A DNA stretch of 64,000 nt, taken from assembly GCA_002369135.1 (NCBI GenBank), contig DFEY01000002.1, positions 168,601 to 232,600 of the forward strand, in the 5' to 3' direction. Shown here piece after piece: positions 1 to 64,000 of this stretch; within the stretch, counting starts at the first letter, position 1, and each line of letters begins with the position of its first letter. The stretch comes from Lachnospira sp. UBA3790 (lineage in GTDB: Bacteria > Bacillota > Clostridia > Lachnospirales > Lachnospiraceae). A model generated the notes under the pieces. The model ran no database searches. It was not told the origin of the DNA and worked only from the letters and a program-made list of their open reading frames with translations. The translations under genes and the position numbers were made by a program.

Positions 1-3000
1 TTAAAATCAGGATCATCCACTGATGGGAAGTTATATGGATTTCCAGGATCTACATAATCCGTCTTAATCGGATTTCCATCTGTATCTACAATAGTTACCT
101 TATAACCTGTTATAGATGTTACATAAATATCATCTGTAAAGTCATCATAAGGAACCTGCTCGCCTGGTCTGTAAATTTTTGAATCATCATAGTTATCTTG
201 ATAACCGATAACACCTTCTACTGTAGGGAATGTATATGTATCATTCTCCATAATAGGCTCATCGTTATCTGGCGTTGTACTACCATCGATAAATACGTTA
301 TATCCAACTGCCTCAAATTCCCAAGAAATATCATTGATAGTTGTTCCCTGTGGGAATTCACTAAAATCAAATTGTACGAAATCTTCGCTTGTAGTGAAGT
401 AATCATTATATACGAATTCGATACCACCTGTTTTCTTGTAATCTGAATTTACAATATATGGGTCTGTGTTTCTTCCGCTCTTCTTAGCTTGAAGTGTTCC
501 GTTTAGTAAGTTTAGTCCCTCTCCAACAGGATATCTAAACCACTGATTACTATCATAACCCTGTCTAACCATTATTAGACCTTTGCCCTGAGCTGTGGCC
601 TCAGTAGAGTTAATATAGAATCTTAGTATATAGTGATTTCCATTCTCTAAGTAGTTACCATTTGTATCTGGTCTAGCATAGAAGTAATCATTTGGTATAC
701 GCAAGTGGTTAGCCCACTGATTATCAAATGAATAGTTATCTGGACCATTTGAATATGCTGTAGAATCTAGTCTGATACCCATCTTAGCAATATCATCTAC
801 TCCATCAGGATTCTGATTTGCTAAGTAACTCATTCTACCATTGTCATACTCAGACCATAGAGCTTGATTATAACCAAATGAGTTTGTATAAGCTTCTAGT
901 ATAGGATTCTGATCTGAATCTTTTACTAGCTGGTCATAGTTCTGATGTTCTTCATCTCTACTATCTGTAACAAGAGTCCAGCCATCTTTGTCCTGTCTTG
1001 TGAATGAAATCTCATGATTTGCAATGATTGTTCCCTCTGGCAAATATTCGCCATCCATTTCTACGTCCGTCTCACCTGTCTCTTCGTTATACACATAGGT
1101 AGTAGGTGTTAAGAACATTGTTAAATTTAAATCATCCTTTTCAGGAAGATATGTGAATATTTTCTTAAACTCAACATGATATAGTCCATCTGACTCATCG
1201 TACATATCATCTGTAATATCAATTCTTGTTAGTTTAGTTGGTGTATAACCTTCGTGGTTGATATGTAGTGTTCCCTTCTCTGTAGAAGTGAATGTATATG
1301 TCATGTAGTAGTTTGTATATTCTTCTAGTTCTTGATAAGCGTCTTCATTTGTAAGTTTAACTTGTGCACATGCTGGATCCCATCTTTCACCAGCACCAAT
1401 CTTAACCTTAAGTGGGTCATATGGATCTGATAAGTCATTGTCATAATAAAGCGCTGCTCCGTGACCTTCCCACATGCCTGCGAATAGATTCCAAGTATGT
1501 GTAACTTCACCTGAAGGTGTTAATTCAGAATCATAAGTTACTGGAATATCAACACCATCTTCATCATTGTCAGTCACTCTCATCCAATTTCCAGGTGCCT
1601 GTGTAAAGCTGATATTTGAAACCTGGAATAGTGAGCCTTTCTCTAATAGATCAACGTTAAATTCTAGGTTTGGATAAACATCTGAATAATCAAATGAATC
1701 AATAGCTATTGTATTTTCACCTGGCTCTAATGTAACAACATGTACTTCACCATTCAAGATATATCTTAATTTTGGTGTGTACTGTGCTGATGGAGAAGTA
1801 GGTGCTGTATAGTTAATAACCATTGAACCTGAATAAGTTCTTCCGTCAACTAAGTTGTTTTTCAAATAGTTTGGCAATGAAGCACTATTCCACCACCACC
1901 ATGCGTCTGGATCTTCTTGATCTACTGCAGGTGTAACTGTGTCGTCATCGTGTGCTGGGTTGTCAATTCTCATTGTTGTTGAGCCAACTAATGAAGCAGT
2001 GCCATCAATTGCATAACTCATCTGACCCCATGTAGAGTCTCCATTATTCTGAACTTTAATGTTCCATGGTGTACCTTCTGGTACAAATCCGCCTTCAACG
2101 TTAGGAGTAACTGGTTCAAAGTTATCTGCTCTAACGAAATCAATACTCTTAGCCTGGAGAATACCACCCTTGTCTAATAGATCAAGGTTAAACTCAACTG
2201 ATGGATAATTAGGATCATATGCGAATCCTTCAGCGCCACCAATATTAATAGTATTTTCTCCCTCTACTAAATCTATAACTGTAACGTTTCCGTTTTCAAT
2301 CATTCTTAACTGAGGAGTATCATACTCACCTGCCCCTGATTTACCAGTTGGTCTTGTATAATCGAAAACAATAGTTCCTTTATACTTGTATCCTTCTTCC
2401 AATCCAGCAACATCTTTCAAGTAATTGATAAGACTAGCTGAATTCCACCACCACCATTTAGTAGGGTCTGACTGATCAATTCCCTCTGACTCATCATCAT
2501 GCGCTGGTGTGTCTACTCTAAATGTAGTAGTTGTTGGGTCTGAGGCTGGTGTATCCTGAATGTAGCTTATAGCTCCCCAAGTAGTTGCACCATCATTCTG
2601 CGCTTCAAATGTCCAAGGTGAATTTGGATCTGTCTTAAATTTTACATTCTTAGTAATTGGAATGAAGCTATCTGCTGGCTCAAGATTAATTTCAGTCACG
2701 CGAATAACTCCACCCTTTTCTAATAGGTCTAAGTTAAATTCAATATCATTTGCTGTTCCTTCATATAGGAAATCATCTATTGTAATAGTGTTTGAACCCT
2801 CTTGAAGGTTATTCACCATAGGAGTTCCACCAAAGATAGTTCTCAAAACTGGTGAATATGAAGTACCTGCTGAAGTGTATTCAACCTTCATAGTTCCTTT
2901 GTAGAATTTACCTTCTGTCAATCCAGCATCTGCTAGATATCCAGGTAATTTAGCAGAATTCCACCACCACCATGCTGATGGATCATCTTGATCTACATTC

Positions 3001-3830
3001 TCTGATGCATCATCATGCGCTGGCGTATCTACTCTTAAATATGTAGAAGCAACATCTGAAGGTGTGCCTTCTACTTTATAACTCATCTTGCCCCATAGGT
3101 CAGTTCCGTTGTACTGTGTCTTAACAGTCCATGGAGTACCTTCTGGTGTAAATGTTCCATCATCACCCATAATGCATGGCTCAAAGTTATCAGCTCTCTC
3201 TAGTGTAAAGTCAGATATAGTTACAGTGTGTGGAATTGCCATTCCACCCCAGCCTGAATAATTTGACTTAACACCGATACCAAAATGGAAAACAAGTGGA
3301 TTATCTTCCTCTGGCATAATTTCAGCATCTTCGATAACTAACTGATTGTTAGTCTTAGTAGCATCATAATGCTTTTCAACCATAGCTGGTGCTTCACCAT
3401 TCTTTACCCATACCTGCAAAGCAGTTTTAGCAGTTTTTGTACTTTCATAATCCATAGTTAGATTAAGTTTGTACTTAACACCTGGCTGTGGTTTTACCAT
3501 TTGGCCATTTTCGTTAACACAGTTAAGATTTTTCAAATCAACAGTCTCAAACCAAATAGCCTCACCTGAAGCTGTAGTGTTCCAAGTAAAACCTTCTATT
3601 TGGTCACCATTTTTGTACTGTGCTTTTGGAGCTTGTCCTCCACAGTAATCCCAAATGCCTTGTCCGTCTCCTACTGTAGTCTTGTCAGTCATATAATGAC
3701 CCCAATCCAAAGTAGCATCGAACCATCCTTCGTCTGCCGCACTAACTGTTGCTGGGCTGTACGTAATGCCAGTAAAGGCAAACGCTACCGCACAAAGAAT
3801 AGCTAGCGCTTTTCTCAATTGCTTCTTCAT
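1..3830 (-). CDS. Large secreted repeat protein, paralog of 4265..17398; 3' end lies outside the window (>1276 aa)
   Basis: Missing from the ORF track because it has no stop in the window. ATG at 3830 with RBS GAGGAG, signal peptide MKKQLRKALAILCAVAFAFTGITYSPATVSAA, and the frame is still open at base 1 (...YVDPGNPYNFPSVDDPDF). It has 3 Trp-rich repeats (PWT..WG.M.Y..WWWNSA), then the same core domain as the 4377-aa protein (KVKIGAGERWDPACAQVKL), then short Y..IDG...YTFP repeats. Confidence 0.9.
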   Translation of the reverse strand, partial: MKKQLRKALAILCAVAFAFTGITYSPATVSAADEGWFDATLDWGHYMTDKTTVGDGQGIWDYCGGQAPKAQYKNGDQIEGFTWNTTASGEAIWFETVDLKNLNCVNENGQMVKPQPGVKYKLNLTMDYESTKTAKTALQVWVKNGEAPAMVEKHYDATKTNNQLVIEDAEIMPEEDNPLVFHFGIGVKSNYSGWGGMAIPHTVTISDFTLERADNFEPCIMGDDGTFTPEGTPWTVKTQYNGTDLWGKMSYKVEGTPSDVASTYLRVDTPAHDDASENVDQDDPSAWWWWNSAKLPGYLADAGLTEGKFYKGTMKVEYTSAGTSYSPVLRTIFGGTPMVNNLQEGSNTITIDDFLYEGTANDIEFNLDLLEKGGVIRVTEINLEPADSFIPITKNVKFKTDPNSPWTFEAQNDGATTWGAISYIQDTPASDPTTTTFRVDTPAHDDESEGIDQSDPTKWWWWNSASLINYLKDVAGLEEGYKYKGTIVFDYTRPTGKSGAGEYDTPQLRMIENGNVTVIDLVEGENTINIGGAEGFAYDPNYPSVEFNLDLLDKGGILQAKSIDFVRADNFEPVTPNVEGGFVPEGTPWNIKVQNNGDSTWGQMSYAIDGTASLVGSTTMRIDNPAHDDDTVTPAVDQEDPDAWWWWNSASLPNYLKNNLVDGRTYSGSMVINYTAPTSPSAQYTPKLRYILNGEVHVVTLEPGENTIAIDSFDYSDVYPNLEFNVDLLEKGSLFQVSNISFTQAPGNWMRVTDNDEDGVDIPVTYDSELTPSGEVTHTWNLFAGMWEGHGAALYYDNDLSDPYDPLKVKIGAGERWDPACAQVKLTNEDAYQELEEYTNYYMTYTFTSTEKGTLHINHEGYTPTKLTRIDITDDMYDESDGLYHVEFKKIFTYLPEKDDLNLTMFLTPTTYVYNEETGETDVEMDGEYLPEGTIIANHEISFTRQDKDGWTLVTDSRDEEHQNYDQLVKDSDQNPILEAYTNSFGYNQALWSEYDNGRMSYLANQNPDGVDDIAKMGIRLDSTAYSNGPDNYSFDNQWANHLRIPNDYFYARPDTNGNYLENGNHYILRFYINSTEATAQGKGLIMVRQGYDSNQWFRYPVGEGLNLLNGTLQAKKSGRNTDPYIVNSDYKKTGGIEFVYNDYFTTSEDFVQFDFSEFPQGTTINDISWEFEAVGYNVFIDGSTTPDNDEPIMENDTYTFPTVEGVIGYQDNYDDSKIYRPGEQVPYDDFTDDIYVTSITGYKVTIVDTDGNPIKTDYVDPGNPYNFPSVDDPDF

Positions 3831-4047
3831 TTGTTTTTCTCCTCTCGTTAATGAAAAAATACGTTAGTAATATAAGATGGCATAATGACATAAAGACAGT
3901 TATTCCATCTTAGTACAATAATTATATAAAGTATTTATATTTTATTAAAGTGTATACATTCAAAACGGTATCATTTTTTGAGTGGGGTGTTGTTTTATAT
4001 TTAATTTTTATTTGCTAAATAATTCCATGCTTATCCCTAAGCATAAA

Positions 4048-4079
4048 AATAACCCCCGGACTTTCGTCCGAGGGTTATT
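4048..4079 (-). terminator. Intrinsic terminator after the giant gene and peptide gene
   Basis: Minus strand AATAACCCTCGGAC-GAAA-GTCCGGGGGTTATT followed by TTT; 14-bp stem with one G:U pair and a GNRA loop. Confidence 0.85.
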
Positions 4080-4105
4080 GAACTTAACTTGTTTGATCTA
4101 TTATT

Positions 4106-4252
4106 CTAGTACCAATCTGACCAATCGTCGTCATCATCATTAGCTGCTGTAGGCTTTCCAGGATCTTCAGATGGTGATGGACTAGTTTTGATAACATCTA
4201 AAATGTCAAACTCTTTAAAGTCCACTTCTGGTTTAATATATAAATCTTTCAT
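4106..4252 (-). CDS. 48-aa acidic peptide MKDLYIKPEVDFKEFDILDVIKTSPSPSEDPGKPTAANDDDDDWSDWY (below the ORF-track length cutoff)
   Basis: ATG at 4252 and TAG at 4106-4108. RBS AGGAGG overlaps the TAG of the giant gene. It lies between that gene and its terminator. Confidence 0.85.
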   Translation of the reverse strand: MKDLYIKPEVDFKEFDILDVIKTSPSPSEDPGKPTAANDDDDDWSDWY

Positions 4253-4264
4253 GTCTCTACCCTC

Positions 4265-7200
4265 CTATTCTTCCTCGTAATCCTTACAGTAGTCAACGAT
4301 TTCTTTCTTCCAACTAGCTAATTTATCATAAGCTGTCTTGTCATTGAATACCTGAGTTGCAATCCATTTAACGCTACGTGGAGTAGTCGTATCACTGTAT
4401 ACAACTTGTGATTCACCATCTACATAGTTAACAATCACATATCCCCTTGATAAGAAGTTTCTAGGAATATTGTAATCTTTAATATCAACTATACCACAAG
4501 CGAATGATCCAGGTTGACCTGTAATCCATTTTCTTGTCTTCTCAGAATTGTTCTGTGCATTGATTAAGTAATCGTACATTTCTGCCTTCTCGATTGTCAT
4601 ATCTTCACCTAGAAGGTCATAGTATGTATCCTCTGCACATATTAGCATACCTGTCTGGAATGCATCTGAACTCAATATATTTGTATCACTTTCTTCGTTA
4701 ACTGTCAACTTACCTAGGAATCTCATACCTCTCTGGTCTTCACCTTGCTTGTAGTACATTGAAACCTTATCAGTCTGTTGCATGTTAACTTCGTTGATTG
4801 AAATGAAGTTTACATTTCTATTCACTGTGTACTCAGCACCTGGTTTGTAGAGATCATCTGTCACTCCTTGTCCCTCACCATCAGTGTACTCTAGTAGGTA
4901 ACCGATAGCTGCTGTATCAGGAAGTGTAATCTTTGTTCCTGCAGGAACTGTGCCACCAGGATTTCCATCTACTGTCCATGTATAATCTGGAACATTAACT
5001 GTTTCAAGATATAGATCTGCCTGGATGTTTGGAATAGTCGCACCTGGAGCATATTCTGTCTGAGTAGCTGTGTCAATAAACTTAGTTACTCCTGGCATAT
5101 CTGTTGGAGTAGTATATCCTGCTCCCTCATCAACTGTTCCTTGCTGTTGTACACCATCAATGTAAACATTGAACGCTCTTTCAATCTTGTAATCCTTATT
5201 ACCATCTACTGTAATAGTTGCTGTAGGAACGTATGTACCTGTAGTACCGTTGATACCTGTAAAGTCCTTAATGTGATCAACCTGGCCAACTGTTGTTGGG
5301 AATGTGTATGTGCTTCCAAGTTTCATTTCATCGGACTTCAATTCTGTCTGTCCATCTGTATTGTAAATCTTAACTAGATATACAGATGTAACTGAAATGT
5401 CGTCATTTACTGTGTAACCTGTACCTGTTTGGTACTTAGTACCAGTACCATCAACAAAGTAAATTGCGTCGTTGTAAGCAGTTGATGTTGGGAATGTGTA
5501 TGTATCTCCATCGTATACTGTAGCAACATCTACTCCATCAATTGTAATTGTGTGCTGAGGTACCATTTCAATCTGGAATGTCATACTCTTATCAACACCA
5601 CTAATTGTACCCTCTGGATTATATGTCTCTGTTGTTCCTTCAATTCCCTTGAAGTCTTGAACATGAGCATATGTTCCTGTAGCTGCTGGGAATGTAAAGT
5701 TATCACCCTTAGCAACATCAAATGTATCTAGTACTGTTTCTCCATCAGTTCCAACGATTGTTACTGTGTAAACTGATTTTACTGAGATATCTCCTGTAGG
5801 AGTCACTGTCTCTTCAGGGTCGTATGTATCTGTTGGGTCACTTACGTTTGCGAAGTGAGTAACTCCAGCATAATCTCCAGTAGCTGCTGGGAATGTGTAT
5901 GAATTTCCTTCAGTAACTGAATCAACTAGTTCTCCATCAATTGTTATAGTGTAAGTTCCCGCTGCTCTAGTAGCTTTAATAACAATATCACCAACAACAT
6001 CAATTTCATCACCTGGCTGTACTGGTTGATCATTGTATGTGTAAGATGCAATACCAGGAACATTAGGCACTGTATACTTGTCGCCAGTTTGTACGCTTAC
6101 TGGTCCTGCATATACTGTTGTTGGATCAGTAGCATCCACAACCTTAGCTGTGTAATTTCTAATCGCTGTTACGTAAATATCTCCATCAAAGTCAGCAAAT
6201 GGTATTGTATCACCTGGTTCATAATATACACCATTCGCCTCATCGTAGTACTTAATTACTCCAGTCTCTACTGGGAATGTGTATGTTTCACCTTCTACCA
6301 CGCTGCCGTCTTCTACATCATCTATAAATACTTTGTACTGTGGTGCGTAGAACTCCCAACTAATGTCAGTAATCTTAGCACCCGATGGCAAGTCACTAAA
6401 GTCAAATTGTACATGACCTAGGAATTCATTGCCTTGTACTGTAGGATCTATAGTTCTAATAGCATCGTCGTATACAAAGTCAATACCGCCATCTTTTGCA
6501 TAATCTTCATCACTGTGGCTATTGTATCCACTCTTAGTGTTGATAGTTCCGTTAGCCATATTTAGTCCACTGTGACTTGGATATCTATGTGGTTCTCCAA
6601 ATCCCTGCTGAACTAGGACAATACCCTTGCCCTGGCCAATTGATCCTTCAGCCTCACTTAGATCTACATTATAGTAGAATCTTAACTTGTAGTGGTTACC
6701 TGTCTTAAGTGGATTTCCATTTGTATCTGTTCCCACTGTTGTGATGTCTCCACCTGCATCTCTATTACCATAGAAGTAATCGTTAGGTATACGCAAGTGT
6801 TCTGCCCATCTAGTGTCTGATTCCGGACCAAAGTCTCCGTTTGTCTCATCAAGTCTGATGCTTGCTTGTGCAATAGCATCTTCGCCTGCTGCATAAACGC
6901 CGTTCTGGTAACTCATCCATCCATTGAAGTATGAGTTAGTGTATCCAAGTAGGACACCCTTTCCTAAAGTAGCGTTTGAAACAATAGGTGTGTAATCCTG
7001 ATGTCCGTCAAATCTACAATCATTAACTAGTGTGTAAACTTCTTCATCAGTTCTCTGATATTCTACCTTGAAGTTTGACAATACTGTACCAAGTGGTAAT
7101 GCTGTACCATCTTGTACTACAGTTCCACCATCTGCATATGTAGTAGGTGTCAAGCTCAAATATAGGTTATTAGGTTCAGTTGATCCTGGTCTGTAGTCTG

Positions 7201-10200
7201 TCTCTGGACATCTTGTAAATTTCTTCTGATATTTAACGTGATATAGTCCGTCGCTCTCATCATACATATCAGCTGTAACATCTATTCTCTCTGGTCTATT
7301 TGGTTCATATCCTTCGTGAGTAATATGAACTGTACCCATCTCAGTAGATGTGAACTCATATGTCATGTAGTAACTTGTATAATCACTTAGTTCTTTGTAT
7401 GCCTCTGTTGGGTTAGGTAGCTTAATCTGAGCACATGCTGGATCCCATCTTTCACCAGCACCTATTCTAACCTTAGGCTGACCTGCTGCAGTAAAGTCTG
7501 GGTCGTAGTATAGAACTGCTCCAGCTCCGCCCCATTGTCCTGCGAATATCTGCCAATCACGAGTACCAGAAACTGTTCTTCCCATTGTACCGTCCACATT
7601 TCTGAACTGGTATGAGAATGGTACATTAGTAATCTCGAACTGGTTGTCTGCAGGTCTGTTATCAGGTACTGCTACCCAGTTACCATCCTTAGTGAATGTA
7701 ATATCTGTAACTCTGAAGTTAGCACCTGTTGGTAGTTCGTCAAGTAAGAACTTAACATCGTTTGTTCCTCCATTATCTTCGCCCTTGAAGATGAATGCTG
7801 GAATTTCAAGTGTATTTTCTCCCTGAGTTAGTGGGAATCCATACTCTTCACCATCTACGTAAACATATAGTTTAGCATTTGGTGCTGTAGTTTCTGTAAT
7901 CTCTAATGTGATTGATCCTGTGTATGTCATCCATGGTTCTAGATCTGCGTTGTAGTCCATCAATGATGCTGATGTCCACCACCATCTATTCTCTGGAGTA
8001 ACAGGATCTCCATGCTCGTCAGTTTCCTGCTGTCCTACTGTGTTCTTTAAGTTGATTAAAGTACTTCCAATATTTGAAGTAGGTGTACCGTCTACCTGAT
8101 ACATTAACTTACCATACTGACCTGTATTTGGATCGTTGATAGCTTTCAATGTCCAAGGTGTGCCTGTTGGTGTAAAGTCTGTATCGTTAGGTACGTTTTC
8201 AAAATCACCATCCTGGTTAGTGAATGTAACACTTGAAACTGATAGTGAACTTCCCTTAGTTAATCCGTCTAGGAAGAATGTTACATCATCATCACTGCCA
8301 GTATACTCGAACGTATCTGTAGTGTATGAGCCAGTAGGTGTAGTTCCAACGTCAATAATTGAAGCGTTGTTATCAATTGCTACCTTCAATTCATCACCAG
8401 CAGCTCCTGATTTACCTGGAGCATCATCGTAATCATATACGATTGTAGCTGTGTATGAATGTCCAACTTCCATATTGTTCTTAGCGTAATCCTCAAGGAT
8501 TGCTAAGTTCCAGTCGTACTCTCCGCCTGGATTATTAACTCTCATCTTTGTGCTACCGATAGCTGCTGGATCACCAACAATATCGTAGTACATACTTCCC
8601 CAAGTAGTTGCACCATCATTGATTGGTTTCAATGTCCATGGTGTGCCTGTTGGGTTAAATCCTGCTGCACTTATAGGTACTTCATCCCATCCTGTTGGAG
8701 TGAATGTAATATCTGTTACCTGGAAGATTGAGCCCTTCTCCAATGAATCAAGTTCGAACATGATGTCATTCTTTCCAGCCTCAACTTCATAAGTGAACTT
8801 AGGAATGTCAATTGTGTATGTATTTGTTCCATTATTTAGGTTCAAGTTAGCTTCACCAGTATTAGCTGCTTCAATGATGTATCTTAGCTGTGGAGTCTTA
8901 CCTGCTTCAGCCTCACCTGCTGTGTAGCTTAATGTGATAGTGGCTGTGTACTCTCTACCATCTACTAGGTTAGCTAAGTAACCTTCTAGTGATGCTGTGT
9001 TCCAGTAGTAGTGGTTACCCATTGCTGTGTTGATAGGCTTAATCTGAACGCTTGATACGCCAGTGCCTGTCTTCTTGTATCTCATGTGACCCCAAGCTGT
9101 GCTGCCATCATTGTTAGCTGTGATTGTCCATGGGTCAGCGTCTACTTCGTCGCCCTTCACGTTAATCCAATCAGCATCCTGTTTTGTAAATGTGATTGAA
9201 GCAACATTGAAGATTGAACCTTTTTCTAATCCAGTAAGTTCGAATAAAATATCGTCTTCGCCCTTAGCTGCATCGTATACAAACTCATCAATTGCGATTG
9301 TGTTTGTACCATTTGTTAATGTTGTATCTTTCTCTCCGTCAAATGCTCCAGCGATTACAGTTCTAAGTTCAGGAGTCTTTCCTGGTGTAGCTTCGCCTGA
9401 AGTATAGTTAACAACGATACTTCCTGTGTATGAGCATCCGTCTTCTAATGTAGCTAAGTAATCTTTAAGTGTTGCTGTGTTCCAGTAGAAGTGCTCGCCT
9501 TCTGCTGCAGTGTTAAGCTTAATAGATGTGCTTGCTACGTCTGATGCTGTACCGTCAACCTTAACTGACATATCACCCCATTGCTGCTGGCCATCATTTG
9601 TAGCTACAAGTGTCCATGGAGTGTTGTTGCCCTGTGAATCTGTTGGTACAACTTCGTCGTTCTGTTCAATTCTCTCCCATCCAGTTGGCTCGAATGTAAT
9701 ATCTGTTACCTGGAAGATTGATTGTTTCTCTAGTCCGTCTAGTTCAAATTCAATGTCATCGTTTCCTGCACTTGCATCATAGATGAATTTGCCAAGATCG
9801 ATTGTGTATGTCTTTGAACCTTCGTCTAGATCTAAGTTACCTTCACCAGTATTAGCTGCAGCTACGATATATCTCAACTGTGGAGTCTTACCTGCTTCAG
9901 CCTGTCCTGCTGTGTACTGAACTGTAATTGTTCCTTCGTATTCTTTGCCGTTCTCTAAGTTAGCTGTATCACTTAAGTAATCTAGTAACTTAGCATTGTT
10001 CCAGTAGAAGTGCTCTCCTACTGCTGTGTTAATAGGCTTAATCTCAACACTTGATACTCCAGTACCTGTCTGTTTGTATCTCATGTGACCCCATTGAGTA
10101 ACGCCATCATAGTTGGCTGTCAATGTCCATGGGTCTGGGTTAGCTTCATCGCCCTTAACGTTTGTCCAGTCAGCATCCTGTTTTGTAAATGTGATGCCTG

Positions 10201-13200
10201 TTACCTGGATGATTGCGCCTTCCTCTAATCCATCAAGTTCGAACAAGATATCCTTGTTTGCAGCTGATGAATCATATAGGAATTCGTCAATTGAAATTGT
10301 GTTTGATCCGCTTGTTAAAGCAGTATCCTTCTCACCTGTGTTTGCAGCTTCAATAACTGTTCTTAGTTCAGGGTCCTTACCTGCAACTGCTTCACCAGGT
10401 GTGTAATTTACAGTAATGCTACCTGTGTATGAGCATCCATCTTCTAATGTGGCTAAGTAGTTCTTCAAAGTAGCTGTGTTCCAGTAGTAGTGCTCGCCTA
10501 CATCTGTAGCGTTTGGTCTAATAAGTGTTGATGAAATATCGCTTGCTGTTCCATCTACCTTATAAGAAATATCTCCCCACTGCTCTTCGCCTGGAGTACT
10601 CTGGTCATTATTTGCCTCTAGAGTCCAAGGTGTGCCAGTAGGTACGAATTCTGTATTCTTAGGTATCTGTACCCATCCAGTTGGTGTGAATGTAATACTT
10701 GTCACCTTAAAGATTGACTGTTTCTCTAGTCCGTCTAGCTCGAACTCGATGTCGTCTGTTCCTGCACTTGAATCATATGTAAATGTAGGAAGATCGATTG
10801 AGTATGAGCCTGAGCCTGAGTCAAAGTCAAAGTTTGCTTCACCAGTTTCAGCCGCAGCCACGATGTATCTTAGCTGAGGAGTCTTACCTGCTTCAGCTGT
10901 ACCTGCTGTGTACTGAACATTGATTGTTGCATCATATTCAACGCCGTTTGTTAGATTTGCACCATCGCTTAGATAGTCTTCTAATACTGCGTTGTTCCAG
11001 TAGTAGTGCTCGCCTACTGCTGTGTTAATAGGTTTAATTTCAACACTTGATACACCAGTACCTGTCTGTTTGTATCTCATGTGACCCCACTGATCCACGC
11101 CATTGTAGTTAGCTGTCAATGTCCATGGAGTTGGGTTAGCTGAATCTCCCTTAACGTTTGTCCAATCAGCATCCTGTTTTGTAAATGTGATACCTGTTAC
11201 CTGGAAGATTGAGCCTTCTTCTAATCCGTCAAGTTCGAATAGAATGTCTTTATTCTCATCAGCTGAGTTGTAAATGAACTCGCTTATTGAAATTGTATTT
11301 GATCCAGCTGTTACTGCTGTATCCATCTCACCTGTTCCTGCAGCTGCAATAACTGTTCTTAGTTCAGGTGTCTTACCAGCAACTGAATCGCCTGCTACAT
11401 AGTTAAATGTAATGCTACCTGTGTATGAGCATCCATCTTCTAATGTAGCTAAGTAATTCTTCAAAGTAGCTGTGTTCCAGTAGTAGTGCTCGCCTACATC
11501 TGTAGCGTTTGGTCTAATAAGTGTTGATGAAATGTTACTTGCTGTTCCATCTACCTTATAAGACATGTTGCCCCATTGCTCTTCGCCTGGAGTACTCTGA
11601 TCGTTTGTAGCTGTTAGAGTCCAAGGTGTGCCTGTAGGTACGAACTCTGTGTTATTTGGAACCTTTGTCCATCCTGTTGGTGTGAATGTAATTTCAGTTA
11701 CCTTAAAGATTGACTGTTTCTCTAATCCATCTAGCTCAAATTCGATGTCGTCATTTCCTGCACTTGCATCATATGTAAATGTAGGAAGATCGATTGTGTA
11801 TGTCTTTGAGCCTTCGTCAAAGTCAAAGTTAGCTTCACCAGTCTCTGCTGCAGCCATGATATATCTCAACTGTGGAGTCTTACCTGCTTCAGCTTGTCCT
11901 GCTGTGTACTGTACTTTAATTTGACCATCATATTCAACGCCGTCTGTTAGATTTGCACCATCACTTAGATAGTCTTCTAATACTGCGTTGTTCCAGTAGT
12001 AGTGCTCGCCTACTGCTGTGTTAATAGGTTTAATTTCAACACTTGATACACCAGTACCTGTCTGTTTGTATCTCATGTGACCCCACTGATCCACGCCATT
12101 GTAGTTAGCTGTCAATGTCCATGGGTCTGGGTTAGCTTCATCGCCCTTAACGTTTGTCCAGTCAGCATCTAACTTAGTAAATGTAATATTAGATACCTGG
12201 AATACTGAACCTTCCTCTAGTCCATCAAGTTCGAACAAGATATCCTTGTTTGCAGCTGATGAATCATATAGGAATTCGTCAATTGAAATTGTATTTGATC
12301 CGCTTGTTAATGCAGTATCTTTCTCACCTGTGTTTGCAGCTTCAATAACTGTTCTTAGTTCAGGTGTCTTGCCTGCTACTACTGTACCAGGTGTGTAATT
12401 TACAGTAATGCTACCTGTGTATGAACATCCATCTTCTAATGTAGCTAAGTAATTCTTCAAAGTAGCTGTGTTCCAGTAGTAGTGTTCGCCTACATCTGTA
12501 GCGTTTGGTCTAATAAGAGTTCCGTTAACATCACTTGCTGTTCCGTCAATCTTATAAGACATATCGCCCCACTGCTCCTCACCTGGAGTACTCTGGTCAT
12601 TTGTAGCCTTTAGAGTCCAAGGTGTGCCTGTAGGTACGAATTCTGTATTCTTAGGTACCTGTTTCCATCCAGTTGATGTGAATGTAATGTCAGTTACCTT
12701 AAATACTGATTTCTTCTCTAGTGAATCTAATTCAAATTCTGCATAGTTATCTTCATTAGGATCATATGTGAATGCAGGAACGTCGATTGTGTATGTTCCG
12801 CTTCCACTTCCTAGTGCCATTGTTTCTTCGCTAATGCCTGCAACAGGAATGTTATATAGAAGTTCTGGTGTCTTACCACTCTGAGCTTCGCCTGCTGTGT
12901 ACTGTACAGTAATAACTGCTTCGTACTCTTCGCCTGCTGTTAATGTTTGGCCATAAGCCATATCTGTAAGCTTAGCAACGTTCCAATAGAAGTGATCTCC
13001 CATTGATACAGACATTGGTTTAACCTGTACGCTTGATACGCCAGTACCTGTCTGTTTGTATCTTAAGTGACCCCACTGCTCTTCGCCATCGTTGTTGGCT
13101 GTTATGATCCATGGAGTTGCTGTGTCTGAACCTCCCTTAACATTGGTCCAATCACTATCTTGTTTTGTGAAGTTGATTGCTGTTACCTGGAAGATTGAAC

Positions 13201-16200
13201 CTGCTTCTAGACCTGTAAGTTCGAACATGATGTCTTTTCTTGTGTCTGCAGCACTGTAGATAAACTCATCAATTGAAATTGTGTTTGTTCCACTTGATAA
13301 GTTAGTATCAATATTTCCGTCGTATGCACCCTCAATTATTGTTCTTAATTGTGGTGTTTTACCTACTTCTGCTGTACCAGGTGTGTAGTTAACAGTGATG
13401 CTTCCTGTGTATGAGTTTCCATCTTCTAAAGTATTTAGATAATTCTTTAGAGTAGCTGTCTCCCAGTAGAAGTGCTCTCCTACTGCAGATTTATTAATCT
13501 TAAGCTGTGTAGCTGATACGTTTGAAGCTGTTCCTGTTACCTTGTATGACATATCACCATACATACCTTGATCGCCATCTGATAGATCTGTATCTGGTAT
13601 CCAGTCAGCACGAAGTGTCCAAGGTGTTCCACTTGGATTTACTGTAGTTGGATTATCAGGATCAGAGTTCTGAGTTACTTTTGTCCAACCTGTATCTGTA
13701 AATGTGATATCAGTAACTTTAAATACTGATTTCTTCTCTAGTGAATCTAGTTCAAATTCAACACTGTTGTCTGCACTAGAATCATATGAGAATGCAGGAA
13801 CGTCAATTGTGTATGTTCCGCTTCCGCTATTCAATACCTTAGTAGCCTCACTTACTTCAGCAACAGGGATATTATATAGAAGTTCTGGAGTCTTACCTGA
13901 CTCAACTTCGCCTGCTGTGTACTGAACAGTGATAACTGCTGAGTATTCTTTGCCAGGTGTCAATGTCTGGCCGTATGTCATATCTGTAAGTTTAGCTGAA
14001 TTCCAATAGAAGTGATCTCCTATTGATGTGTTCATTGGCTTAACCTGTATGCTTGATACGCCAGTACCTGTCTGTTTATATCTTAGGTGTCCCCACTGAT
14101 CTGTGCCATTATTATTAGCAGTCAAGATCCATGGAGTTGCTGTAGCTGTTCCACCTTTAACGTTTGTCCAATCAGCATCTACTTCTGTGAAGTTAATTTC
14201 TGTTACCTGGAAAATTGAACCTTCCTCTAATCCGTCAAGTTCAAATAGAATGTCATTGTTCTCAGCTGTAGATTCGTAGATAAACTCATCTATTGCGATA
14301 GTATTTGATCCAGCTGTTACCGCTGTATCCATCTCGCCTGTTCCTGCAGCTGCAATAACTGTTCTTAGTTCAGGTGTCTTTCCAGCTACTGCTGTACCTG
14401 AAACGTAGTTAAATGTAATGCTACCAGTGTATGAATGACCATCTTGCAATGTTGCCAAATAGTTCTTCAACTCTGCCTTATTCCAGTAGAAGTGCTCTCC
14501 TACTGCTGTAGCATTAGGTTTGATTAGTGTAGATGAAATATTTGATGCTGTTCCATCTACCTTATATGACATGTTACCCCACTGCTCTTCGCCTGGTACG
14601 CTCTGGTCGTTTGTAGCTGTTAGAGTCCAAGGTGTACCTGTTGGTACAAATGCAGTGTTATTAGGAACCTTTGTCCATCCTGTTGGAGTAAATGTGATTT
14701 CTGTTACTTTGAAGATTGATGCCTTCTCTAGTCCATCAAGTTCAAATTCGATATCGTCTTTGCCTGCACTTGCATCATATGTAAATGTAGGAAGATCGAT
14801 TGTATATGTCTTTGAGCCTTCGTCAAAGTCAAAGTTTGCTTCTCCGGTGTTAGCTGCAGCCATGATATATCTCAACTGTGGAGTTTCACCTGCTTCAGCT
14901 TCACCAGCTGTGTACTGTACTTGAATCTGAGCATCATATTCAACGCCGTCTGTTAGATTAGCTACATCGCTTAGATAATCTTCTAGTACTGCGTTGTTCC
15001 AGTAGTAGTGGTTGCCCATTGCTGTAGCCATAGGCTTAATCTGAACACTTGCAACACCAGTACCAGTCTGTTTATATCTCATGTGACCCCATTGCTCTAC
15101 GCCATCATAGTTGGCTGTCAATGTCCATGGATTAGCTGTAGCTGTGTCGCCCTTAACGTTTGTCCAGTCAGCGTCTACTTCTGTAAATGTAATGCTATTT
15201 ACTTTGAAAATTGAATCTTTCTCTAGACCAGTCAAATCGAACAAGATGTCCTGATTTGCACTGTCTGAGTGATACATAAATTCGCTTAGGTTAATTGTGT
15301 ATGTTCCAGAACCACTGTTTAGAACCTTATCTGCTTCGCCTGTTCCAGCTTCTTCCACAACATATCTTAGTTTTGGAGTCTTGCCTGCTTCAGACTCTCC
15401 AGCAGTATAGCTAACACTAATAGTTCCTGTGTATGAATGACCATCTTGCAAACCAGCACCACCCTGTGCAACTGTTTTGCTTAGGTAATTCTTTAGAGTA
15501 GCCTTATTCCAGTAGAATGGTTCTCCCACTGCCACTAGTTTAGGCTTGATAGATGTGCCTGATACGCCACTTCCATCTACCTTGTACCACATATCACCAT
15601 ATAGACCCTGATCTCCATCTGAAAGATCTGTGTCTGGCTGATAATCTGCATATAGTGTCCAAGGGCTGCCTGAAGGTGTGACATCCTGATTAGGTTTAAC
15701 CTTATGCCATCCATCATCTACTTGAGTGAAAGTTACACTCTTAACAGTTAGTTCAGAATCTGCAACTAACTCGTCAAATAAGAATTTAAGATTTGCATCG
15801 CTTCCGTCAAAGACGAACTCTTGTAGTGAAAGAGTATTGTCGCCTTTTGCTAAGTCAAATGCTTGCTCTGTTCCACCAAATGGTGTAACAAATAGCTTTG
15901 TATCATTTCCGTACGCGTCTGTTAATGTAGCTTCTGAAGAATTTACTACTATGCTAGCAGTATATCTTTCATCTTCTTCTAGAATTGTTCTAATATTACC
16001 TGTTTGAGAAGTTCCATCAGCTTTGTTAACAGTAGCTTTGTAGTTTCCTGTTAAATCAGCGCTCATCCACCACCATCTCTGTGCTGGGTCCGTAATTCTA
16101 GCGCCCTGAGGAGTTCTCTCTGCTTCCCCAATAGCTCCTGCCATCTTGAATGTTATTCTTGCAGGATCATTTGTATCAACAGTTGTATCATGTTTATATC

Positions 16201-17398
16201 TGATATCTCCGTATGATGAAGAATTATCATTATTTACTGATGTACTCCAATTAGAGTTTGAAATAGCTGAGTCTATAGCAAATGGCGCTTTAGTCCAACC
16301 ATCATAAATACTATTAAATTCAATACTCTTAATGTAGAATTCAGCGTTTTGTGGCATCTCTACATAATCAAATTGGATATTATCATTATCTGCTGGGTTA
16401 TATTTGAACTTATCTATAGTAATTTCATTATCACCTGCAGTTAATGGAACATCATACTGATGGCCAAATGCAACTATTCTAATAGTATGACTACCTGATG
16501 TAGCAGTATCAGTATTGATTACGATTGTACCTGTGTAAGCTGAACCGTTATCTAGTCCAAGAGTAGTACCATAACCATATAGTGATGCTGAATCCCACCA
16601 CCAGTCATTAGAGTTATTGCCATCTACGTAATCTTTCTTTAGGTGCATTCTACTAATGTCAGAAACCTGCTTAGAAGAATCCATCTTGTAGTATTGATTA
16701 CCCCATGCAGTAGATGCATTGTTATTGGATCTTAGTGTCCATGGTGATCCTGCTTCTGGTACGAAGTCAGTATCGTCAAATGGACATCTCTGCCAGTCAT
16801 ATAGGTTAGTTGTTGTTTCTTTTGGTGTGAATGTAATACTTTCAATTTCGAAACCACCAACCTGTGCTCCGGCTGCTCCACCTTGTCCATTATTACCATA
16901 TCCAATAGCTAACACAAAATTAGCAGTGCCTGGTGTGACATCAGCTGTATATGTTAGTTCAGCGCCTGGACTTAGACTCTTACTAGTAGGTGCCATATCA
17001 GCAGTACCACCAGTAGTTCTAATATTAAGCGTTGTAGTCTGGGATGTAGTATAGTTGCTAGGTGCTTTAACATTGATAGTCATTGCGTATGATTGTCCTG
17101 CTGTCAAACCATACACAGACTTCAAGTCTCTTACTTTCCAGTAAGCACCGTCCCAACCATAAACATCGTGTGAATAAATGAAGCCATCTACTTTACTAGC
17201 ATCATTATATGATGCGGCTTCATTATTCCACTGGTTTTGGACGACTGTGTAAATCCATTGTCCAACCGTAGTTTCAGAGCCGATGACACAAGAGTTAGCC
17301 TGTGCTGCATCGACTTTGGACGGTGTGAACGTAATTCCAGTTACCGTCATTGCAATCGCTGCAACGATTGCAGTCAGTCTTTTCAAGTTCTTTTTCAT
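4265..17398 (-). CDS. Giant secreted multidomain surface protein (4377 aa), putative adhesin/glycan-binding scaffold
   Basis: 13-kb open frame. Start moved from the track's 17416 to ATG 17398 (RBS AAAGGAG; signal peptide MKKNLKRLTAIVAAIAMTVTGITFTPSKVDAA). Contains 18 ~165-aa repeats, a core domain, 8 short repeats resembling InlB-B/Flg_new repeats, and a ~175-aa C-terminal domain. No LPxTG, SLH or C-terminal TM segment seen. Confidence 0.9.
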   Translation of the reverse strand: MKKNLKRLTAIVAAIAMTVTGITFTPSKVDAAQANSCVIGSETTVGQWIYTVVQNQWNNEAASYNDASKVDGFIYSHDVYGWDGAYWKVRDLKSVYGLTAGQSYAMTINVKAPSNYTTSQTTTLNIRTTGGTADMAPTSKSLSPGAELTYTADVTPGTANFVLAIGYGNNGQGGAAGAQVGGFEIESITFTPKETTTNLYDWQRCPFDDTDFVPEAGSPWTLRSNNNASTAWGNQYYKMDSSKQVSDISRMHLKKDYVDGNNSNDWWWDSASLYGYGTTLGLDNGSAYTGTIVINTDTATSGSHTIRIVAFGHQYDVPLTAGDNEITIDKFKYNPADNDNIQFDYVEMPQNAEFYIKSIEFNSIYDGWTKAPFAIDSAISNSNWSTSVNNDNSSSYGDIRYKHDTTVDTNDPARITFKMAGAIGEAERTPQGARITDPAQRWWWMSADLTGNYKATVNKADGTSQTGNIRTILEEDERYTASIVVNSSEATLTDAYGNDTKLFVTPFGGTEQAFDLAKGDNTLSLQEFVFDGSDANLKFLFDELVADSELTVKSVTFTQVDDGWHKVKPNQDVTPSGSPWTLYADYQPDTDLSDGDQGLYGDMWYKVDGSGVSGTSIKPKLVAVGEPFYWNKATLKNYLSKTVAQGGAGLQDGHSYTGTISVSYTAGESEAGKTPKLRYVVEEAGTGEADKVLNSGSGTYTINLSEFMYHSDSANQDILFDLTGLEKDSIFKVNSITFTEVDADWTNVKGDTATANPWTLTANYDGVEQWGHMRYKQTGTGVASVQIKPMATAMGNHYYWNNAVLEDYLSDVANLTDGVEYDAQIQVQYTAGEAEAGETPQLRYIMAAANTGEANFDFDEGSKTYTIDLPTFTYDASAGKDDIEFELDGLEKASIFKVTEITFTPTGWTKVPNNTAFVPTGTPWTLTATNDQSVPGEEQWGNMSYKVDGTASNISSTLIKPNATAVGEHFYWNKAELKNYLATLQDGHSYTGSITFNYVSGTAVAGKTPELRTVIAAAGTGEMDTAVTAGSNTIAIDEFIYESTAENNDILFELDGLEEGSIFQVTEINFTEVDADWTNVKGGTATATPWILTANNNGTDQWGHLRYKQTGTGVSSIQVKPMNTSIGDHFYWNSAKLTDMTYGQTLTPGKEYSAVITVQYTAGEVESGKTPELLYNIPVAEVSEATKVLNSGSGTYTIDVPAFSYDSSADNSVEFELDSLEKKSVFKVTDITFTDTGWTKVTQNSDPDNPTTVNPSGTPWTLRADWIPDTDLSDGDQGMYGDMSYKVTGTASNVSATQLKINKSAVGEHFYWETATLKNYLNTLEDGNSYTGSITVNYTPGTAEVGKTPQLRTIIEGAYDGNIDTNLSSGTNTISIDEFIYSAADTRKDIMFELTGLEAGSIFQVTAINFTKQDSDWTNVKGGSDTATPWIITANNDGEEQWGHLRYKQTGTGVSSVQVKPMSVSMGDHFYWNVAKLTDMAYGQTLTAGEEYEAVITVQYTAGEAQSGKTPELLYNIPVAGISEETMALGSGSGTYTIDVPAFTYDPNEDNYAEFELDSLEKKSVFKVTDITFTSTGWKQVPKNTEFVPTGTPWTLKATNDQSTPGEEQWGDMSYKIDGTASDVNGTLIRPNATDVGEHYYWNTATLKNYLATLEDGCSYTGSITVNYTPGTVVAGKTPELRTVIEAANTGEKDTALTSGSNTISIDEFLYDSSAANKDILFELDGLEEGSVFQVSNITFTKLDADWTNVKGDEANPDPWTLTANYNGVDQWGHMRYKQTGTGVSSVEIKPINTAVGEHYYWNNAVLEDYLSDGANLTDGVEYDGQIKVQYTAGQAEAGKTPQLRYIMAAAETGEANFDFDEGSKTYTIDLPTFTYDASAGNDDIEFELDGLEKQSIFKVTEITFTPTGWTKVPNNTEFVPTGTPWTLTATNDQSTPGEEQWGNMSYKVDGTASNISSTLIRPNATDVGEHYYWNTATLKNYLATLEDGCSYTGSITFNYVAGDSVAGKTPELRTVIAAAGTGEMDTAVTAGSNTISISEFIYNSADENKDILFELDGLEEGSIFQVTGITFTKQDADWTNVKGDSANPTPWTLTANYNGVDQWGHMRYKQTGTGVSSVEIKPINTAVGEHYYWNNAVLEDYLSDGANLTNGVEYDATINVQYTAGTAEAGKTPQLRYIVAAAETGEANFDFDSGSGSYSIDLPTFTYDSSAGTDDIEFELDGLEKQSIFKVTSITFTPTGWVQIPKNTEFVPTGTPWTLEANNDQSTPGEEQWGDISYKVDGTASDISSTLIRPNATDVGEHYYWNTATLKNYLATLEDGCSYTGSITVNYTPGEAVAGKDPELRTVIEAANTGEKDTALTSGSNTISIDEFLYDSSAANKDILFELDGLEEGAIIQVTGITFTKQDADWTNVKGDEANPDPWTLTANYDGVTQWGHMRYKQTGTGVSSVEIKPINTAVGEHFYWNNAKLLDYLSDTANLENGKEYEGTITVQYTAGQAEAGKTPQLRYIVAAANTGEGNLDLDEGSKTYTIDLGKFIYDASAGNDDIEFELDGLEKQSIFQVTDITFEPTGWERIEQNDEVVPTDSQGNNTPWTLVATNDGQQQWGDMSVKVDGTASDVASTSIKLNTAAEGEHFYWNTATLKDYLATLEDGCSYTGSIVVNYTSGEATPGKTPELRTVIAGAFDGEKDTTLTNGTNTIAIDEFVYDAAKGEDDILFELTGLEKGSIFNVASITFTKQDADWINVKGDEVDADPWTITANNDGSTAWGHMRYKKTGTGVSSVQIKPINTAMGNHYYWNTASLEGYLANLVDGREYTATITLSYTAGEAEAGKTPQLRYIIEAANTGEANLNLNNGTNTYTIDIPKFTYEVEAGKNDIMFELDSLEKGSIFQVTDITFTPTGWDEVPISAAGFNPTGTPWTLKPINDGATTWGSMYYDIVGDPAAIGSTKMRVNNPGGEYDWNLAILEDYAKNNMEVGHSYTATIVYDYDDAPGKSGAAGDELKVAIDNNASIIDVGTTPTGSYTTDTFEYTGSDDDVTFFLDGLTKGSSLSVSSVTFTNQDGDFENVPNDTDFTPTGTPWTLKAINDPNTGQYGKLMYQVDGTPTSNIGSTLINLKNTVGQQETDEHGDPVTPENRWWWTSASLMDYNADLEPWMTYTGSITLEITETTAPNAKLYVYVDGEEYGFPLTQGENTLEIPAFIFKGEDNGGTNDVKFLLDELPTGANFRVTDITFTKDGNWVAVPDNRPADNQFEITNVPFSYQFRNVDGTMGRTVSGTRDWQIFAGQWGGAGAVLYYDPDFTAAGQPKVRIGAGERWDPACAQIKLPNPTEAYKELSDYTSYYMTYEFTSTEMGTVHITHEGYEPNRPERIDVTADMYDESDGLYHVKYQKKFTRCPETDYRPGSTEPNNLYLSLTPTTYADGGTVVQDGTALPLGTVLSNFKVEYQRTDEEVYTLVNDCRFDGHQDYTPIVSNATLGKGVLLGYTNSYFNGWMSYQNGVYAAGEDAIAQASIRLDETNGDFGPESDTRWAEHLRIPNDYFYGNRDAGGDITTVGTDTNGNPLKTGNHYKLRFYYNVDLSEAEGSIGQGKGIVLVQQGFGEPHRYPSHSGLNMANGTINTKSGYNSHSDEDYAKDGGIDFVYDDAIRTIDPTVQGNEFLGHVQFDFSDLPSGAKITDISWEFYAPQYKVFIDDVEDGSVVEGETYTFPVETGVIKYYDEANGVYYEPGDTIPFADFDGDIYVTAIRNYTAKVVDATDPTTVYAGPVSVQTGDKYTVPNVPGIASYTYNDQPVQPGDEIDVVGDIVIKATRAAGTYTITIDGELVDSVTEGNSYTFPAATGDYAGVTHFANVSDPTDTYDPEETVTPTGDISVKSVYTVTIVGTDGETVLDTFDVAKGDNFTFPAATGTYAHVQDFKGIEGTTETYNPEGTISGVDKSMTFQIEMVPQHTITIDGVDVATVYDGDTYTFPTSTAYNDAIYFVDGTGTKYQTGTGYTVNDDISVTSVYLVKIYNTDGQTELKSDEMKLGSTYTFPTTVGQVDHIKDFTGINGTTGTYVPTATITVDGNKDYKIERAFNVYIDGVQQQGTVDEGAGYTTPTDMPGVTKFIDTATQTEYAPGATIPNIQADLYLETVNVPDYTWTVDGNPGGTVPAGTKITLPDTAAIGYLLEYTDGEGQGVTDDLYKPGAEYTVNRNVNFISINEVNMQQTDKVSMYYKQGEDQRGMRFLGKLTVNEESDTNILSSDAFQTGMLICAEDTYYDLLGEDMTIEKAEMYDYLINAQNNSEKTRKWITGQPGSFACGIVDIKDYNIPRNFLSRGYVIVNYVDGESQVVYSDTTTPRSVKWIATQVFNDKTAYDKLASWKKEIVDYCKDYEEE
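4795..6337 (-). repeat. Eight ~60-70-aa short repeats (InlB B-repeat/Listeria-Bacteroides-repeat-like)
   Basis: Recurring Y.(V/I).IDG.....V..G..YTFP......Y.PG..I....D pattern in the translation. Confidence 0.6.
7685..16798 (-). repeat. Intragenic array of 18 ~165-aa domains; units 3-16 alternate A/B with ~1-kb period
   Basis: A units start (T/D)GW..V...P.GTPWTL and B units start (A/S)DW(T/I)NVKG...PW. 10968-11128 is identical to 11964-12124 (161 nt, offset 996 nt). Confidence 0.92.
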
Positions 17399-17590
17399 CT
17401 CATTTTCTCCTTTCAAGTAAAGAACAATTCTGTCCCAAAAAGGGCCATAGTAACACCAATTGGGCGCACTAGGCCCAATGATACATATTATTGTATCTTA
17501 TATCTTATAATAGTATACTTTTTTATGTAAGTGCATATATTTTAGGTCGGTATGATTTTTAGTTTCAACACGCTAAAGCGGTATAAAATT

Positions 17591-17627
17591 AAAAAACCGC
17601 TGTTTTTTATCAAACAACGGTTTTTTT
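17591..17627 (-). terminator. Intrinsic terminator after the transglutaminase-like gene
   Basis: Minus strand AAAAAACCGTTGTTT-gataaa-AAACAGCGGTTTTTT; the stem mismatch is a G:U pair only on the minus strand. Confidence 0.75.
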
Positions 17628-17651
17628 ATTATTATATTACGTTCATATATA

Positions 17652-18818
17652 CTAGATCACTTTAACTGTCGACCACTTAGAATAGTAACTCTTGCTTCCA
17701 ATTTTCTTTTTTGCCCTAAATTTCACCCAATATGTAACACCTTTTCTCAATTTCTTGAATCTATACTTAGTCTTCTTAGTATTTACAACAATTGTGTACT
17801 TTTTCTTAAAATTACTTACGCCTGAGTATTTAAATTGGTATTTAGCATTCTTAATCGGCTTAAATGTTACTTTCTTTCTAGATACTTTCTTAAATTTAGG
17901 CTTTTTATTTTTAAAGTTTGCAATCTTTGTCTTTTTACAAGCTTTCGCTACGGTTTTTTTGCTGTATCCCTTTGCAGCCATTGGATATTTATAATAGAAA
18001 GAATAGCCATTATACTCCTTCCATCTAGCGTGTCCTTTGAAGGAGTCACCCTTTAAGAAGTAGTCATAGTCTTTCTTTGCATGAGTCAAAGTAGAATCCC
18101 ATGTAGAATCAACATTGTAATAGTAGTTTCCAAGTTTAACAATGTTCCAGCCGTGACTTGTTTTGCTAAATGTAGATTCTCCAGCAATCACTCTAGAAGA
18201 TATACCTAGTGTTCTGTAGAATTTATATAAAAGTGTTGCATATCCCTGGCATACTGCTTTCTTTCCTATCAATGCTTGGTATGCTGAATAATACTTAGTA
18301 TCATCTGATGATGCATTCTTTGCATAAGATACATTCTCGCATACGTAATCATATACTTTCTTTATTTTGTCGTATGTAGATGTCTTATTAGTAAATTTGA
18401 AATCCTTTATTACACTATTCACTTTTTTGTCTAGAGTATTTCTCTGCTTAACTGTAGTTAAATACTCTATATTAAGTATGAATGTATAATAATAGTAGGA
18501 ACCTGATTTAACTGCAGAATAATCTGTGGCAGTTTCATCTACATCCCATCTCATAAAATCGCCTTGATTAGGATTGGCAGTTTCCGCATATATTACTCTC
18601 TCTAATTTTTCAAAAAGACTTTGTGGATCTGCGCTTTTACTCTTGATTTTTGCTACTACCCTAGATTTATGCTCATATACTTTGTCGCGCGCTTCTACTC
18701 CCACCTGTTTATACGACTTGTATGAAGCTTTGTTTATGGCCGCTTCAGTATTGATAGCCGGTACCACTGGCAGCAACATAACAACCATTAAACTAAAGGC
18801 TACTATTTTCTTAAACAT
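17652..18818 (-). CDS. Secreted transglutaminase-like (Cys-His-Asp) domain protein with Lys-rich FN3-like C-terminus
   Basis: AVCQGYA, HGWN and VDSTWD motifs. Start moved to MFKKIVAFS (ATG 18818, RBS AAGGGG), followed by a signal peptide. Confidence 0.85.
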   Translation of the reverse strand: MFKKIVAFSLMVVMLLPVVPAINTEAAINKASYKSYKQVGVEARDKVYEHKSRVVAKIKSKSADPQSLFEKLERVIYAETANPNQGDFMRWDVDETATDYSAVKSGSYYYYTFILNIEYLTTVKQRNTLDKKVNSVIKDFKFTNKTSTYDKIKKVYDYVCENVSYAKNASSDDTKYYSAYQALIGKKAVCQGYATLLYKFYRTLGISSRVIAGESTFSKTSHGWNIVKLGNYYYNVDSTWDSTLTHAKKDYDYFLKGDSFKGHARWKEYNGYSFYYKYPMAAKGYSKKTVAKACKKTKIANFKNKKPKFKKVSRKKVTFKPIKNAKYQFKYSGVSNFKKKYTIVVNTKKTKYRFKKLRKGVTYWVKFRAKKKIGSKSYYSKWSTVKVI

Positions 18819-18889
18819 AATTTCCCCTTTTGACCTATAACAACTTTGAAGCTCTTCGAATAATTTCAAAGAGCTTCATTTTATTGTTA

Positions 18890-20695
18890 TTATTTCTTTA
18901 CTTTTCTCTTGTACTTAGATTTGAATTTTTCTCCACCGTATTTCCAGATTCTTGTCATCTTGTTTGGTACCTTCTTGTTGTATGTGAATTTCTGGTCATC
19001 ATATCTCTTAAGTTTAAAGTGAATATGACTTGGTGTTACTTCAATCTGTGTTACTCTATTCTTTCTACTGATAACTGTATCGAAGCCCAACTTCTTATTA
19101 TTTTTATCAGTTATGCTGAGACACATGTCACCTTTATACAAAACTTCTTTGATATAAATGCGATAAGTTTTCTTTTTACCCTTAACCTTTCCATGGTGTT
19201 TCCATAGTCCAAGCCAAGTCTTAACCTTGCGATCAAACTTAAGCATCTTATCATTAAGTCTGGCTGCCTTTGGATAACCCTTTGATATCTTACTTAGCAA
19301 GTCGGATGCTGCAGCAATATTTCCCTTTGCCGCGATAGCTTTCGCCTTGTTGTAAATTACTTCGTTTAGGTTCTGTTCTTTTGTAAGTTTTGCAACCTTG
19401 TTGTATACTTCAATACCTTTTTTGTATTTTTCTTTACCAATAAATTGCTTAGCATACTCGTATCCGTACTGTGCATACTGTGCTTGATATGTCTTTGGAT
19501 CTTTTGAGTAAACATTTTGAATAGAGTCCCAAGCATCTTTGTAGTTTCCTTTTACAAAGGACACTTGCGCAAAACCTGCACTGGCTTTGTTTGCCAAGTT
19601 AATATCTGATGCAGAGTCAGCACTCTTTTTAAAGTAGTTATAAGCGTCATCAATTTTATTTTCCTTTAACGCTTCCTCACCTCGATAATAATCTAGGAAT
19701 GAATTAGCTACCTCACCATACTCTGAATTTGAATCAGCATCATAGGCTTTCTGGAAATTCTTTTTAGCCTTTTCCTCGTCACTCTTCTTTAGATAATCTA
19801 GTCCAATATTGTAATAGCACTCTGCTTCATAGTCTTCACTCTTTAAGAATCCATTTAGATCGTCAAACTCTTTAGCAGCCTGCACATACTTTTCGTCTTT
19901 TAATAATTTCTTTGCTTTTCCATATTGAAGATTAGGAATAAAGAATGAAACCACCGATAGTACAATCAAAATAACAACTGCAATTACTACTCCCATTGCT
20001 ATTTTGAATCTCTTCTTAACTAGCACTTCACGTTTCTTAATAGAATCTTCTCTGCTCTTCTTTCTGTCTTCGTTCTGCTTTGCAGCTTCGAACTTTTTGT
20101 AAGCATCATTTAGTCTATCGTCAGAATCTTTGTACCAGTGAATCTTTTCTAAGATACCTATACCCTCAGAGATATGCTCAGAGTCATCTGACTGCACATA
20201 GTTTAGTGCCGCCTTGTAAGCATCCTCATACTCTTTGAGTTTTTCCTCGGCAAATTCCTCAATATCTTCAATGTCGCCCTCTGGTTCTAAGATAGCATCA
20301 GCCTTTTCCCAAACGCGGCCATCTTCAAAGACAACTCTATCCAAGCGAACTTTAAAATCGTTCGCGTCTTTGTTATCGATAGTAAGCTTTGCCACGCCTT
20401 TAGTGGATAAGTACTTCTGACCGAGAGCTTTGTAGGAATGATCAATCTCATCCACATTGCCTTCTAGGTCTTTTGCGATTACTGTTAGATATACATCTCT
20501 GATAGTCTCTGGGAAAATATTAGTAAACTTAAGATTAACTCTGTTCTTGTTGCTTACCTTGTCATTTTCCAAAACACCTTTTTCCACGATGATTGGTGAA
20601 CCATGTGTCCAAAGGTTCTTTTCAAACTCTAGCAGAGTAGTATATCTACCCTCGTCTACTTCTTTCTTTGAATTAGATTCTTTCTTATCACTCAT
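18890..20695 (-). CDS. Single-pass membrane protein with TPR-like repeats (601 aa), function unknown
   Basis: Hydrophobic segment IAMGVVIAVVILIVLSVVSFFI, then helical repeats (AECYYNIGLDYLK...AKKNFQKA) and a basic C-terminus. Confidence 0.75.
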   Translation of the reverse strand: MSDKKESNSKKEVDEGRYTTLLEFEKNLWTHGSPIIVEKGVLENDKVSNKNRVNLKFTNIFPETIRDVYLTVIAKDLEGNVDEIDHSYKALGQKYLSTKGVAKLTIDNKDANDFKVRLDRVVFEDGRVWEKADAILEPEGDIEDIEEFAEEKLKEYEDAYKAALNYVQSDDSEHISEGIGILEKIHWYKDSDDRLNDAYKKFEAAKQNEDRKKSREDSIKKREVLVKKRFKIAMGVVIAVVILIVLSVVSFFIPNLQYGKAKKLLKDEKYVQAAKEFDDLNGFLKSEDYEAECYYNIGLDYLKKSDEEKAKKNFQKAYDADSNSEYGEVANSFLDYYRGEEALKENKIDDAYNYFKKSADSASDINLANKASAGFAQVSFVKGNYKDAWDSIQNVYSKDPKTYQAQYAQYGYEYAKQFIGKEKYKKGIEVYNKVAKLTKEQNLNEVIYNKAKAIAAKGNIAAASDLLSKISKGYPKAARLNDKMLKFDRKVKTWLGLWKHHGKVKGKKKTYRIYIKEVLYKGDMCLSITDKNNKKLGFDTVISRKNRVTQIEVTPSHIHFKLKRYDDQKFTYNKKVPNKMTRIWKYGGEKFKSKYKRKVKK

Positions 20696-20716
20696 TTTCC
20701 TAAACTTCCTTAAAAA

Positions 20717-21880
20717 TTATTTTTTAACTTTTTTGCTCTTCTTAGCACTCCACTTACCGTAAAGTTTTGCGCCGTTAACTTTCTTATAAGCTCTAGCCTT
20801 AACCCAATACTTAGTATTTTTGTCTAGACCTTTAATTGTTAGTTTTACTTTCTTTGTATTCTTCTGCTCGTAACCGTCAAAGGATTTGCTGTCGCACCAT
20901 CTTACCTGGTATCCTGCTACCCCTTTAATCTTTTTAAGTTTTACGATTAGTTTTCTTTTCTTCTTATATTTAAGTGATTTAATCTTTGCCTTTGCCGGCT
21001 TAGATACTGTAGTTGGTTTTACTGTTGGTTTAACTGTAGGCGCTGGAGCTCCATCCTGATAATAACGAACATAGTCTACATTCATTGTTAGAGGAAGTGT
21101 TCCTGAAGGTGGTTCGCCACCAGCTAAGTTTCCGCCTACGGCAAAGTTAAGTAGGATATGATAGTCATCGTTCAATACTGACCTGTCACCATCGCCCACA
21201 TCTGTCGTCTTGAAATAACCATATTCTTTACCATTTAGATAGAAACTAAGTTCTTCTCCATTTCTATAAACACCATATGTGTTCCAACCTGTCTTGTCAT
21301 ATCCTTCTGGATTAGTTTGACTATATTTATAAACATCCGCTCCAGTTGGACTAGGGAAGTGAATAGTTCCCTGTGCGTATGAAGCAATATTAAATGATTC
21401 TTCTATGTCTATCTCACCACAAGCTGGCCATGTTTTTCCATTGTTTCCAAGCATCCAAAATGCTGGCCAAATACCTTGAGCTGAAGGAATCTTCATTCTT
21501 GCTTCAACATAACCAAGACCAACAGATACTTTTGCTTTGTTATTATCTCCGTCCCAAGTTCTAATACGGCCTGATGTATATTTCTTTCCTGCTATGTTTT
21601 CGTTTTTAGCTGTGATAGAAAGCATACCATCGCCCACAGTTACATTCTGAGCTCTGTACCACTGCTTTTCGTTATTGCCCCAGCCTGGAATTCCATACTG
21701 GCTACCATCACCTGTCTGGTATTCCCAGTAGTCCTGGTTTAGTGCATTTCCATTAAATTCATCACTCCATACAATATGCATATTTTTATAATCAATGTTA
21801 GATGGAGTATCTGCCATAACAATCGCACTCATTCCAAGTGTAAATGTTAATGTTGCTACCAATAGTAATAATTTTTTCAT
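20717..21880 (-). CDS. Secreted glycoside hydrolase family 16 (beta-glucanase/laminarinase-like) with Lys-rich FN3-like tail
   Basis: WSDEFNG, WPAFWMLG and catalytic GEIDIEE (ExDxxE) motifs. Start moved to MKKLLLL (ATG 21880, RBS AAGGAGG). Confidence 0.92.
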   Translation of the reverse strand: MKKLLLLVATLTFTLGMSAIVMADTPSNIDYKNMHIVWSDEFNGNALNQDYWEYQTGDGSQYGIPGWGNNEKQWYRAQNVTVGDGMLSITAKNENIAGKKYTSGRIRTWDGDNNKAKVSVGLGYVEARMKIPSAQGIWPAFWMLGNNGKTWPACGEIDIEESFNIASYAQGTIHFPSPTGADVYKYSQTNPEGYDKTGWNTYGVYRNGEELSFYLNGKEYGYFKTTDVGDGDRSVLNDDYHILLNFAVGGNLAGGEPPSGTLPLTMNVDYVRYYQDGAPAPTVKPTVKPTTVSKPAKAKIKSLKYKKKRKLIVKLKKIKGVAGYQVRWCDSKSFDGYEQKNTKKVKLTIKGLDKNTKYWVKARAYKKVNGAKLYGKWSAKKSKKVKK

Positions 21881-21957
21881 ATAGGTGTCCTCCTTGCTTA
21901 AGTCCGTCCTCACAATTTCCTATATATATTGTAAATAACAAAGTTTATGAAAATTTG

Positions 21958-22563
21958 CTATTTATCAAGTTCTTTTTTGATTGCTTCAAAGAAACTGTCG
22001 TAGTCTTCGAAGGCCTCGTACTGTGGATAGTCTTTCTTTAGCTGATCTGTAGTTCTAAACAAAAAGCCTGCCTTACTAGCTAAAATCATATCGATATCAT
22101 TGTAACTATCGCCTGCTGCTATAGTCTCAAATCCCACAGACTGTAGTGCCTTAACCGTTGAAAGCTTAGACTTCTCACATCTCATCTTGTGACTTAGAAT
22201 CTTTCCATCTTCTGCCACCTCTAGTGAATTACAGAAAAGTGTAGGATATCCTAACTTTTTCATAAGTGGCTTTGCAAACTGTGTGAATGTATCACTTATG
22301 ATGATTACCTGCGTGATTTCCTTTAACTTTTCTAGGAATTCTTTGGCGCCGTCTAATGGGTCAATTCCTTCTATTACTTCTTGGATTTCTTTTAATCCAA
22401 GTCCATGTTCATTCAATATATTTATACGGTACTGCATAAGCTTATCATAATCAGGCTCATCTCTAGTTGTGCGCTTAAGTTCCTCAATACCTGTATGCTC
22501 AGCAAAAGTAATCCAGATTTCTGGAACTAATACTCCTTCTAAGTCTAAACATACTACATCCAT
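21958..22563 (-). CDS. thrH: Phosphoserine phosphatase / homoserine phosphotransferase (HAD family)
   Basis: CLDLEGVLVPEIW, TTRDEPDYD.LM..RI and GDSYND motifs. Start moved to ATG 22563 (RBS AGGAG). Confidence 0.9.
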   Translation of the reverse strand: MDVVCLDLEGVLVPEIWITFAEHTGIEELKRTTRDEPDYDKLMQYRINILNEHGLGLKEIQEVIEGIDPLDGAKEFLEKLKEITQVIIISDTFTQFAKPLMKKLGYPTLFCNSLEVAEDGKILSHKMRCEKSKLSTVKALQSVGFETIAAGDSYNDIDMILASKAGFLFRTTDQLKKDYPQYEAFEDYDSFFEAIKKELDK

Positions 22564-22754
22564 TGTTACTCCTATCCGCTTTAAGGTAATTTTGCACAAA
22601 ATTAATACACTTATCTTAAAGCATAAGTCCGTTTTTCTTCTCATATAAATATAACAAAATATGGGGGTTTCTTCAATGTATTCAAAGATGAATTTTTTGT
22701 GTTTTTTGTTCATTTTATATTGATTTATATTTTTTCTAGTTTAAACTAGTTAAT

Positions 22755-25130
22755 ATGCAGAATAATTTTGATCAAGAGATTCTTGATCCAGCTAATTTCA
22801 ATAATGGACTGACTGATGATCAGGTTAGGGACCGCATTAACCGCGGTCTTACAAACGAGCAAGTTGATAGTAATACACGTACAGTAGGCCAGATTGTTGC
22901 CTCTAACGTGTTCACTTACTTTAACTTGGTCTTTGCTGTGCTAGCTGGTCTTCTTATTTTGGTAGGTTCATTTAAGAATTTGACGTTTCTTCCTATTATT
23001 ATAGGAAATACTTTGATTGGTATTGTCCAGGAGCTTCGTTCGAAGAAGGTTTTGGATAAATTAAATATGCTAAATGCTCCGCACACGAAGGCTATTCGAA
23101 ATGGCCGCGAGGTTATGGTGGATTCTGTTAATTTAGTGCAGGATGATGTTGTTGTCTTTGAAGCGGGCAATCAGATACCGGCGGATGCCATTGTTATAGA
23201 AGGAAATGTTTCAGTTAATGAATCTCTCTTAACAGGTGAGGCCGACGAAGTAGCAAAAGCTGAAGGTGATCAGCTTATGTCTGGTTCATTTATCGTGTCT
23301 GGTACATGTAAAGCTAGACTTGATAAGGTGGGCAAGGAATCATACATTTCGCAGCTTACACTCGAGGCTACAAAGACAGAGAAAAAAGAACAGTCAGAGA
23401 TGATTCGTTCTCTAGATAAATTGGTCAAGGGGATTGGTATTGTGCTTATTCCTATCGGCATTATTATGGTTGTTCAGCAGTTCTTCTTCAACGGTGCTAC
23501 TTTCCAGAAGAGTATCGAGGGAATGGTTGCTGCTGTACTTGGTATGATTCCAGAGGGATTGTACCTGCTAGCAAGTATCGCTTTAGTTGTCAGTACTATG
23601 CGCCTTGCAAAGCAAAAGGTATTGCTTCACGATATGAAGTGTATTGAAACTCTAGCCAGAGTCGATGTTTTGTGCGTAGATAAAACTGGTACTATCACTG
23701 TTCCTGATATGGAAGTGAGCGGTTTTAAGCTTATGGAATCCAAAGACAAAGACGAATGCTTCTGGCTTTTGAGCGACTTCTCTTCTTCTATGGCGAACGA
23801 TAATGCCACAATGGATGCCATGAAGAAATACTTCAACGGCAAAGACGTAAAGAAAGCGGATGAGGTGTTCTCATTTTCATCTGCATACAAATATAGCGCT
23901 GCAAAGTTTGGCGAAGACAGCTACGTGCTGGGCGCGCCTGAGTTCATTTTGAAAGAGAAATACGAAGACTATGCAGAGGATATAGAAGAATACACCGACA
24001 AAGGATACCGCGTGGTTGTCTTTGGTAGGTACGATGGCGAGCTGGATGGGCAGGCATTGAAGCAGGCGGTCAATCCACTTTGCTTTGTATTCCTATCAAA
24101 TGCTATTAGAGCCGGAGCTGAAAACACATTTGCATACTTTGCTAGATGTGGTGTAGAACTAAAAGTTATATCTGGAGACAACCCTAGAACTGTTTCCGAG
24201 ATTTCTATAAAAGCAGGAATTGAGCATGCTGACAGATATATCGATGCTTCTACTTTGAAGGATTATGATGATATCTACGAAGCTATCCAAGAGTACACAG
24301 TCTTTGGACGTGTTACTCCTGAGCAAAAGAGATTGTTTGTACAGGCTCTTCAAGAACAAGGACGAACTGTTGCTATGACTGGTGACGGTGTAAACGACGT
24401 GCTTGCTCTTAAAGATGCGGACTGTAGTGTGGCTATGGCCAGCGGTTCAGATGCTGCCAGCAACGTAGCTCAGATTGTACTTTTGGATTCAGACTTTTCA
24501 AGAATGCCTTCTGTAGTACTAGAGGGACGACGCGTTGTAAACAATATTCAGCGCTCTGCTTCTCTATTCTTAGTGAAGAACATCTTCTCACTACTAATGG
24601 CATTGATGGCAATGATTTTTGTTTGGGAATATCCACTAGAGCCATCACAGATTTCTTTGGTGGGCGCATTCACTATCGGTATTCCATCATTTATTTTGGC
24701 GATGGAGCCAAACAAGAATCGAATACGTGGCCATTTCTTGACGAATGTATTCCTTAAGGCTTTGCCGGCGGGACTTACTACATTTATAGTTATGGGTGGT
24801 TTTGTATTCTTCTGCTACGAATTTAAGGTGGGTACTACTAACCTATCATCTGCCTGCACTATCATTATGGCGATTGTTGGATTTATGATCCTTTACAAGA
24901 TTGCATCGCCTATGACAAAGTGGCATGCAGTTTTAATCATCGCTTTAATAATCGGATGTATAGCAACCATGATTATATTTAGAAATCTATTCTCAATGCA
25001 TATGGTTACAGATTATAGAACGATTATGTTGTTTGTAATCTTTGCTATTTGTACAGAGCCAATATTCCGGTACTTGTATCAGTTGTGTAGTTTCATTCAA
25101 AAGAAGGTTTCTAGCAGGTATACAAGATAA
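22755..25130 (+). CDS. Cation-transporting P-type ATPase (CtpE-like)
   Basis: ESLLTGE, IPEGL, DKTGT phosphorylation site, SGDN and TGDGVND motifs. Confidence 0.92.
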   Translation: MQNNFDQEILDPANFNNGLTDDQVRDRINRGLTNEQVDSNTRTVGQIVASNVFTYFNLVFAVLAGLLILVGSFKNLTFLPIIIGNTLIGIVQELRSKKVLDKLNMLNAPHTKAIRNGREVMVDSVNLVQDDVVVFEAGNQIPADAIVIEGNVSVNESLLTGEADEVAKAEGDQLMSGSFIVSGTCKARLDKVGKESYISQLTLEATKTEKKEQSEMIRSLDKLVKGIGIVLIPIGIIMVVQQFFFNGATFQKSIEGMVAAVLGMIPEGLYLLASIALVVSTMRLAKQKVLLHDMKCIETLARVDVLCVDKTGTITVPDMEVSGFKLMESKDKDECFWLLSDFSSSMANDNATMDAMKKYFNGKDVKKADEVFSFSSAYKYSAAKFGEDSYVLGAPEFILKEKYEDYAEDIEEYTDKGYRVVVFGRYDGELDGQALKQAVNPLCFVFLSNAIRAGAENTFAYFARCGVELKVISGDNPRTVSEISIKAGIEHADRYIDASTLKDYDDIYEAIQEYTVFGRVTPEQKRLFVQALQEQGRTVAMTGDGVNDVLALKDADCSVAMASGSDAASNVAQIVLLDSDFSRMPSVVLEGRRVVNNIQRSASLFLVKNIFSLLMALMAMIFVWEYPLEPSQISLVGAFTIGIPSFILAMEPNKNRIRGHFLTNVFLKALPAGLTTFIVMGGFVFFCYEFKVGTTNLSSACTIIMAIVGFMILYKIASPMTKWHAVLIIALIIGCIATMIIFRNLFSMHMVTDYRTIMLFVIFAICTEPIFRYLYQLCSFIQKKVSSRYTR

Positions 25131-25138
25131 TATTTTAT

Positions 25139-25168
25139 TTGACAATACTCTTAGATTTGTGATATAAA
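25139..25168 (+). promoter_or_regulatory. Sigma-A-type promoter for tRNA-Trp
   Basis: TTGACA (25139-44), 18-nt spacer, extended -10 TGa-TATAAA. Confidence 0.6.
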
Positions 25169-25190
25169 TATCTAGTGCGTTTTAACGCTT

Positions 25191-25261
25191 AGGGGCGTAG
25201 TTCATCGGTAGAATAAGAGTCTCCAAAACTCCAGAGGTGGGTTCGATTCCTACCGCCCCTG
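25191..25261 (+). tRNA. tRNA-Trp(CCA), CCA end not encoded
   Basis: Cloverleaf AGGGGCG/CGCCCCT, D-stem GTTC/GAAT, anticodon loop CTCCAAA, T-loop TTCGATT, discriminator G. Positions 27/43 are an A-C mismatch. Confidence 0.93.
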
Positions 25262-25265
25262 CTAT

Positions 25266-25298
25266 AAAGAAGTTATCGAAAAGATAGCTTCTTTTTTT
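25266..25298 (+). terminator. Intrinsic terminator after tRNA-Trp
   Basis: AAAGAAGTTATC-GAAAA-GATAGCTTCTTT followed by TTTT. Confidence 0.8.
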
Positions 25299-25299
25299 A

Positions 25300-25357
25300 T
25301 TAAAAGAAAAAGCAGTGTACTCACTTGAATCGTTCGTACATCTGCTTTTTCTTTTAA
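25300..25357. terminator. Long inverted repeat, likely radA/bidirectional terminator
   Basis: TTAAAAGAAAAAGCAG-TGTAC ... GTACA-t-CTGCTTTTTCTTTTAA with loop TCACTTGAATCGTTC. Confidence 0.7.
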
Positions 25358-25369
25358 AATTAAATAATA

Positions 25370-26719
25370 CTATATTTGCTCGCTTGCTTCTTTTATATCA
25401 TTAACGCCAATCAATTCTATGTCATTTTCTCTTATATTCTTCAAAGATACGGCTGGCATTATCACTTTCTTAAAGCCTAGCTTTTTGGCCTCAGCCACAC
25501 GCTGCTCTGCCTGAGAGATTGCTCTAACCTCTCCAGCCAATCCAACCTCGCCAAAGACTATGGTGTCTGGACTTATCACTCTATTTTTAAAACTACTGAT
25601 AAATGCCATTACAAGAGCAAGGTCAAGCGCCGGTTCCGTAACCTTCATTCCACCTGCTATGTTTACATACGCATCGTAGTCTGCCATTTGAAGTCCAATT
25701 CGCTTTTCGATAACAGCCATAAGCAAGTTTACTCTGTTGTAATCTGTGCCCACTGCTGTTCTTCTTGGCTGTCCAAAGTTTGTGCGAGAAAGTAGTGCTT
25801 GTATTTCAACAAGCATTGGTCTGGTGCCTTCCATCAAGCATGCAACCACTGTACCTGATGCATCTTTTGCCCTACCTTCTAGCATATATTCAGATGGATT
25901 AAGAACTTGATTAAGCCCATTGTTTCTCATCTCAAAAACGCCTATCTCATTAGTTGAACCGAAACGGTTTTTTACTCCGCGTATAATCCTATAAACCGCC
26001 TGTTTGTCTCCCTCAAAGTACAAAACAGTATCTACCATATGCTCTAGCATTCTAGGACCTGCCACAGTACCTTCTTTAGTCACATGTCCTACTATAAAAA
26101 TAGGAATATTCTCTCCCTTAGCTAGTTGCATCAAAGAATTAGTAGACTCGCGCACCTGTCCTACGCTACCTGGCGCTGTACCTATATCTTCACGATACAT
26201 AGTCTGGATAGAATCAACTACCACTGCATCTGGCTTTTGATCAAGCACTGTTGCTTCGATAATTTCAAGATTAGTTTCAGATAATAGTTTTAAACTGTCA
26301 CTGAAATCTCCCATTCTGTTTGCGCGAAGTCTAATCTGCTTCAAAGACTCCTCACCTGAGATATATAAAACACTTAGTCCACTGTTTGCCATGTTTTGGC
26401 ACACCTGCAAAAGAAGTGTGGACTTTCCAATACCTGGATCTCCACCTACTAGCACTAAACCACCTGGCACTATTCCACCGCCCAACACGCGGTCAAGCTC
26501 ACTAAAGCCTGTGGTGATTCTCTCCTCGTCCTTTGCAGTTACCTGATTAATAGCAACTGGATCGTTTACTAATAAATTTTTGTGAGCGTGTACCTTCTTT
26601 TTAGAACTAGGTGCCTCCGCGCAAGTTCCACCCGCATGACATGCAGGACAAACGCCAAACCAAGTGGTCTGCTCGTTGCCACACTCTGTACAATAAAATA
26701 AGTTTTTCTCTTTGGCCAT
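25370..26719 (-). CDS. radA: DNA repair protein RadA/Sms
   Basis: N-terminal CxxC...CxxC, GGDPGIGKSTLLLQ and KNRFG motifs, Lon-like C-terminus. Confidence 0.96.
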   Translation of the reverse strand: MAKEKNLFYCTECGNEQTTWFGVCPACHAGGTCAEAPSSKKKVHAHKNLLVNDPVAINQVTAKDEERITTGFSELDRVLGGGIVPGGLVLVGGDPGIGKSTLLLQVCQNMANSGLSVLYISGEESLKQIRLRANRMGDFSDSLKLLSETNLEIIEATVLDQKPDAVVVDSIQTMYREDIGTAPGSVGQVRESTNSLMQLAKGENIPIFIVGHVTKEGTVAGPRMLEHMVDTVLYFEGDKQAVYRIIRGVKNRFGSTNEIGVFEMRNNGLNQVLNPSEYMLEGRAKDASGTVVACLMEGTRPMLVEIQALLSRTNFGQPRRTAVGTDYNRVNLLMAVIEKRIGLQMADYDAYVNIAGGMKVTEPALDLALVMAFISSFKNRVISPDTIVFGEVGLAGEVRAISQAEQRVAEAKKLGFKKVIMPAVSLKNIRENDIELIGVNDIKEASEQI

Positions 26720-26797
26720 ATATTTACCCCTTTAAAAGATACGAATTGCACATTTAAAATGTGCAATCCGTTTTAATGTTTATTAATTTTTAAAAGA

Positions 26798-28639
26798 TTA
26801 GTCTAAATCGATAAATTCAAAATCGTTGTCTTCATCTAGTTCGTCGTCTTCGTCATCTGATTGAAGCATTGATTTAAGTGTGCTCTTCAAATCTTCTGGT
26901 TCATTCAAACTATCAACATCAATCTCCGAAGTATCAACAATTTCTCTCTTGTCTGCCAAGTTCTCAATCGGATCAGCTAGTTCTGGTCCATCATCTTCTG
27001 TTATATCCACTAGTACTTCATCCTCTGAGTGTATTTCTCCACCGTAGAAACCTTCAGTAGACTCTTTGTCTGTGCCAAATGTTGGCTCATCGCCATATCC
27101 TTCGTGGCGCTTACTAAAGTCTCTCTTCTTCTTGTGAGTTTCTTCCACTGGCTCTTGTACTGGAGTATCTACCACTGGCTCCTGCGCTGGAGTCTCTACT
27201 ACTGGAGTTTCCACTACTGGTGTGTCTACTACTGGAGTAGCTTCCACTTTATTATCTATAAAGTCTTCAGCAGGCTCGATTTGTATTTCGTCTGCATCCA
27301 CCTCGATATTCTCATCTGGAACATCATCAATATCGTCATCGTCCAAATTCAAAATATCATCTTCTGTTTCCACTGCATCGATATCATCTTCATCTGGTGT
27401 ATCTAGTGGAATTGCATCAATGTCATCTTCATCCGTAGGTACAGCGTCTATATCATTCTCATCTGGCTCTTCTTTGTCTGCCTTCTTATCCTTATTAGCC
27501 TTCTTATCTTCACCCATACCGGCTGTCACAAATTCCTCAGCCTTAATTTTCTTTTCTTTCTTATTAAGTTTGCTGTGAATTAGTAAGAAGATTAGGATAA
27601 TAATTAACACTGCCATTCCGATAATGATGTAACGGAAAATATTGTACTTCTTAGTCAAAGCATTCTTTCTATCCTTCATATTATCATATGCTTGGTTAGC
27701 AGCTTCAATCTGACTGTTAACATCATTATCAATTAAGTATCTTTGCATACATTTTTCAATGTCATCATATGTATATAGAGATGTCTCACCATCCCAGTTC
27801 ATAGCATAAACAAAGAACATTTCCTTCTCATCATCAAGAATCCATGCTTTTACTTTTTGACCATCAATCTTGATTGTTTTCTTTTCGTAGTTTTTCAAGA
27901 TGTCATCTGGGTTCTCTGGTTCTACGATAGTGTACATTCTACTTTTTACTTTGACATTGTTCATTATGTAGAACTTTTTAGCGTCTCTATCGTAAATGCA
28001 GAATCCTTCTCCGTCTGGACCAGTTAGGTAGAATGCTGTTAAGTCTTTTTCTTTACCTTTAATAGCATCGTACTTTTTGCCATTGTAGCTGGCTGTAGTC
28101 TTTACGAATCCTCTAGGAATATCTTTTTTAGAGAAAGAAGTAATTTTATACTCCTTGCCATTCATTTCGACTTTTGCAGATTTCTTGCTCACTTTCTTCT
28201 TTTCAGGAGAAGATGATTTTTTTGCAGCCTTGCCACCTTCTTTGTACTGTGAATCTTCTGCTGGTGTGCACTTCTTAGTCTTTAATGTGTAAACCTGCTT
28301 TGCACCGTTGGTTGCAGTAACTGTTACTGTAGTTTTGTTCTTTCCAGTATCCATTCTTGTGTTTACTGCTTCCTTATCTACAACTGCTGTAGACGCAGGA
28401 TTGTTTGTTGTAACCAAGATTTCAATTCTCACACAGTTTGATTTAACGATGAAATCATACTTGTAAGTAGTTGGTTTAAAATTGAACTTTAATTGCTTCT
28501 TTGCTCCCGCTGTGTCAACACTATACACTTGCATAGATTTCAAGTCTGTATCGCTGGCAGCCTTTACTGAAACTTGAGCTGATGCGAATACAAATGTAAG
28601 TGCTATCATCGCAATTAGTAATCTCTTTAGACTTTTCAT
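26798..28639 (-). CDS. Membrane protein with extracellular cadherin-like beta-sandwich region and long acidic cytoplasmic tail
   Basis: Signal peptide, F.P.T..Y...V...V.V.A..G....Y.L cadherin-like pattern, TM YIIIGMAVLIIILIFLLI, D/E-rich tail with TPVV(D/E) repeats. Confidence 0.7.
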   Translation of the reverse strand: MKSLKRLLIAMIALTFVFASAQVSVKAASDTDLKSMQVYSVDTAGAKKQLKFNFKPTTYKYDFIVKSNCVRIEILVTTNNPASTAVVDKEAVNTRMDTGKNKTTVTVTATNGAKQVYTLKTKKCTPAEDSQYKEGGKAAKKSSSPEKKKVSKKSAKVEMNGKEYKITSFSKKDIPRGFVKTTASYNGKKYDAIKGKEKDLTAFYLTGPDGEGFCIYDRDAKKFYIMNNVKVKSRMYTIVEPENPDDILKNYEKKTIKIDGQKVKAWILDDEKEMFFVYAMNWDGETSLYTYDDIEKCMQRYLIDNDVNSQIEAANQAYDNMKDRKNALTKKYNIFRYIIIGMAVLIIILIFLLIHSKLNKKEKKIKAEEFVTAGMGEDKKANKDKKADKEEPDENDIDAVPTDEDDIDAIPLDTPDEDDIDAVETEDDILNLDDDDIDDVPDENIEVDADEIQIEPAEDFIDNKVEATPVVDTPVVETPVVETPAQEPVVDTPVQEPVEETHKKKRDFSKRHEGYGDEPTFGTDKESTEGFYGGEIHSEDEVLVDITEDDGPELADPIENLADKREIVDTSEIDVDSLNEPEDLKSTLKSMLQSDDEDDELDEDNDFEFIDLD

Positions 28640-28665
28640 TTTAAATGATCTCCTTTATCTGAATT

Positions 28666-29928
28666 TTATAATTCTTTTCCGATGTCTGTTCTCATATATT
28701 TGTTATCAAAATCGATTAGCTTTGTAGCCTCATAAGCGTTTGCTCTAGCTTCTTTTAATGTGTCGCCCTTTGCTGTCACGCCTAAAACTCTTCCGCCGTT
28801 TGTTACGATTTTGCCATCGTCTAATTTTGTGCCCGCGTGAAAGACATAGTATCCGTCTTTTCCGTCAAACTGTTCAAGTCCTTTAATCTCGAATCCCTTT
28901 TCGTATGAAACTGGGTATCCGTCACTTGCTAGTACCACGCACACTGCTGCATTGTCTTCAAACTCTAGATCAATCTCATCAAGTTTTCCGTCTATGCAAG
29001 CCTCAAACACATCTATTATATCATTTTTCATTCTAGGTAACACTACCTGTGCTTCAGGATCGCCAAATCTAGCATTGTACTCTAGAACCTTTGGTCCATC
29101 TTCTGTTAGCATCAATCCAAAGAATATAATTCCTGTAAATGGTCTTCCCTCAGCTGCCATCGCATCCACAGATGCCTGGTAAATGTATTTCTTACAAAAC
29201 TCGTCCACATCATCTGTGTAGAAAGGACTAGGTGAGAATGTTCCCATACCACCAGTGTTAAGTCCCTGGTCACCATCTTTGGCGCGCTTGTGATCCTGCG
29301 CTGAAGTCATGATCTTAATAGTCTTTCCATCTACGAATGAAAGCACTGAAACTTCCTTACCAGTCATAAACTCTTCTATTACTATAGTATTTCCGGCTTC
29401 GCCAAATTTCTTATCAAGCATCAATGTCTTAACGCCTTCCATTGCCTCTTCTCTAGTCTGGCAAATTAAAACTCCTTTGCCGAGGGCTAGTCCATCCGCC
29501 TTTAGAACGATTGGCATCTTTGCAGTCTCTAGATATTTCATTGCTTCCTCAGGTGAGTCGAAGTTTTCATATCCAGCTGTTGGGATATTGTACTTCTTCA
29601 TCAAATCTTTTGAGAATGCCTTTGAACCTTCTAGGATAGCTGCGTTCTTTCTTGGACCAAACACGCGAAGTCCAGCCTCCTCAAACTTATCTACAACACC
29701 GCCCACTAGTGGGTCGTCCATTCCGATAACTGTTAAATCAATTTCTTTTTCCTTTGCAAAGTCTACTAGCTTATCGAATTCCATCGCTCCGATATCTACA
29801 CACTCTGCTATTTGTCCTATGCCAGCGTTACCTGGTGCACAGTAAATCTTATCAACCTTTGGGCTTTTAGCAACCGATGTGGTAATCGCATGCTCTCTTC
29901 CGCCACTTCCTACTATTAATACTTTCAC
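28666..29928 (-). CDS. purD: Phosphoribosylamine--glycine ligase
   Basis: GSGGREHA, KADGLALGKGV, QDHKR and EYNARFGDPE motifs. Confidence 0.96.
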   Translation of the reverse strand: MKVLIVGSGGREHAITTSVAKSPKVDKIYCAPGNAGIGQIAECVDIGAMEFDKLVDFAKEKEIDLTVIGMDDPLVGGVVDKFEEAGLRVFGPRKNAAILEGSKAFSKDLMKKYNIPTAGYENFDSPEEAMKYLETAKMPIVLKADGLALGKGVLICQTREEAMEGVKTLMLDKKFGEAGNTIVIEEFMTGKEVSVLSFVDGKTIKIMTSAQDHKRAKDGDQGLNTGGMGTFSPSPFYTDDVDEFCKKYIYQASVDAMAAEGRPFTGIIFFGLMLTEDGPKVLEYNARFGDPEAQVVLPRMKNDIIDVFEACIDGKLDEIDLEFEDNAAVCVVLASDGYPVSYEKGFEIKGLEQFDGKDGYYVFHAGTKLDDGKIVTNGGRVLGVTAKGDTLKEARANAYEATKLIDFDNKYMRTDIGKEL

Positions 29929-29943
29929 TGTTTTCTCCTCGCT

Positions 29944-30528
29944 TTATTTATTTGCTAATTCGTTTATTACTTCAGGAAGAATCTGCCACTCGGCTTCTTC
30001 CATAACACGTCTCTGTAATGTTTCAGGTGTATCATCTTCTCTAACCGCCACTGCCTTTTGTTTGATGATTGGACCTGTGTCAGTTCCTTCATCGACAAAG
30101 TGCACAGTAGCACCTGTTATCTTTACTCCGCGCTCCAAAGCTTTCTCATGTACTTTTAAACCATAGAAACCGTCTCCACAAAATGAAGGAATGAGCGATG
30201 GATGAATGTTTATGATTTTGTTCTCATATTTTTTAACAAGTTCCGCAGGAAGTACTACTAAGAATCCTGCTAGCACTATCAAATCTAGTTTGTAACTATC
30301 GATAGTCTCTAGAAGTGCTTTGTTAAATTCATCTCTAGTCGCGTAATCCTTTGGCGATACCGCCACTGCTTCTATGCCCTTACCTTTAGCACGCTCTAGC
30401 GCGTAAGCATCTTTTTTATTACTTATTACAACTTCTAGTGTGGCGTTTGTGATTTTTCCAGCATCCATTGCATCCATAATGGCCTGCAAGTTTGTGCCAC
30501 CACCAGAAACTAAAACTCCAAATCTCAT
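29944..30528 (-). CDS. purN: Phosphoribosylglycinamide formyltransferase
   Basis: SGGGTNLQA, NIHPSLIP and TGATVHFVDEGTDTGPII motifs. Confidence 0.96.
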   Translation of the reverse strand: MRFGVLVSGGGTNLQAIMDAMDAGKITNATLEVVISNKKDAYALERAKGKGIEAVAVSPKDYATRDEFNKALLETIDSYKLDLIVLAGFLVVLPAELVKKYENKIINIHPSLIPSFCGDGFYGLKVHEKALERGVKITGATVHFVDEGTDTGPIIKQKAVAVREDDTPETLQRRVMEEAEWQILPEVINELANK

Positions 30529-30540
30529 ATTGGTCCTTCC

Positions 30541-31569
30541 TTAATCTACTAGCACTGCTTCTTTAGCGCCGGCTTCTATATGTCCAACTTCGTATGCTTT
30601 GTCGCCAGCTGCTTCTATAGCTTCCATAGCCTTATCCACGTCAGCTTCGTCCACTGCAATAATCATTCCAAGTCCCATATTGTAAGTAGCATACATCATT
30701 TCTTCGTCGATGCCGCCAGTCTTTTGAAGAAGATCAAAGATAGGTGGAATGTCGTAACTGCTCTTGCTTACGATAGCCTTAACTCCTTCTGGAAGCATAC
30801 GTGGGATGTTTTCGTAAAAGCCGCCGCCAGTTATATGGCTACAACCCTTAACTGTAACTCCAGCATCCTTCACATTCTTAAGAGCCTTAACATATATGCG
30901 AGTTGGTGCAATCAAAGCTTCGCCCAAAGTAGTTCCAAGTTCGTCGTAGTAAGTGTCTAGTGACTCTTTTGTCATATCAAACACTTTCCGAACCAAAGAA
31001 AAACCATTCGAGTGAACGCCTGTTGATGCAATACCTATAAGCTTATCTCCCGGCTTAATATTCTCACCAGTGATTAAATCTTTTCTATCAACTACGCCTA
31101 CGGCAAAGCCAGCCAAGTCATAGTCATCCTCTGGCATCAAACCAGGGTGCTCTGCTGTCTCTCCGCCAACCAATGCTGCGCCGGACTGCTTACAGCCTTC
31201 TGCCACACCACTTACTATAGTAGCAATTTTTTCTGGGTAGTTTTTACCGCATGCGATATAGTCTAGGAAGAATAATGGCTCTCCACCTGAACATGCAATA
31301 TCGTTTACACACATTGCAACTGCATCAATACCGATAGTGTCGTGTTTATCCATTACAAACGCTAGCTTAACTTTTGTTCCGCATCCATCTGTTCCAGACA
31401 ACAACACTGGATCGTCCATATCCTTAATTCCTGACAAATCAAATGCTCCTGCAAATCCGCCAATTCCACCTAACACCTCAGGTCTCATTGTCTCCTTAAT
31501 GCTAGCCTTCATTAGCTCTACTGATTTGTACCCCGCTTCAATATCTACTCCTGAACTTTTGTAATCCAT
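30541..31569 (-). CDS. purM: AIR synthase (phosphoribosylformylglycinamidine cyclo-ligase)
   Basis: Y..SGVDI.AG, TDG.GTK, GGETAE.PG and HITGGG motifs. Confidence 0.96.
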   Translation of the reverse strand: MDYKSSGVDIEAGYKSVELMKASIKETMRPEVLGGIGGFAGAFDLSGIKDMDDPVLLSGTDGCGTKVKLAFVMDKHDTIGIDAVAMCVNDIACSGGEPLFFLDYIACGKNYPEKIATIVSGVAEGCKQSGAALVGGETAEHPGLMPEDDYDLAGFAVGVVDRKDLITGENIKPGDKLIGIASTGVHSNGFSLVRKVFDMTKESLDTYYDELGTTLGEALIAPTRIYVKALKNVKDAGVTVKGCSHITGGGFYENIPRMLPEGVKAIVSKSSYDIPPIFDLLQKTGGIDEEMMYATYNMGLGMIIAVDEADVDKAMEAIEAAGDKAYEVGHIEAGAKEAVLVD

Positions 31570-31582
31570 TTCTTTCCTCGCT

Positions 31583-32065
31583 TTATTCGTTTATTTTGGC
31601 GTCCTTTGCCATAACTTCTTTTTTCATATTTTCAGCATATGCTTCTAGTTTACATAATAATTCTTCGTCTTCTGTAGCCAAAATCTTTGCTGCCAAGATA
31701 CCAGCGTTCAAACCGCCATTAATAGCAACTGTAGCCACTGGAACACCTGAAGGCATCTGAACGATTGAGTAAAGTGAATCAACACCGCCCAAATCCGAAG
31801 TCTTCATTGGAATTCCGATAACTGGTAGTGGGAACAATGCTGCACACATACCTGGTAGATGCGCTGCCTTTCCTGCTCCAGCTATAATAACTTTCATTCC
31901 ATTATCCTTAGCGCCCTTTGCCCAGTCAAAGAAGATGTCTGGTTCTCTGTGCGCTGAGATAATTCTCATCTCATAATCAATTCCCATTTCATCTAGGAAC
32001 GCTGCTGCTTTTTCCATGATAGGCATATCTGAATCACTGCCCATAACTATTCCAACTTTTGCCAT
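31583..32065 (-). CDS. purE: N5-CAIR mutase
   Basis: MGSDSD, ISAHR and SIVQMPSGVPVATV motifs. Start likely MAKVG (ATG 32065) rather than the track's 32107. Confidence 0.94.
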   Translation of the reverse strand: MAKVGIVMGSDSDMPIMEKAAAFLDEMGIDYEMRIISAHREPDIFFDWAKGAKDNGMKVIIAGAGKAAHLPGMCAALFPLPVIGIPMKTSDLGGVDSLYSIVQMPSGVPVATVAINGGLNAGILAAKILATEDEELLCKLEAYAENMKKEVMAKDAKINE

Positions 32066-32109
32066 TTTCATTTCCTCTTTCTTTCCGTGATTACTCACTT
32101 CTTTCAAAT

Positions 32110-34110
32110 CTATGCTTCATTCAAAGCTTCGTTTAGTAACTCTGTTCCTTCTAGTACAAATCTTCCCTGCTCTATAATCTTGATTTCTTCACCATCTTTT
32201 GTGATAGCAACTATGTCTCCAAGTTCATCGTATGGGATAGTAACATCCGTATGACAGCCAAAGTATGCTTTGGAAATGTCAGTCTTACGTAGCGCTGATA
32301 CTTCATTTTCTCTGGCAACTATCTGCTTTCCATCTGGATTGAACGTCTCCATATCTTCTTGGAAACTGAAACATGTATCGCCCACTGCAAAGTGAGGTCC
32401 CATCTTCTCTACTATCAAAATAGGAAGTTTGTATATACAATCATATTTGTTTGCAATCACGTACGCTGTAGTATTTGTTCCAATAGCAAACTCACCAATA
32501 GGCAAAGTCTCGTGATTAAACATTACGTTTTCTTTGAAGTAGTTTTTGTTTTCTTCATCGGAGTCAAAGTTCTGGCACCTATAGTCTTTAATCATTCCAT
32601 CTTCAAACTCAATCTCAAGTTCTTTAAAGTTAAGACCTTTCAAGTAAACTGAACTAACGTGAAGTAGTCCGTTTGTACCTTTCAACTTTGGAGATGTGAA
32701 AACTTCGCCCAGCGGAATATTTACATCCGCCAAACAGTTTTCAAAGTTTGTCTCCTTAGTAGGGTCATTCATCTCGTGCATTGCCACTGTAAAGTCTGTC
32801 TTATTATTTCCTCTACCAGTGATGTGTACAAACTCTGCCTTGTCCAAAGCATCAATCAATACCTGCTGAACTTTTCCATACTTTTCAGTATCAAGACTGT
32901 TAATCTTTACTGTCTCGTGGAAAAACTCTTCGAAGTTATCGCCAAACTCTGGAATAGGGAATGAGATAATAGTAAAACTTCTCTCCTCTCCCTTAATATA
33001 TGTTCTAACAATTTTTGTAAACTCTGTTTGATACTGGGCTGTTAACTCCTGCTGCTCTGGTGTGAACTTGATAGCCTCTGGAGTGCTCTCTGGTTCAAAT
33101 GGTTTCTCGCCAAAGATTTCAAGTCTAGCAGGTCCAGCCATCTGAGATGCCATCTCTTTTCTACTCTCAAATGCCGCTGTCTCAGTCTCTAGTTTTCTCT
33201 TCATATATGCTTTGTCGAAGAATAATGCTGCATCTTGCTTGTGATCAAAAGCGTACTGCTTATTTATATCTGTAGACTGGTAATCCCCATATCCAATTAC
33301 AGGCTTTAGTCCCATATCTGCAAAGCGCTTGATAGCTGCTTTTACTATTCTCTCAAAGCCAAGCACATACATTAGCTGCACGTTACTCTTGATTGATAAA
33401 TCTTTCCCTGTTGCCACAAAACCTCTTCTGTAACCTTCAGTGTAAAGACTTGCAATCTCATCTATCTTTTCATCGCTAAGTGTGTTTAAAAACTTAGCCA
33501 TCTTAATTTCATTATCACCAATATGGTTTCCGTATTTGTAAAGATATCTAATATCACTTAAGTCACTCTCAAGAATAATTTTTGTCACTCTGTCCTTGCT
33601 TGGATCTAGCATACTGCCCAAATCTACATCCATAAAGATTTCAGAATTATCTCTCTCAAATGTGTAGATAATATCTTTCAAGTTTTCAGGCGTTAGTCCC
33701 TCTTCATCCTCAAACAAACTGTAAATCTCAATTACAAGTTCGCATCTAATTAAAGCAACTTCCAAGTCACCCTCAAACATATTTAATATACCTGAGCGTA
33801 GAGATGCATAAACATAGCATAGCATCTGTCCATACTCCTCGCCCAAAGTGTTAACTGCAAATGTTGGGTTTGCAAAACTACTCTGGTAGTTTTCTGGCTC
33901 TATCTCTTCATATAACTTTTTATTAAAAGCCTCTAATTCTTCTAATGCAGCCTCGTCAAAGAACCCCTTTTCTTTCTTTTCCTTTATTTCATCAATTAAA
34001 AGAATCAACTTTGCGGCAGCTTCAAAGTAAGTCTTAAACTTATCATCTACTGCTGCTTCATTTAATATTTCATTTACCTTTTCAATTACTAATGTGTATC
34101 TTTCTTCCAT
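32110..34110 (-). CDS. Metallo-aminopeptidase (M29/thermophilic-like C-terminal domain)
   Basis: NIPLGEVFTSP, GEFAIGTN, EKMGPHFAVGD and HTDVT motifs. Confidence 0.8.
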   Translation of the reverse strand: MEERYTLVIEKVNEILNEAAVDDKFKTYFEAAAKLILLIDEIKEKKEKGFFDEAALEELEAFNKKLYEEIEPENYQSSFANPTFAVNTLGEEYGQMLCYVYASLRSGILNMFEGDLEVALIRCELVIEIYSLFEDEEGLTPENLKDIIYTFERDNSEIFMDVDLGSMLDPSKDRVTKIILESDLSDIRYLYKYGNHIGDNEIKMAKFLNTLSDEKIDEIASLYTEGYRRGFVATGKDLSIKSNVQLMYVLGFERIVKAAIKRFADMGLKPVIGYGDYQSTDINKQYAFDHKQDAALFFDKAYMKRKLETETAAFESRKEMASQMAGPARLEIFGEKPFEPESTPEAIKFTPEQQELTAQYQTEFTKIVRTYIKGEERSFTIISFPIPEFGDNFEEFFHETVKINSLDTEKYGKVQQVLIDALDKAEFVHITGRGNNKTDFTVAMHEMNDPTKETNFENCLADVNIPLGEVFTSPKLKGTNGLLHVSSVYLKGLNFKELEIEFEDGMIKDYRCQNFDSDEENKNYFKENVMFNHETLPIGEFAIGTNTTAYVIANKYDCIYKLPILIVEKMGPHFAVGDTCFSFQEDMETFNPDGKQIVARENEVSALRKTDISKAYFGCHTDVTIPYDELGDIVAITKDGEEIKIIEQGRFVLEGTELLNEALNEA

Positions 34111-34122
34111 TTTTTGTCCTCT

Positions 34123-34473
34123 CTAAATGTATGCGATGTATATCAAAACTATAGAAATCCAAATGATTGCGTTAAGAACTGTTCCAATATATGAAAATCT
34201 ATAAAACTTGTTTTCTTCTGTAAAACTTCTAATACCGATAACAAATCCCATAAGCGCTGAAATAAATACTAGTATCATAATAATTCCTATATACATTCCA
34301 GACTTGCCATCTTCCATCACTGCCATGGTAATAGTCAGTGACAAAAGTGCTAAATTGCAAAGTCCGATTGTACTAGAAATTCTGCCACCTCTTGCATATT
34401 TGCTTAGTGGTATTTTTCTATCTTTTTTATCTTCTCTAGTAGGCTTTGGCGCCTTCGCTCTTTTGCTAAACAT
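34123..34473 (-). CDS. Small 3-TM membrane protein (DUF6142-like)
   Basis: 116 aa, basic N-terminus, three hydrophobic segments; family call from recollection only. Confidence 0.6.
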   Translation of the reverse strand: MFSKRAKAPKPTREDKKDRKIPLSKYARGGRISSTIGLCNLALLSLTITMAVMEDGKSGMYIGIIMILVFISALMGFVIGIRSFTEENKFYRFSYIGTVLNAIIWISIVLIYIAYI

Positions 34474-34482
34474 TTCTACCTC

Positions 34483-34938
34483 TTAATTAATCGCTTTTGC
34501 AATCGCATAAATAACATAACCTGTGATTGCCCCAGCTGTGTTTAGAATAATATCATCTATATCAAACGCTCCCACTTTTGTGAGAATCTGAATTACCTCA
34601 ATAGCTCCTGAAAACATCATTGACAAAAGTGTTACCACGAAAAAATTTCTAGTAACTTTATTCTTTGAACTCATTGGAATGAGAAAACCAAATGGTACAA
34701 AGATAAGCATATTTCCACCTAAATTCATAAGTGTAGTTTTCCATCCATAGGTGTATCTCATCGCCCAAAATCTCTTGATTTCGTGGAATGGATGAGTGTT
34801 CATTCGTCTAACAATAGTTCCAGTTTTTCTTCCTAACTCATCACTAAAGAACACAAAGAAAATGAGTAGCGCAAAATATGCTACTAAAAGAATTCTTCCA
34901 ACTATTCTGTTAATTCTTTTTTTCTTTGCTTGTTGCAT
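34483..34938 (-). CDS. VanZ-family membrane protein
   Basis: N.HPF.EI, NL.GN..IFVPFG, IEVIQ and FDIDDIILNT.G motifs. Confidence 0.85.
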   Translation of the reverse strand: MQQAKKKRINRIVGRILLVAYFALLIFFVFFSDELGRKTGTIVRRMNTHPFHEIKRFWAMRYTYGWKTTLMNLGGNMLIFVPFGFLIPMSSKNKVTRNFFVVTLLSMMFSGAIEVIQILTKVGAFDIDDIILNTAGAITGYVIYAIAKAIN

Positions 34939-34941
34939 TTA

Positions 34942-35601
34942 CTACTTTGCTCCGTATTCTTTATAATACTCTTCTATCCTTCCCTTTAGTTCATCATCTA
35001 GTTTTCCTTCTGCTGTCAAATACTCTACCACTTCATCCATGCTCACAATTGCGTTAGCATCGAATCCGTATTTTTCCTTTATCTCATCTATCGCTGTCTT
35101 ATCAGATGTAAGTCCTTTTTCCATCCGGTTTAGTGAAACCATAAGTCCAATGATTTCCACATCGCCCTGTGCCTTAATGATAGGGAATGTTTCCTCGATA
35201 GATTTACCAGATGTAGTTACATCTTCTATTATCACAACTCTATCGCCGTCTTTTATCTTGCTTCCAAGTAAGATTCCAGCATCGCCGTGGTCTTTTTCCT
35301 CTTTACGGTTCGAACAATATCTGATTTCTTTGCCGTACAAGTTATAAAATGCGATTACTGTTGCCACGCCCAAAGGGATTCCTTTGTAGGCCGGGCCAAA
35401 GAGAACGTCAAAGTCGTCACCATAATGCTCGTGAATGGCCTTTGCGTAAAACTCACCAAGTCTCTTTAGCTGAGAACCTGTAACATATGCTCCAGCGTTC
35501 ATAAAGAATGGTGACTTTCTTCCACTTTTCAAAGTGAAATCGCCAAACTTTAAAACATCACTCTCAATCATAAAATCTATAAATTCATTTTTGTAACTCA
35601 T
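34942..35601 (-). CDS. pyrE: Orotate phosphoribosyltransferase
   Basis: FTLKSGRKSP, FGPAYKGIP, RKEEKDHG and VIIEDVTTSG motifs. Confidence 0.95.
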   Translation of the reverse strand: MSYKNEFIDFMIESDVLKFGDFTLKSGRKSPFFMNAGAYVTGSQLKRLGEFYAKAIHEHYGDDFDVLFGPAYKGIPLGVATVIAFYNLYGKEIRYCSNRKEEKDHGDAGILLGSKIKDGDRVVIIEDVTTSGKSIEETFPIIKAQGDVEIIGLMVSLNRMEKGLTSDKTAIDEIKEKYGFDANAIVSMDEVVEYLTAEGKLDDELKGRIEEYYKEYGAK

Positions 35602-36516
35602 CTACTTTACCTTTCCTACCAAATCTTTAATATCTGATACGTTGTGTTTAATCATATAATCTTCTATTCCCTTAACTACTTCCATAGTAGCGTTTGGATT
35701 ATAGAAGTTAGCTGTGCCAACAGACACCATGGTGGCTCCCGCCAAAATCATTTCAATAGCATCTTCAGCAGTCTGGATTCCTCCCATTCCAATGATAGGA
35801 AGATCTACTGCATTTGCCACCTGGTAAACCATGCGTACTGCTACCGGATGAATAGCTGGACCTGAAAGTCCGCCAGTCTTATTTGCAAGAACGAAGTCTT
35901 GCTTTTCAATATCTATCTTCATACCAGTAATTGTATTTATAAGTGACAAAGCATCTGCTCCACCACGCTGGGCAGCCTTAGCCATCTCGACTATGTCAGT
36001 CACATTTGGACTAAGTTTCATAATTACTGGTTGTTTAGCAACCTCTTTTACTTTTCTTGTGATTTCTTCCACTGCCTTTGGATCTGTTCCAAAAGCAATT
36101 CCGCCTTCTTTCACATTTGGACATGAGATGTTTATCTCTAACATATCCACATCTTCGTCGGCCAATCTCTTAACACAGTCTAAGTATTCTTCTTCGGTGT
36201 GACCGCAGACATTTACAATAATCTTTGTATCAAACTGTCTTAAAAATGGGATGTCTCTTTTTGCAAAAACATCTACACCTGGGTTTTGTAGTCCCACTGC
36301 GTTTAGCATTCCGCCATATGTCTCAGCCACTCTTGGAGTATCGTTTCCTTCCCAAGGAGTACTAGCCACGCCCTTTGTAGTGACAGCTCCCAAGTTATTT
36401 AAATCCACAAACTCACCGTACTCTTCGCCCGAGCCAAATGTGCCCGAAGCCACAGTGACAGGATTCTTAAACTCAACTCCTGCAATATTAACTTTCATGT
36501 TTAAATCATTGCTCAT
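35602..36516 (-). CDS. pyrD: Dihydroorotate dehydrogenase (family 1B catalytic subunit)
   Basis: ASGTFG, NAVGLQNPG, EINISCPNV and GGLSGPAI motifs. Confidence 0.95.
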   Translation of the reverse strand: MSNDLNMKVNIAGVEFKNPVTVASGTFGSGEEYGEFVDLNNLGAVTTKGVASTPWEGNDTPRVAETYGGMLNAVGLQNPGVDVFAKRDIPFLRQFDTKIIVNVCGHTEEEYLDCVKRLADEDVDMLEINISCPNVKEGGIAFGTDPKAVEEITRKVKEVAKQPVIMKLSPNVTDIVEMAKAAQRGGADALSLINTITGMKIDIEKQDFVLANKTGGLSGPAIHPVAVRMVYQVANAVDLPIIGMGGIQTAEDAIEMILAGATMVSVGTANFYNPNATMEVVKGIEDYMIKHNVSDIKDLVGKVK

Positions 36517-36528
36517 CTTTTCAACCTT

Positions 36529-37293
36529 TTAAAAATCTATTTCATTTGCGTCAAACACTGGTCCATCTTTACAGATACGTTTGTTGCAAACATTTGAGTG
36601 TTCATCCTTTTCTTTTGTCTTGCAAACACATGCTAGACATGCACCAATACCACACGCCATTCTCTCTTCCAAAGAAATCTGGCACTCGATACCTTTTTCA
36701 TTTGCCCAATCTTTCAAAGCCTTTAGCATTGGTATAGGGCCACAAGCATAAAGCACATCGCCATCTACACTATTTTCATTTAGTGCATCTATTACTGTTC
36801 CCTTTGTACCAGTGCTACCATCTTCAGTAGCAATGACAACAGTAGAGAACTGTTCTAACTCATCAACTAAGAAAAGTTCATCTCTGTAACCCATAACTGA
36901 GATTACATTTTCCCTACCAATCTTTTCTGATAAGTTCTTTGCTAGCTCAACCATCGGTGGAATTCCAATTCCTCCACCAACCAAAATGGCTTTTCCATCT
37001 CTCATGTCAAAACCATTTCCTAGTGGACCAATAATTTGAATCTCATCACCTTCCTGGTAAGTAGACATTATCTTTGTTCCACCACCTACTACTCTATACA
37101 CTATTCGCAGTGAATTATCCTTCACCTCACAAATACTGATAGGCCTTGGAAGTAGTTTTGAATCGTCATTTACATACACATCGATAAACTGACCAGGCTT
37201 TGCTTCCTTTGCCGCGAACGTTTCAATCCACATGCTGTAAATTCCGTCTGCTATTTTATTTTGACTTAAAATTTTTGCAGTTTCTTTTTTCAT
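36529..37293 (-). CDS. pyrK: Dihydroorotate dehydrogenase electron-transfer subunit
   Basis: RPISI, GPLGNGF, GGGIGIPP, MACGIGACLAC and CKDGPVF motifs. Confidence 0.95.
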   Translation of the reverse strand: MKKETAKILSQNKIADGIYSMWIETFAAKEAKPGQFIDVYVNDDSKLLPRPISICEVKDNSLRIVYRVVGGGTKIMSTYQEGDEIQIIGPLGNGFDMRDGKAILVGGGIGIPPMVELAKNLSEKIGRENVISVMGYRDELFLVDELEQFSTVVIATEDGSTGTKGTVIDALNENSVDGDVLYACGPIPMLKALKDWANEKGIECQISLEERMACGIGACLACVCKTKEKDEHSNVCNKRICKDGPVFDANEIDF

Positions 37294-37294
37294 C

Positions 37295-38242
37295 TTAGTT
37301 TACTTTCTCAACATCTTTGTTGCTCTCGCTAATAATATAGTGCGGACGCTCTTTCACTTCCACGTATGTCTTCGACAAATACTGTCCAATAATACCGATA
37401 CAAAACATCTGCACACCGCTTAGGAATACGATGATACAAACGAGTGATGGCCAACCTGAAACTGGATCTCCCCAGATAAATTTTCTGACCATAATAACTA
37501 CAATTGCTATAAACGCTAAGAAGGTAAATAGAACGCCAAACACTGATGCTATGGAAAGTGGTGCGTTTGTAAAGTTTACAATTCCCTCTAGAGAATATTT
37601 AAACAGTTTCCAGAAACTCCACTTTGTCTCGCCGGCTACTCTCTCAACATTTTCGTATTCTAGCCATTTAGTTTTGTATCCAATCCATCCGAAGATACCT
37701 TTTGAGAATCTGTTTCTCTCACCCATCTTCACAATGGCCTGAACCATATCTTTGGTCATTAGTCTAAAGTCTCTAGCGCCATCAGCTATGTCCGCATCTG
37801 ACCATCTATTAATCAACTTATAGAATCTTCTTGCAAAGAATGAACGAATCTTTGGCTCGCCTTTTCTGCTCACACGTCTTGTTGCAACACTGTCGTACTC
37901 TCCACTCTCAAGGTAAGTTACCATCTCTGGCAAAAGTGAAGGTGGATCTTGCAAATCTGCATCCATTATTGCCACATAGTCTCCTGTTGCATTGCAAAGA
38001 CCTGCGTACATTGCGGCTTCTTTGCCGAAGTTTCTTGAAAAGGCAATGTAAGTAGTTTTGCTATCGTATTTAGCTAGTTCCTTAAGATGTTCTAATGTCT
38101 TATCCTTTGACCCGTCATCTACAAAGATGTATTCAAAATCAAAGTAAGGCATCTCTCCTGCAGTCTTTTCAAGCTCTTTGTATAAATATTTAAGACTTTC
38201 TTCCTCGTTATAACATGGAATTATTAAAGATATTTTCTTCAT
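37295..38242 (-). CDS. GT2 polyprenol-phosphate glycosyltransferase (GtrB/YkoT-like)
   Basis: IIPCYNEE, DDGSKD, RNFGKEAA, MDADLQDPP and DFRLM motifs, two C-terminal TMs, EVKERP. Confidence 0.9.
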   Translation of the reverse strand: MKKISLIIPCYNEEESLKYLYKELEKTAGEMPYFDFEYIFVDDGSKDKTLEHLKELAKYDSKTTYIAFSRNFGKEAAMYAGLCNATGDYVAIMDADLQDPPSLLPEMVTYLESGEYDSVATRRVSRKGEPKIRSFFARRFYKLINRWSDADIADGARDFRLMTKDMVQAIVKMGERNRFSKGIFGWIGYKTKWLEYENVERVAGETKWSFWKLFKYSLEGIVNFTNAPLSIASVFGVLFTFLAFIAIVVIMVRKFIWGDPVSGWPSLVCIIVFLSGVQMFCIGIIGQYLSKTYVEVKERPHYIISESNKDVEKVN

Positions 38243-38251
38243 AACTCTCTC

Positions 38252-39163
38252 CTAAAAAATAGTTTTGATATCCTCTATCATATTGATTGTGGCCTGACGA
38301 GAAGCATCCGCAAATGACTCTTCATCAAAACCATCTAAGTTTTTGTAAGCACAAATGATTCCTCTAGATGAATTAACAACGGCTCCCAAACCGTCCTCGT
38401 TAAAGAATGGCTTCAAATCTTTAGCTGTTCCACCCTGCGCACCGTAACCTGGCACTAAGATGTAACTCTTTGGCATAACTTTGCGAAGCACTTCTCCCAT
38501 CTCTGGATATGTGGCTCCAACTACTGCGCCTATATAGCTGTAGTCATCGCCCATACAGTCTTTGCCCCACTCATCTACCTTTTGTCCAACCATCTCATAA
38601 AGTGGTTTTCCATTTATTTCTTGATCTTGGAACTCTCCGCTAGAAGGATTTGAAGTCTTAACCAAAATGAATAGTCCCTTCTTCTCTTCTTTGCAGACAT
38701 CGATAAATGGATTGATCCCATCACTTCCAAGATAAGGATTAACTGTCACAAAGTCCTCGTCAAAAGGTGCAAACTCTGCACTTCCAACTTTAATCTTTCC
38801 AATATGTGCTGTGGCATATGCCTTAGATGTAGAACCTATGTCTCCACGCTTTGCATCGCCTATCACAACCATATCTTTTGACTTTGCATAGTCTACTGTC
38901 TTCTTAAAAGCTACAAGCCCGGGAATTCCAAACTGCTCATACATTGCAATCTGTGGTTTAACCGCTGGTGCTATATCGTATATTGCATCAATAATTCCTT
39001 TGTTGTATTCAAAGATAGCATCGCCCACAGCCTCCAAAGTCTCGCCGTATTTTTCAATTGATGCCTTCATAATATGACTTGGAACATACTCATACATTGG
39101 ATCAAGTCCAACCACGATAGGCGCTTCCATCTTTTTAATTTTACTTACTAATTTGTTAATCAT
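38252..39163 (-). CDS. pyrF: Orotidine-5'-phosphate decarboxylase (subfamily 2)
   Basis: VGLDP, VKPQIAMYE, DAKRGDIGST and LVPGYGAQGG motifs. Start at MINKL overlaps the pyrC stop. Confidence 0.94.
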   Translation of the reverse strand: MINKLVSKIKKMEAPIVVGLDPMYEYVPSHIMKASIEKYGETLEAVGDAIFEYNKGIIDAIYDIAPAVKPQIAMYEQFGIPGLVAFKKTVDYAKSKDMVVIGDAKRGDIGSTSKAYATAHIGKIKVGSAEFAPFDEDFVTVNPYLGSDGINPFIDVCKEEKKGLFILVKTSNPSSGEFQDQEINGKPLYEMVGQKVDEWGKDCMGDDYSYIGAVVGATYPEMGEVLRKVMPKSYILVPGYGAQGGTAKDLKPFFNEDGLGAVVNSSRGIICAYKNLDGFDEESFADASRQATINMIEDIKTIF

Positions 39164-40430
39164 TATAAACAATCTCTCCATCTAAAATTGTGTATTTAAC
39201 TTTTCCAAAAAGTTTATATCCATCAAAAGGTGTGTTCTTACCCTTCGACTCAAAATCATTTTTATCTACAGTGTATTCTTCGTCTGCGTCAAAGATAGTG
39301 ATGTCCGCTACACTTCCCTCTTTTAAAGTTCCCTTATCTATTCCAAGAATCTTTGCTGGGTTGTAACTCATCTTTTCAATCATCTGTTTCAAAGTGATGT
39401 GACCAGGTTTTACTAAATTTGTAACAGTAAGTCCAACAGATGTCTCAAGTCCCACAATGCCAAATGGTGAACCTTCAAAGCCTTTAGACTTTTCTTCTTC
39501 ACTGTGTGGTGCGTGATCTGTTGAGATAACTTCTAATATATCTTCTGATAAACCTCTTATTAATGCATCTCTATCCTCTGCTGTTCTAAGAGGTGGATTC
39601 ATTTTGAAGTTTGCATCATTACTTGGAATGTCATCTGTAGTTAGTGTGAAGTGATGTGGACAAACCTCTCCCGATACTTTCACACCCTTGTCCTTTGCCA
39701 CCTTTAGCATCTCTACAGAATCTTTTGTAGAACAATGGCAAAGATGAAGTGTTGTTCCTAATTTTTCTGCTAGGTTGATATCGCGCTGTGCGATAATATC
39801 TTCCACTTCATTTGTGATTCCCTTTAGGCCAAGTTTTTGGGCATTTGAATCTGCATTCATCACTCCGCCTTTAACTAAATTTATTTCTTCGCAATGTGCT
39901 AGCACTGGAACATTTAGTTCAGCCGCTTCCTTCATCGCTTTCGCATAAACTTCTTCATCCATCACAGATTTACCATCTTCACTTATTGCGCAAATTCCTG
40001 CTGCTTTAAGCGTAGCAATATCTGTGATTTCTTCTCCCTTCATGCCTTTTGTCACGGCACCTACTGGGAGTACGTTTGTATATTTCTCTTCTGAAGCTTT
40101 GTCTATGATATATTTGACTGTCTCTTCAGAATCTATAACTGGATTTGTGTTTGGCATGCAGCACACAGTAGTGAATCCACCTTTGGCTGCTGCCTTTGAA
40201 CCAGTCTTGATATCTTCTTTATGTGTCTGGCCTGGATCTCTGAAATGCACATGCATATCAATTAGTCCAGGTGCTACTACTAATCCTGTGGCATCAATCA
40301 CTTTGTCTGCCTCATCGCTAATAGAAGGAGCTTTTGCTTTTATCACTCCATCTTCCACTAGCACATCTAACACTGCATCAGTGTTTGTGGCTGGGTCTAT
40401 TACATTTCCATTTTTGATTAGTAGTTTCAT
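39156..40430 (-). CDS. pyrC: Dihydroorotase
   Basis: PGLIDMHVHFRDPG, MPNTNP, KMNPPLR and TDHAPH motifs. Confidence 0.95.
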   Translation of the reverse strand: MKLLIKNGNVIDPATNTDAVLDVLVEDGVIKAKAPSISDEADKVIDATGLVVAPGLIDMHVHFRDPGQTHKEDIKTGSKAAAKGGFTTVCCMPNTNPVIDSEETVKYIIDKASEEKYTNVLPVGAVTKGMKGEEITDIATLKAAGICAISEDGKSVMDEEVYAKAMKEAAELNVPVLAHCEEINLVKGGVMNADSNAQKLGLKGITNEVEDIIAQRDINLAEKLGTTLHLCHCSTKDSVEMLKVAKDKGVKVSGEVCPHHFTLTTDDIPSNDANFKMNPPLRTAEDRDALIRGLSEDILEVISTDHAPHSEEEKSKGFEGSPFGIVGLETSVGLTVTNLVKPGHITLKQMIEKMSYNPAKILGIDKGTLKEGSVADITIFDADEEYTVDKNDFESKGKNTPFDGYKLFGKVKYTILDGEIVYND

Positions 40431-40439
40431 AGTCTTCCT

Positions 40440-42344
40440 TTATTTCTTTAGTTGATATAGGCTGACAATCTTTGAGTCGTTGCTCTCTTTGTCGCCGTCG
40501 TATACCAATTCATACTTTCCACTGTTAATATATGGAGCAAACTTTGAAATAGTATCAGCGTTCTCACTCTCATCCACTAACAAGTAGTCTGGATTTGCTG
40601 GAACTTTGTCTTTGTGTTCTTCATTTAAATATCCAATGTCGTAACACTGTAGGTTTTTTGCCATATGAGGCATAATCCAACCTGTTGTGAATACACTCTT
40701 GTCATTTGGAACCATGCTTATAGCCTTATCAAACTTCTCCACCTTAGTGCTGTTGCTTTGATACATATTCACATAGCGTGGCGCTTTTGGAAGTATTAGT
40801 CCCATAAACATAATCGCGCAAATAATAAGTGAACATGTAACCATTTTTTTCGCCTTCTTAGGTTTCATATCTGCCACATTCATTATGATTAGATAAATGA
40901 ATAGAGCGATATGTCCAAAGTTATATTGGAATTCAATTTGATGCTGGTAAATATATGTTGTAATCAAGCTGACAACTATAATACTTCCAAGCAAAATGTA
41001 TCTTGAATACTTTCTTCCTGTTGCAAAGATTAGTGCGCCTACTGGCACAAACATCTCAATCAAGTAGCCAATCTTATCCATCTGTACAGTGTCTCCACCG
41101 CCTATCACACCTCCATTATGGTTCGAAATAATCTGAGTGATTACATAACCAGGATTTGTGATGAATACTCTCGCCATCTGAGTAAAGCCGGCCTGTTTGT
41201 CATAGAACATATTGTCATATCTAAAGTCCATTATGCCCAAGCCATAACTGTTTATAACTTTGATTGCGACTACAAAGTATATTGCTCCCACCAAGATAAA
41301 GATTAGTCCTCTTAGTCTGCTCTTTCTTGAAACAATCCAGAATAGTCCTAGTAGCATTACATACATAGCTGCATCTTCTTTGACGAAGAGGGTTAGTAGT
41401 AAGAATACTACTGTTAGGATGTTTTTCTTTTTCTCAACTGCCCATATTAGCATTAGGATCATAAATGTTAGGAAGCAGTTTTCGTGGAAGTCGTATAGAA
41501 TTCCGCCTACTGTTGCTGGGAACAAAGCGTAAATTGCGATTATTGCAAGTGTTACTTTGTTGCTTAATTTATATTGTTTTCCAAGTAGATAAATTGGAAG
41601 CACTGGAAGCGCAACCATAATCGCTTGGATTACTGCCACTGTTTCTGGCTTAGGGAATATAAAGTAAATTGGTAGTGCAATGTAGAATATTGGTGAGAAG
41701 TGAACCGCAAAGTGTGATAGTTCGTAACCTCTCTCCACTACTGTCTTAAATACGCCAGTTTGCTTCATATACTCGAAGCCCTGTGCAAAGATTCCGTAGT
41801 CAAAAGTTGGTGCTGTATATGCTTCAAACTTATATACTCCAATGACTGATGTAAGTATTAGCAAAAATGCTCCCATCACTGCTACAAAAATCTTTAAAGA
41901 TCTATCACTCACTTTAATTTTTGCTACTACGTCAAAGACTTCGTCTTTCACATACAAAAATGCAATAACAGCTAATGCTCCAGATAGAGCCAAGAAACAA
42001 ACCTGTGCAATTGGATTGTTCGATACAGTGTCAAAACTTATTTGGCTAGTAAAGTAACCTGCTAGCAAAAAGTAAATCATTACAACTGCAAACATTAATA
42101 TCTTAGATAGTGATTTTTTAGTTTTATAAAGAATGCCTGAAATAATACCAAAGGCTACAAACAGCAAAATCACTTTTACAAGAGATGTGTTTTTTACAAA
42201 CTCAATGTTTGCTAGTTCTTTGAAGGAGCCGGTAAGTATAGCGGTAATAGCAAGTGCTGTTACCACGCTTACTGCTATTCCTTCGAAGATTGATTTCTCA
42301 TTCTCCAAATATTTTTTTACAAATTTGTTTTCTTTTAAGTTCAT
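40440..42344 (-). CDS. Polytopic membrane protein, DUF2079-like (predicted GT-C fold)
   Basis: FDYGIFAQ, HFAVHFSPIFY, YDFHEN and KED motifs, multiple TMs, small C-terminal extracellular domain. Confidence 0.7.
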   Translation of the reverse strand: MNLKENKFVKKYLENEKSIFEGIAVSVVTALAITAILTGSFKELANIEFVKNTSLVKVILLFVAFGIISGILYKTKKSLSKILMFAVVMIYFLLAGYFTSQISFDTVSNNPIAQVCFLALSGALAVIAFLYVKDEVFDVVAKIKVSDRSLKIFVAVMGAFLLILTSVIGVYKFEAYTAPTFDYGIFAQGFEYMKQTGVFKTVVERGYELSHFAVHFSPIFYIALPIYFIFPKPETVAVIQAIMVALPVLPIYLLGKQYKLSNKVTLAIIAIYALFPATVGGILYDFHENCFLTFMILMLIWAVEKKKNILTVVFLLLTLFVKEDAAMYVMLLGLFWIVSRKSRLRGLIFILVGAIYFVVAIKVINSYGLGIMDFRYDNMFYDKQAGFTQMARVFITNPGYVITQIISNHNGGVIGGGDTVQMDKIGYLIEMFVPVGALIFATGRKYSRYILLGSIIVVSLITTYIYQHQIEFQYNFGHIALFIYLIIMNVADMKPKKAKKMVTCSLIICAIMFMGLILPKAPRYVNMYQSNSTKVEKFDKAISMVPNDKSVFTTGWIMPHMAKNLQCYDIGYLNEEHKDKVPANPDYLLVDESENADTISKFAPYINSGKYELVYDGDKESNDSKIVSLYQLKK

Positions 42345-42356
42345 AGGAACTCTCCT

Positions 42357-44567
42357 TTATTTCCAGAACATCACTGTGTTGTATACGTCATAATAGATAT
42401 CTGGTCTAGTATCAGTAAATCCACTAAATCCAGTACTCATTGTAACTAGTACATTTATAATTATTGTTGCAAGTAATACAACAAAAATTCCAAGTAATGC
42501 TTGTCTTAAAACGCCTTTCTTTCTAGCCCATCCTTCTATTGCAAAAATAACAAAGATAGATGGTATTACGAATGCCCAACCAAAGTCTAGCGAGTATCTA
42601 AATGATGCTCCACCCATAACTATTGTTGTGTAGCAAAGAACTAATGCCATGATAGCTGTTGCTATTACAAAGGCTTTGTCTTTGCTGCCTTTAAGACTAT
42701 TTTTAACTGTAACTGGCACTCCCACAAATGCCCAGATAAATGGATATGCAAACACTCCAATTCCCGCCATTGCAAATAGGTAGCCATGGTATGTAACCTC
42801 TGTGTCAGCTAATTCTATAAATGGGAAATTGGCCGAAGTCTTTGGTAATTCTAGCAAGCCATTCTGAATAACAGTTGGCACTTTTGAAATGACTGTAGGC
42901 TTAAAATATGAAGTGTCATAAACTGTAAGCTGATGAGCCACTCCAAAATCAAATGGGCTTCCAAATCTTACCTGGTTGTAAATCATTAGTAGCACTCCAA
43001 TAACCACATAAGGTATAGCTATCGCTACTATTGTTTTTATATTCTCTTTGCAAAAGATATTTGCAAAGTATCTTGCTAGTTTATTCTTCTTTTCACTGTT
43101 TCCTTTACTTGCCAAGTAATTAAGAATTAGTGGTAATACCACAATAGATGCTAGCAAGAAACTTGCTTTACATCCCACTGCCAAAGCAAAGGCCAATGCT
43201 CCTAAGCTTAAGAACAATGTGTTCTTGTTTTCTCTATGCACTCCCTCGTACACAAGGTTTATTCCAGCCAATATACAAATGAGACCTCCTAGTGGAGATA
43301 GTTCGTAAATCTTAGCACCATAAAATACCGAAGTTAAGAATATTGTGCTAAGTGATGCTGCCATTACACCAATAACAGTCCACATGTTTAGCTTTCTTCT
43401 CTTTGCAATGTTGTGAACTAACAAGCACATAAGAAGTGAAATAATTACCGCAAAGATAAATGTGATCAATCTAGTAGTTGGCATTATTCCCGTTAAAGCA
43501 TAAACAGGAAGGAATGTAAATATCACTGGAACTGGTCCATAGTATGTATAGTAATGTCCATCGTTATATGCATAGTCCCACTCATACGATGATCCTTTAT
43601 CTTGCATCACCTTATCTCTGATGAATGGCTTATATGGATCTTTCAATCCCTTTAAAACATCTAACTGTCTTTTATCGCCATTTTCTGTGAATTCATCCAC
43701 ACCATCTAAATGTGTCTGACCCTTTGTAAAGGCAATGGCTAGTTTTTGATACTGATCATAATTGCTAACTGAATTTGTCTTAGTATCTTCAAATAAAAAT
43801 CCGTCTTTTGGTTTCATTTGTGCGTAAGCCAAAAAGTATAGGAACAATATCTGAACAACTAACAAACTTACTATTGCAATTTTTCTAACTTTCTTTGACT
43901 TCTGACCGGCATAGTTTAGATTTCTGTATCTGTAAATCATTGCTAGTGCAAAGAACACTAGACAAACCACTATCAATCTCCATGCTTTAAATCTAAATGG
44001 AATATCCTGGTTTACTCCAGTTTTAATCATTCCAGATGTTATTACTGCATCATTTGATACTATTTTAATTTTTAAAGCAGTAGTCTTTCCTGCCAAATGG
44101 AGTCTAATATACTGTGTGTTCTTTGTTCCATAAACCACATTTATATCCGAATCATTTATAGGGAAGTACTCAGTAATCACTTCATCCTTATAATCAATAG
44201 ATACCTTTGCGCTCTCTATATCTTTTGGAATTTCTACAAAGACATTGTTTACTTTTGAATCAATATTATTTATTTCTACAGTAAACGTTGGCTTTTCTGA
44301 ATCATCTTCTTTTGAAACAAAGTAATCATCGTTCGAACTCTTTACGCCTGCTTGATCATATGTTATTACACTTTCGCTTTTCTTTAGCGACTGTCCAATA
44401 TTCTCATATGTGGTGTAATTAAAAGTAAAGATTTCCAAAACAAGCGCCATTAAAAATGATGCAATAAATAGTGTTGCAATGTCTTTCTTAATTTTTTCAG
44501 TTTTGTTTAGGAACAACATAATGCCAAACGCTAATGCTATTCCAACTATCATCATTACTATTCCCAT
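42357..44567 (-). CDS. Polytopic membrane protein, putative GT-C glycosyltransferase
   Basis: More than 10 hydrophobic segments, large extracellular loop, DYAYNDGHYYTYYGPVP, YNQVRFGSPFDFG and RYSLDF motifs. Confidence 0.6.
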   Translation of the reverse strand: MGIVMMIVGIALAFGIMLFLNKTEKIKKDIATLFIASFLMALVLEIFTFNYTTYENIGQSLKKSESVITYDQAGVKSSNDDYFVSKEDDSEKPTFTVEINNIDSKVNNVFVEIPKDIESAKVSIDYKDEVITEYFPINDSDINVVYGTKNTQYIRLHLAGKTTALKIKIVSNDAVITSGMIKTGVNQDIPFRFKAWRLIVVCLVFFALAMIYRYRNLNYAGQKSKKVRKIAIVSLLVVQILFLYFLAYAQMKPKDGFLFEDTKTNSVSNYDQYQKLAIAFTKGQTHLDGVDEFTENGDKRQLDVLKGLKDPYKPFIRDKVMQDKGSSYEWDYAYNDGHYYTYYGPVPVIFTFLPVYALTGIMPTTRLITFIFAVIISLLMCLLVHNIAKRRKLNMWTVIGVMAASLSTIFLTSVFYGAKIYELSPLGGLICILAGINLVYEGVHRENKNTLFLSLGALAFALAVGCKASFLLASIVVLPLILNYLASKGNSEKKNKLARYFANIFCKENIKTIVAIAIPYVVIGVLLMIYNQVRFGSPFDFGVAHQLTVYDTSYFKPTVISKVPTVIQNGLLELPKTSANFPFIELADTEVTYHGYLFAMAGIGVFAYPFIWAFVGVPVTVKNSLKGSKDKAFVIATAIMALVLCYTTIVMGGASFRYSLDFGWAFVIPSIFVIFAIEGWARKKGVLRQALLGIFVVLLATIIINVLVTMSTGFSGFTDTRPDIYYDVYNTVMFWK

Positions 44568-44589
44568 AATTATACCTTTTTATGTAAAC

Positions 44590-45210
44590 CTACTTGTTTT
44601 CTTCATCCACGTCTTCGTATTCGACGTCTATCACTTTCGGACTTCCACTCTGAGTCTTCGTCCATCTCTTAATCTTTCCTGAGATAGCTAGTGTTGTTAT
44701 AAAGTTAATGACACCGACAAAGATAAGTGCGATTCCCGCTGCTGCTACTAGAGTTTGTCCTTTATCCTTGCCTTCCTGTGGAGGATAAATCATAAATACA
44801 ACTGCTAACAAAATGAATATCAATGCAACAACTAGCATTGGAATCCATTTTAGTCCCATTCTCTTTAGATCAAATGCATTCTCTAACTTCATTAGTCCAC
44901 TAACCAAGACGATAGCTGCTGTAAAGTATGCTAGCAATGTGATCAGTTTACTCATTTGAGTTAGACAAATGATTCCTAGTATCAAGAAGATGACCGCTAA
45001 CACTAGTTCATATGCTGTATATCTACCCAAATCTCTTCTTCTGAAATATTCAATAGCATGTCTGATTGCATAAACAAACATTAAAATGCTTAGACAATAT
45101 GACAAGATTTTTTCTACATCCTGTGGGAAGAAAGCCATAAGAATGCCCATCGCTATACATCCAAGTGAGAATACGACCATTTCCCATTTCAAACTTTTTA
45201 GATAGTTCAT
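44590..45210 (-). CDS. DUF308/HdeD-like membrane protein
   Basis: Six short hydrophobic helices with a repeated G/A pattern and a charged tail. Confidence 0.6.
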   Translation of the reverse strand: MNYLKSLKWEMVVFSLGCIAMGILMAFFPQDVEKILSYCLSILMFVYAIRHAIEYFRRRDLGRYTAYELVLAVIFLILGIICLTQMSKLITLLAYFTAAIVLVSGLMKLENAFDLKRMGLKWIPMLVVALIFILLAVVFMIYPPQEGKDKGQTLVAAAGIALIFVGVINFITTLAISGKIKRWTKTQSGSPKVIDVEYEDVDEENK

Positions 45211-45220
45211 GTTCTACTCC

Positions 45221-48200
45221 TTATTTGAAGAACTCGACACCTGACTCGAAGACTTTCATATCTTCTTCGCCGTAAATGTTTTTGTTTACGCTTCTTCCTT
45301 TTCTCTCGATATGCGCCATCTTACCGAAGCATCTTCCGTCTGGACTTGTGATACCCTCGATAGCCATATATGAACCGTTCACGTTCCACTCTTCATCCAT
45401 AGTTGGAACTCCAGCTTCGTTCACATACTGTGTAGCAACCTGACCGTTTGCAAAGAGTTCATCTAGCACTTCCTTAGGAGCTACAAATCTTCCCTCACCG
45501 TGTGATGCAGGGTTTGTGTAAACTCCGCCTAGCTCTGCCTTCTGCAACCATGGTGATTTGTTTGAAACCACTTTAGTGTAAACCATCTTTGATACGTGAC
45601 GGTTGATTGTATTGTATGTAAGTGTTGGCGCCTGTTCGTTCTGTCCAGTAATCTGTCCGTTTGGAACCAAACCAAGTTTGATCAATGCCTGGAATCCGTT
45701 ACAAATACCAAGTGCCAAACCATCTCTCTCGTTTAATAGCTTTGTTACTGCTTCCTCAATCTTTGGATTTCTGAAAGCTGTTGCAAAGAACTTAGCTGAA
45801 CCGTCCGGCTCATCACCTGCACTAAATCCACCAGGGAACATGAGAATCTGTGACTGGTTTAGAGCTTCCACATAAGCGTCTACAGAATCTCTGATATCTG
45901 ATGGTGTAAGGTTTTTAAATACCTTTGTTATTACATCAGCGCCGGCCTGTTCAAACGCCTTTGCTGTATCGTACTCACAGTTAGTACCTGGCATGACTGG
46001 GATAAATACCTTAGGTCTAGCAACTTTGTTTTTGCAAACATAGATTGAACCCTTGTCATATACTGGTGTATCAAGGTCTGATGTGTCATCGTGACTTCTT
46101 GTTGGGAATACTGCCTCTAGAGGTTTCTCCCAAGTCTTAATAGCCTCATCTAGTGTGATTACTACATCGCCCTTTTCCAAAGTCTTTGTATCATTAGTCA
46201 TACCAACTACGTCGTGGTCAATTGTTACTTCTTTATCCGCAGCAATCTCTGCCACAATATCACCAAAGCCTGGGGCAAATAAGTCTTTGCCGTCCCAAGA
46301 GTCATCGATAGTAATACCAATCTTATTACCAAATGCCATTTTTGAAACGGCTGGGATAATACCCTTGGCATCAAGTGTGTAGGCTGCCACAATCACACCG
46401 TCCTGAATCATCTGATGGATGGCATCATACATTTTCTTTATCTGTTCATAGTTAGGCTTCTCAAATTTATCTTTTTCAATCTTGAATCTAACTACTTTGT
46501 CTCCAGCTTTCTTAAACTCTGGAGTAATAATATCTTTTTCTTTTGCTACATCCACGGCAAAGGAAACAAGTGTTGGTGGAACATCAATATCGTTAAATGT
46601 TCCAGACATACTGTCCTTACCACCGATTGATGGAAGTTCAAATCCCATCTGCGCATCGTATGAACCAAGAAGTGCTGCGAATGGCTGACTCCATCTCTTT
46701 GGATCTTCACTCATTCTTCTGAAGTATTCCTGGAATGTCATACGAATCTTTCTAAAGTCACCACCTGCTGCTACAACCTTTGCGATAGAATCAACAACCG
46801 CGTAAATAGCACCGTGGTATGGACTCCAGCTTGATAGGTATGGGTCAAAACCGTAACTCATAATTGTAACTGTGTCGCAATCACCATTTTGAACTGGAAG
46901 TTTTGCAACCATACTCTGAGTTTCAGTTAACTGATACTTACCACCGTGTGGCATATATACTGAACCTGCTCCAATAGAGCCGTCAAATTTCTCAACCAAA
47001 CCTTTTTGTGAACACTCATTAAGGTCAGCCAAAGTATCTAACCACTTAGTCTTAATGTCTGATACTTCCTCTGCCTTAAAGAAGTCTTTATTTTCATCTG
47101 GCATATCAACAGCCACTGAAGTTTCCTGGTGAGCTCCGTTTGTATCTAGGAATTCTCTTGAGATATTTACAATCTCTTTTCCTCTCCACTCAAGAACAAG
47201 TCTTGGACTTTCTGTAACCTCAGCCACTACTGTAGCCTCTAAGTTCTCTTCTTTTGCGTATGCTAGGAATTGGTCAACATCCTTAGGATCAACTACTACA
47301 GCCATTCTCTCTTGAGACTCTGAAATAGCAATCTCAGTTCCGTCCAAACCTGCATACTTCTTTGGTACTAAATCTAAGTTAACGTGAAGACCGTCAGCCA
47401 ACTCACCAATAGCTACAGACACACCGCCTGCGCCAAAGTCGTTACACTTCTTAATCAAGTAACTAACTTCTTCTCTTCTAAACAATCTTTGTAGCTTACG
47501 CTCTGTAGGTGGATTACCTTTTTGTACTTCTGCACCACACTCTTCGATAGACTCCTCTGTGTGAATCTTTGAAGAACCTGTAGCTCCACCACAACCATCA
47601 CGACCAGTCTGTCCACCAAGTAGAACGATAATATCTCCTGGATCTGATGTAAGTCTCTGTACTGCACGACGAGGAGCCGCACCCATAACTGCACCAATCT
47701 CCATTCTCTTAGCAACGTAGTCTGGATGGTAAATCTCTTTAACTAAACCTGTAGCCAAACCAATCTGGTTTCCGTATGAACTGTATCCATCTGCAGCACC
47801 CTGTACTAACTTCTTCTGTGGAAGTTTACCCTGCATAGTCTCCGCCAAAGGCTTAGTAGGATCCGCTGCGCCAGTAACACGCATAGCTTGGTATACGTAT
47901 GTACGACCTGATAGTGGATCTCTGATAGCTCCGCCCAAACATGTAGCGGCACCACCAAATGGCTCAATCTCTGTTGGGTGGTTGTGAGTCTCGTTCTTGA
48001 AGTTCACAAGCCACTCCTCAGTCTTACCATCTACCTCTACAGGTACTACGATAGAACATGCATTTATTTCATCTGACTCTTCCTGGTCATCTAACTTTCC
48101 TTCTGCTTTAAGTTTTCTCATAGCCATCAAAGCTAAATCCATCAAGCATACAAACTTATCTTCTCTTCCTTTGAAGATCTCGTCACGCACTTTTAGGTAA

Positions 48201-48964
48201 TCCTCATAAGTGCTCTCCATAACCTCTTTATAAAAACCTTCGTCAAACTTAACATCAGTCAACTCTGTGTTAAATGTTGTATGACGACAGTGATCTGACC
48301 AATATGTGTCTAGCACTCTAATCTCAGTCATTGTTGGATCTCTGTCTTCGTCGTTTTTAAAGTAGTTCTGAATATGCAAAAAGTCTTTAAAAGTCATTGC
48401 AAGACCTAGTGAGTCGTACAATTCTTTTAAAGGCTCCTCTTCTATGTCCTTGAAACCGTCAAAGACAATAACGTCTTCTGGCTCTTCAAAATTCTGTTTT
48501 AATGTTTCCGGTTTTTCTAGACCTGTCTCTCTAGAATCTACTGGGTTGATACAGTAACTCTTAACCTTTTCGAATTCTTCGTCTGAAACATCGCCCACCA
48601 AAACATATGTAGTAGCTGATTTGATAACAGGTTGCTCGTCTTCATTCAAAAACTTCACACACTGTTCAGCTGAGTCTGCTCTTTGATCAAACTGTCCTGG
48701 CAAGTATTCCACGCTGAAGATTTTACTCTTACTCTCGTCGTATGGGAACTCCTCCTCATACACATCATCTACAGGTGGTTCCGAAAAAATAGACGTAAGA
48801 GCTTTATCGAATGTTTCATCCGACAAATTCTCTACGTCATATCTCACCAAAACACGGACTTTCTCAAGTCCATCTATTCCTAAGTATCCTTTAATATCAT
48901 CTGTTAGTTCCTTTGCTGCCATAGCAAATGGCGCTTTTTTCTCCACGTAAACTCGTCTTACCAA
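45221..48964 (-). CDS. purL: Phosphoribosylformylglycinamidine synthase (single-chain clostridial type)
   Basis: WSDHCRH, KNETHNHPTEIEPFGGAATCLGG, PGTNCE, GGFSAGD, GICNGFQAL and H.ER motifs. TTG start with RBS GGAGG. Confidence 0.95.
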   Translation of the reverse strand: MVRRVYVEKKAPFAMAAKELTDDIKGYLGIDGLEKVRVLVRYDVENLSDETFDKALTSIFSEPPVDDVYEEEFPYDESKSKIFSVEYLPGQFDQRADSAEQCVKFLNEDEQPVIKSATTYVLVGDVSDEEFEKVKSYCINPVDSRETGLEKPETLKQNFEEPEDVIVFDGFKDIEEEPLKELYDSLGLAMTFKDFLHIQNYFKNDEDRDPTMTEIRVLDTYWSDHCRHTTFNTELTDVKFDEGFYKEVMESTYEDYLKVRDEIFKGREDKFVCLMDLALMAMRKLKAEGKLDDQEESDEINACSIVVPVEVDGKTEEWLVNFKNETHNHPTEIEPFGGAATCLGGAIRDPLSGRTYVYQAMRVTGAADPTKPLAETMQGKLPQKKLVQGAADGYSSYGNQIGLATGLVKEIYHPDYVAKRMEIGAVMGAAPRRAVQRLTSDPGDIIVLLGGQTGRDGCGGATGSSKIHTEESIEECGAEVQKGNPPTERKLQRLFRREEVSYLIKKCNDFGAGGVSVAIGELADGLHVNLDLVPKKYAGLDGTEIAISESQERMAVVVDPKDVDQFLAYAKEENLEATVVAEVTESPRLVLEWRGKEIVNISREFLDTNGAHQETSVAVDMPDENKDFFKAEEVSDIKTKWLDTLADLNECSQKGLVEKFDGSIGAGSVYMPHGGKYQLTETQSMVAKLPVQNGDCDTVTIMSYGFDPYLSSWSPYHGAIYAVVDSIAKVVAAGGDFRKIRMTFQEYFRRMSEDPKRWSQPFAALLGSYDAQMGFELPSIGGKDSMSGTFNDIDVPPTLVSFAVDVAKEKDIITPEFKKAGDKVVRFKIEKDKFEKPNYEQIKKMYDAIHQMIQDGVIVAAYTLDAKGIIPAVSKMAFGNKIGITIDDSWDGKDLFAPGFGDIVAEIAADKEVTIDHDVVGMTNDTKTLEKGDVVITLDEAIKTWEKPLEAVFPTRSHDDTSDLDTPVYDKGSIYVCKNKVARPKVFIPVMPGTNCEYDTAKAFEQAGADVITKVFKNLTPSDIRDSVDAYVEALNQSQILMFPGGFSAGDEPDGSAKFFATAFRNPKIEEAVTKLLNERDGLALGICNGFQALIKLGLVPNGQITGQNEQAPTLTYNTINRHVSKMVYTKVVSNKSPWLQKAELGGVYTNPASHGEGRFVAPKEVLDELFANGQVATQYVNEAGVPTMDEEWNVNGSYMAIEGITSPDGRCFGKMAHIERKGRSVNKNIYGEEDMKVFESGVEFFK

Positions 48965-49041
48965 ACCGATTTTTCCTCCAATTTCTTAGGGCTTTTCGTA
49001 TATTTTTCCTCGCCAAAACATACGACCCCACAATCCCCTAT

Positions 49042-49070
49042 ATCATACCATATTTTAGGACATTTTGCGA
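49042..49070 (-). promoter_or_regulatory. Candidate sigma-A promoter for the purL-led gene run
   Basis: Minus strand TCGCAA, 17-nt spacer, TGg-TATGAT; followed by a leader hairpin at 48996-49025. Confidence 0.5.
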
Positions 49071-49083
49071 TACAAAAAAGCAC

Positions 49084-49112
49084 AAAAAAAGCCGATTTTT
49101 TCGGCTTTTTTT
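49084..49112 (-). terminator. Intrinsic terminator after the GH25 gene
   Basis: AAAAAAAGCCGA-N5-TCGGCTTTTTTT perfect stem with T-tract. Confidence 0.8.
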
Positions 49113-49150
49113 AATAATTTTTGTATATTTAGAATTGTTTGGTTTTTATA

Positions 49151-50242
49151 CTACTTCTTAGTCTTTTTGCTCTTCTTATTACTCCACTTTTTAGCGTATA
49201 ATCTCTTGCCTTCAACAGTGGTACTATATGGTCTAACCATAACGTAATATCTCTTTCTAGCTTTTAGTTTCTTTAATGTTACTTTTTTGCCCTTAACAAT
49301 CTTTGTCTTGGACTTCTTCATAGACTTGTATTTTGAATATTTTACTTTGTAGCCGACTGCATGTTTAACCTTTTTCCACTTAACAGTAAGCTTTTTGTGC
49401 CCTGCTTTTATAGATTTAATCTTAGTTTTACCAGGTCTTTCAACTGTAATACCACTTCTTACAGTGATACTTCTCTTATACCAAGAAGCATTGTATGCTC
49501 CAAACCAGAAGTTCAAATCTACTCTTCCGCTAATTCCTGAAACAGAGCCTTTAGAAGTACACTGCCACATATTGGCAGATCCTTTGTAATCTAAGTCTGA
49601 ATCCCACTGCGCTACCCACTTAGAAACTGTCATATCCTTACTAAATGAACCTGGAATATAGTTATTCCACCAGTTTAAGTTCGCATATATACCAGACTTG
49701 TAACCTTGCGCATTAATAATGTTAAGGAAAGTATTTGCAATCTGACCAACCTTTGTCTTTCCAAGTTTAGCTTGCGCGCCTTCCTCCATATCGTAGTAAA
49801 TAGGGAAATACACGTCTCTTCCCTTTAACAAACGCAATACATGGTGAGCCTCACTCTTTGCCTGCGTAGTATTTTGTGCATAAGAATAAAGGTATGTACT
49901 AAACGGAATATTGTTCTTTATACACCCTGCTACGTTTTTCTCCCAGTAAGCATCGTCCTGGCTTGTGATGTTATCGCCAAATCCGCATCTTATAATTGCA
50001 AAGTCTACATCTGTCTTGGAAACCTTTTTCCAATCGATGTTTCCCTGCCACTTACTGACATCAACGCCCTTCATAGTGGCATTTTTTATCACATCGCCTT
50101 CATCATTGACAAACTGGCCCTTTGAATTTTTACTCCAAGCCTTTGTGGCCGCATTAATTTGTGGCGCAAAAATGGAGCCCATCACAAAGACAAGGCTTAT
50201 GATTATGGCTCCTTTAATTACATTTTTAAAACTCTCAGACAT
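49151..50242 (-). CDS. Secreted GH25 muramidase with Lys-rich FN3-like tail
   Basis: GVDVSKWQG, FAIIRCG, YYDMEE and WQCTSKG.V.GI.G.VDLN motifs. Start likely MSESF (ATG 50242). Confidence 0.9.
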   Translation of the reverse strand: MSESFKNVIKGAIIISLVFVMGSIFAPQINAATKAWSKNSKGQFVNDEGDVIKNATMKGVDVSKWQGNIDWKKVSKTDVDFAIIRCGFGDNITSQDDAYWEKNVAGCIKNNIPFSTYLYSYAQNTTQAKSEAHHVLRLLKGRDVYFPIYYDMEEGAQAKLGKTKVGQIANTFLNIINAQGYKSGIYANLNWWNNYIPGSFSKDMTVSKWVAQWDSDLDYKGSANMWQCTSKGSVSGISGRVDLNFWFGAYNASWYKRSITVRSGITVERPGKTKIKSIKAGHKKLTVKWKKVKHAVGYKVKYSKYKSMKKSKTKIVKGKKVTLKKLKARKRYYVMVRPYSTTVEGKRLYAKKWSNKKSKKTKK

Positions 50243-50282
50243 AATTCCTTCTTTCAACCCCTCATAGGTTCAACTTTTCGAT

Positions 50283-51473
50283 TTACTTAATATCAGCAAT
50301 AACTTTATCCAATATTTGTGATGCAACAGTGTCCTTCGACGCCTTTTCTAGCTGTTCCTCGCTATCCTTAGTGATAAGCGTAACAACATTTGTTCCTTCG
50401 CCAAAGCCTGCACCTTCCACTTTTAAGTTATTTGCGCATATTAAATCTAGATTTTTTTGTTCCAACTTATGTCTAGAATTTTCAACCATATTCTCTGTCT
50501 CCATGGCAAAGCCAACCAAGAACTGTTTTTTCTTACGCTTTGACATAGATAAAAGAATATCCTTATTTTCCTCGAGCTCTATTATAACATCTTTTTCAGA
50601 TTTTTTAATTTTTTCTTTCGCCTGGTTCTTTGGCTTGTAATCTGCCACTGCAGCGCTCATTATAACAATGTCTTGCTCGTCAAAGACCTTATCCACTGCA
50701 TCATACATTTCATCTGCGCTCTCTACTTCTACCACGTCTACAAACATTGGCTTATCAATGCTTGTAGGACCTGTCACAAGTGTAACCTCTGCACCGCGTC
50801 TTACAGCATTCTTCGCCAAAGCATATCCCATAGTTCCAGTTGAGTGGTTTGAAATGAATCTAACCGGATCTATCGCTTCCTTTGTAGGACCTGCAGTTAT
50901 TAGAATTTTCTTGCCCTCTAGGTCTTTGTCGCAAGCTACTTCTTTTAAGATATACTCCAAAAGCACTTCAGGTTCTGGCATCTTACCTTTACCTGTGTCG
51001 CCGCACGCCAAGTAACCAGTAGCTGGCTCTATTATTTCGTAATCGTATTTCTTTAGTTTCTCGATGTTTTCTTGCACGATAGGATTATCAAACATATTTG
51101 TATTCATGGCAGGCGAGATAATCTTCTTTGCCTTGCACGCCATAATGGTAGTCGTTAGCATATCATCCGCAATGCCACCGGCAATCTTTCCAATCACATT
51201 CGCACTGCATGGCGCAACCATAAAAACATCTGCCTTATCTGCCAAAGACACATGCTCCACGTTGAATTCGAAATCTCTATCGAAAGTCTCGATCAAACAT
51301 TTATTTCCAGTCAAAGTCTCAAAAGTGATAGGGTTAATAAAGTTAGTCGCATTCTTTGTCATAATAACATGAACGTCCGCTCCCAACTTCTTCAAAGCGC
51401 TTGCAAGATTTGCAGTTTTGTAAGCCGCTATACTTCCCGTAACTCCTAAGACTACAGTTTTTCCTTTTAACAT
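50283..51473 (-). CDS. coaBC: Bifunctional phosphopantothenoylcysteine decarboxylase/ligase
   Basis: GVTGSIAAYK, PAMNTNM, ITAGPT.E.IDPVRFISN.S.G.MG and AAVADY motifs. Confidence 0.95.
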   Translation of the reverse strand: MLKGKTVVLGVTGSIAAYKTANLASALKKLGADVHVIMTKNATNFINPITFETLTGNKCLIETFDRDFEFNVEHVSLADKADVFMVAPCSANVIGKIAGGIADDMLTTTIMACKAKKIISPAMNTNMFDNPIVQENIEKLKKYDYEIIEPATGYLACGDTGKGKMPEPEVLLEYILKEVACDKDLEGKKILITAGPTKEAIDPVRFISNHSTGTMGYALAKNAVRRGAEVTLVTGPTSIDKPMFVDVVEVESADEMYDAVDKVFDEQDIVIMSAAVADYKPKNQAKEKIKKSEKDVIIELEENKDILLSMSKRKKKQFLVGFAMETENMVENSRHKLEQKNLDLICANNLKVEGAGFGEGTNVVTLITKDSEEQLEKASKDTVASQILDKVIADIK

Positions 51474-51874
51474 TATCCTAACCTCTCTACGTCAAACAAT
51501 GCTCCGTGCTTTTCATAGTTTGTAACACGAGTGATCTTATTTTCGTCATCGACAAAGACAACCTTTGGAGGAGTATTCTTTGCCTCCTCTTCGCTCATCT
51601 GAGCGTAGCTCATAATGATAACCTTATCTCCAATATCAACTTTGTGAGCTGCTGCTCCGTTCACGCATATAACGCCTGATCCTTTGTCGCCAGCAATCAC
51701 GTAAGTATCGAAACGATTACCATTGTTAACATCAGCCACCTGAACTTTTTCGTATTCCAAAATACCAGAGTTAATCATCAACTCCTCATCTATCGTAATA
51801 CTTCCAACATAGTCCACGTCAGCCTGTGTCACTGTTGCTCTATGAATTTTACTTTTCAACATTTCTAAAACCAT
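51473..51874 (-). CDS. panD: Aspartate 1-decarboxylase
   Basis: [14 protein letters not shown]|SITID self-cleavage site and NGAAAH motif. Confidence 0.96.
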
Positions 51875-51895
51875 TTTTTCAAACCTCTTAAATAT

Positions 51896-52738
51896 TTATT
51901 CAATAATAAAGTTGTCAATCAATCTAGTTTTACCAACATATACTGCCATTGCCACAAGCATTGGCGCTTTAATCTTATCTTGCTGCTGCATTGTAAGTCC
52001 GTTTACTGCCTTCACATAATCAATCTTTGCCAAAGGCTCAGTCTCGATATTCGCTTTCATAGCCTCAACTAAAACATTAGCATCGCTCTCGCCGTTAGCA
52101 ACAATCTGCTTTCCAAGTTCTATAGTCTTGTATAGGATAAGCGCTGCCTGTCTTTCTTCTGGAGAAAGATAAGTATTTCTAGAACTCTTTGCAAGCCCAT
52201 CTTCTTCTCTGATAGTTGGGCAACCAACTATTTCTAAATCCATATTCAAGTCTTCCACCATATGTCTGATAATGGCTAGCTGCTGCGCATCCTTCTGTCC
52301 AAAGTATGCTTTGTCTGGAGCAACAATGTTAAATAACTTATTGACTACTGTACAAACTCCTCTAAAGTGAACTGGTCTAGATAGTCCGCAGAGTTCCTCT
52401 GTTAAAACATCCATATCCACATATGTGCTAAATCCAGGATTGTACATTTCCTCTGGTTCTGGATTGAAAATCAAATCTGCACCCAAACTTTCACAATATG
52501 CTGAATCCTTTTCAATATCTCTTGGATAACTTTCTAGATCTTCGCTTGGTCCGAACTGCATTGGATTTACAAAATCACTAACTACTGTTCTGTCATTTTC
52601 CTCCACAGATTTCTTTATCAAACTTCCATGTCCTTCATGAAGGTATCCCATAGTTGGTACTAGTCCAACAGTTAACCCTTCACTCTTCCAAACTTTTACT
52701 TGTTCTCTTACTTCATTAATTGTTTTTACTAACTTCAT
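51896..52738 (-). CDS. panC: Pantoate--beta-alanine ligase
   Basis: VPTMGYLHEGH, RP.HFRGV, FGQKDAQQ and GLAKSSRN motifs. Confidence 0.96.
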   Translation of the reverse strand: MKLVKTINEVREQVKVWKSEGLTVGLVPTMGYLHEGHGSLIKKSVEENDRTVVSDFVNPMQFGPSEDLESYPRDIEKDSAYCESLGADLIFNPEPEEMYNPGFSTYVDMDVLTEELCGLSRPVHFRGVCTVVNKLFNIVAPDKAYFGQKDAQQLAIIRHMVEDLNMDLEIVGCPTIREEDGLAKSSRNTYLSPEERQAALILYKTIELGKQIVANGESDANVLVEAMKANIETEPLAKIDYVKAVNGLTMQQQDKIKAPMLVAMAVYVGKTRLIDNFIIE

Positions 52739-52763
52739 TTTTCTCTCCTGTTTTTATGTAAAC

Positions 52764-53591
52764 CTAGTATAATTTTTCGATTATGTCGTCATCTATATCG
52801 TATGTGTGTTCTTCTCCTGGGAATGTTCCATCATTCACTTCTTTGATGTAACTTTCAAATGCCTCTTTCATCACATCTCCCATATTGGCAAACTGCTTAA
52901 CAAACTTTGGAACAAAGTCCTTAAACATTCCAAGCATATCTTGCATTACTAAAACCTGACCGTCTGTGTCTTTGCCGGCACCTATTCCGATAGTTGGAAT
53001 AGATAGTTTTTCTGTAACCATCTTGGCAAGTTTCGCTGGGACACCCTCTAACACTACCATAGATGCTCCTGCCTTTTCCACAGCAAATGCGTCTTCTATC
53101 AACTTCTTTGCAGCGGCCTCAGTTTTTCCCTGCACCTTGTATCCGCCAAAGGCATTGATGGACTGTGGTGTAAGACCAATGTGTGCACAAACTGGGATAG
53201 ATGCTTTCACAATAGCCTCTATCTGTGGACAAACTTCCACGCCGCCCTCTAGTTTAACCATATTTGCGCGGCCTTCCTGAACTAGTCTGCCAGCATTTCT
53301 CACCGCATCGCTCACGTCAGCCTGATATGACATAAATGGCATATCACAAACTACGAAAGTATCTTTTACTGCACGAGATACCGCCGCACAGTGGTGAATC
53401 ATATCTTCCATCGTCACCTGCAAAGTATCCTCGTAACCAAGCATAACGTTTCCAAGTGAGTCACCTACCAATATTGTGTTTACTCCTGCTTCTTCCATAA
53501 TCTTTGCCGATGAATAATCATAGCAAGTGATCATTGAAATCTTTTCGCCGTTGTTCTTTTGTTCCTGTAATGTTGTAACTGTGTTCTTCAT
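52764..53591 (-). CDS. panB: 3-methyl-2-oxobutanoate hydroxymethyltransferase
   Basis: [29 protein letters not shown] and GIGAG..TDGQVLV motifs. Confidence 0.96.
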
Positions 53592-53608
53592 TTTTGTCTC
53601 CTTTGCTG

Positions 53609-54421
53609 CTACTTCAACAATTCTTCTATCTGTGAATAATCCCTATCTGGATTCTTTTTCTTTGCTACTTTTAACACCTGTTTTGACACTGACTTGTAAG
53701 CATCAATCTCGCTCTCTTTAAGAGCCGCCAAATGCTTCTTTATAGTGGTAGCATCTCCTCGCTCAATTGGACCCGTAAGCGCTTTCACTGTCCCATCTTC
53801 TATAATGTGATCCATATTGGCTTTCATAATCGGAACCAAAGCCTCGTGAGGAATGATTTTTTCTGCCATATCAACAAGACCTACTACCAAGTTGCTAGCA
53901 ACCGCCGCCGCCAAATGATATCTAGCCTTGTCCTCTGTCTTAATAAGGTTTACTTTGTTTCCAAGACGCACAAATAGATTAGACACCTCGTCTAATTTTT
54001 CTTTGTCGCCCTCGATTGTAAAATAAATATTGGATAACTCTTTGTACGATTTGTATTTGTCGTTAATCGCACAGAGTGGGTGGATGGAATAACCATAACT
54101 GTTATGATTATCTAACCCTGAAAAGATTTCCGATGAATGTACGCCACTAGTGTGACATATAATCTTATCGGTAAAATGACTTAAACTTACCTGATTCCAG
54201 ACGTCCGCCAAAGAATCGTCTGGCACTGTAAAGAATAAAACATCACTATCCGCTACTAACTCATCTAATGAATCGTAACTTTTACTATTAGTAAATTCTG
54301 CTGCTTCTAGTGAATCTTGTTTTGCTTCGCTGTAGTAACCCACGACGTCTAAATCATGGTCAGCGAAATATTTTCCAAGGGAAAAGCCAACTTTTCCCGC
54401 GCCAATAAATCCAAACTTCAT
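53609..54421 (-). CDS. Rossmann-like + DUF2520 oxidoreductase, probable PanG-type ketopantoate reductase
   Basis: [26 protein letters not shown] and [10 protein letters not shown]...H motifs; first gene of the pan operon. Start at ATG 54421 fits RBS AGGAGG with a 7-nt spacer. Confidence 0.82.
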
Positions 54422-54425
54422 GGGC

Positions 54426-54535
54426 ATCCCTCCTTCCGGGACAATGAGTCTTATTCTTCCGATATAAGCTCAGGCTCAATCCGTCATCTCTATTCGCTTT
54501 TCAGGGTATGGTTTCTTACGAATACCATCCGCGAA
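54426..54535 (-). ncRNA. Structured 5' leader of the pan operon, resembling the pan RNA motif
   Basis: Two tandem hairpins (54493-54535 and 54445-54472), each with two bulged A's and a GNRA loop, then a hairpin UCCC/GGGA that overlaps the RBS. Confidence 0.65.
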
Positions 54536-54539
54536 GGCT

Positions 54540-54568
54540 AATATACTACAAAAACCCCAATAAGTAAA
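54540..54568 (-). promoter_or_regulatory. Candidate sigma-A promoter of the pan operon
   Basis: Minus strand TTTACT, 17-nt spacer, TATATT, placing the start site at the base of hairpin 1. Confidence 0.55.
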
Positions 54569-54604
54569 GCAAAAAAGTCTCCTACAAAAATGACATTCGA
54601 GCCT

Positions 54605-54648
54605 AAAAAAAATAAACTCGAAATTACTAAAAATCGTAATTTCGAGTT
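54605..54648 (-). terminator. Intrinsic terminator after the trigger-factor-like gene
   Basis: AACTCGAAATTAC-N8-GTAATTTCGAGTT perfect 13-bp stem followed on the minus strand by TATTTTTTTT. Confidence 0.75.
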
Positions 54649-54672
54649 CATTTTTTCTCTCGAACGAGTTAT

Positions 54673-55818
54673 TTATTTCTTAGCTTTTTTTGTAGTTTTA
54701 GCCTTCTTTGTTGTCATTGGGGCTGGTGTAGTGGTAGGCTCTGAACCCTTCTTCTCTTTTACGTTGTCTACGATAAAGTCTTGAACTTTTTGAGCAAGAA
54801 TTCCAATTTCGATTTCATCTTTTCCTTGCTGTTTTTCGAAGTCTTTTAGAGTCATACCATTCTGCTTAGCATACTTGCTAGCTTCTTTTTTGTATTCCTT
54901 GGCAGATAGAGTTAAGTTTTCTCTCTTAGCAACTTCTCTGATAAACATATTCTGTTTAACAACCTGTTTAGCCTGCTCTGTTAACTGCTTATTCCACTGC
55001 TTCTTTGTCATCTGGCAAGCTTTTAGGTAAGCATCAAGTGAAACTTCTCCGCCAAACTGCTGGCTGTACTGAGCCAACTGCTGATCTGTAAGTTTCTTCT
55101 TAGCTTTCTTGAGTTCTTTGTCGTCGTACTTAGTAACCTTTGAATCCTCAAGAATCTTGCCCATAATCTTATTGGAAATGTTATACTTTCTCATTTCTGT
55201 CTTGATGTACTTCTTAAGTTCTTTTACAGTCTTAATATCTTTGTCAGCCTGGAATAATGTCTTGGCATTTTCCTTTACAAACTTATCATTAAGCTTAGGT
55301 GTTTCTTTCTTTGTAAGTGAATTAATCTTGAAAGTAAACCATACTGGCTTTCCAGCAAGTGAAACTTCTTTGCCCTTAACCTTTGCCTTGTTTGTGTAAG
55401 TCTTAGGGAACTTCATCTTTGCTGTGAACTTGTCACCTACGTTATGTCCAACAATTGAACTTGTGAAACCTTCAATATAGTTCTGTGCATCCTGAGCTAG
55501 ATCTATATCTTGCTTCTTAGCAGTACCACCTTCAAAGGCTTCCTTCTTTCCTTTATATTCAATTTGGCCTTTGTAATCTACATTAACTTTGTCAGAAGCG
55601 CCTACTTTACCTTTTTTAACTTTCTTCTCTTTAGCGCTCTGGCTCAAAGCATTATCGATTGCTGACTTAACGTCTGCATCTGTTACTTTGATATCGTCTT
55701 TATAGACTACTACACCTTTGTATTTAGCTAATTTAATTTTGCCTTCGTCTGAGCCACATCCTACTAAACTGAATGCAACTGCTACTGTAAGCATAATTGC
55801 TAGTAATTTTTTAAACAT
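54673..55818 (-). CDS. Trigger-factor-like FKBP PPIase lipoprotein
   Basis: Lipobox LVGC, VNVDYKG, FEGG, YIEGF...IVG.....F......FP..Y....LAGK...F FKBP pattern, TF C-domain-like helices. Start moved to MFKKLL (ATG 55818, RBS GAGGTG). Confidence 0.85.
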   Translation of the reverse strand: MFKKLLAIMLTVAVAFSLVGCGSDEGKIKLAKYKGVVVYKDDIKVTDADVKSAIDNALSQSAKEKKVKKGKVGASDKVNVDYKGQIEYKGKKEAFEGGTAKKQDIDLAQDAQNYIEGFTSSIVGHNVGDKFTAKMKFPKTYTNKAKVKGKEVSLAGKPVWFTFKINSLTKKETPKLNDKFVKENAKTLFQADKDIKTVKELKKYIKTEMRKYNISNKIMGKILEDSKVTKYDDKELKKAKKKLTDQQLAQYSQQFGGEVSLDAYLKACQMTKKQWNKQLTEQAKQVVKQNMFIREVAKRENLTLSAKEYKKEASKYAKQNGMTLKDFEKQQGKDEIEIGILAQKVQDFIVDNVKEKKGSEPTTTPAPMTTKKAKTTKKAKK

Positions 55819-55977
55819 AATTTTCACCTCTGTCTTCAAATTAAAATCGGTTATATGCCGATTTCACACATAACCGATTTTATCATATTATATTCTTTTA
55901 TTAAAGCATTTTATTGCCTTTGGTATCACAAAGTGGTAACAGAATTTTCACAATTTGCTTTCTGCTCTTTGTGTCTA

Positions 55978-57408
55978 TTAAACGTTAATTTCTGCGCTAA
56001 GTCCCAACTCGTCTTTGTTGCCCTCAAGTATTGGATTAATCACATCACGAAGGAACTCTTCCACTTGCTCTGGAGCGCGTCCAACATACTTTGAAGGGTC
56101 CATAGTCTTCTGAAGATCCTCTAGACTTAAGCCGAATGATTCGTCGTTCGCGATTAGCTCAAGCAAGTTGTTTTCTAGACCTTCTCTCTTAACATTGGCT
56201 CCTGCTTCCATTGAAAGCTTACGAATCTTCTCGTGAAGTTCCTGTCTATCTCCACCTGCCTTAACAGCATCCATCATAATGTTTTCTGTAGCCATAAATG
56301 GAAGTTCACTCATAAGTCTCTTTGTGATTACTTTGTCGTAGACTACTAGTCCATCTACCACGTTCATATATAGGTCTAGGATTCCATCTGTTGCTAGGAA
56401 CGCCTCTGGCACACTGATTCTCTTGTTGGCAGAATCATCTAGTGTACGCTCGAACCATTGTGTAGATGATGTAATGGCTGGGTTGATGTTAACTGTCATT
56501 ACATAATTTGCAAGTGATGCGATACGTTCTGAACGCATAGGATTTCTCTTATACGCCATGGCCGAAGAACCAATCTGACTCTTCTCGAATGGCTCCTCAA
56601 TCTCCTTCAAATGTTGAAGAAGTCTGATGTCGTTTGAGAACTTGTGCGCACTTGCAGCAATACCTGAAAGTACGTTAAGCACTCTTGTGTCAATCTTTCT
56701 AGAATAAGTCTGACCTGAAACTGGGATGCACTCTTTAAATCCCATCTTCTCGGCAATCTTCTTATCTAGTTCTTTAACCTTTTCATGGTCTCCCTCAAAT
56801 AGTTCTAGGAAACTAGCCTGAGTACCTGTTGTACCCTTTGAGCCTAAAAGAACCATCTGATCAATCATATAGTCGATATCATCCAAGTCTAGTTTCAATT
56901 CCATGAGCCATAGTGATGCTCTCTTACCAACAGTTGTTGGCTGAGCTGGCTGGAAGTGAGTAAAACCTAGAGTTGGTAGGTCTTTGTAGCGGTCAGCAAA
57001 CTTTGCTAACTCGTTCATTACGTTTAAGAGTTTCTTTCTAACAAGTTTAAGACCCTCTGTCATAATGATTATATCTGTGTTATCACCCACATAACATGAA
57101 GTAGCACCAAGGTGAATAATACCCTTAGCATTTGGACACTGCTGGCCGTACGCATAAACATGACTCATAACGTCATGTCTAACTTCCTTTTCACGCTTCT
57201 TTGCCACATCATAGTTAATATCATCAGCGTTAGCCTTTAGTTCATCAACTTGCTCCTGTGTGACATTAAGTCCAAGTTCCATCTCAGACTCCGCCAAAGC
57301 AATCCAAAGTTTTCTCCATGTTTTAAACTTTTTATCTGGTGAGAAAATATACTGCATTTCTTTGCTGGCATATCTCTCTCCTAGTGGTGTTGTGTATTTA
57401 TCGTTCAT
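55978..57408 (-). CDS. purB: Adenylosuccinate lyase
   Basis: RHDVMSH, GFTHFQPAQ, signature GSSAMAYKRNP and FERTLDDSA motifs. Confidence 0.95.
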   Translation of the reverse strand: MNDKYTTPLGERYASKEMQYIFSPDKKFKTWRKLWIALAESEMELGLNVTQEQVDELKANADDINYDVAKKREKEVRHDVMSHVYAYGQQCPNAKGIIHLGATSCYVGDNTDIIIMTEGLKLVRKKLLNVMNELAKFADRYKDLPTLGFTHFQPAQPTTVGKRASLWLMELKLDLDDIDYMIDQMVLLGSKGTTGTQASFLELFEGDHEKVKELDKKIAEKMGFKECIPVSGQTYSRKIDTRVLNVLSGIAASAHKFSNDIRLLQHLKEIEEPFEKSQIGSSAMAYKRNPMRSERIASLANYVMTVNINPAITSSTQWFERTLDDSANKRISVPEAFLATDGILDLYMNVVDGLVVYDKVITKRLMSELPFMATENIMMDAVKAGGDRQELHEKIRKLSMEAGANVKREGLENNLLELIANDESFGLSLEDLQKTMDPSKYVGRAPEQVEEFLRDVINPILEGNKDELGLSAEINV

Positions 57409-57422
57409 AATAAATCCCCTTT

Positions 57423-58853
57423 TTATAATAATTCTTTTATCAACTTATTTACCAATCCAGGATTTGCTTTACCCTGTGTTGCTTTCATTGTCTGCCCTAC
57501 CAATGCGCCTATGGCTTTTTCTTTTCCATTTCTTACATCATCTGCTGCTTTTGGATTTTCTTCAATCACCTTCTTGATGATTTTTTTTAATCCTTCTTCG
57601 TCGTTGTCCTGTTTCATATTGTGCTCTTCCACATACTTTTCAGGATCCACATTATCTTTGAACATCGCTTCAAAGACTTCCTTCGCAGCACCGCGGTTTA
57701 TTGTGCTGTCCTCTATCATCTTGATAAGTTTTGATAGATTTTCTGCAGTAACGCTAACTTGATCTGGGTCAACAGACTCTTCCTTACAAAGTCTCATAGT
57801 CTCGCCCATAATCCAGTTACTTACTTCTTTAGGTTTGTTGCCAAGTGCTACTGTCTCTTCGAACAAGTCCGCCAAAGGCTTGTACAAAGTAATAATCTCT
57901 GCATCGTACTCTGGCAAATCAAACTCTGAAATATATCTAGCCATCTTTTCATCTCTGAACTCTGGCTCTTTGCTCTTTACTTCTTCCATCCACTCATCGC
58001 TGATGATGATTGGAGTTAAGTCTGGGTCTGGGAAGTATCTGTAATCCTGCGCATCCTCTTTTGAACGCATTGGATATGAATACTCTTTTGTATCATCCCA
58101 TCTTCTAGTTTCTTGAAGTACTTCTTCGCCGGACTCTAGTAAATCTATCTGGCGATTCTTCTCATTCTCGATTGCTCTAGCGATTGACTTAAATGAGTTA
58201 AGGTTCTTCATCTCTGTACGAGTACCAAACTCTTCAGCGCCCACTTCACGAACTGATAAGTTAACATCGGCTCTCATTGAACCTTCATTAAGTTTGCAAT
58301 CTGATGCACCCAAGTACTGAATAATCAATCTTAACTTCTCAAGATATGCAATAACCTCTTCAGCACTTCTCATATCTGGCTCAGACACAATCTCAATTAG
58401 TGGCACACCTGAACGGTTCAAGTCAACTAAAGATGCATCGTTGAAATCATCGTGAATCAATTTTCCAGCATCCTCTTCCATATGAATCTCGTGGATACGA
58501 ACCTTCTTCTCTGTGCCATCTTCAGTTTTTATTTCCACATAACCATTTCTACAGATTGGCTCATAAAGCTGAGAAATCTGATAGTTCTGTGGATTGTCTG
58601 GATAGAAATAATTCTTTCTATCGAATTTACAATTCTGTGTGATGTCACAGTTTGTCGCCATACCAACTGCCATTGCGTATTCAACCACCTGCTTATTCAA
58701 AACTGGTAGTGAACCTGGCATTCCTGTACAAACTGGACATGTATGTGTATTTGGTGCTCCGCCAAACTCAGTTGAGCAAGAGCAGAAAATCTTTGTCTTG
58801 GTAGCAAGTTCAACATGAACTTCCAAACCGATGACTGTCTCGTAATTCTTCAT
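57423..58853 (-). CDS. gatB: Asp/Glu-tRNA amidotransferase subunit B
   Basis: IGLEVHVEL, FDRKNYFYPD, HMEEDAGK and DYRYFPDPDL motifs. Confidence 0.96.
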   Translation of the reverse strand: MKNYETVIGLEVHVELATKTKIFCSCSTEFGGAPNTHTCPVCTGMPGSLPVLNKQVVEYAMAVGMATNCDITQNCKFDRKNYFYPDNPQNYQISQLYEPICRNGYVEIKTEDGTEKKVRIHEIHMEEDAGKLIHDDFNDASLVDLNRSGVPLIEIVSEPDMRSAEEVIAYLEKLRLIIQYLGASDCKLNEGSMRADVNLSVREVGAEEFGTRTEMKNLNSFKSIARAIENEKNRQIDLLESGEEVLQETRRWDDTKEYSYPMRSKEDAQDYRYFPDPDLTPIIISDEWMEEVKSKEPEFRDEKMARYISEFDLPEYDAEIITLYKPLADLFEETVALGNKPKEVSNWIMGETMRLCKEESVDPDQVSVTAENLSKLIKMIEDSTINRGAAKEVFEAMFKDNVDPEKYVEEHNMKQDNDEEGLKKIIKKVIEENPKAADDVRNGKEKAIGALVGQTMKATQGKANPGLVNKLIKELL

Positions 58854-58862
58854 GCGAACCTC

Positions 58863-60302
58863 CTACTTTTGTGACTGCTCGTAAGTGTAAGCAGCCCTAA
58901 TAACATTATCTTCTCTAAAGCAATCGCCAATAATCTGCAAACCAATTGGAAGACCTTCTGAATCCTCACCGCAAGGAACAGAAATTCCTGGCAAACCTGC
59001 TATGTTTACTGAAACTGTATAAATATCACCTAAGTACATCTTAAGTGGGTCACTCAAACTCTCGCCTATCTTTGGCGCAGTAGTTGGACTGACCGGTCCA
59101 ATAATTACATCGTACTTAGCAAACGCATCGTCAAACGCTTTCTTAATCAAAGCCTTTACACGTAGCGCCTTCAAATAGTACGCGTCAAAGTAACCAGAAC
59201 TTAGCACGAATGAGCCAAGCATAATTCTACGCTTAACTTCTTCGCCGAAGCCCTCTGAACGAGTCTTCTTATACATATTGTGAAGATCGCGGTAATCTTC
59301 AGTTCTGTAGCCGTACTTCACGCCGTCAAATCTTGATAGGTTTGAACTAGCTTCGGCATCCGCAATAATATGGTAAGTAGCAACCGCATAGTTTACTAAG
59401 TCAAAATCGAACTCTTCCACTTCTGCGCCCTTTTCCTTTAGCACATCAATCGCCTTAAGAACTGATTCCTTAACCTCAGGACTTATGCCCTCGCCAAAGT
59501 AATCCTTTGGCACACCAATCTTCATACCTTTAACATCGTCCACAAGCGAACTTGTGAAATCATAACTATCTCTCTTTATAGATGTAGAATCTAGTTTGTC
59601 GTAACTTGAAATTACTTCAAGTGAAGTGGCAACATCTGTTACATCTTTTCCAATAGGTCCAATCTGATCAAGTGATGAAGCATACGCAATCAAACCGTAA
59701 CGTGAAACTGTTCCGTACGTAGGCTTCAATCCAACCACGCCACAGAATGACGCTGGCTGTCTGATAGATCCACCTGTATCTGAACCAAGTGAATAGAAAC
59801 ATTCATCTGCAGCCACCGCCGCACAAGAACCACCTGATGAACCACCAGGCACGTGCTCAGTATTCACTGGGTTTTTAGTAATTCCGAAATAAGAAGTCTC
59901 TGTGGTACTTCCCATTGCGAACTGATCCATATTTGCACTACCAACAATCACTGCTCCAGCATCCTTCAAATTTTGAACTGCTGTAGATGTAAATGTTGGA
60001 TAAAAGTTACTCAATATCTTTGTACTACATGCTGTGAGATGTCCCTCATTACACATGTTATCTTTAATAGCTACAGGCACACCAGCCAAAGGTCCAGTCA
60101 ACTCACCGTTGTCAATCTTCTCCTGTACCTCTTTAGCATTGGCTAGTACTTCTTCTTTGTCGTAGACTGTTACGTAACTGTTGATGTCTTCTTCCACTAT
60201 TTCAATTTGGTCAAAAACAGCTTCCACTGCGTCTACCACTTTTACTTCACCTGATTTTATTTTCTTTCCTAATTCAACTGCTGTTAATTCTAATAAACTC
60301 AT
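58863..60302 (-). CDS. gatA: Asp/Glu-tRNA amidotransferase subunit A
   Basis: AIKDN, PGGSSGGS and SDTGGSIRQPA amidase-signature motifs. Confidence 0.95.
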   Translation of the reverse strand: MSLLELTAVELGKKIKSGEVKVVDAVEAVFDQIEIVEEDINSYVTVYDKEEVLANAKEVQEKIDNGELTGPLAGVPVAIKDNMCNEGHLTACSTKILSNFYPTFTSTAVQNLKDAGAVIVGSANMDQFAMGSTTETSYFGITKNPVNTEHVPGGSSGGSCAAVAADECFYSLGSDTGGSIRQPASFCGVVGLKPTYGTVSRYGLIAYASSLDQIGPIGKDVTDVATSLEVISSYDKLDSTSIKRDSYDFTSSLVDDVKGMKIGVPKDYFGEGISPEVKESVLKAIDVLKEKGAEVEEFDFDLVNYAVATYHIIADAEASSNLSRFDGVKYGYRTEDYRDLHNMYKKTRSEGFGEEVKRRIMLGSFVLSSGYFDAYYLKALRVKALIKKAFDDAFAKYDVIIGPVSPTTAPKIGESLSDPLKMYLGDIYTVSVNIAGLPGISVPCGEDSEGLPIGLQIIGDCFREDNVIRAAYTYEQSQK

Positions 60303-60311
60303 TTTATCTTC

Positions 60312-60605
60312 CTATTCAAAAGTCTTTGGCACAATGTATGCTTCTTCATTTCTATCCGGTGCATTTTTAAGCATATTTTCTCTGTCATCTCCGTTAGTAA
60401 CTTCGTCTTCGCGGAAGACGTTATTCACTGGGAAAACATGACTCATAGGCTCCACACCAGAAGTGTCAAGTTCGTTTAATTTATCGATATAATCTAGGAT
60501 TTCTCCCATGTCTTTTTTAGCTTTTTCCTTCTCCTCATCAGAGAGTTCAAGCTTCGCCAAAATGCCGACATAATCGATTGTTTCGTCTGTAATTTTGTTA
60601 GCCAT
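60312..60605 (-). CDS. gatC: Asp/Glu-tRNA amidotransferase subunit C
   Basis: [16 protein letters not shown] and NAP......VPK motifs; adjacent to gatAB. Confidence 0.93.
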
Positions 60606-60742
60606 AAAGACCTCCTAACCACTTATTTGTGGCATATTTTGTGGCTAAATCCACAACTAATAGTTTAAAGAATCTAGCATAAAAAGTCAAACTATTGTAT
60701 AATCGTTTTATAAAGTAGAACGGATAAAATAAGGAGAAAGAT

Positions 60743-61390
60743 ATGTTAGAAGAGAGAGTTATAAAGTATTACTCAAGAAAGGATCCTAATATTGCTTTGA
60801 AGGTGATTCCTGGTCACTTCTCGACCAAGCACACTCACCTAAATTGTTACTTGGATGTTACCACTATGAAGACTCGTGCCAACGAGGCAGAGCGCATCGC
60901 CATCGCTATGAAAGATTATTATAATGTGATGGGACGTCCTATTGATACTATCGTATGTTTGGACGGATGCGAAGTGATTGGTGCATTCTTAGCTAGCGAG
61001 CTTAGTCGCGCTGGTATCTTATCAATGAATGCCCACAAAACTATTTATGTGGTTACACCAGAACATGATATATATGGCGATATGATCTTTAGAGATAATA
61101 TGAAGCTTACTATAAGAGGTAAGAATGTTCTTCTACTTATGGCTTCTTGTTCTACTGGTAAAACCATTAAAGCCAGTCTTGAATGTATTAAATATTATGG
61201 CGGTACTGTTCAAGGTATCTCAACAATATTTAGCGCATTAGACTCCGTCGAAGGATATCGAATTGATTCCATCTTCAGAGAAGACGACATTCCAGACTAC
61301 GAGCTTTATGATAACCACAGTTGCCCACTATGTGCAGCTGGCGAGCCTATCGAAGCGCTCGTTAATGGTTACGGATATAGCAAACTTTAA
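60743..61390 (+). CDS. Type I PRTase-fold protein with degenerate PRPP loop and C-terminal CPLC
   Basis: PGHFST...H.N.YLD and VLLLMASCSTGKTI in place of the canonical hhhhDDhhTTG; RBS AAGGAG. Confidence 0.7.
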   Translation: MLEERVIKYYSRKDPNIALKVIPGHFSTKHTHLNCYLDVTTMKTRANEAERIAIAMKDYYNVMGRPIDTIVCLDGCEVIGAFLASELSRAGILSMNAHKTIYVVTPEHDIYGDMIFRDNMKLTIRGKNVLLLMASCSTGKTIKASLECIKYYGGTVQGISTIFSALDSVEGYRIDSIFREDDIPDYELYDNHSCPLCAAGEPIEALVNGYGYSKL

Positions 61391-61405
61391 AAAATCTATA
61401 TCTAC

Positions 61406-61464
61406 AAAAAGAAAAACGGTAGGTCCTCACTTAAAATCGTTCGGTACCTACCGTTTTTCTTTTT
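61406..61464. terminator. Bidirectional terminator at a convergent junction
   Basis: Perfect 19-bp inverted repeat AAAAAGAAAAACGGTAGGT / ACCTACCGTTTTTCTTTTT with a 21-nt loop. Confidence 0.8.
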
Positions 61465-61474
61465 TTATTATTTA

Positions 61475-62236
61475 TTACTTTTTTCCTTTTTGCCAAAGCC
61501 CATCCTTTATCGCGCGCTTCCAATTTACAACTAACACTTTAGGATGTTTACCTTTATGGTATTTCGTCTCTTCCGTGATGTACTTATTATTCATAAGATC
61601 ATCTAGCGCCTTTTGGATGCGGTCTCTTGATACTCCGCTATGCTCTGAAACATTCTCAATAGTCTTGTTGTATGTTCCCATCTTACGACGTCTACTTAAC
61701 ATAGATAACGCAGAGAATATCGCGTCATAGTAGAACTGCTGCTCGTCGCCTGAACGTGGCATCTCTACATATGAGTTGGCAGATGATTTGAGTTTATTAC
61801 TTAGTGAATATTTTACTCCGTATACAATAACCTTTTTGTTTAGTTCTCTTAAATATTGTATAGCTAAATTAAAATGAGCATCGCCCGTGAAAATAATAAA
61901 TACTTCTGGTGAACTATCCTTTGCCGCTTCCCTATAAATGGCATCAAGTATAATAAAATCTGTGAAGTCTTTGTCCACGCCTTCTTTTGTGCTGGCTGTG
62001 TGAACTACGTTTTTAGAAATTCGCTCCACTCTTGGAAGTTCATTCTCGATACTTCCATTAAAGTCACCAAAAAACATAATCTTTTTTACATTGTATTCTT
62101 CTTTTAATTCTTCATACCAGGATTCTACATTTGGTCTCATCGAAAATTTATTTTTGTAACCATAATACCAATGCTCAAAATCTACAAATACTACTGCCTC
62201 TGGCTTTCCACTATTCTTTTTTCCTAATCCAAAAAT
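61475..62236 (-). CDS. NYN (LabA/DUF88-like) domain protein with C-terminal winged-helix-like region; probable ATT start (253 aa)
   Basis: The frame extends 32 codons upstream of the track's ATG and includes VVFVDFEHW. AGGAGG sits 8 nt before an in-frame ATT. Internal motifs K..VDK.FTDFIILD and FTGDAHF. Confidence 0.8.
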   Translation of the reverse strand: MFGLGKKNSGKPEAVVFVDFEHWYYGYKNKFSMRPNVESWYEELKEEYNVKKIMFFGDFNGSIENELPRVERISKNVVHTASTKEGVDKDFTDFIILDAIYREAAKDSSPEVFIIFTGDAHFNLAIQYLRELNKKVIVYGVKYSLSNKLKSSANSYVEMPRSGDEQQFYYDAIFSALSMLSRRRKMGTYNKTIENVSEHSGVSRDRIQKALDDLMNNKYITEETKYHKGKHPKVLVVNWKRAIKDGLWQKGKK

Positions 62237-62300
62237 ATGTATCTCCTCCTTTCCTTAAATTTCGTCCTCTGCAAAGGCCTTGTCCCTTACAAAAATATAT

Positions 62301-62328
62301 AAAAGGCCAGCCACCTAAGTAGCTAGCC
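62301..62328 (-). terminator. Intrinsic terminator after dapL
   Basis: Minus strand GGCTAGCTAC-TTAG-GTGGCTGGCC-TTTT; 10-bp stem with two G:U pairs. Confidence 0.8.
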
Positions 62329-62341
62329 ATTTATTCATAAA

Positions 62342-63565
62342 TTATTTTGAAATCTCTTTGATTCTTCTGATAGCCTCGATTGTGTTTTCTCTACTACCAA
62401 ATGCTGTAAGTCGGAAGTATCCTTCTCCACTTGGTCCAAATCCTGAACCAGGAGTTCCAACGATATTTGCCTTCTCTAGTAGGAAGTCAAAGAATTCCCA
62501 AGATGTCATTCCTTCAGGTGTCTCAAGCCAAGCGTATGGAGAGTTTACTCCACCACTTACTTTATATCCGGCTTCTTTCAAGCCCTCTACTATAATCTTT
62601 GCATTTTCCATATAGCGAGCAACCATTTCCTTAGTCTGCTGTTTACCCTCTTCTGAGTAAACTGCCTCGCCGGCTCTCTGGATAATGTATGGTGCACCGT
62701 TAAACTTAGTTCCGTGACGTCTTGCCCATAAAGCATTAAGCGAAGTTCCATCTGAATCTTTAAGTTCCTTAGGAACAACAGTAAATCCAAGACGAGTTCC
62801 TGTAAATCCAGCATTCTTTGAGAAAGATCTAATCTCGATAGCGCAAGTCTTTGCTCCATCACATTCGTAAATACTGTGTGGAACATCATCTTCTGTTATG
62901 TATGCTTCGTAAGCTGCATCATATATAATAACAGCATTCTTCTCGTTAGCGTAATCAACCCACTTCTGCAAATCAACCTTCTTGAAAGCTGCTCCCGTTG
63001 GGTTGTTTGGTGAACATAGATAAATAATATCTGGAGTTTCCTCTGGCAAATCTGGGCAGAAGTTATTTTCCTTTGTACAAGGCATATAAATAACATCGCT
63101 CCACATTTCAGTATCAGCATCGTATGTGCCAGTTCTTCCATCCATTACGTTTGCATCCACATAAACTGGGTAGACTGGATCGCACACTGCTATCTTGTTA
63201 TCAACTGCGAAAATATCTCCAATATTTCCTGAGTCTGACTTTGCTCCGTCTGAGACAAAGACCTCATCAGGCGCAATATCAACACCTCTAGCCTTAAAAT
63301 CATTTTCCACTATTGCTTCGCGAAGGAATGCGTAACCTAAGTCTGGCGCATATCCATGGAATGTAGCAGGATCTGCCATCTCATCAACTGCTTTGTGCAT
63401 AGCATCAATGACTGCTGGAGCTAAGGCTTGAGTAACATCACCTATACCAAGACTTATTACATCTTTGTCTGGGTTGGCTTCCTTAAAAGCTGCTACTTTC
63501 TTAGCAATATTAGAAAATAAATAGCTTCCTGGTAATTTCAAGTAATTATCATTAACTTTAAACAT
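62342..63565 (-). CDS. dapL: LL-diaminopimelate aminotransferase
   Basis: [31 protein letters not shown] and [12 protein letters not shown] motifs. Confidence 0.95.
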
Positions 63566-63625
63566 TTTAAATCCTCTTTCTTTTTTATTTACGCGAATTT
63601 GGCGCTCGCTCGAGCGCCAAACATT

Positions 63626-64000
63626 TTATACATTAGCTAAGTATTTATCAATCTCCCAGTCAGTAACCTGTGAAGTATATTCCATCCACTCGTCCATCTT
63701 GGCTGTAGTATATTTCTTGAATGCATCTTTGCCCATTGTTTCTTTCATAAGTTCAGATTTCTTCATATACTTAACAGCGTTGTACAAGTTCTTTGGTAAC
63801 TGGATGATTCCTGCTTCTTCTCTCTCCTCATCTGTCATAGAGTAAATATCTCTCTGAACACTAGGTGGAGGTGTAAGACCCTTCTTAATTCCATCTAGAC
63901 CAGCAGCCAAGCATGCTGCAAATGCTAGATAAGGGTTACATGAGCAATCCGGACAACGAAGTTCCACTCTAGTACCAGCTCCACGTGTTGCTGGAACTCT
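63626..64000 (-). CDS. glnA: Glutamine synthetase type I, 3' fragment (start lies outside the window)
   Basis: RVPATRGAGTRVELRCPD.SCNPYLA and LP.NL..A...V..WE...YL motifs. Confidence 0.92.
   Translation of the reverse strand, partial: RVPATRGAGTRVELRCPDCSCNPYLAFAACLAAGLDGIKKGLTPPPSVQRDIYSMTDEEREEAGIIQLPKNLYNAVKYMKKSELMKETMGKDAFKKYTTAKMDEWMEYTSQVTDWEIDKYLANV

Follow-up and report, generated by a model that had tools for sequence, protein, structure and literature searches.

The organism very probably uses the standard bacterial code, with UGA as a stop codon that works but is strongly disfavoured; this grading covers the whole explanation, including selection against TGA, buffering of the TGA stops that remain, and a link to the single tRNA-Trp of the genome. 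The starting point was the window, that is, the whole stretch of 64,000 nucleotides analysed, in which none of the tallied genes ends in TGA.

4106..63628, 39 genes on the minus strand and 2 on the plus strand: run of 41 stop codons, 25 TAA, 16 TAG and 0 TGA (own gene call, ORF list and direct reading of the stop of the 48-aa ORF)
4106..4252, minus strand: putative 48-aa ORF ending in TAG (ATG...TGG TAC TAG; read from the sequence)

These counts agree exactly with the initial annotation, whose 16 TAG stops are reached only when the 48-aa putative ORF is included. The lack of in-frame TGA in the long ORFs of the window also holds, but is true by construction under translation table 11.

The source organism is a rumen Lachnospiraceae bacterium. 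Stops were tallied across its genome (1.62 Mb, 36.6% GC; assembly 96% complete, with the tRNAs of the rRNA operons missing) using a home-made gene caller based on the longest ORF and a codon score, so that start codons, and hence overlap counts, are approximate. Among 1,357 called genes, at a coding density of 92% under table 11, 985 end in TAA, 311 in TAG and 61 (4.5%) in TGA. TGA is thus scarce genome-wide, the check for which a tally against relatives had been proposed, and its share lies below that of low-GC relatives. TAG had been called unusually frequent; its share of 22.9% is close to the bacterial norm of ~20% at any GC content (PMC8789281).

Release factor 2 and the remaining TGA stops

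One of the causes suggested for the scarcity of TGA was a weak or absent RF2. This is contradicted by the prfB gene:

G000:C2:8612-9715, minus strand: prfB (RF2), 526 bits against a cut-off of 370, SPF and GGQ present

RF2 has a dN/dS of 0.016-0.018 and was found in 40/40 relatives searched; prfA and prmC are also present. Strong purifying selection keeps RF2 in place, so that the genes still ending in UGA are terminated. The initial annotation had pointed to the integrity of prfB and to its frameshift site as a check, and the gene indeed proved intact, but the site is missing. prfB encodes its 367 aa in one uninterrupted frame, with no programmed +1 frameshift (in-frame CUU UGA C after an internal Shine-Dalgarno, near codon 25), and the same is true of all 24 congeners. 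The frameshift motif (GGGATTCA-CTT-TGA-C) is carried by roughly 50 of 80 related Lachnospiraceae prfB loci and the frameshift is missing from about a third; its loss is common and patchy. The genus thus pairs very low TGA use with a frameshift-less prfB, opposite to the general rule that frameshift loss goes with high TGA use.

An explanation that gives the tRNA no role is a low supply of RF2. If RF2 were low relative to RF1, UGA would terminate slowly and be selected against. The absence of the autoregulatory frameshift from prfB is consistent with this, as are the tracking of TAG:TGA use by RF1:RF2 ratios across bacteria and the reportedly low RF2 of AT3-rich species (discussed in PMC8789281). 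However, in the view of Ho and Hurst, release-factor ratios adapt to stop usage and do not drive it (PMC8789281), and RF2 bears no sign of decay at the sequence level. We consider this explanation unlikely.

Contrary to what had been proposed, TGA has not been purged. The 61 TGA-ended genes include dnaE, murF and uvrC, and of 11 TGA stops, 9 are shared with sister species. The products of the TGA-ended dnaE, murF, uvrC and rlmD reach the final positions of their NCBIfam profiles. No genes split by in-frame TGA were found, and only two TGA stops precede more than 200 open codons. In both cases the open frame past the stop proved to be a gene of its own: one for a membrane protein, after a glycosyltransferase gene, and one for a second MATE transporter, after a first.

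Four-nucleotide overlaps (NTGA) hold 22 of the 61 TGA stops, with start calls approximate, and T occupies position +4 after 64% of them. An in-frame back-up stop lies ≤6 codons past TGA in 67% of cases, compared with 34% in the +1 frame (p = 0.004). Some TGA-ended genes have long in-frame extensions past the stop, namely C1:158121-159572 (32 codons), C1:345221-347173 (21), C1:834473-835087 (23) and C1:581369-584251 (121). A tandem stop stands directly past 21% of TGA stops, versus 13% for TAA and 4% for TAG. This was set aside as specific evidence because eubacteria in general are enriched in stops at codon +1 past TGA, which is attributed to a +4T preference (PMC6764699). The leftover TGA stops are probably largely constrained or buffered: about a third lie in NTGA overlaps, in which bases are shared with the next start codon, and most have a T at +4 and an early in-frame back-up stop.

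Selection at the stop position

Intergenic stop-type triplets occur in a TAA:TAG:TGA proportion of 55 : 22.8 : 22.2, and real stops in one of 72.6 : 22.9 : 4.5. TGA at stops therefore reaches 0.20x its neutral share and TAG 1.0x. TGA is under-used specifically at the termination position and is selected against there.

Mutation bias alone would have TGA stops drift to TAA at 37% GC, with no need for selection at the stop codon. Across bacteria, TGA use does drop as GC falls (PMC8789281), and in our own sample TGA makes up 19-27% of stops in higher-GC relatives versus 4-13% in low-GC ones. The asymmetry between TAG and TGA contradicts this reading: the two codons have equal base content and near-equal intergenic shares, yet they are five-fold apart at stops. 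TGA is, moreover, common in the off-frames of genes, and its share of stops falls as codon bias rises: it is 7.7% for the quartile of lowest bias and 0.7% for the top decile. Mutation bias as the sole cause is therefore very improbable.

Composition still accounts for part of the pattern in the preferred explanation, in which two forces would act jointly: AT-biased composition would favour TAA, and selection against the leakiest terminator, probably strongest in highly expressed genes, would remove TGA from stops. In bacteria generally, TGA is the leakiest stop and its use climbs with GC, TAA use drops and TAG stays near 20% (Povolotskaya 2012; Korkmaz 2014; Ho and Hurst, PMC8789281). The present low-GC genome follows this trend with 73% TAA, 23% TAG and few TGA, and with a preference for TAA in codon-biased genes. 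It departs from the trend in that its TGA deficit goes beyond composition, with TGA use about half that of similarly AT-rich relatives.

The tRNA-Trp of the genus and the standing of UGA

The genome encodes a single tRNA-Trp:

25191..25262, plus strand: sole tRNA-Trp gene of the genome, anticodon CCA (ARAGORN and sequence)

It has a U11-A24 pair in the D stem (GTTC/GAAT) and an A27·C43 mismatch, which leaves a 4-bp anticodon stem, with 27-43 unpaired over four pairs and a 7-nt anticodon loop, CUCCAAA. All 22 congeners with the CCA gene recovered, and one genome of another family, carry an identical anticodon arm. U11-A24 is the state made by the E. coli Hirsh suppressor mutation. In Bacillus subtilis, tRNA-Trp natively carries A24 with a 5-bp stem and prfB is frameshifted; low-level natural UGA-to-Trp readthrough was reportedly seen there by Lovett et al. 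in 1991 (J Bacteriol). The present tRNA resembles that Firmicute tRNA-Trp(CCA) in U11-A24 and differs in its 4-bp stem, as does the genome in its frameshift-less prfB.

Both A24 and an unpaired 27-43 have been tied experimentally to UGA misreading (PMC13092985 for the C27A stem variant). In E. coli, the C27A tRNA gave ~2.5-fold more UGA readthrough, although the mismatch tested was A·G and the one found here is A·C (PMC13092985). Together, A24 and the 4-bp stem of the sole tRNA-Trp(CCA) would be expected to make it decode UGA, a near-cognate codon, as Trp more often. The T at +4, the early back-up stops and the NTGA overlaps would be no more than indirect signs of such readthrough in vivo. The earlier idea of a suppressing tRNA-Trp is to this extent supported by the two misreading-linked features. 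Likewise, the proposal that UGA is leaky or poorly terminated gains support from these features and from its under-use at the termination position, although the weak RF2 and the purging that went with it did not stand.

Other tRNAs that might read UGA were looked for. ARAGORN reported 38 tRNAs in the assembly; none is a tRNA(UCA), an absence that is not absolute in a 96% complete assembly without rRNA-operon tRNAs, and none is a tRNA-Sec. A pattern search of 34 congeners yielded no Trp-like tRNA(UCA), the three hits not being tRNAs, and partial matches in three congeners that could have been second tRNA-Trp copies were not tRNA genes. The tRNA-Trp of two low-GC families (f13 and f14; G036 and G037) was not recovered by three pattern designs. 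The accessible part of the supplements of PMC13092985 contains no match to the tRNA-Trp of this genus.

TGA depletion is stronger in the genus than in relatives of similar GC. TGA shares are 4.7% and 4.0% in the sister species and 6.9% in the pooled genus (54/784), compared with 13.6% (41/302) in low-GC relatives with 5-bp stems (Fisher p = 0.002, uncorrected for kinship). Pooled over genomes below 40% GC, which are not phylogenetically independent, 4-bp stems go with 7.3% and 5-bp stems with 13.6% (p = 0.002). The ratio of the TGA share at stops to the intergenic one is 0.20 here and 0.27 for the genus; it is 0.56 for low-GC relatives with 5-bp stems and 0.77 for relatives of higher GC. The two families with unrecovered tRNA-Trp are also TGA-poor (7.1%). 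The sole tRNA-Trp(CCA), with A24 and a 4-bp stem, is the likely reason for the stronger depletion in the genus, as its sequence suggests; in our sample, however, the link comes down to one or two independent evolutionary events and is thus confounded with phylogeny.

Fakih et al. (NAR 2026, PMC13092985) reported an association between 4-bp-stem tRNA-Trp and reduced UGA use for 13 of 19 orders, Lachnospirales among them. Like the standard-code bacteria of that survey, the present genome has a sole tRNA-Trp with an unpaired 27-43 and a 7-nt loop, and its UGA share lies below that of 5-bp genomes of the same order, one of those with the effect. Since position 24 is an A, paired with U11, the tRNA belongs to the majority class of that survey, which has A9C and/or G24A besides the 4-bp stem, rather than to the 'Blastocrithidia-like' subclass (4-bp stem without A9C or G24A). 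Its UGA share of 4.5% is far lower than the 22% median of 4-bp Lachnospirales (PMC13092985).

A stronger reading is that the genome is a true ambiguous intermediate, with substantial reading of UGA as Trp and a code heading to UGA=Trp as in Mycoplasmatales. The sole tRNA-Trp with A24 and a 4-bp stem, the genus-wide absence of the UGA-sensing frameshift from prfB and the enrichment of back-up stops past TGA would fit. So would the combination of low GC, low TGA and motif-less prfB, which has been described for Acholeplasmataceae (PMC12421855). Those bacteria and the phytoplasmas are Mycoplasmatota that keep prfB and the UGA stop; the present genome belongs to a different phylum-level lineage (Clostridia, Lachnospiraceae), in which the frameshift is lost from many prfB loci anyway. 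The back-up stops proved equally clear in relatives with 5-bp stems. They were therefore rejected as a mark of the 4-bp tRNA, and UGA leakiness seems to be a feature of the whole order and not of this tRNA in particular. Strong purifying selection on RF2, essential genes ending in TGA at stops largely conserved in sister species, and the lack of both a tRNA(UCA) and in-frame TGA in the searches described also speak against this reading, which we regard as highly improbable.

Table 4 bacteria (Mycoplasmatales, Hodgkinia, Zinderia and others; UGA = Trp) are likewise AT-rich with TGA-poor gene ends, and in Zinderia the only Trp tRNA is a 4-bp-stem tRNA-Trp(CCA), as here. Unlike them, the present genome keeps a constrained RF2 where table 4 goes with loss of prfB, and has 61 TGA-ended genes where table 4 goes with in-frame TGA in conserved genes and no TGA ends; it also has no detected tRNA(UCA). 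Codon capture is defined by RF2 loss, a tRNA-UCA and in-frame TGA, and none of these steps has been taken here. We know of no sister group with UGA=Trp for this lineage.

A related reading is that the genus is a free-living standard-code lineage with measurably ambiguous UGA, in which the tRNA-Trp with A24 and a 4-bp stem would insert Trp often enough to push TGA to ~3% of unconstrained stops, prfB autoregulation having been lost. This is an improbable reading of the sequence features; if true, it would represent an early, reversible stage of UGA capture outside Mollicutes and endosymbionts.

The TGA-free window and its meaning

The absence of TGA from the window is simply a sample from the 4.5% genome-wide rate, with no local oddity. 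With about 1 gene in 22 ending in TGA, a 41-gene run without it is expected: the probability of 0 of 41 at the genome's own rate (61/1,357) is 0.15, and when a frame of 41 consecutive genes is slid along the genome, 210 of 1,237 positions (17%) are TGA-free. At the median UGA share of Lachnospirales, 22-27% of stops (PMC13092985, Suppl. Table S4), the probability of zero in 41 would be ~4e-5 by our own arithmetic. Since the zero is unremarkable at the genome's rate but not at that of the order, the window correctly signalled a genome-wide depletion. That it was a sampling accident in an otherwise ordinary genome, as the mere 41 genes and the P of 0.15 might suggest, is already refuted by the genome-wide tally, far below the order medians and also below the 13.6% of 5-bp-stem low-GC relatives, and has next to no probability.

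For calibration, the lack of TGA from ~40 genes in a row is, in an AT-rich Firmicute, no evidence of a changed code. TAG at exactly its neutral share and TGA at one fifth provide a useful contrast, and the 61 well-defined native UGA stops offer sites for readthrough measurement. Taken together, the code of this organism is the ordinary standard one, and the genome is a strong example of the trend published in the 2026 survey (PMC13092985), low UGA use with such tRNAs, including in Lachnospirales, and a clean natural case of UGA avoidance in company with a 4-bp-stem tRNA-Trp.

Stop codon use in the window and genome

The assembly of Lachnospira sp. UBA3790 (G000), in which the window spans C2:168601-232600, consists of three contigs with 1,618,155 bases (36.6% GC, 96% complete). 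In public genomes, its RF2 is matched most closely (98% identity) by rumen MAGs labelled Eubacterium sp. (yak, reindeer), with Lachnospiraceae next. Genes were called with a script that takes the longest ORF together with a codon score, and 41 genes touch the window. For the window tally, the left-hand gene, which terminates beyond the window, was left out, and one short ORF was included:

4106-4252, minus strand, predicted 48-aa ORF, ends TGG TAC TAG

This ORF lies 12 bases beyond a giant gene (4265-17416, minus strand; 4,383 aa) that is also TAG-terminated. With our own gene call, the tally of the initial annotation was reproduced exactly, with 41 stops at 4106-63628 comprising 25 TAA, 16 TAG and 0 TGA. 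Its remark on the absence of in-frame TGA from the long ORFs is correct, though this follows by definition from the standard bacterial code (table 11).

Genome-wide, the same caller returned 1,357 genes (coding density 92%), which end in TAA (985, 72.6%), TAG (311, 22.9%) or TGA (61, 4.5%), in proportions that are steady over gene-length classes. TGA scarcity is thus real at the level of the genome. At a TGA rate of 4.5%, the probability of finding 0 of 41 is 0.15, and 210 of 1,237 sliding 41-gene windows (17%) lack TGA. The window is therefore typical for its genome, and the genome itself is TGA-poor. For comparison, the median UGA shares that a 2026 survey reports for Lachnospirales are 22.2% and 26.9% for genomes whose tRNA-Trp(CCA) has a 4-bp or a 5-bp anticodon stem, i.e. 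without or with the 27-43 pair (Suppl. Table S4, PMC13092985). TAG, which had been called unusually frequent, is not: it makes up 23% of stops, versus ~20% of bacterial stops whatever the GC content (PMC8789281).

Composition, selection and relatives

Intergenic stop-type triplets of G000, counted on both strands, are 55% TAA, 22.8% TAG and 22.2% TGA, and TGA is likewise abundant in the off-frames of its genes. At real stops, the share of TAG is unchanged (22.9%) whereas that of TGA drops to 4.5%, or 0.20x, which rules out AT bias as the sole cause of TGA depletion. From the lowest quartile of the codon-bias score to the top decile, the TGA share falls from 7.7% to 0.7% (1/136) and that of TAA rises from 67% to 90%. 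TGA depletion is selection at the termination position, in agreement with the ranking of TGA as the leakiest of the stops (PMC8789281).

In 21 genomes of relatives (20-200 kb each, called with the same script), TGA made up 4.7% (8/169) and 4.0% (3/75) of stops in the two closest species, 6.9% (54/784) in the pooled genus (single samples of at least 80 kb span 3.6%-13.5%), 13.6% (41/302) in pooled low-GC families with 5-bp stems (31-38% GC), and 19-27% in families at 43-54% GC. The ratio of TGA at stops to intergenic TGA was 0.20 in G000, 0.27 in the genus, 0.38 in G025 (a genome of another family), 0.56 in the 5-bp low-GC group and 0.77 at higher GC. Low TGA with TAG exceeding TGA is therefore common to the AT-rich part of the order; the depletion is about twice as strong in the genus and strongest in the species cluster of G000.

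Release factor 2 and TGA as a stop codon

The initial annotation had attributed the missing TGA to poor termination at UGA (weak or absent RF2, or a suppressing tRNA-Trp), in an intermediate state preceding codon capture. The RF2 gene lies outside the window:

C2:8612-9715, minus strand, prfB, ~160 kb upstream of the window, 526 bits against TIGR00020 (cut-off 370)

Its product, encoded in one frame (367 aa), carries the SPF and GGQ motifs, and comparison with two 98%-identical orthologues gave a dS of ~0.7 and a dN/dS of 0.016-0.018; prfB was found in 40/40 relatives searched. On contig C1, prfA adjoins a gene for a PrmC-like NPPY methyltransferase. ARAGORN detected 38 tRNAs in G000, with one tRNA-Trp(CCA) and neither a UCA anticodon nor tRNA-Sec among them, and a pattern search of 34 congeners for a Trp-like tRNA(UCA) gave three matches, none a tRNA. 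Since prfB is intact and constrained and no tRNA(UCA) or tRNA-Sec was found, neither a weak or absent RF2 nor UGA reassignment is supported. tRNA-Ala and tRNA-Ile are both missing from the 38 tRNA genes, and contigs C1 and C2 contain N runs. The assembly probably lacks or masks the rRNA operons and the spacer tRNAs within them, so that failure to find a given tRNA here is not decisive.

G000 and all 24 congeners searched have a single-frame prfB with no programmed +1 frameshift site. The canonical site GGGATTCA-CTT-TGA-C occurs in ~50 of the best 80 related Lachnospiraceae prfB loci and is absent in about two dozen from several genera; because the loss is patchy within the family, we give it little weight. 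In a 12,000-genome study, motif loss accompanies high TGA use, the notable exception named being prfB-retaining Mycoplasmatota, in which GC and TGA use are low and the motif is absent (PMC12421855). The genus of G000, which resembles Acholeplasmataceae in having prfB without the site despite very low TGA use, is a second exception to this rule.

TGA still serves as a stop codon in G000. The 61 TGA-ended genes include those for DNA polymerase III alpha, MurF, UvrC and RlmD, all of full length by comparison with NCBIfam equivalogs (in DNA polymerase III alpha, residues 1-1158 align to profile positions 3-1149 of 1151; the MurF match extends to position 418 of 418), and the median distance from TGA to the next in-frame stop is 4 codons. 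Two sister species provided orthologues whose C-termini align; in these, 9/11 TGA stops were conserved and the other two were TAA in the relative; for TAA- or TAG-ended orthologues, TAA/TAG exchange was seen in 21/139 against sister G022 and 0/56 against sister G004. Genes split by TGA were considered and rejected: two TGA stops precede >200 open codons, yet separate same-frame genes follow.

At 22/61 TGA stops, a 4-nt NTGA overlap joins the next gene's called start, where a change to TAA would abolish that start codon; 11 more overlap otherwise. T occupies +4 after 64% of TGA, 37% of TAA and 29% of TAG stops. An in-frame back-up stop within 6 codons follows 67% of TGA stops, compared with 34% when those downstream sequences are read in the +1 frame (Wilcoxon p = 0.004), 42% after TAA and 35% after TAG; after TAA, there was no early in-frame signal relative to the +1 frame. 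Overrepresentation of stops at codon +1 following TGA is general and has been put down to +4T preference (PMC6764699). For eubacteria generally, a published survey saw no fail-safe stop enrichment past codon +1. As the frame-specific signal is also present in other congeners (p = 0.002) and equal in low-GC Lachnospirales with a 5-bp stem (p = 0.002), we read early back-up stops as an order-wide sign of UGA leakiness, with nothing peculiar to G000.

tRNA-Trp and the status of UGA

25191-25262, tRNA-Trp(CCA), D stem GUUC/GAAU (U11-A24), anticodon arm A-GAGU/CUCCAAA/ACUC-C

A24 is the base that the Hirsh UGA-suppressor mutation introduces in E. coli. An A·C mismatch at 27/43 sits atop four anticodon-stem pairs, and the arm is letter-identical in G000, 22 congeners and G025; in other families, eight have five pairs and two a C27·U43 mismatch. 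In an E. coli reporter, unpairing of 27-43 increased UGA readthrough ~2.5-fold; a 4-bp-stem tRNA-Trp is the only one in 6.5% of standard-code bacteria, whose UGA shares span 1%-88% and, in 13/19 orders, Lachnospirales among them, are significantly lower than in 5-bp relatives (PMC13092985). Because A24 is present, the G000 tRNA belongs to the majority class of that survey and not to its "Blastocrithidia-like" class. Below 40% GC, our pooled TGA shares differ in the same direction (7.3% with 4-bp versus 13.6% with 5-bp stems, p = 0.002); since one or two evolutionary events lie behind this contrast, and TGA is also low (7.1%) in two low-GC families without an assigned stem state, we only infer that tRNA-Trp is a cause of TGA avoidance.

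One congener MAG (G008, 81% complete) has a tRNA-Trp orthologue with anticodon GCA (loop CTGCAAA) at L169 1501-1572 (G008:C194:20040-20111), adjoining a homologue of the window gene 25370-26719. The Trp-type body and A27·C43 are retained; ARAGORN assigns the gene to tRNA-Cys, and the MAG yielded no CCA copy. Its GCA anticodon may reflect either an error in the consensus or a genuine change. Partial 3' copies of tRNA-Trp in three other congeners (L234, G005:C51; L235, G018:C76; L236, G014:C5), 42-55 nt long, 93-95% identical and not tRNA genes, look like attachment-site scars of elements integrating into tRNA-Trp.

The genetic code of G000 is standard, none of the steps of UGA capture has taken place, and a pre-capture intermediate is improbable. 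TGA scarcity in this genome is a strong case of TGA avoidance as already known, linked to GC and to selection and reinforced in lineages with a 4-bp-stem tRNA-Trp, and the stop tally of the window correctly pointed to this genome-wide property.

What the first reader, a model, noticed from the sequence alone, without database searches (positions are those of the whole stretch)
7685..16798. 18-copy array of an unrecognised ~165-aa Trp-rich domain with strict A/B alternation
Seen: each unit keeps PW(T/I), WG.M.Y, an aromatic cluster before N/D/T-S/A-A and a terminal F.V..I.F strand. Units 3-16 alternate A and B types (7 pairs, ~332 aa each). Outer units carry WWW (DWWWDSA, RWWWMSA, RWWWTSA), while the expanded units carry mostly H(Y/F)YWN. 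Established: exposed Trp/Tyr platforms on beta-sandwiches are typical of carbohydrate-binding modules. Inference: a multivalent glycan-binding rod in which the A-B pair is the functional unit and the outer and inner units prefer different ligands. I could not assign it to a named CBM family.
Basis: partly seen in the sequence, partly recalled or inferred. Interest (0 to 1): 0.7.

Follow-up and report, generated by a model that had tools for sequence, protein, structure and literature searches.

The report
Giant surface protein of sugar-binding-like modules
A ruminant-gut bacterium with a small genome encodes a 4,383-residue secreted protein built mainly of 18 linker-less copies of a very rare module that folds like known carbohydrate-binding modules. 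The array grew by duplicating two-module blocks, so neighbouring modules stay dissimilar.

Summary
Window 4265-17416 (minus strand) is one 4,383-aa ORF with a Sec signal. Residues 198-3242 (window 7691-16825) are 18 contiguous 160-196-aa modules. Units 3-16 alternate strictly between two types: 41-54% identity between neighbours, 56-90% at lag 2.

No Pfam, NCBIfam or PDB sequence match reaches significance. Only 39 clusters in 1.84 billion representative proteins contain the module. All genome hits lie in a small-genome subclade of one rumen Lachnospiraceae genus.

An AlphaFold2 model of an A-B pair (pLDDT 95.5, pTM 0.85) matches CBM22 and CBM4 beta-jelly-rolls in Foldseek. So this is a new sequence family with a known carbohydrate-binding-module fold. 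In relatives the same module flanks an intact GH16 glucanase domain.

The rest of the protein is also non-catalytic: an N-terminal cap domain, two more jelly-rolls, 8 short repeats and an unknown C-terminal domain.

Orthologues in two sister species carry 20 units, one extra B-A pair. At least one, probably two, other arrays in the family show their own period-2 pattern.

Best reading: a multivalent, rod-like glycan-binding surface protein, whose alternation is mainly a product of pair-wise duplication that keeps neighbours divergent. Carbohydrate binding, ligand identity and the A/B functional-unit idea remain untested.

The parts
17306..17398 (-). Sec-type signal peptide (MKKNLKRLTAIVAAIAMTVTGITFTPSKVDAA), read from the likely ATG start at 17398. 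The ORF as listed opens at a TTG at 17416.
   Evidence: sequence; this is the only hydrophobic 19-mer in the protein; promoter-like site at 17568-17539 and an upstream terminator at 17626-17591.
16826..17305 (-). N-terminal cap domain U0 (aa 38-197), a divergent relative of the repeat unit.
   Evidence: 17-30% identity to the units and the same terminal strand FEIESITFT; hhalign against the family profile gives 70.9% probability, E 3.8e-5.
7691..16825 (-). Array of 18 linker-less ~165-aa beta-jelly-roll modules (aa 198-3242). U1, U2 and U18 are the WWW type with an acidic insert. U3-U16 are seven A-B pairs. U17 is divergent.
   Evidence: units. AF2 pLDDT 95.5, pTM 0.85. Foldseek matches CBM22 and CBM4; alternation; dN/dS 0.16 against the orthologue.
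11681..12676 (-). The modelled A-B pair, U9-U10 (aa 1581-1912).
6347..7690 (-). Conserved 'core' (aa 3243-3690): two further all-beta, jelly-roll-like domains. This is the most conserved part of the family, with invariant GAGERWDPACAQ, RIPNxYFY and GGIDFxY.
   Evidence: 50% mean column identity against 22% for the units; second half homologous to the unit, 96.6%. AF2 pLDDT 82; Foldseek finds only CBM-like domains and no enzyme fold.
4772..6346 (-). About 8 short (~60-68 aa) 'YTFP' repeats (aa ~3691-4215).
   Evidence: motif spacing; no Pfam hit.
4268..4771 (-). C-terminal domain of unknown fold (aa ~4216-4383). It is conserved in family members. There is no LPXTG, transmembrane segment, SLH or dockerin.
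   Evidence: tblastn 27-92% identity in relatives; no sorting signal and no hydrophobic tail; no Pfam hit.
4106..4252 (-). 48-aa acidic ORF ending DDDDDWSDWY, directly behind the giant gene and followed by a terminator at 4079-4048. It is probably co-transcribed.
   Evidence: An earlier scan note treats it as a separate finding; its function was not tested here.
3..3830 (-). Tandem paralogue (1695 aa in the genome). It has the same architecture but only 3 units, all WWWW type, and the same core, short repeats and C-terminal domain.
   Evidence: tails 40% identical over ~730 aa.
20717..21913 (-). Secreted GH16 glucanase gene three genes upstream. It has the catalytic motif EIDIEE and a basic C-terminal tail. 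It is context only, not fused to the units.
   Evidence: Pfam GH16 at 2.9e-12; motif.

Best explanation
The gene encodes a secreted, strongly acidic, non-catalytic cell-surface protein of an uncultured small-genome ruminant-gut Lachnospiraceae.

SHOWN. It consists of a signal peptide, a cap jelly-roll, 18 directly abutting ~165-aa beta-jelly-roll modules, two more conserved jelly-roll-like domains, about 8 short repeats and an unknown C-terminal domain. The module is a new, lineage-restricted sequence family with the fold of the CBM4/CBM22 group of carbohydrate-binding modules.

INFERRED. Each module binds a polysaccharide, most plausibly a beta-glucan, because relatives place the module on both sides of a GH16 glucanase. 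The many copies would give avidity. The absence of linkers, together with a confidently predicted fixed A-B orientation, would make the array a stiff rod tens of nanometres long.

The A/B alternation is best explained by how the array grew. An ancestral unit duplicated and diverged into A and B. Two-unit blocks were then duplicated, in both the AB and BA registers. This let the array lengthen while every domain keeps a neighbour that is at most about 54% identical, as expected if near-identical neighbours promote inter-domain misfolding. The alternation does not need A and B to form an obligate composite binding site.
For: Architecture and repeats.

New family:
- No Pfam or NCBIfam hit.
- Per-unit Pfam scan of 117 family modules gives only scattered sub-threshold hits, several to CBM-like families: Endotoxin_C x3, CBM_56 x2, CBM_17_28, CBM_4_9, GH101_dom-5.
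- PDB profile search gives only CelK CBM4 (3p6b) at E 0.028.
- 39 clusters in 1.84e9 representatives.
- 0 of 200 other genomes of the order and 10 of 34 genomes of the genus, nine of them 1.1-1.7 Mb.

Fold:
- AF2 pLDDT 95.5, pTM 0.85.
- Foldseek: 4xup CBM22-1-CBM22-2 at E 1.4e-9; 7kwb SGBP-B; 2y64 CBM4-2 with TM 0.55 over 159 columns at 11% identity.

CAZyme context:
- Units flank a GH16 with an intact EIDILE motif in P0017 and in two genomes of the genus.
- A separate GH16 gene lies three genes upstream.

No catalytic domain anywhere in the protein.

Constraint: dN/dS is 0.16 between positionally orthologous units, against 0.29 for the tail.

Aromatic segment: an aromatic-rich segment before the 'xSAxL' strand is kept in nearly all 117 modules, in several subtypes. 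Trp is enriched threefold.

Growth by pairs:
- Lag-identity pattern.
- U3-16 monophyletic with A and B subclades.
- Best paralogue pairs occur in both registers: 9-13 and 10-12 at 90% nucleotide identity; 4-10 at 86% and 5-11 at 83%.
- Orthologues in RUG13824 and RGIG10014 have one extra B-A pair, 20 units.
- An independent period-2 array exists in a 3018-aa homologue whose two types are not sister clades.

Neighbour-divergence rule: PMC8201768 and PMC4660218.

Reality and expression: DNA runs tile the gene with no differences, and metatranscriptome contigs of a 95-99% identical strain cover it.
Against: - No binding assay exists and no ligand is known.
- This protein itself has no catalytic domain, so the CAZy-style criterion is met only through relatives.
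- The jelly-roll fold is also used for protein binding. Meprin MAM, factor VIII C and reelin domains also appear among the Foldseek hits.
- TM-scores to single CBMs are moderate (0.51-0.55) and identity is 11-13%.
- I could not map the conserved aromatic residues onto the model, so many may be core residues.
- Units are much less conserved across the family (22% mean column identity) than the core (50%). Their number also varies (1-20 per protein). Both are typical of stalk domains.
- The A-B fixed differences (16 columns) are scattered rather than clustered at one site.
- Rigidity rests on pTM alone, because the PAE was not returned.
Confidence: 0.55

Rival explanations
1. Passive stalk (periscope-like). 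The units have lost, or never had, ligand binding and serve only as rigid spacers. Their number sets how far another part of the protein is projected from the cell: the N-terminal cap, or the conserved core.
For: - Copy number ranges from 1 to 20 among paralogues and orthologues.
- Units are far less conserved than the core.
- There are no linkers, and the pair model has pTM 0.85.
- The variable-length surface-protein class is described in PMC8201768.
Against: - Adjacent identity is 41-54%, not the 80% or more that defines periscope repeats.
- Units are positionally orthologous across species at 85-99% identity, with dN/dS 0.16, so the array is stable rather than rapidly varying.
- The same module flanks a GH16 enzyme, where a stalk role is unlikely.
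- An aromatic-rich surface-loop segment is maintained.
- There is no LPXTG anchor.
Confidence: 0.25
2. The A-B pair is an obligate functional unit, either a composite or a hetero-bivalent binding site, and the WWW-type outer units recognise a different ligand from the H(Y/F)YWN-type inner units.
For: - Strict alternation and gain or loss by pairs.
- A confidently predicted fixed A-B orientation.
- Distinct subtypes of the aromatic segment, with the WWW type always carrying a 12-25-aa acidic insert.
Against: - A and B both carry the same H(Y/F)YWN cluster. Their 16 fixed differences are scattered.
- Duplicated blocks occur in both AB and BA registers.
- Other arrays of the family alternate between quite different, non-sister types. 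This argues for a general structural or evolutionary cause rather than one specific composite site.
- Family members with 1-5 units show no pairing.
Confidence: 0.15
3. Non-carbohydrate adhesin or coat. The jelly-rolls bind protein or another cell surface (rumen protozoa, fungi, other bacteria or host), or form an envelope layer for a reduced-genome, possibly surface-attached bacterium.
For: - The family is restricted to the 1.1-1.7 Mb subclade of the genus and is expanded there, with 30-38 modules per genome.
- Protein-binding jelly-rolls are among the Foldseek hits.
- The C-terminal domain is unknown and a small peptide gene is coupled to the giant gene.
Against: - The top structural matches are bona fide CBMs.
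- GH16 fusions exist in relatives.
- No evidence bears on an epibiotic lifestyle.
Confidence: 0.1

Closest known systems
CBM4 / CBM22 family modules (Pfam CBM_4_9, PF02018). Examples: Paenibacillus barcinonensis Xyn10C CBM22-1-CBM22-2 (PDB 4XUP), Rhodothermus marinus Xyn10A CBM4-2 (2Y64), Clostridium thermocellum CelK/CbhA CBM4 (3P6B, 3K4Z).
   Same: Same beta-jelly-roll fold: Foldseek probability 1.0, TM 0.51-0.55 to single CBM4 modules, and the best E-value to the CBM22 tandem. The size is similar, about 160 aa. Like CBM4 in Thermotoga maritima Lam16A (from my own knowledge, and mentioned in PMC7848910), the module flanks a GH16 catalytic domain in relatives. There is a borderline profile hit to CelK CBM4 at E 0.028.
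   Different: No significant sequence match: 0 of 18 units, and 1 of 117 family modules at E 0.02 against a gathering score of 25.9 bits. Identity is 11-13%. There are 18-20 copies without linkers in a non-catalytic protein, whereas known enzymes carry 1-3 copies with linkers. Binding-cleft residues could not be compared. No binding data exist.
Periscope proteins and giant Gram-positive adhesin stalks (Sgo_0707 SHIRT repeats, SasG, Rib; PMC8201768).
   Same: A secreted surface protein dominated by a tandem array of folded domains. Copy number differs between paralogues and species. It is likely rod-like.
   Different: Adjacent repeats are 41-54% identical, not 80% or more. The array is positionally conserved across species. 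The fold is CBM-like rather than Ig, SHIRT or G5. There is no LPXTG anchor.
Non-catalytic surface glycan-binding proteins, e.g. Bacteroides thetaiotaomicron SGBP-B (PDB 7KWB).
   Same: A non-catalytic, multi-beta-sandwich, cell-surface protein thought to capture glycans. It is a top-5 Foldseek hit over both domains.
   Different: SGBP-B is a lipoprotein encoded in a Bacteroidota polysaccharide utilisation locus with 3-4 domains. Here the protein is from a Firmicutes-type organism with about 21 jelly-rolls and no such locus. There is no sequence similarity.
Super-repeat architectures that keep neighbouring domains divergent (titin Ig/Fn3 super-repeats, SasG E-G5 alternation); the neighbour-divergence rule (PMC4660218; Wright et al. 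2005, as cited in PMC8201768).
   Same: Period-2 organisation, with neighbour identity near or below 50% and much higher identity at lag 2.
   Different: Here both members of the pair are the same domain family and each other's closest relatives. The pattern arose independently in at least two arrays of the same family. No folding data exist.
CBM-like C-terminal domains of Bacillus thuringiensis Cry1 protoxins and Vip3 (fold comparison only).
   Same: Tandem CBM-like jelly-rolls give Foldseek E-values of 1e-7 to 1e-5 for both the A-B pair and the core.
   Different: There is no sequence similarity, no toxin domains are present, and the biological context is entirely different. The resemblance is only that of the shared jelly-roll fold.

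Membership tests
CBM4/CBM9/CBM16/CBM22 (Pfam CBM_4_9, PF02018) | Sequence match to the family HMM above its gathering score | tested here: not met
   The whole protein gives no hit at E<=1. Of 117 family modules scanned singly, one reaches E 0.02.
CBM4/CBM9/CBM16/CBM22 (Pfam CBM_4_9, PF02018) | Beta-jelly-roll (galactose-binding-domain-like) fold | tested here: met
   AF2 pLDDT 95.5. Foldseek: 4xup at E 1.4e-9; 2y64 with TM 0.55 over 159 columns.
CBM4/CBM9/CBM16/CBM22 (Pfam CBM_4_9, PF02018) | Ligand-binding cleft lined by conserved aromatic and polar residues on the concave sheet | not testable with these tools
   Model coordinates and structural alignments are not returned. I can only say that an aromatic-rich segment precedes strand 69-73 and aligns with the 'NKWSVQ' segment of CelK CBM4 in a borderline HMM alignment.
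Carbohydrate-binding module in the CAZy sense | A discrete fold found as a contiguous module within a carbohydrate-active enzyme | tested here: met
   This is met in relatives, not in this protein. Units flank a GH16 with an EIDILE motif in P0017, L033 (G204) and L032 (G227).
Carbohydrate-binding module in the CAZy sense | Demonstrated carbohydrate-binding activity | not testable with these tools
   This needs recombinant protein and binding assays.
Periscope proteins (PMC8201768) | Tandem repeats longer than 50 aa with at least 80% identity between adjacent copies | tested here: not met
   Adjacent identity is 26-54%. Only lag-2 copies reach 56-90%. The definition was read.
Periscope proteins (PMC8201768) | Repeat number varies between closely related strains | tested here: inconclusive
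   There are 18 units here against 20 in two sister-species MAGs. Those are short-read assemblies, one split over two contigs and one with a frame break. No within-species long-read comparison was available.
Sortase-anchored (LPXTG) Gram-positive surface proteins | C-terminal LPXTG motif followed by a hydrophobic segment and a basic tail | tested here: not met
   The only hydrophobic 19-mer is the signal peptide. The protein ends ...DYCKDYEEE. The LPDTA at aa 4165 lies inside a repeat.

The most novel reading that the evidence does not exclude
The module founds a new carbohydrate-binding-module family, invented and amplified (30-38 copies per 1.1-1.7 Mb genome) in one reduced-genome rumen Lachnospiraceae lineage. 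The 18-20-module rod would be a high-avidity beta-glucan tether that attaches the cell to plant, fungal or protozoal surfaces. A and B (and the WWW type) would read different glycan features, so the period-2 super-repeat would be both a folding-safe way to grow and a hetero-multivalent reading head.
Probability: 0.15. Interest if true: 0.7.

Novelty: new variant of a known kind. Interest (0 to 1): 0.45.

Why it matters
- If binding is confirmed, this would add a new CBM family. It has no Pfam, NCBIfam or PDB relative by sequence, and its specificity could be useful as a glycan probe.
- It would also show that a jelly-roll CBM fold can be used as the building block of a giant linker-less surface rod.
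- The family offers a clean natural test of the idea that tandem arrays can only grow if neighbours stay dissimilar. At least two arrays in one family independently adopted a two-unit super-repeat, and species differ by exactly one pair.
- It points to what a 1.6 Mb rumen bacterium invests in. About 1.5% of its genome encodes four proteins of this family, and that hints at an attached lifestyle.

Tried and rejected
- Tandem Repeats Finder sees no array. The units are too divergent at DNA level and the period exceeds 500.
- PDB profile searches gave only chance-level hits: fluorescent proteins at E 0.7, and CelK CBM4 at E 0.028.
- The search for related loci with the alignment failed because no stretch was conserved enough. 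With a single protein it found only the two sister-species MAGs.
- Literature searches for the MAG name and for rumen giant CBM proteins found nothing specific.
- I looked for model coordinates in the Python box to map aromatic residues.
- I considered that the conserved post-array core might be a hidden enzyme. I rejected this: it is all-beta, and Foldseek finds only CBM-like domains.
- I considered an assembly artefact or collapsed repeat and rejected it.
- I considered periscope-type hypervariable repeats and rejected that on adjacent identity and positional orthology.
- I looked for clustering of A-versus-B fixed differences. The 16 positions are scattered.
- An earlier-findings look-up by sequence returned nothing.
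Full report
**1. What is there**

The finding lies inside a single open reading frame, window 4265-17416 on the minus strand. It is 4383 codons from a TTG. An ATG six codons in (17398) starts a typical Sec signal peptide, MKKNLKRLTAIVAAIAMTVTGITFTPSKVDAA. That signal is the only hydrophobic stretch in the protein.

The gene has its own promoter-like site behind the terminator of the upstream gene. A 48-codon ORF and a strong terminator follow it.

It bounds an N-terminal domain (aa 38-197) and 18 consecutive units at aa 198-3242, which is window 7691-16825. Units abut directly (…ITFT|PTGW… and …ITFT|KQDADW…), with no Pro/Thr-rich linkers.

A profile built from the units finds each at E 1e-47 to 1e-74. 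W68, A71, L73, Y86, I90, F135, F148 and F166 are invariant across the 18 units. The WWW form is in U1, U2 and U18, and H(Y/F)YW(N/E) is in U4-U16.

Trp makes up 2.5% of the array against 0.86% in the genome's long ORFs, with exactly four Trp per inner unit. Every unit is strongly acidic, with net charge -9 to -20.

**2. The alternation**

Units 3-16 alternate strictly between two types.

| Lag | Protein identity, U3-U16 |
|---|---|
| 1 | 41-54% |
| 2 | 56-90% |
| 3 | about 47-54% |
| 4 | 57-90% |

In a maximum-likelihood tree of 117 modules from this and related genomes, U3-U16 form one clade (support 0.88). Inside it, type A (0.95) and type B (1.0) are separate subclades. So A and B are each other's closest relatives.

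The inner array therefore descends from one unit that duplicated, diverged and was then copied in two-unit blocks. The best paralogue pairs occur in both registers. Units 9-13 and 10-12 are 90% identical in nucleotides; 4-10 are 86% and 5-11 are 83%. The duplications are not recent, with dS 0.27-0.73. This explains why Tandem Repeats Finder sees nothing.

**3. Is it real?**

- The genome is a 1.62 Mb, three-contig assembly.
- Contigs from two DNA runs tile the entire gene at even depth with no differences.
- Metatranscriptome contigs from a 95-99% identical strain also cover it, so it is transcribed in vivo. The caveat is that such libraries can contain DNA.
- Runs that hold the sequence are sheep, goat, bovine and other gut metagenomes.
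- The nearest named records are rumen MAGs, labelled 'uncultured Lachnospiraceae bacterium RUG13824' and 'Eubacterium sp. RGIG10014' from yak reticulum.

**4. What the unit is**

By sequence the unit is unrecognised.
- Pfam and NCBIfam give nothing.
- A profile search of all PDB chains gives only chance-level or borderline hits.
- Scanning 117 family modules one by one gives only scattered sub-threshold hits, several to CBM-like families: Endotoxin_C, CBM_56, CBM_17_28, CBM_4_9 and GH101 domain 5.

The family is extremely rare. An exhaustive HMMER search of 1.84 billion cluster representatives finds 39 proteins, 32 of them below 1e-10. It is absent from 200 other genomes of the same order. It is present in 10 of 34 genomes of the same GTDB genus, nine of them the 1.1-1.7 Mb members, with up to 38 modules per genome.

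This genome has four genes of the family:
- the 18-unit giant;
- the 3-unit paralogue immediately downstream;
- two genes of 4 and 5 units on another contig.

With an alignment of 84 consecutive unit pairs, AlphaFold2 models the U9-U10 pair at pLDDT 95.5 and pTM 0.85. The model is all-beta. Foldseek against the PDB returns, in order:
- the tandem CBM22-1-CBM22-2 of Paenibacillus Xyn10C (E 1.4e-9);
- the Bacteroides surface glycan-binding protein SGBP-B;
- the CBM-like domains of Cry1 protoxins, Vip3 and GH101 enzymes;
- among single-domain targets, Rhodothermus CBM4-2, with TM 0.51-0.55, about 159 aligned columns and 11-13% identity.

The unit is therefore a new sequence family with the CBM4/CBM22-type beta-jelly-roll fold. 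The high pTM for a two-domain model suggests a defined A-B orientation. This is an inference, because the PAE was not returned.

**5. The rest of the protein**

*Core.* The 450 residues after the array are the most conserved part of the family. Mean column identity is 50%, against 22% for the units. GAGERWDPACAQ, RIPNxYFY and GGIDFxY are invariant. Only 20 proteins in a 5.8-billion-protein collection share this region. All are unnamed or 'hypothetical', and those that carry a name are from Eubacterium sp. MAGs.

I suspected a hidden enzyme. The AF2 model (pLDDT 82, pTM 0.81) is all-beta, and Foldseek again finds only CBM-like domains: Cry1, Vip3, EngBF, CBM4, BiXyn10A CBM and CBM16. Profile-profile comparison shows that the second half of the core is homologous to the repeat unit (96.6%, E 5.5e-10). 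The N-terminal cap is probably homologous too (70.9%).

*Short repeats and C-terminus.* About eight ~65-aa 'YTFP' repeats follow, then a conserved C-terminal domain of roughly 170-240 residues with no Pfam hit. There is no LPXTG or transmembrane anchor.

The protein is thus entirely non-catalytic and contains about 21 jelly-roll-type domains.

**6. Evidence on function**

(a) Fold: CBM-like, as described above.

(b) Context: in relatives the same module flanks a GH16 catalytic domain with an intact ExDxxE motif (EIDILE). The architecture is two cap domains, one unit, GH16, then three units. It is seen in a representative protein and in two further genomes of the genus. This mirrors the CBM4-GH16-CBM4 layout of Thermotoga maritima laminarinase 16A (my own knowledge; its CBM4 is mentioned in PMC7848910). 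A separate secreted GH16 gene lies three genes upstream in the window.

(c) Constraint: positionally orthologous units in the sister species are 85-99% identical, with dN/dS 0.16. That is tighter than the tail, at 0.29.

(d) Aromatic segment: an aromatic-rich segment just before strand 69-73 is kept in almost all 117 modules, in several subtypes:
- WWW, always with a 12-25-aa acidic insert;
- GEH(Y/F)YWN;
- SGW(L/F)xA(Y/W)S;
- D..YSLYAKL;
- GGxxEWNFA.

Runs of three or four Trp cannot all face the core. Whether they form a ligand platform or an inter-domain contact could not be checked without coordinates.

These points favour a multivalent glycan-binding role, with a beta-glucan as the first ligand to test. 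None of them shows binding.

**7. Why A/B?**

The orthologues in RUG13824 and RGIG10014 align unit by unit with this protein. The exception is one extra B-A pair (U8'-U9', 85-89% identical to U8 and U9) inserted after U9. That gives 20 units. Both are short-read MAGs: one gene is split over two contigs and the other has a frame break. So the count is probable, not certain.

A 3018-aa homologue in another species has its own period-2 array, with identity of 30%, 49%, 31% and 40% at lags 1 to 4. Its two types are not sister clades, and one of them groups with this protein's U17 at support 0.97. A third giant, of 2774/2805 aa, also alternates between two motif types. Its two clades are weakly supported (0.57-0.65), and its lag-identity pattern is partial at best: flat in the 2774-aa copy and only weakly period-2 in the 2805-aa copy, likely because some units went undetected.

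Period-2 expansion has therefore arisen independently at least twice in this family. A and B share the same aromatic cluster, and their 16 fixed differences are scattered.

The most economical explanation is that arrays grow by duplicating two-unit blocks because this keeps every neighbour at or below about 54% identity. That fits the reported rule that adjacent domains in large multidomain proteins are usually below 50% identical, which is thought to limit inter-domain misfolding (PMC8201768; PMC4660218). A specific A-B composite binding site is not excluded, but it is not required.

**8. Comparison with known systems**

- **CBM4/CBM22.** The protein works like, and probably derives from the same superfamily as, these modules. 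It fails the sequence criterion for membership, and its cleft could not be compared.
- **Periscope proteins and other adhesin stalks.** It resembles them in being a rod of tandem domains with variable copy number. It fails their defining feature of at least 80% identity between adjacent repeats, it is positionally stable across species, and it lacks an LPXTG anchor.
- **Surface glycan-binding proteins of Bacteroidota.** It resembles them in being non-catalytic and multi-sandwich. It is unrelated in sequence, anchoring and genomic context.

**9. Verdict**

The module is a new, very narrowly distributed family with a known CBM fold, and the CAZyme association in relatives makes glycan binding the best hypothesis (about 0.55).
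- The claims about exposed platforms, an A-B functional unit and different ligands for inner and outer units remain untested.
- Novelty: a new variant of a known kind. Interest is moderate (0.45). The main points are the possible new CBM family, the unusual use of about 21 jelly-rolls as a linker-less giant rod, and the recurrent two-unit super-repeat.

Noticed in passing
window 4106-4252 (-), terminator 4079-4048: A 48-aa ORF (MKDLYIKPEV...DDDDDWSDWY) sits 13 nt behind the giant gene's stop and is followed by a 14-bp-stem terminator. It looks co-transcribed. An earlier scan note treats it as a modified-peptide precursor. I only confirmed the ORF and the terminator.
   Followed up: partly
window 3-3830 (-); full gene at G000:C2:167346-172430: This is a tandem paralogue of 1695 aa with the same cap, core, short repeats and C-terminal domain but only three units. 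All three are of a WWWW type with a long acidic insert (AHDDD...VDQxDPxxWWWWNSA) that looks like a possible metal-binding loop.
   Followed up: partly
window 6347-7690 (-): The post-array core is far more conserved than the units. GAGERWDPACAQ, RIPNxYFY and GGIDFxY are invariant in 15 sequences. It is present only in the larger family members and absent from the two ~1100-aa paralogues on contig 3. It may be the family's real functional centre.
   Followed up: partly
window 20717-21913 (-): A secreted GH16 (EIDIEE motif, laminarinase-like WPAFWMLG) has a very basic Lys-rich C-terminal tail (…KPAKAKIKSLKYKKKRKLIVKLKK…). This is a different attachment solution from that of the giant protein.
   Followed up: no
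window 17652-18869 (-) and 18890-20695 (-): A transglutaminase-core protein (Pfam E 3e-15) and a 601-aa protein with one predicted membrane segment and no Pfam hit lie between the GH16 gene and the giant gene. I did not test for any link to surface-protein attachment.
   Followed up: no
L040 (G215 = RUG13824 contig 7), between the orthologues of U11 and U12: The orthologous giant gene is split into two frames of 2436 and 2412 aa inside the array. This could be a frameshift or a short-read assembly error, and I could not tell which.
   Followed up: no
genus-wide: Within one GTDB genus the module family is found almost only in the 1.1-1.7 Mb genomes (9 of the 10 positives; the tenth is a 2.4 Mb genome with a single weak match), at up to 38 copies per genome. 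It is absent from the 1.8-2.9 Mb genomes. So its expansion coincides with genome reduction.
   Followed up: partly
P0027 (relative, 1402 aa): In one family member, two units are fused to seven BspA-type leucine-rich repeats (Pfam E 2.6e-174). This is a typical cell-surface adhesin context rather than a CAZyme one.
   Followed up: no
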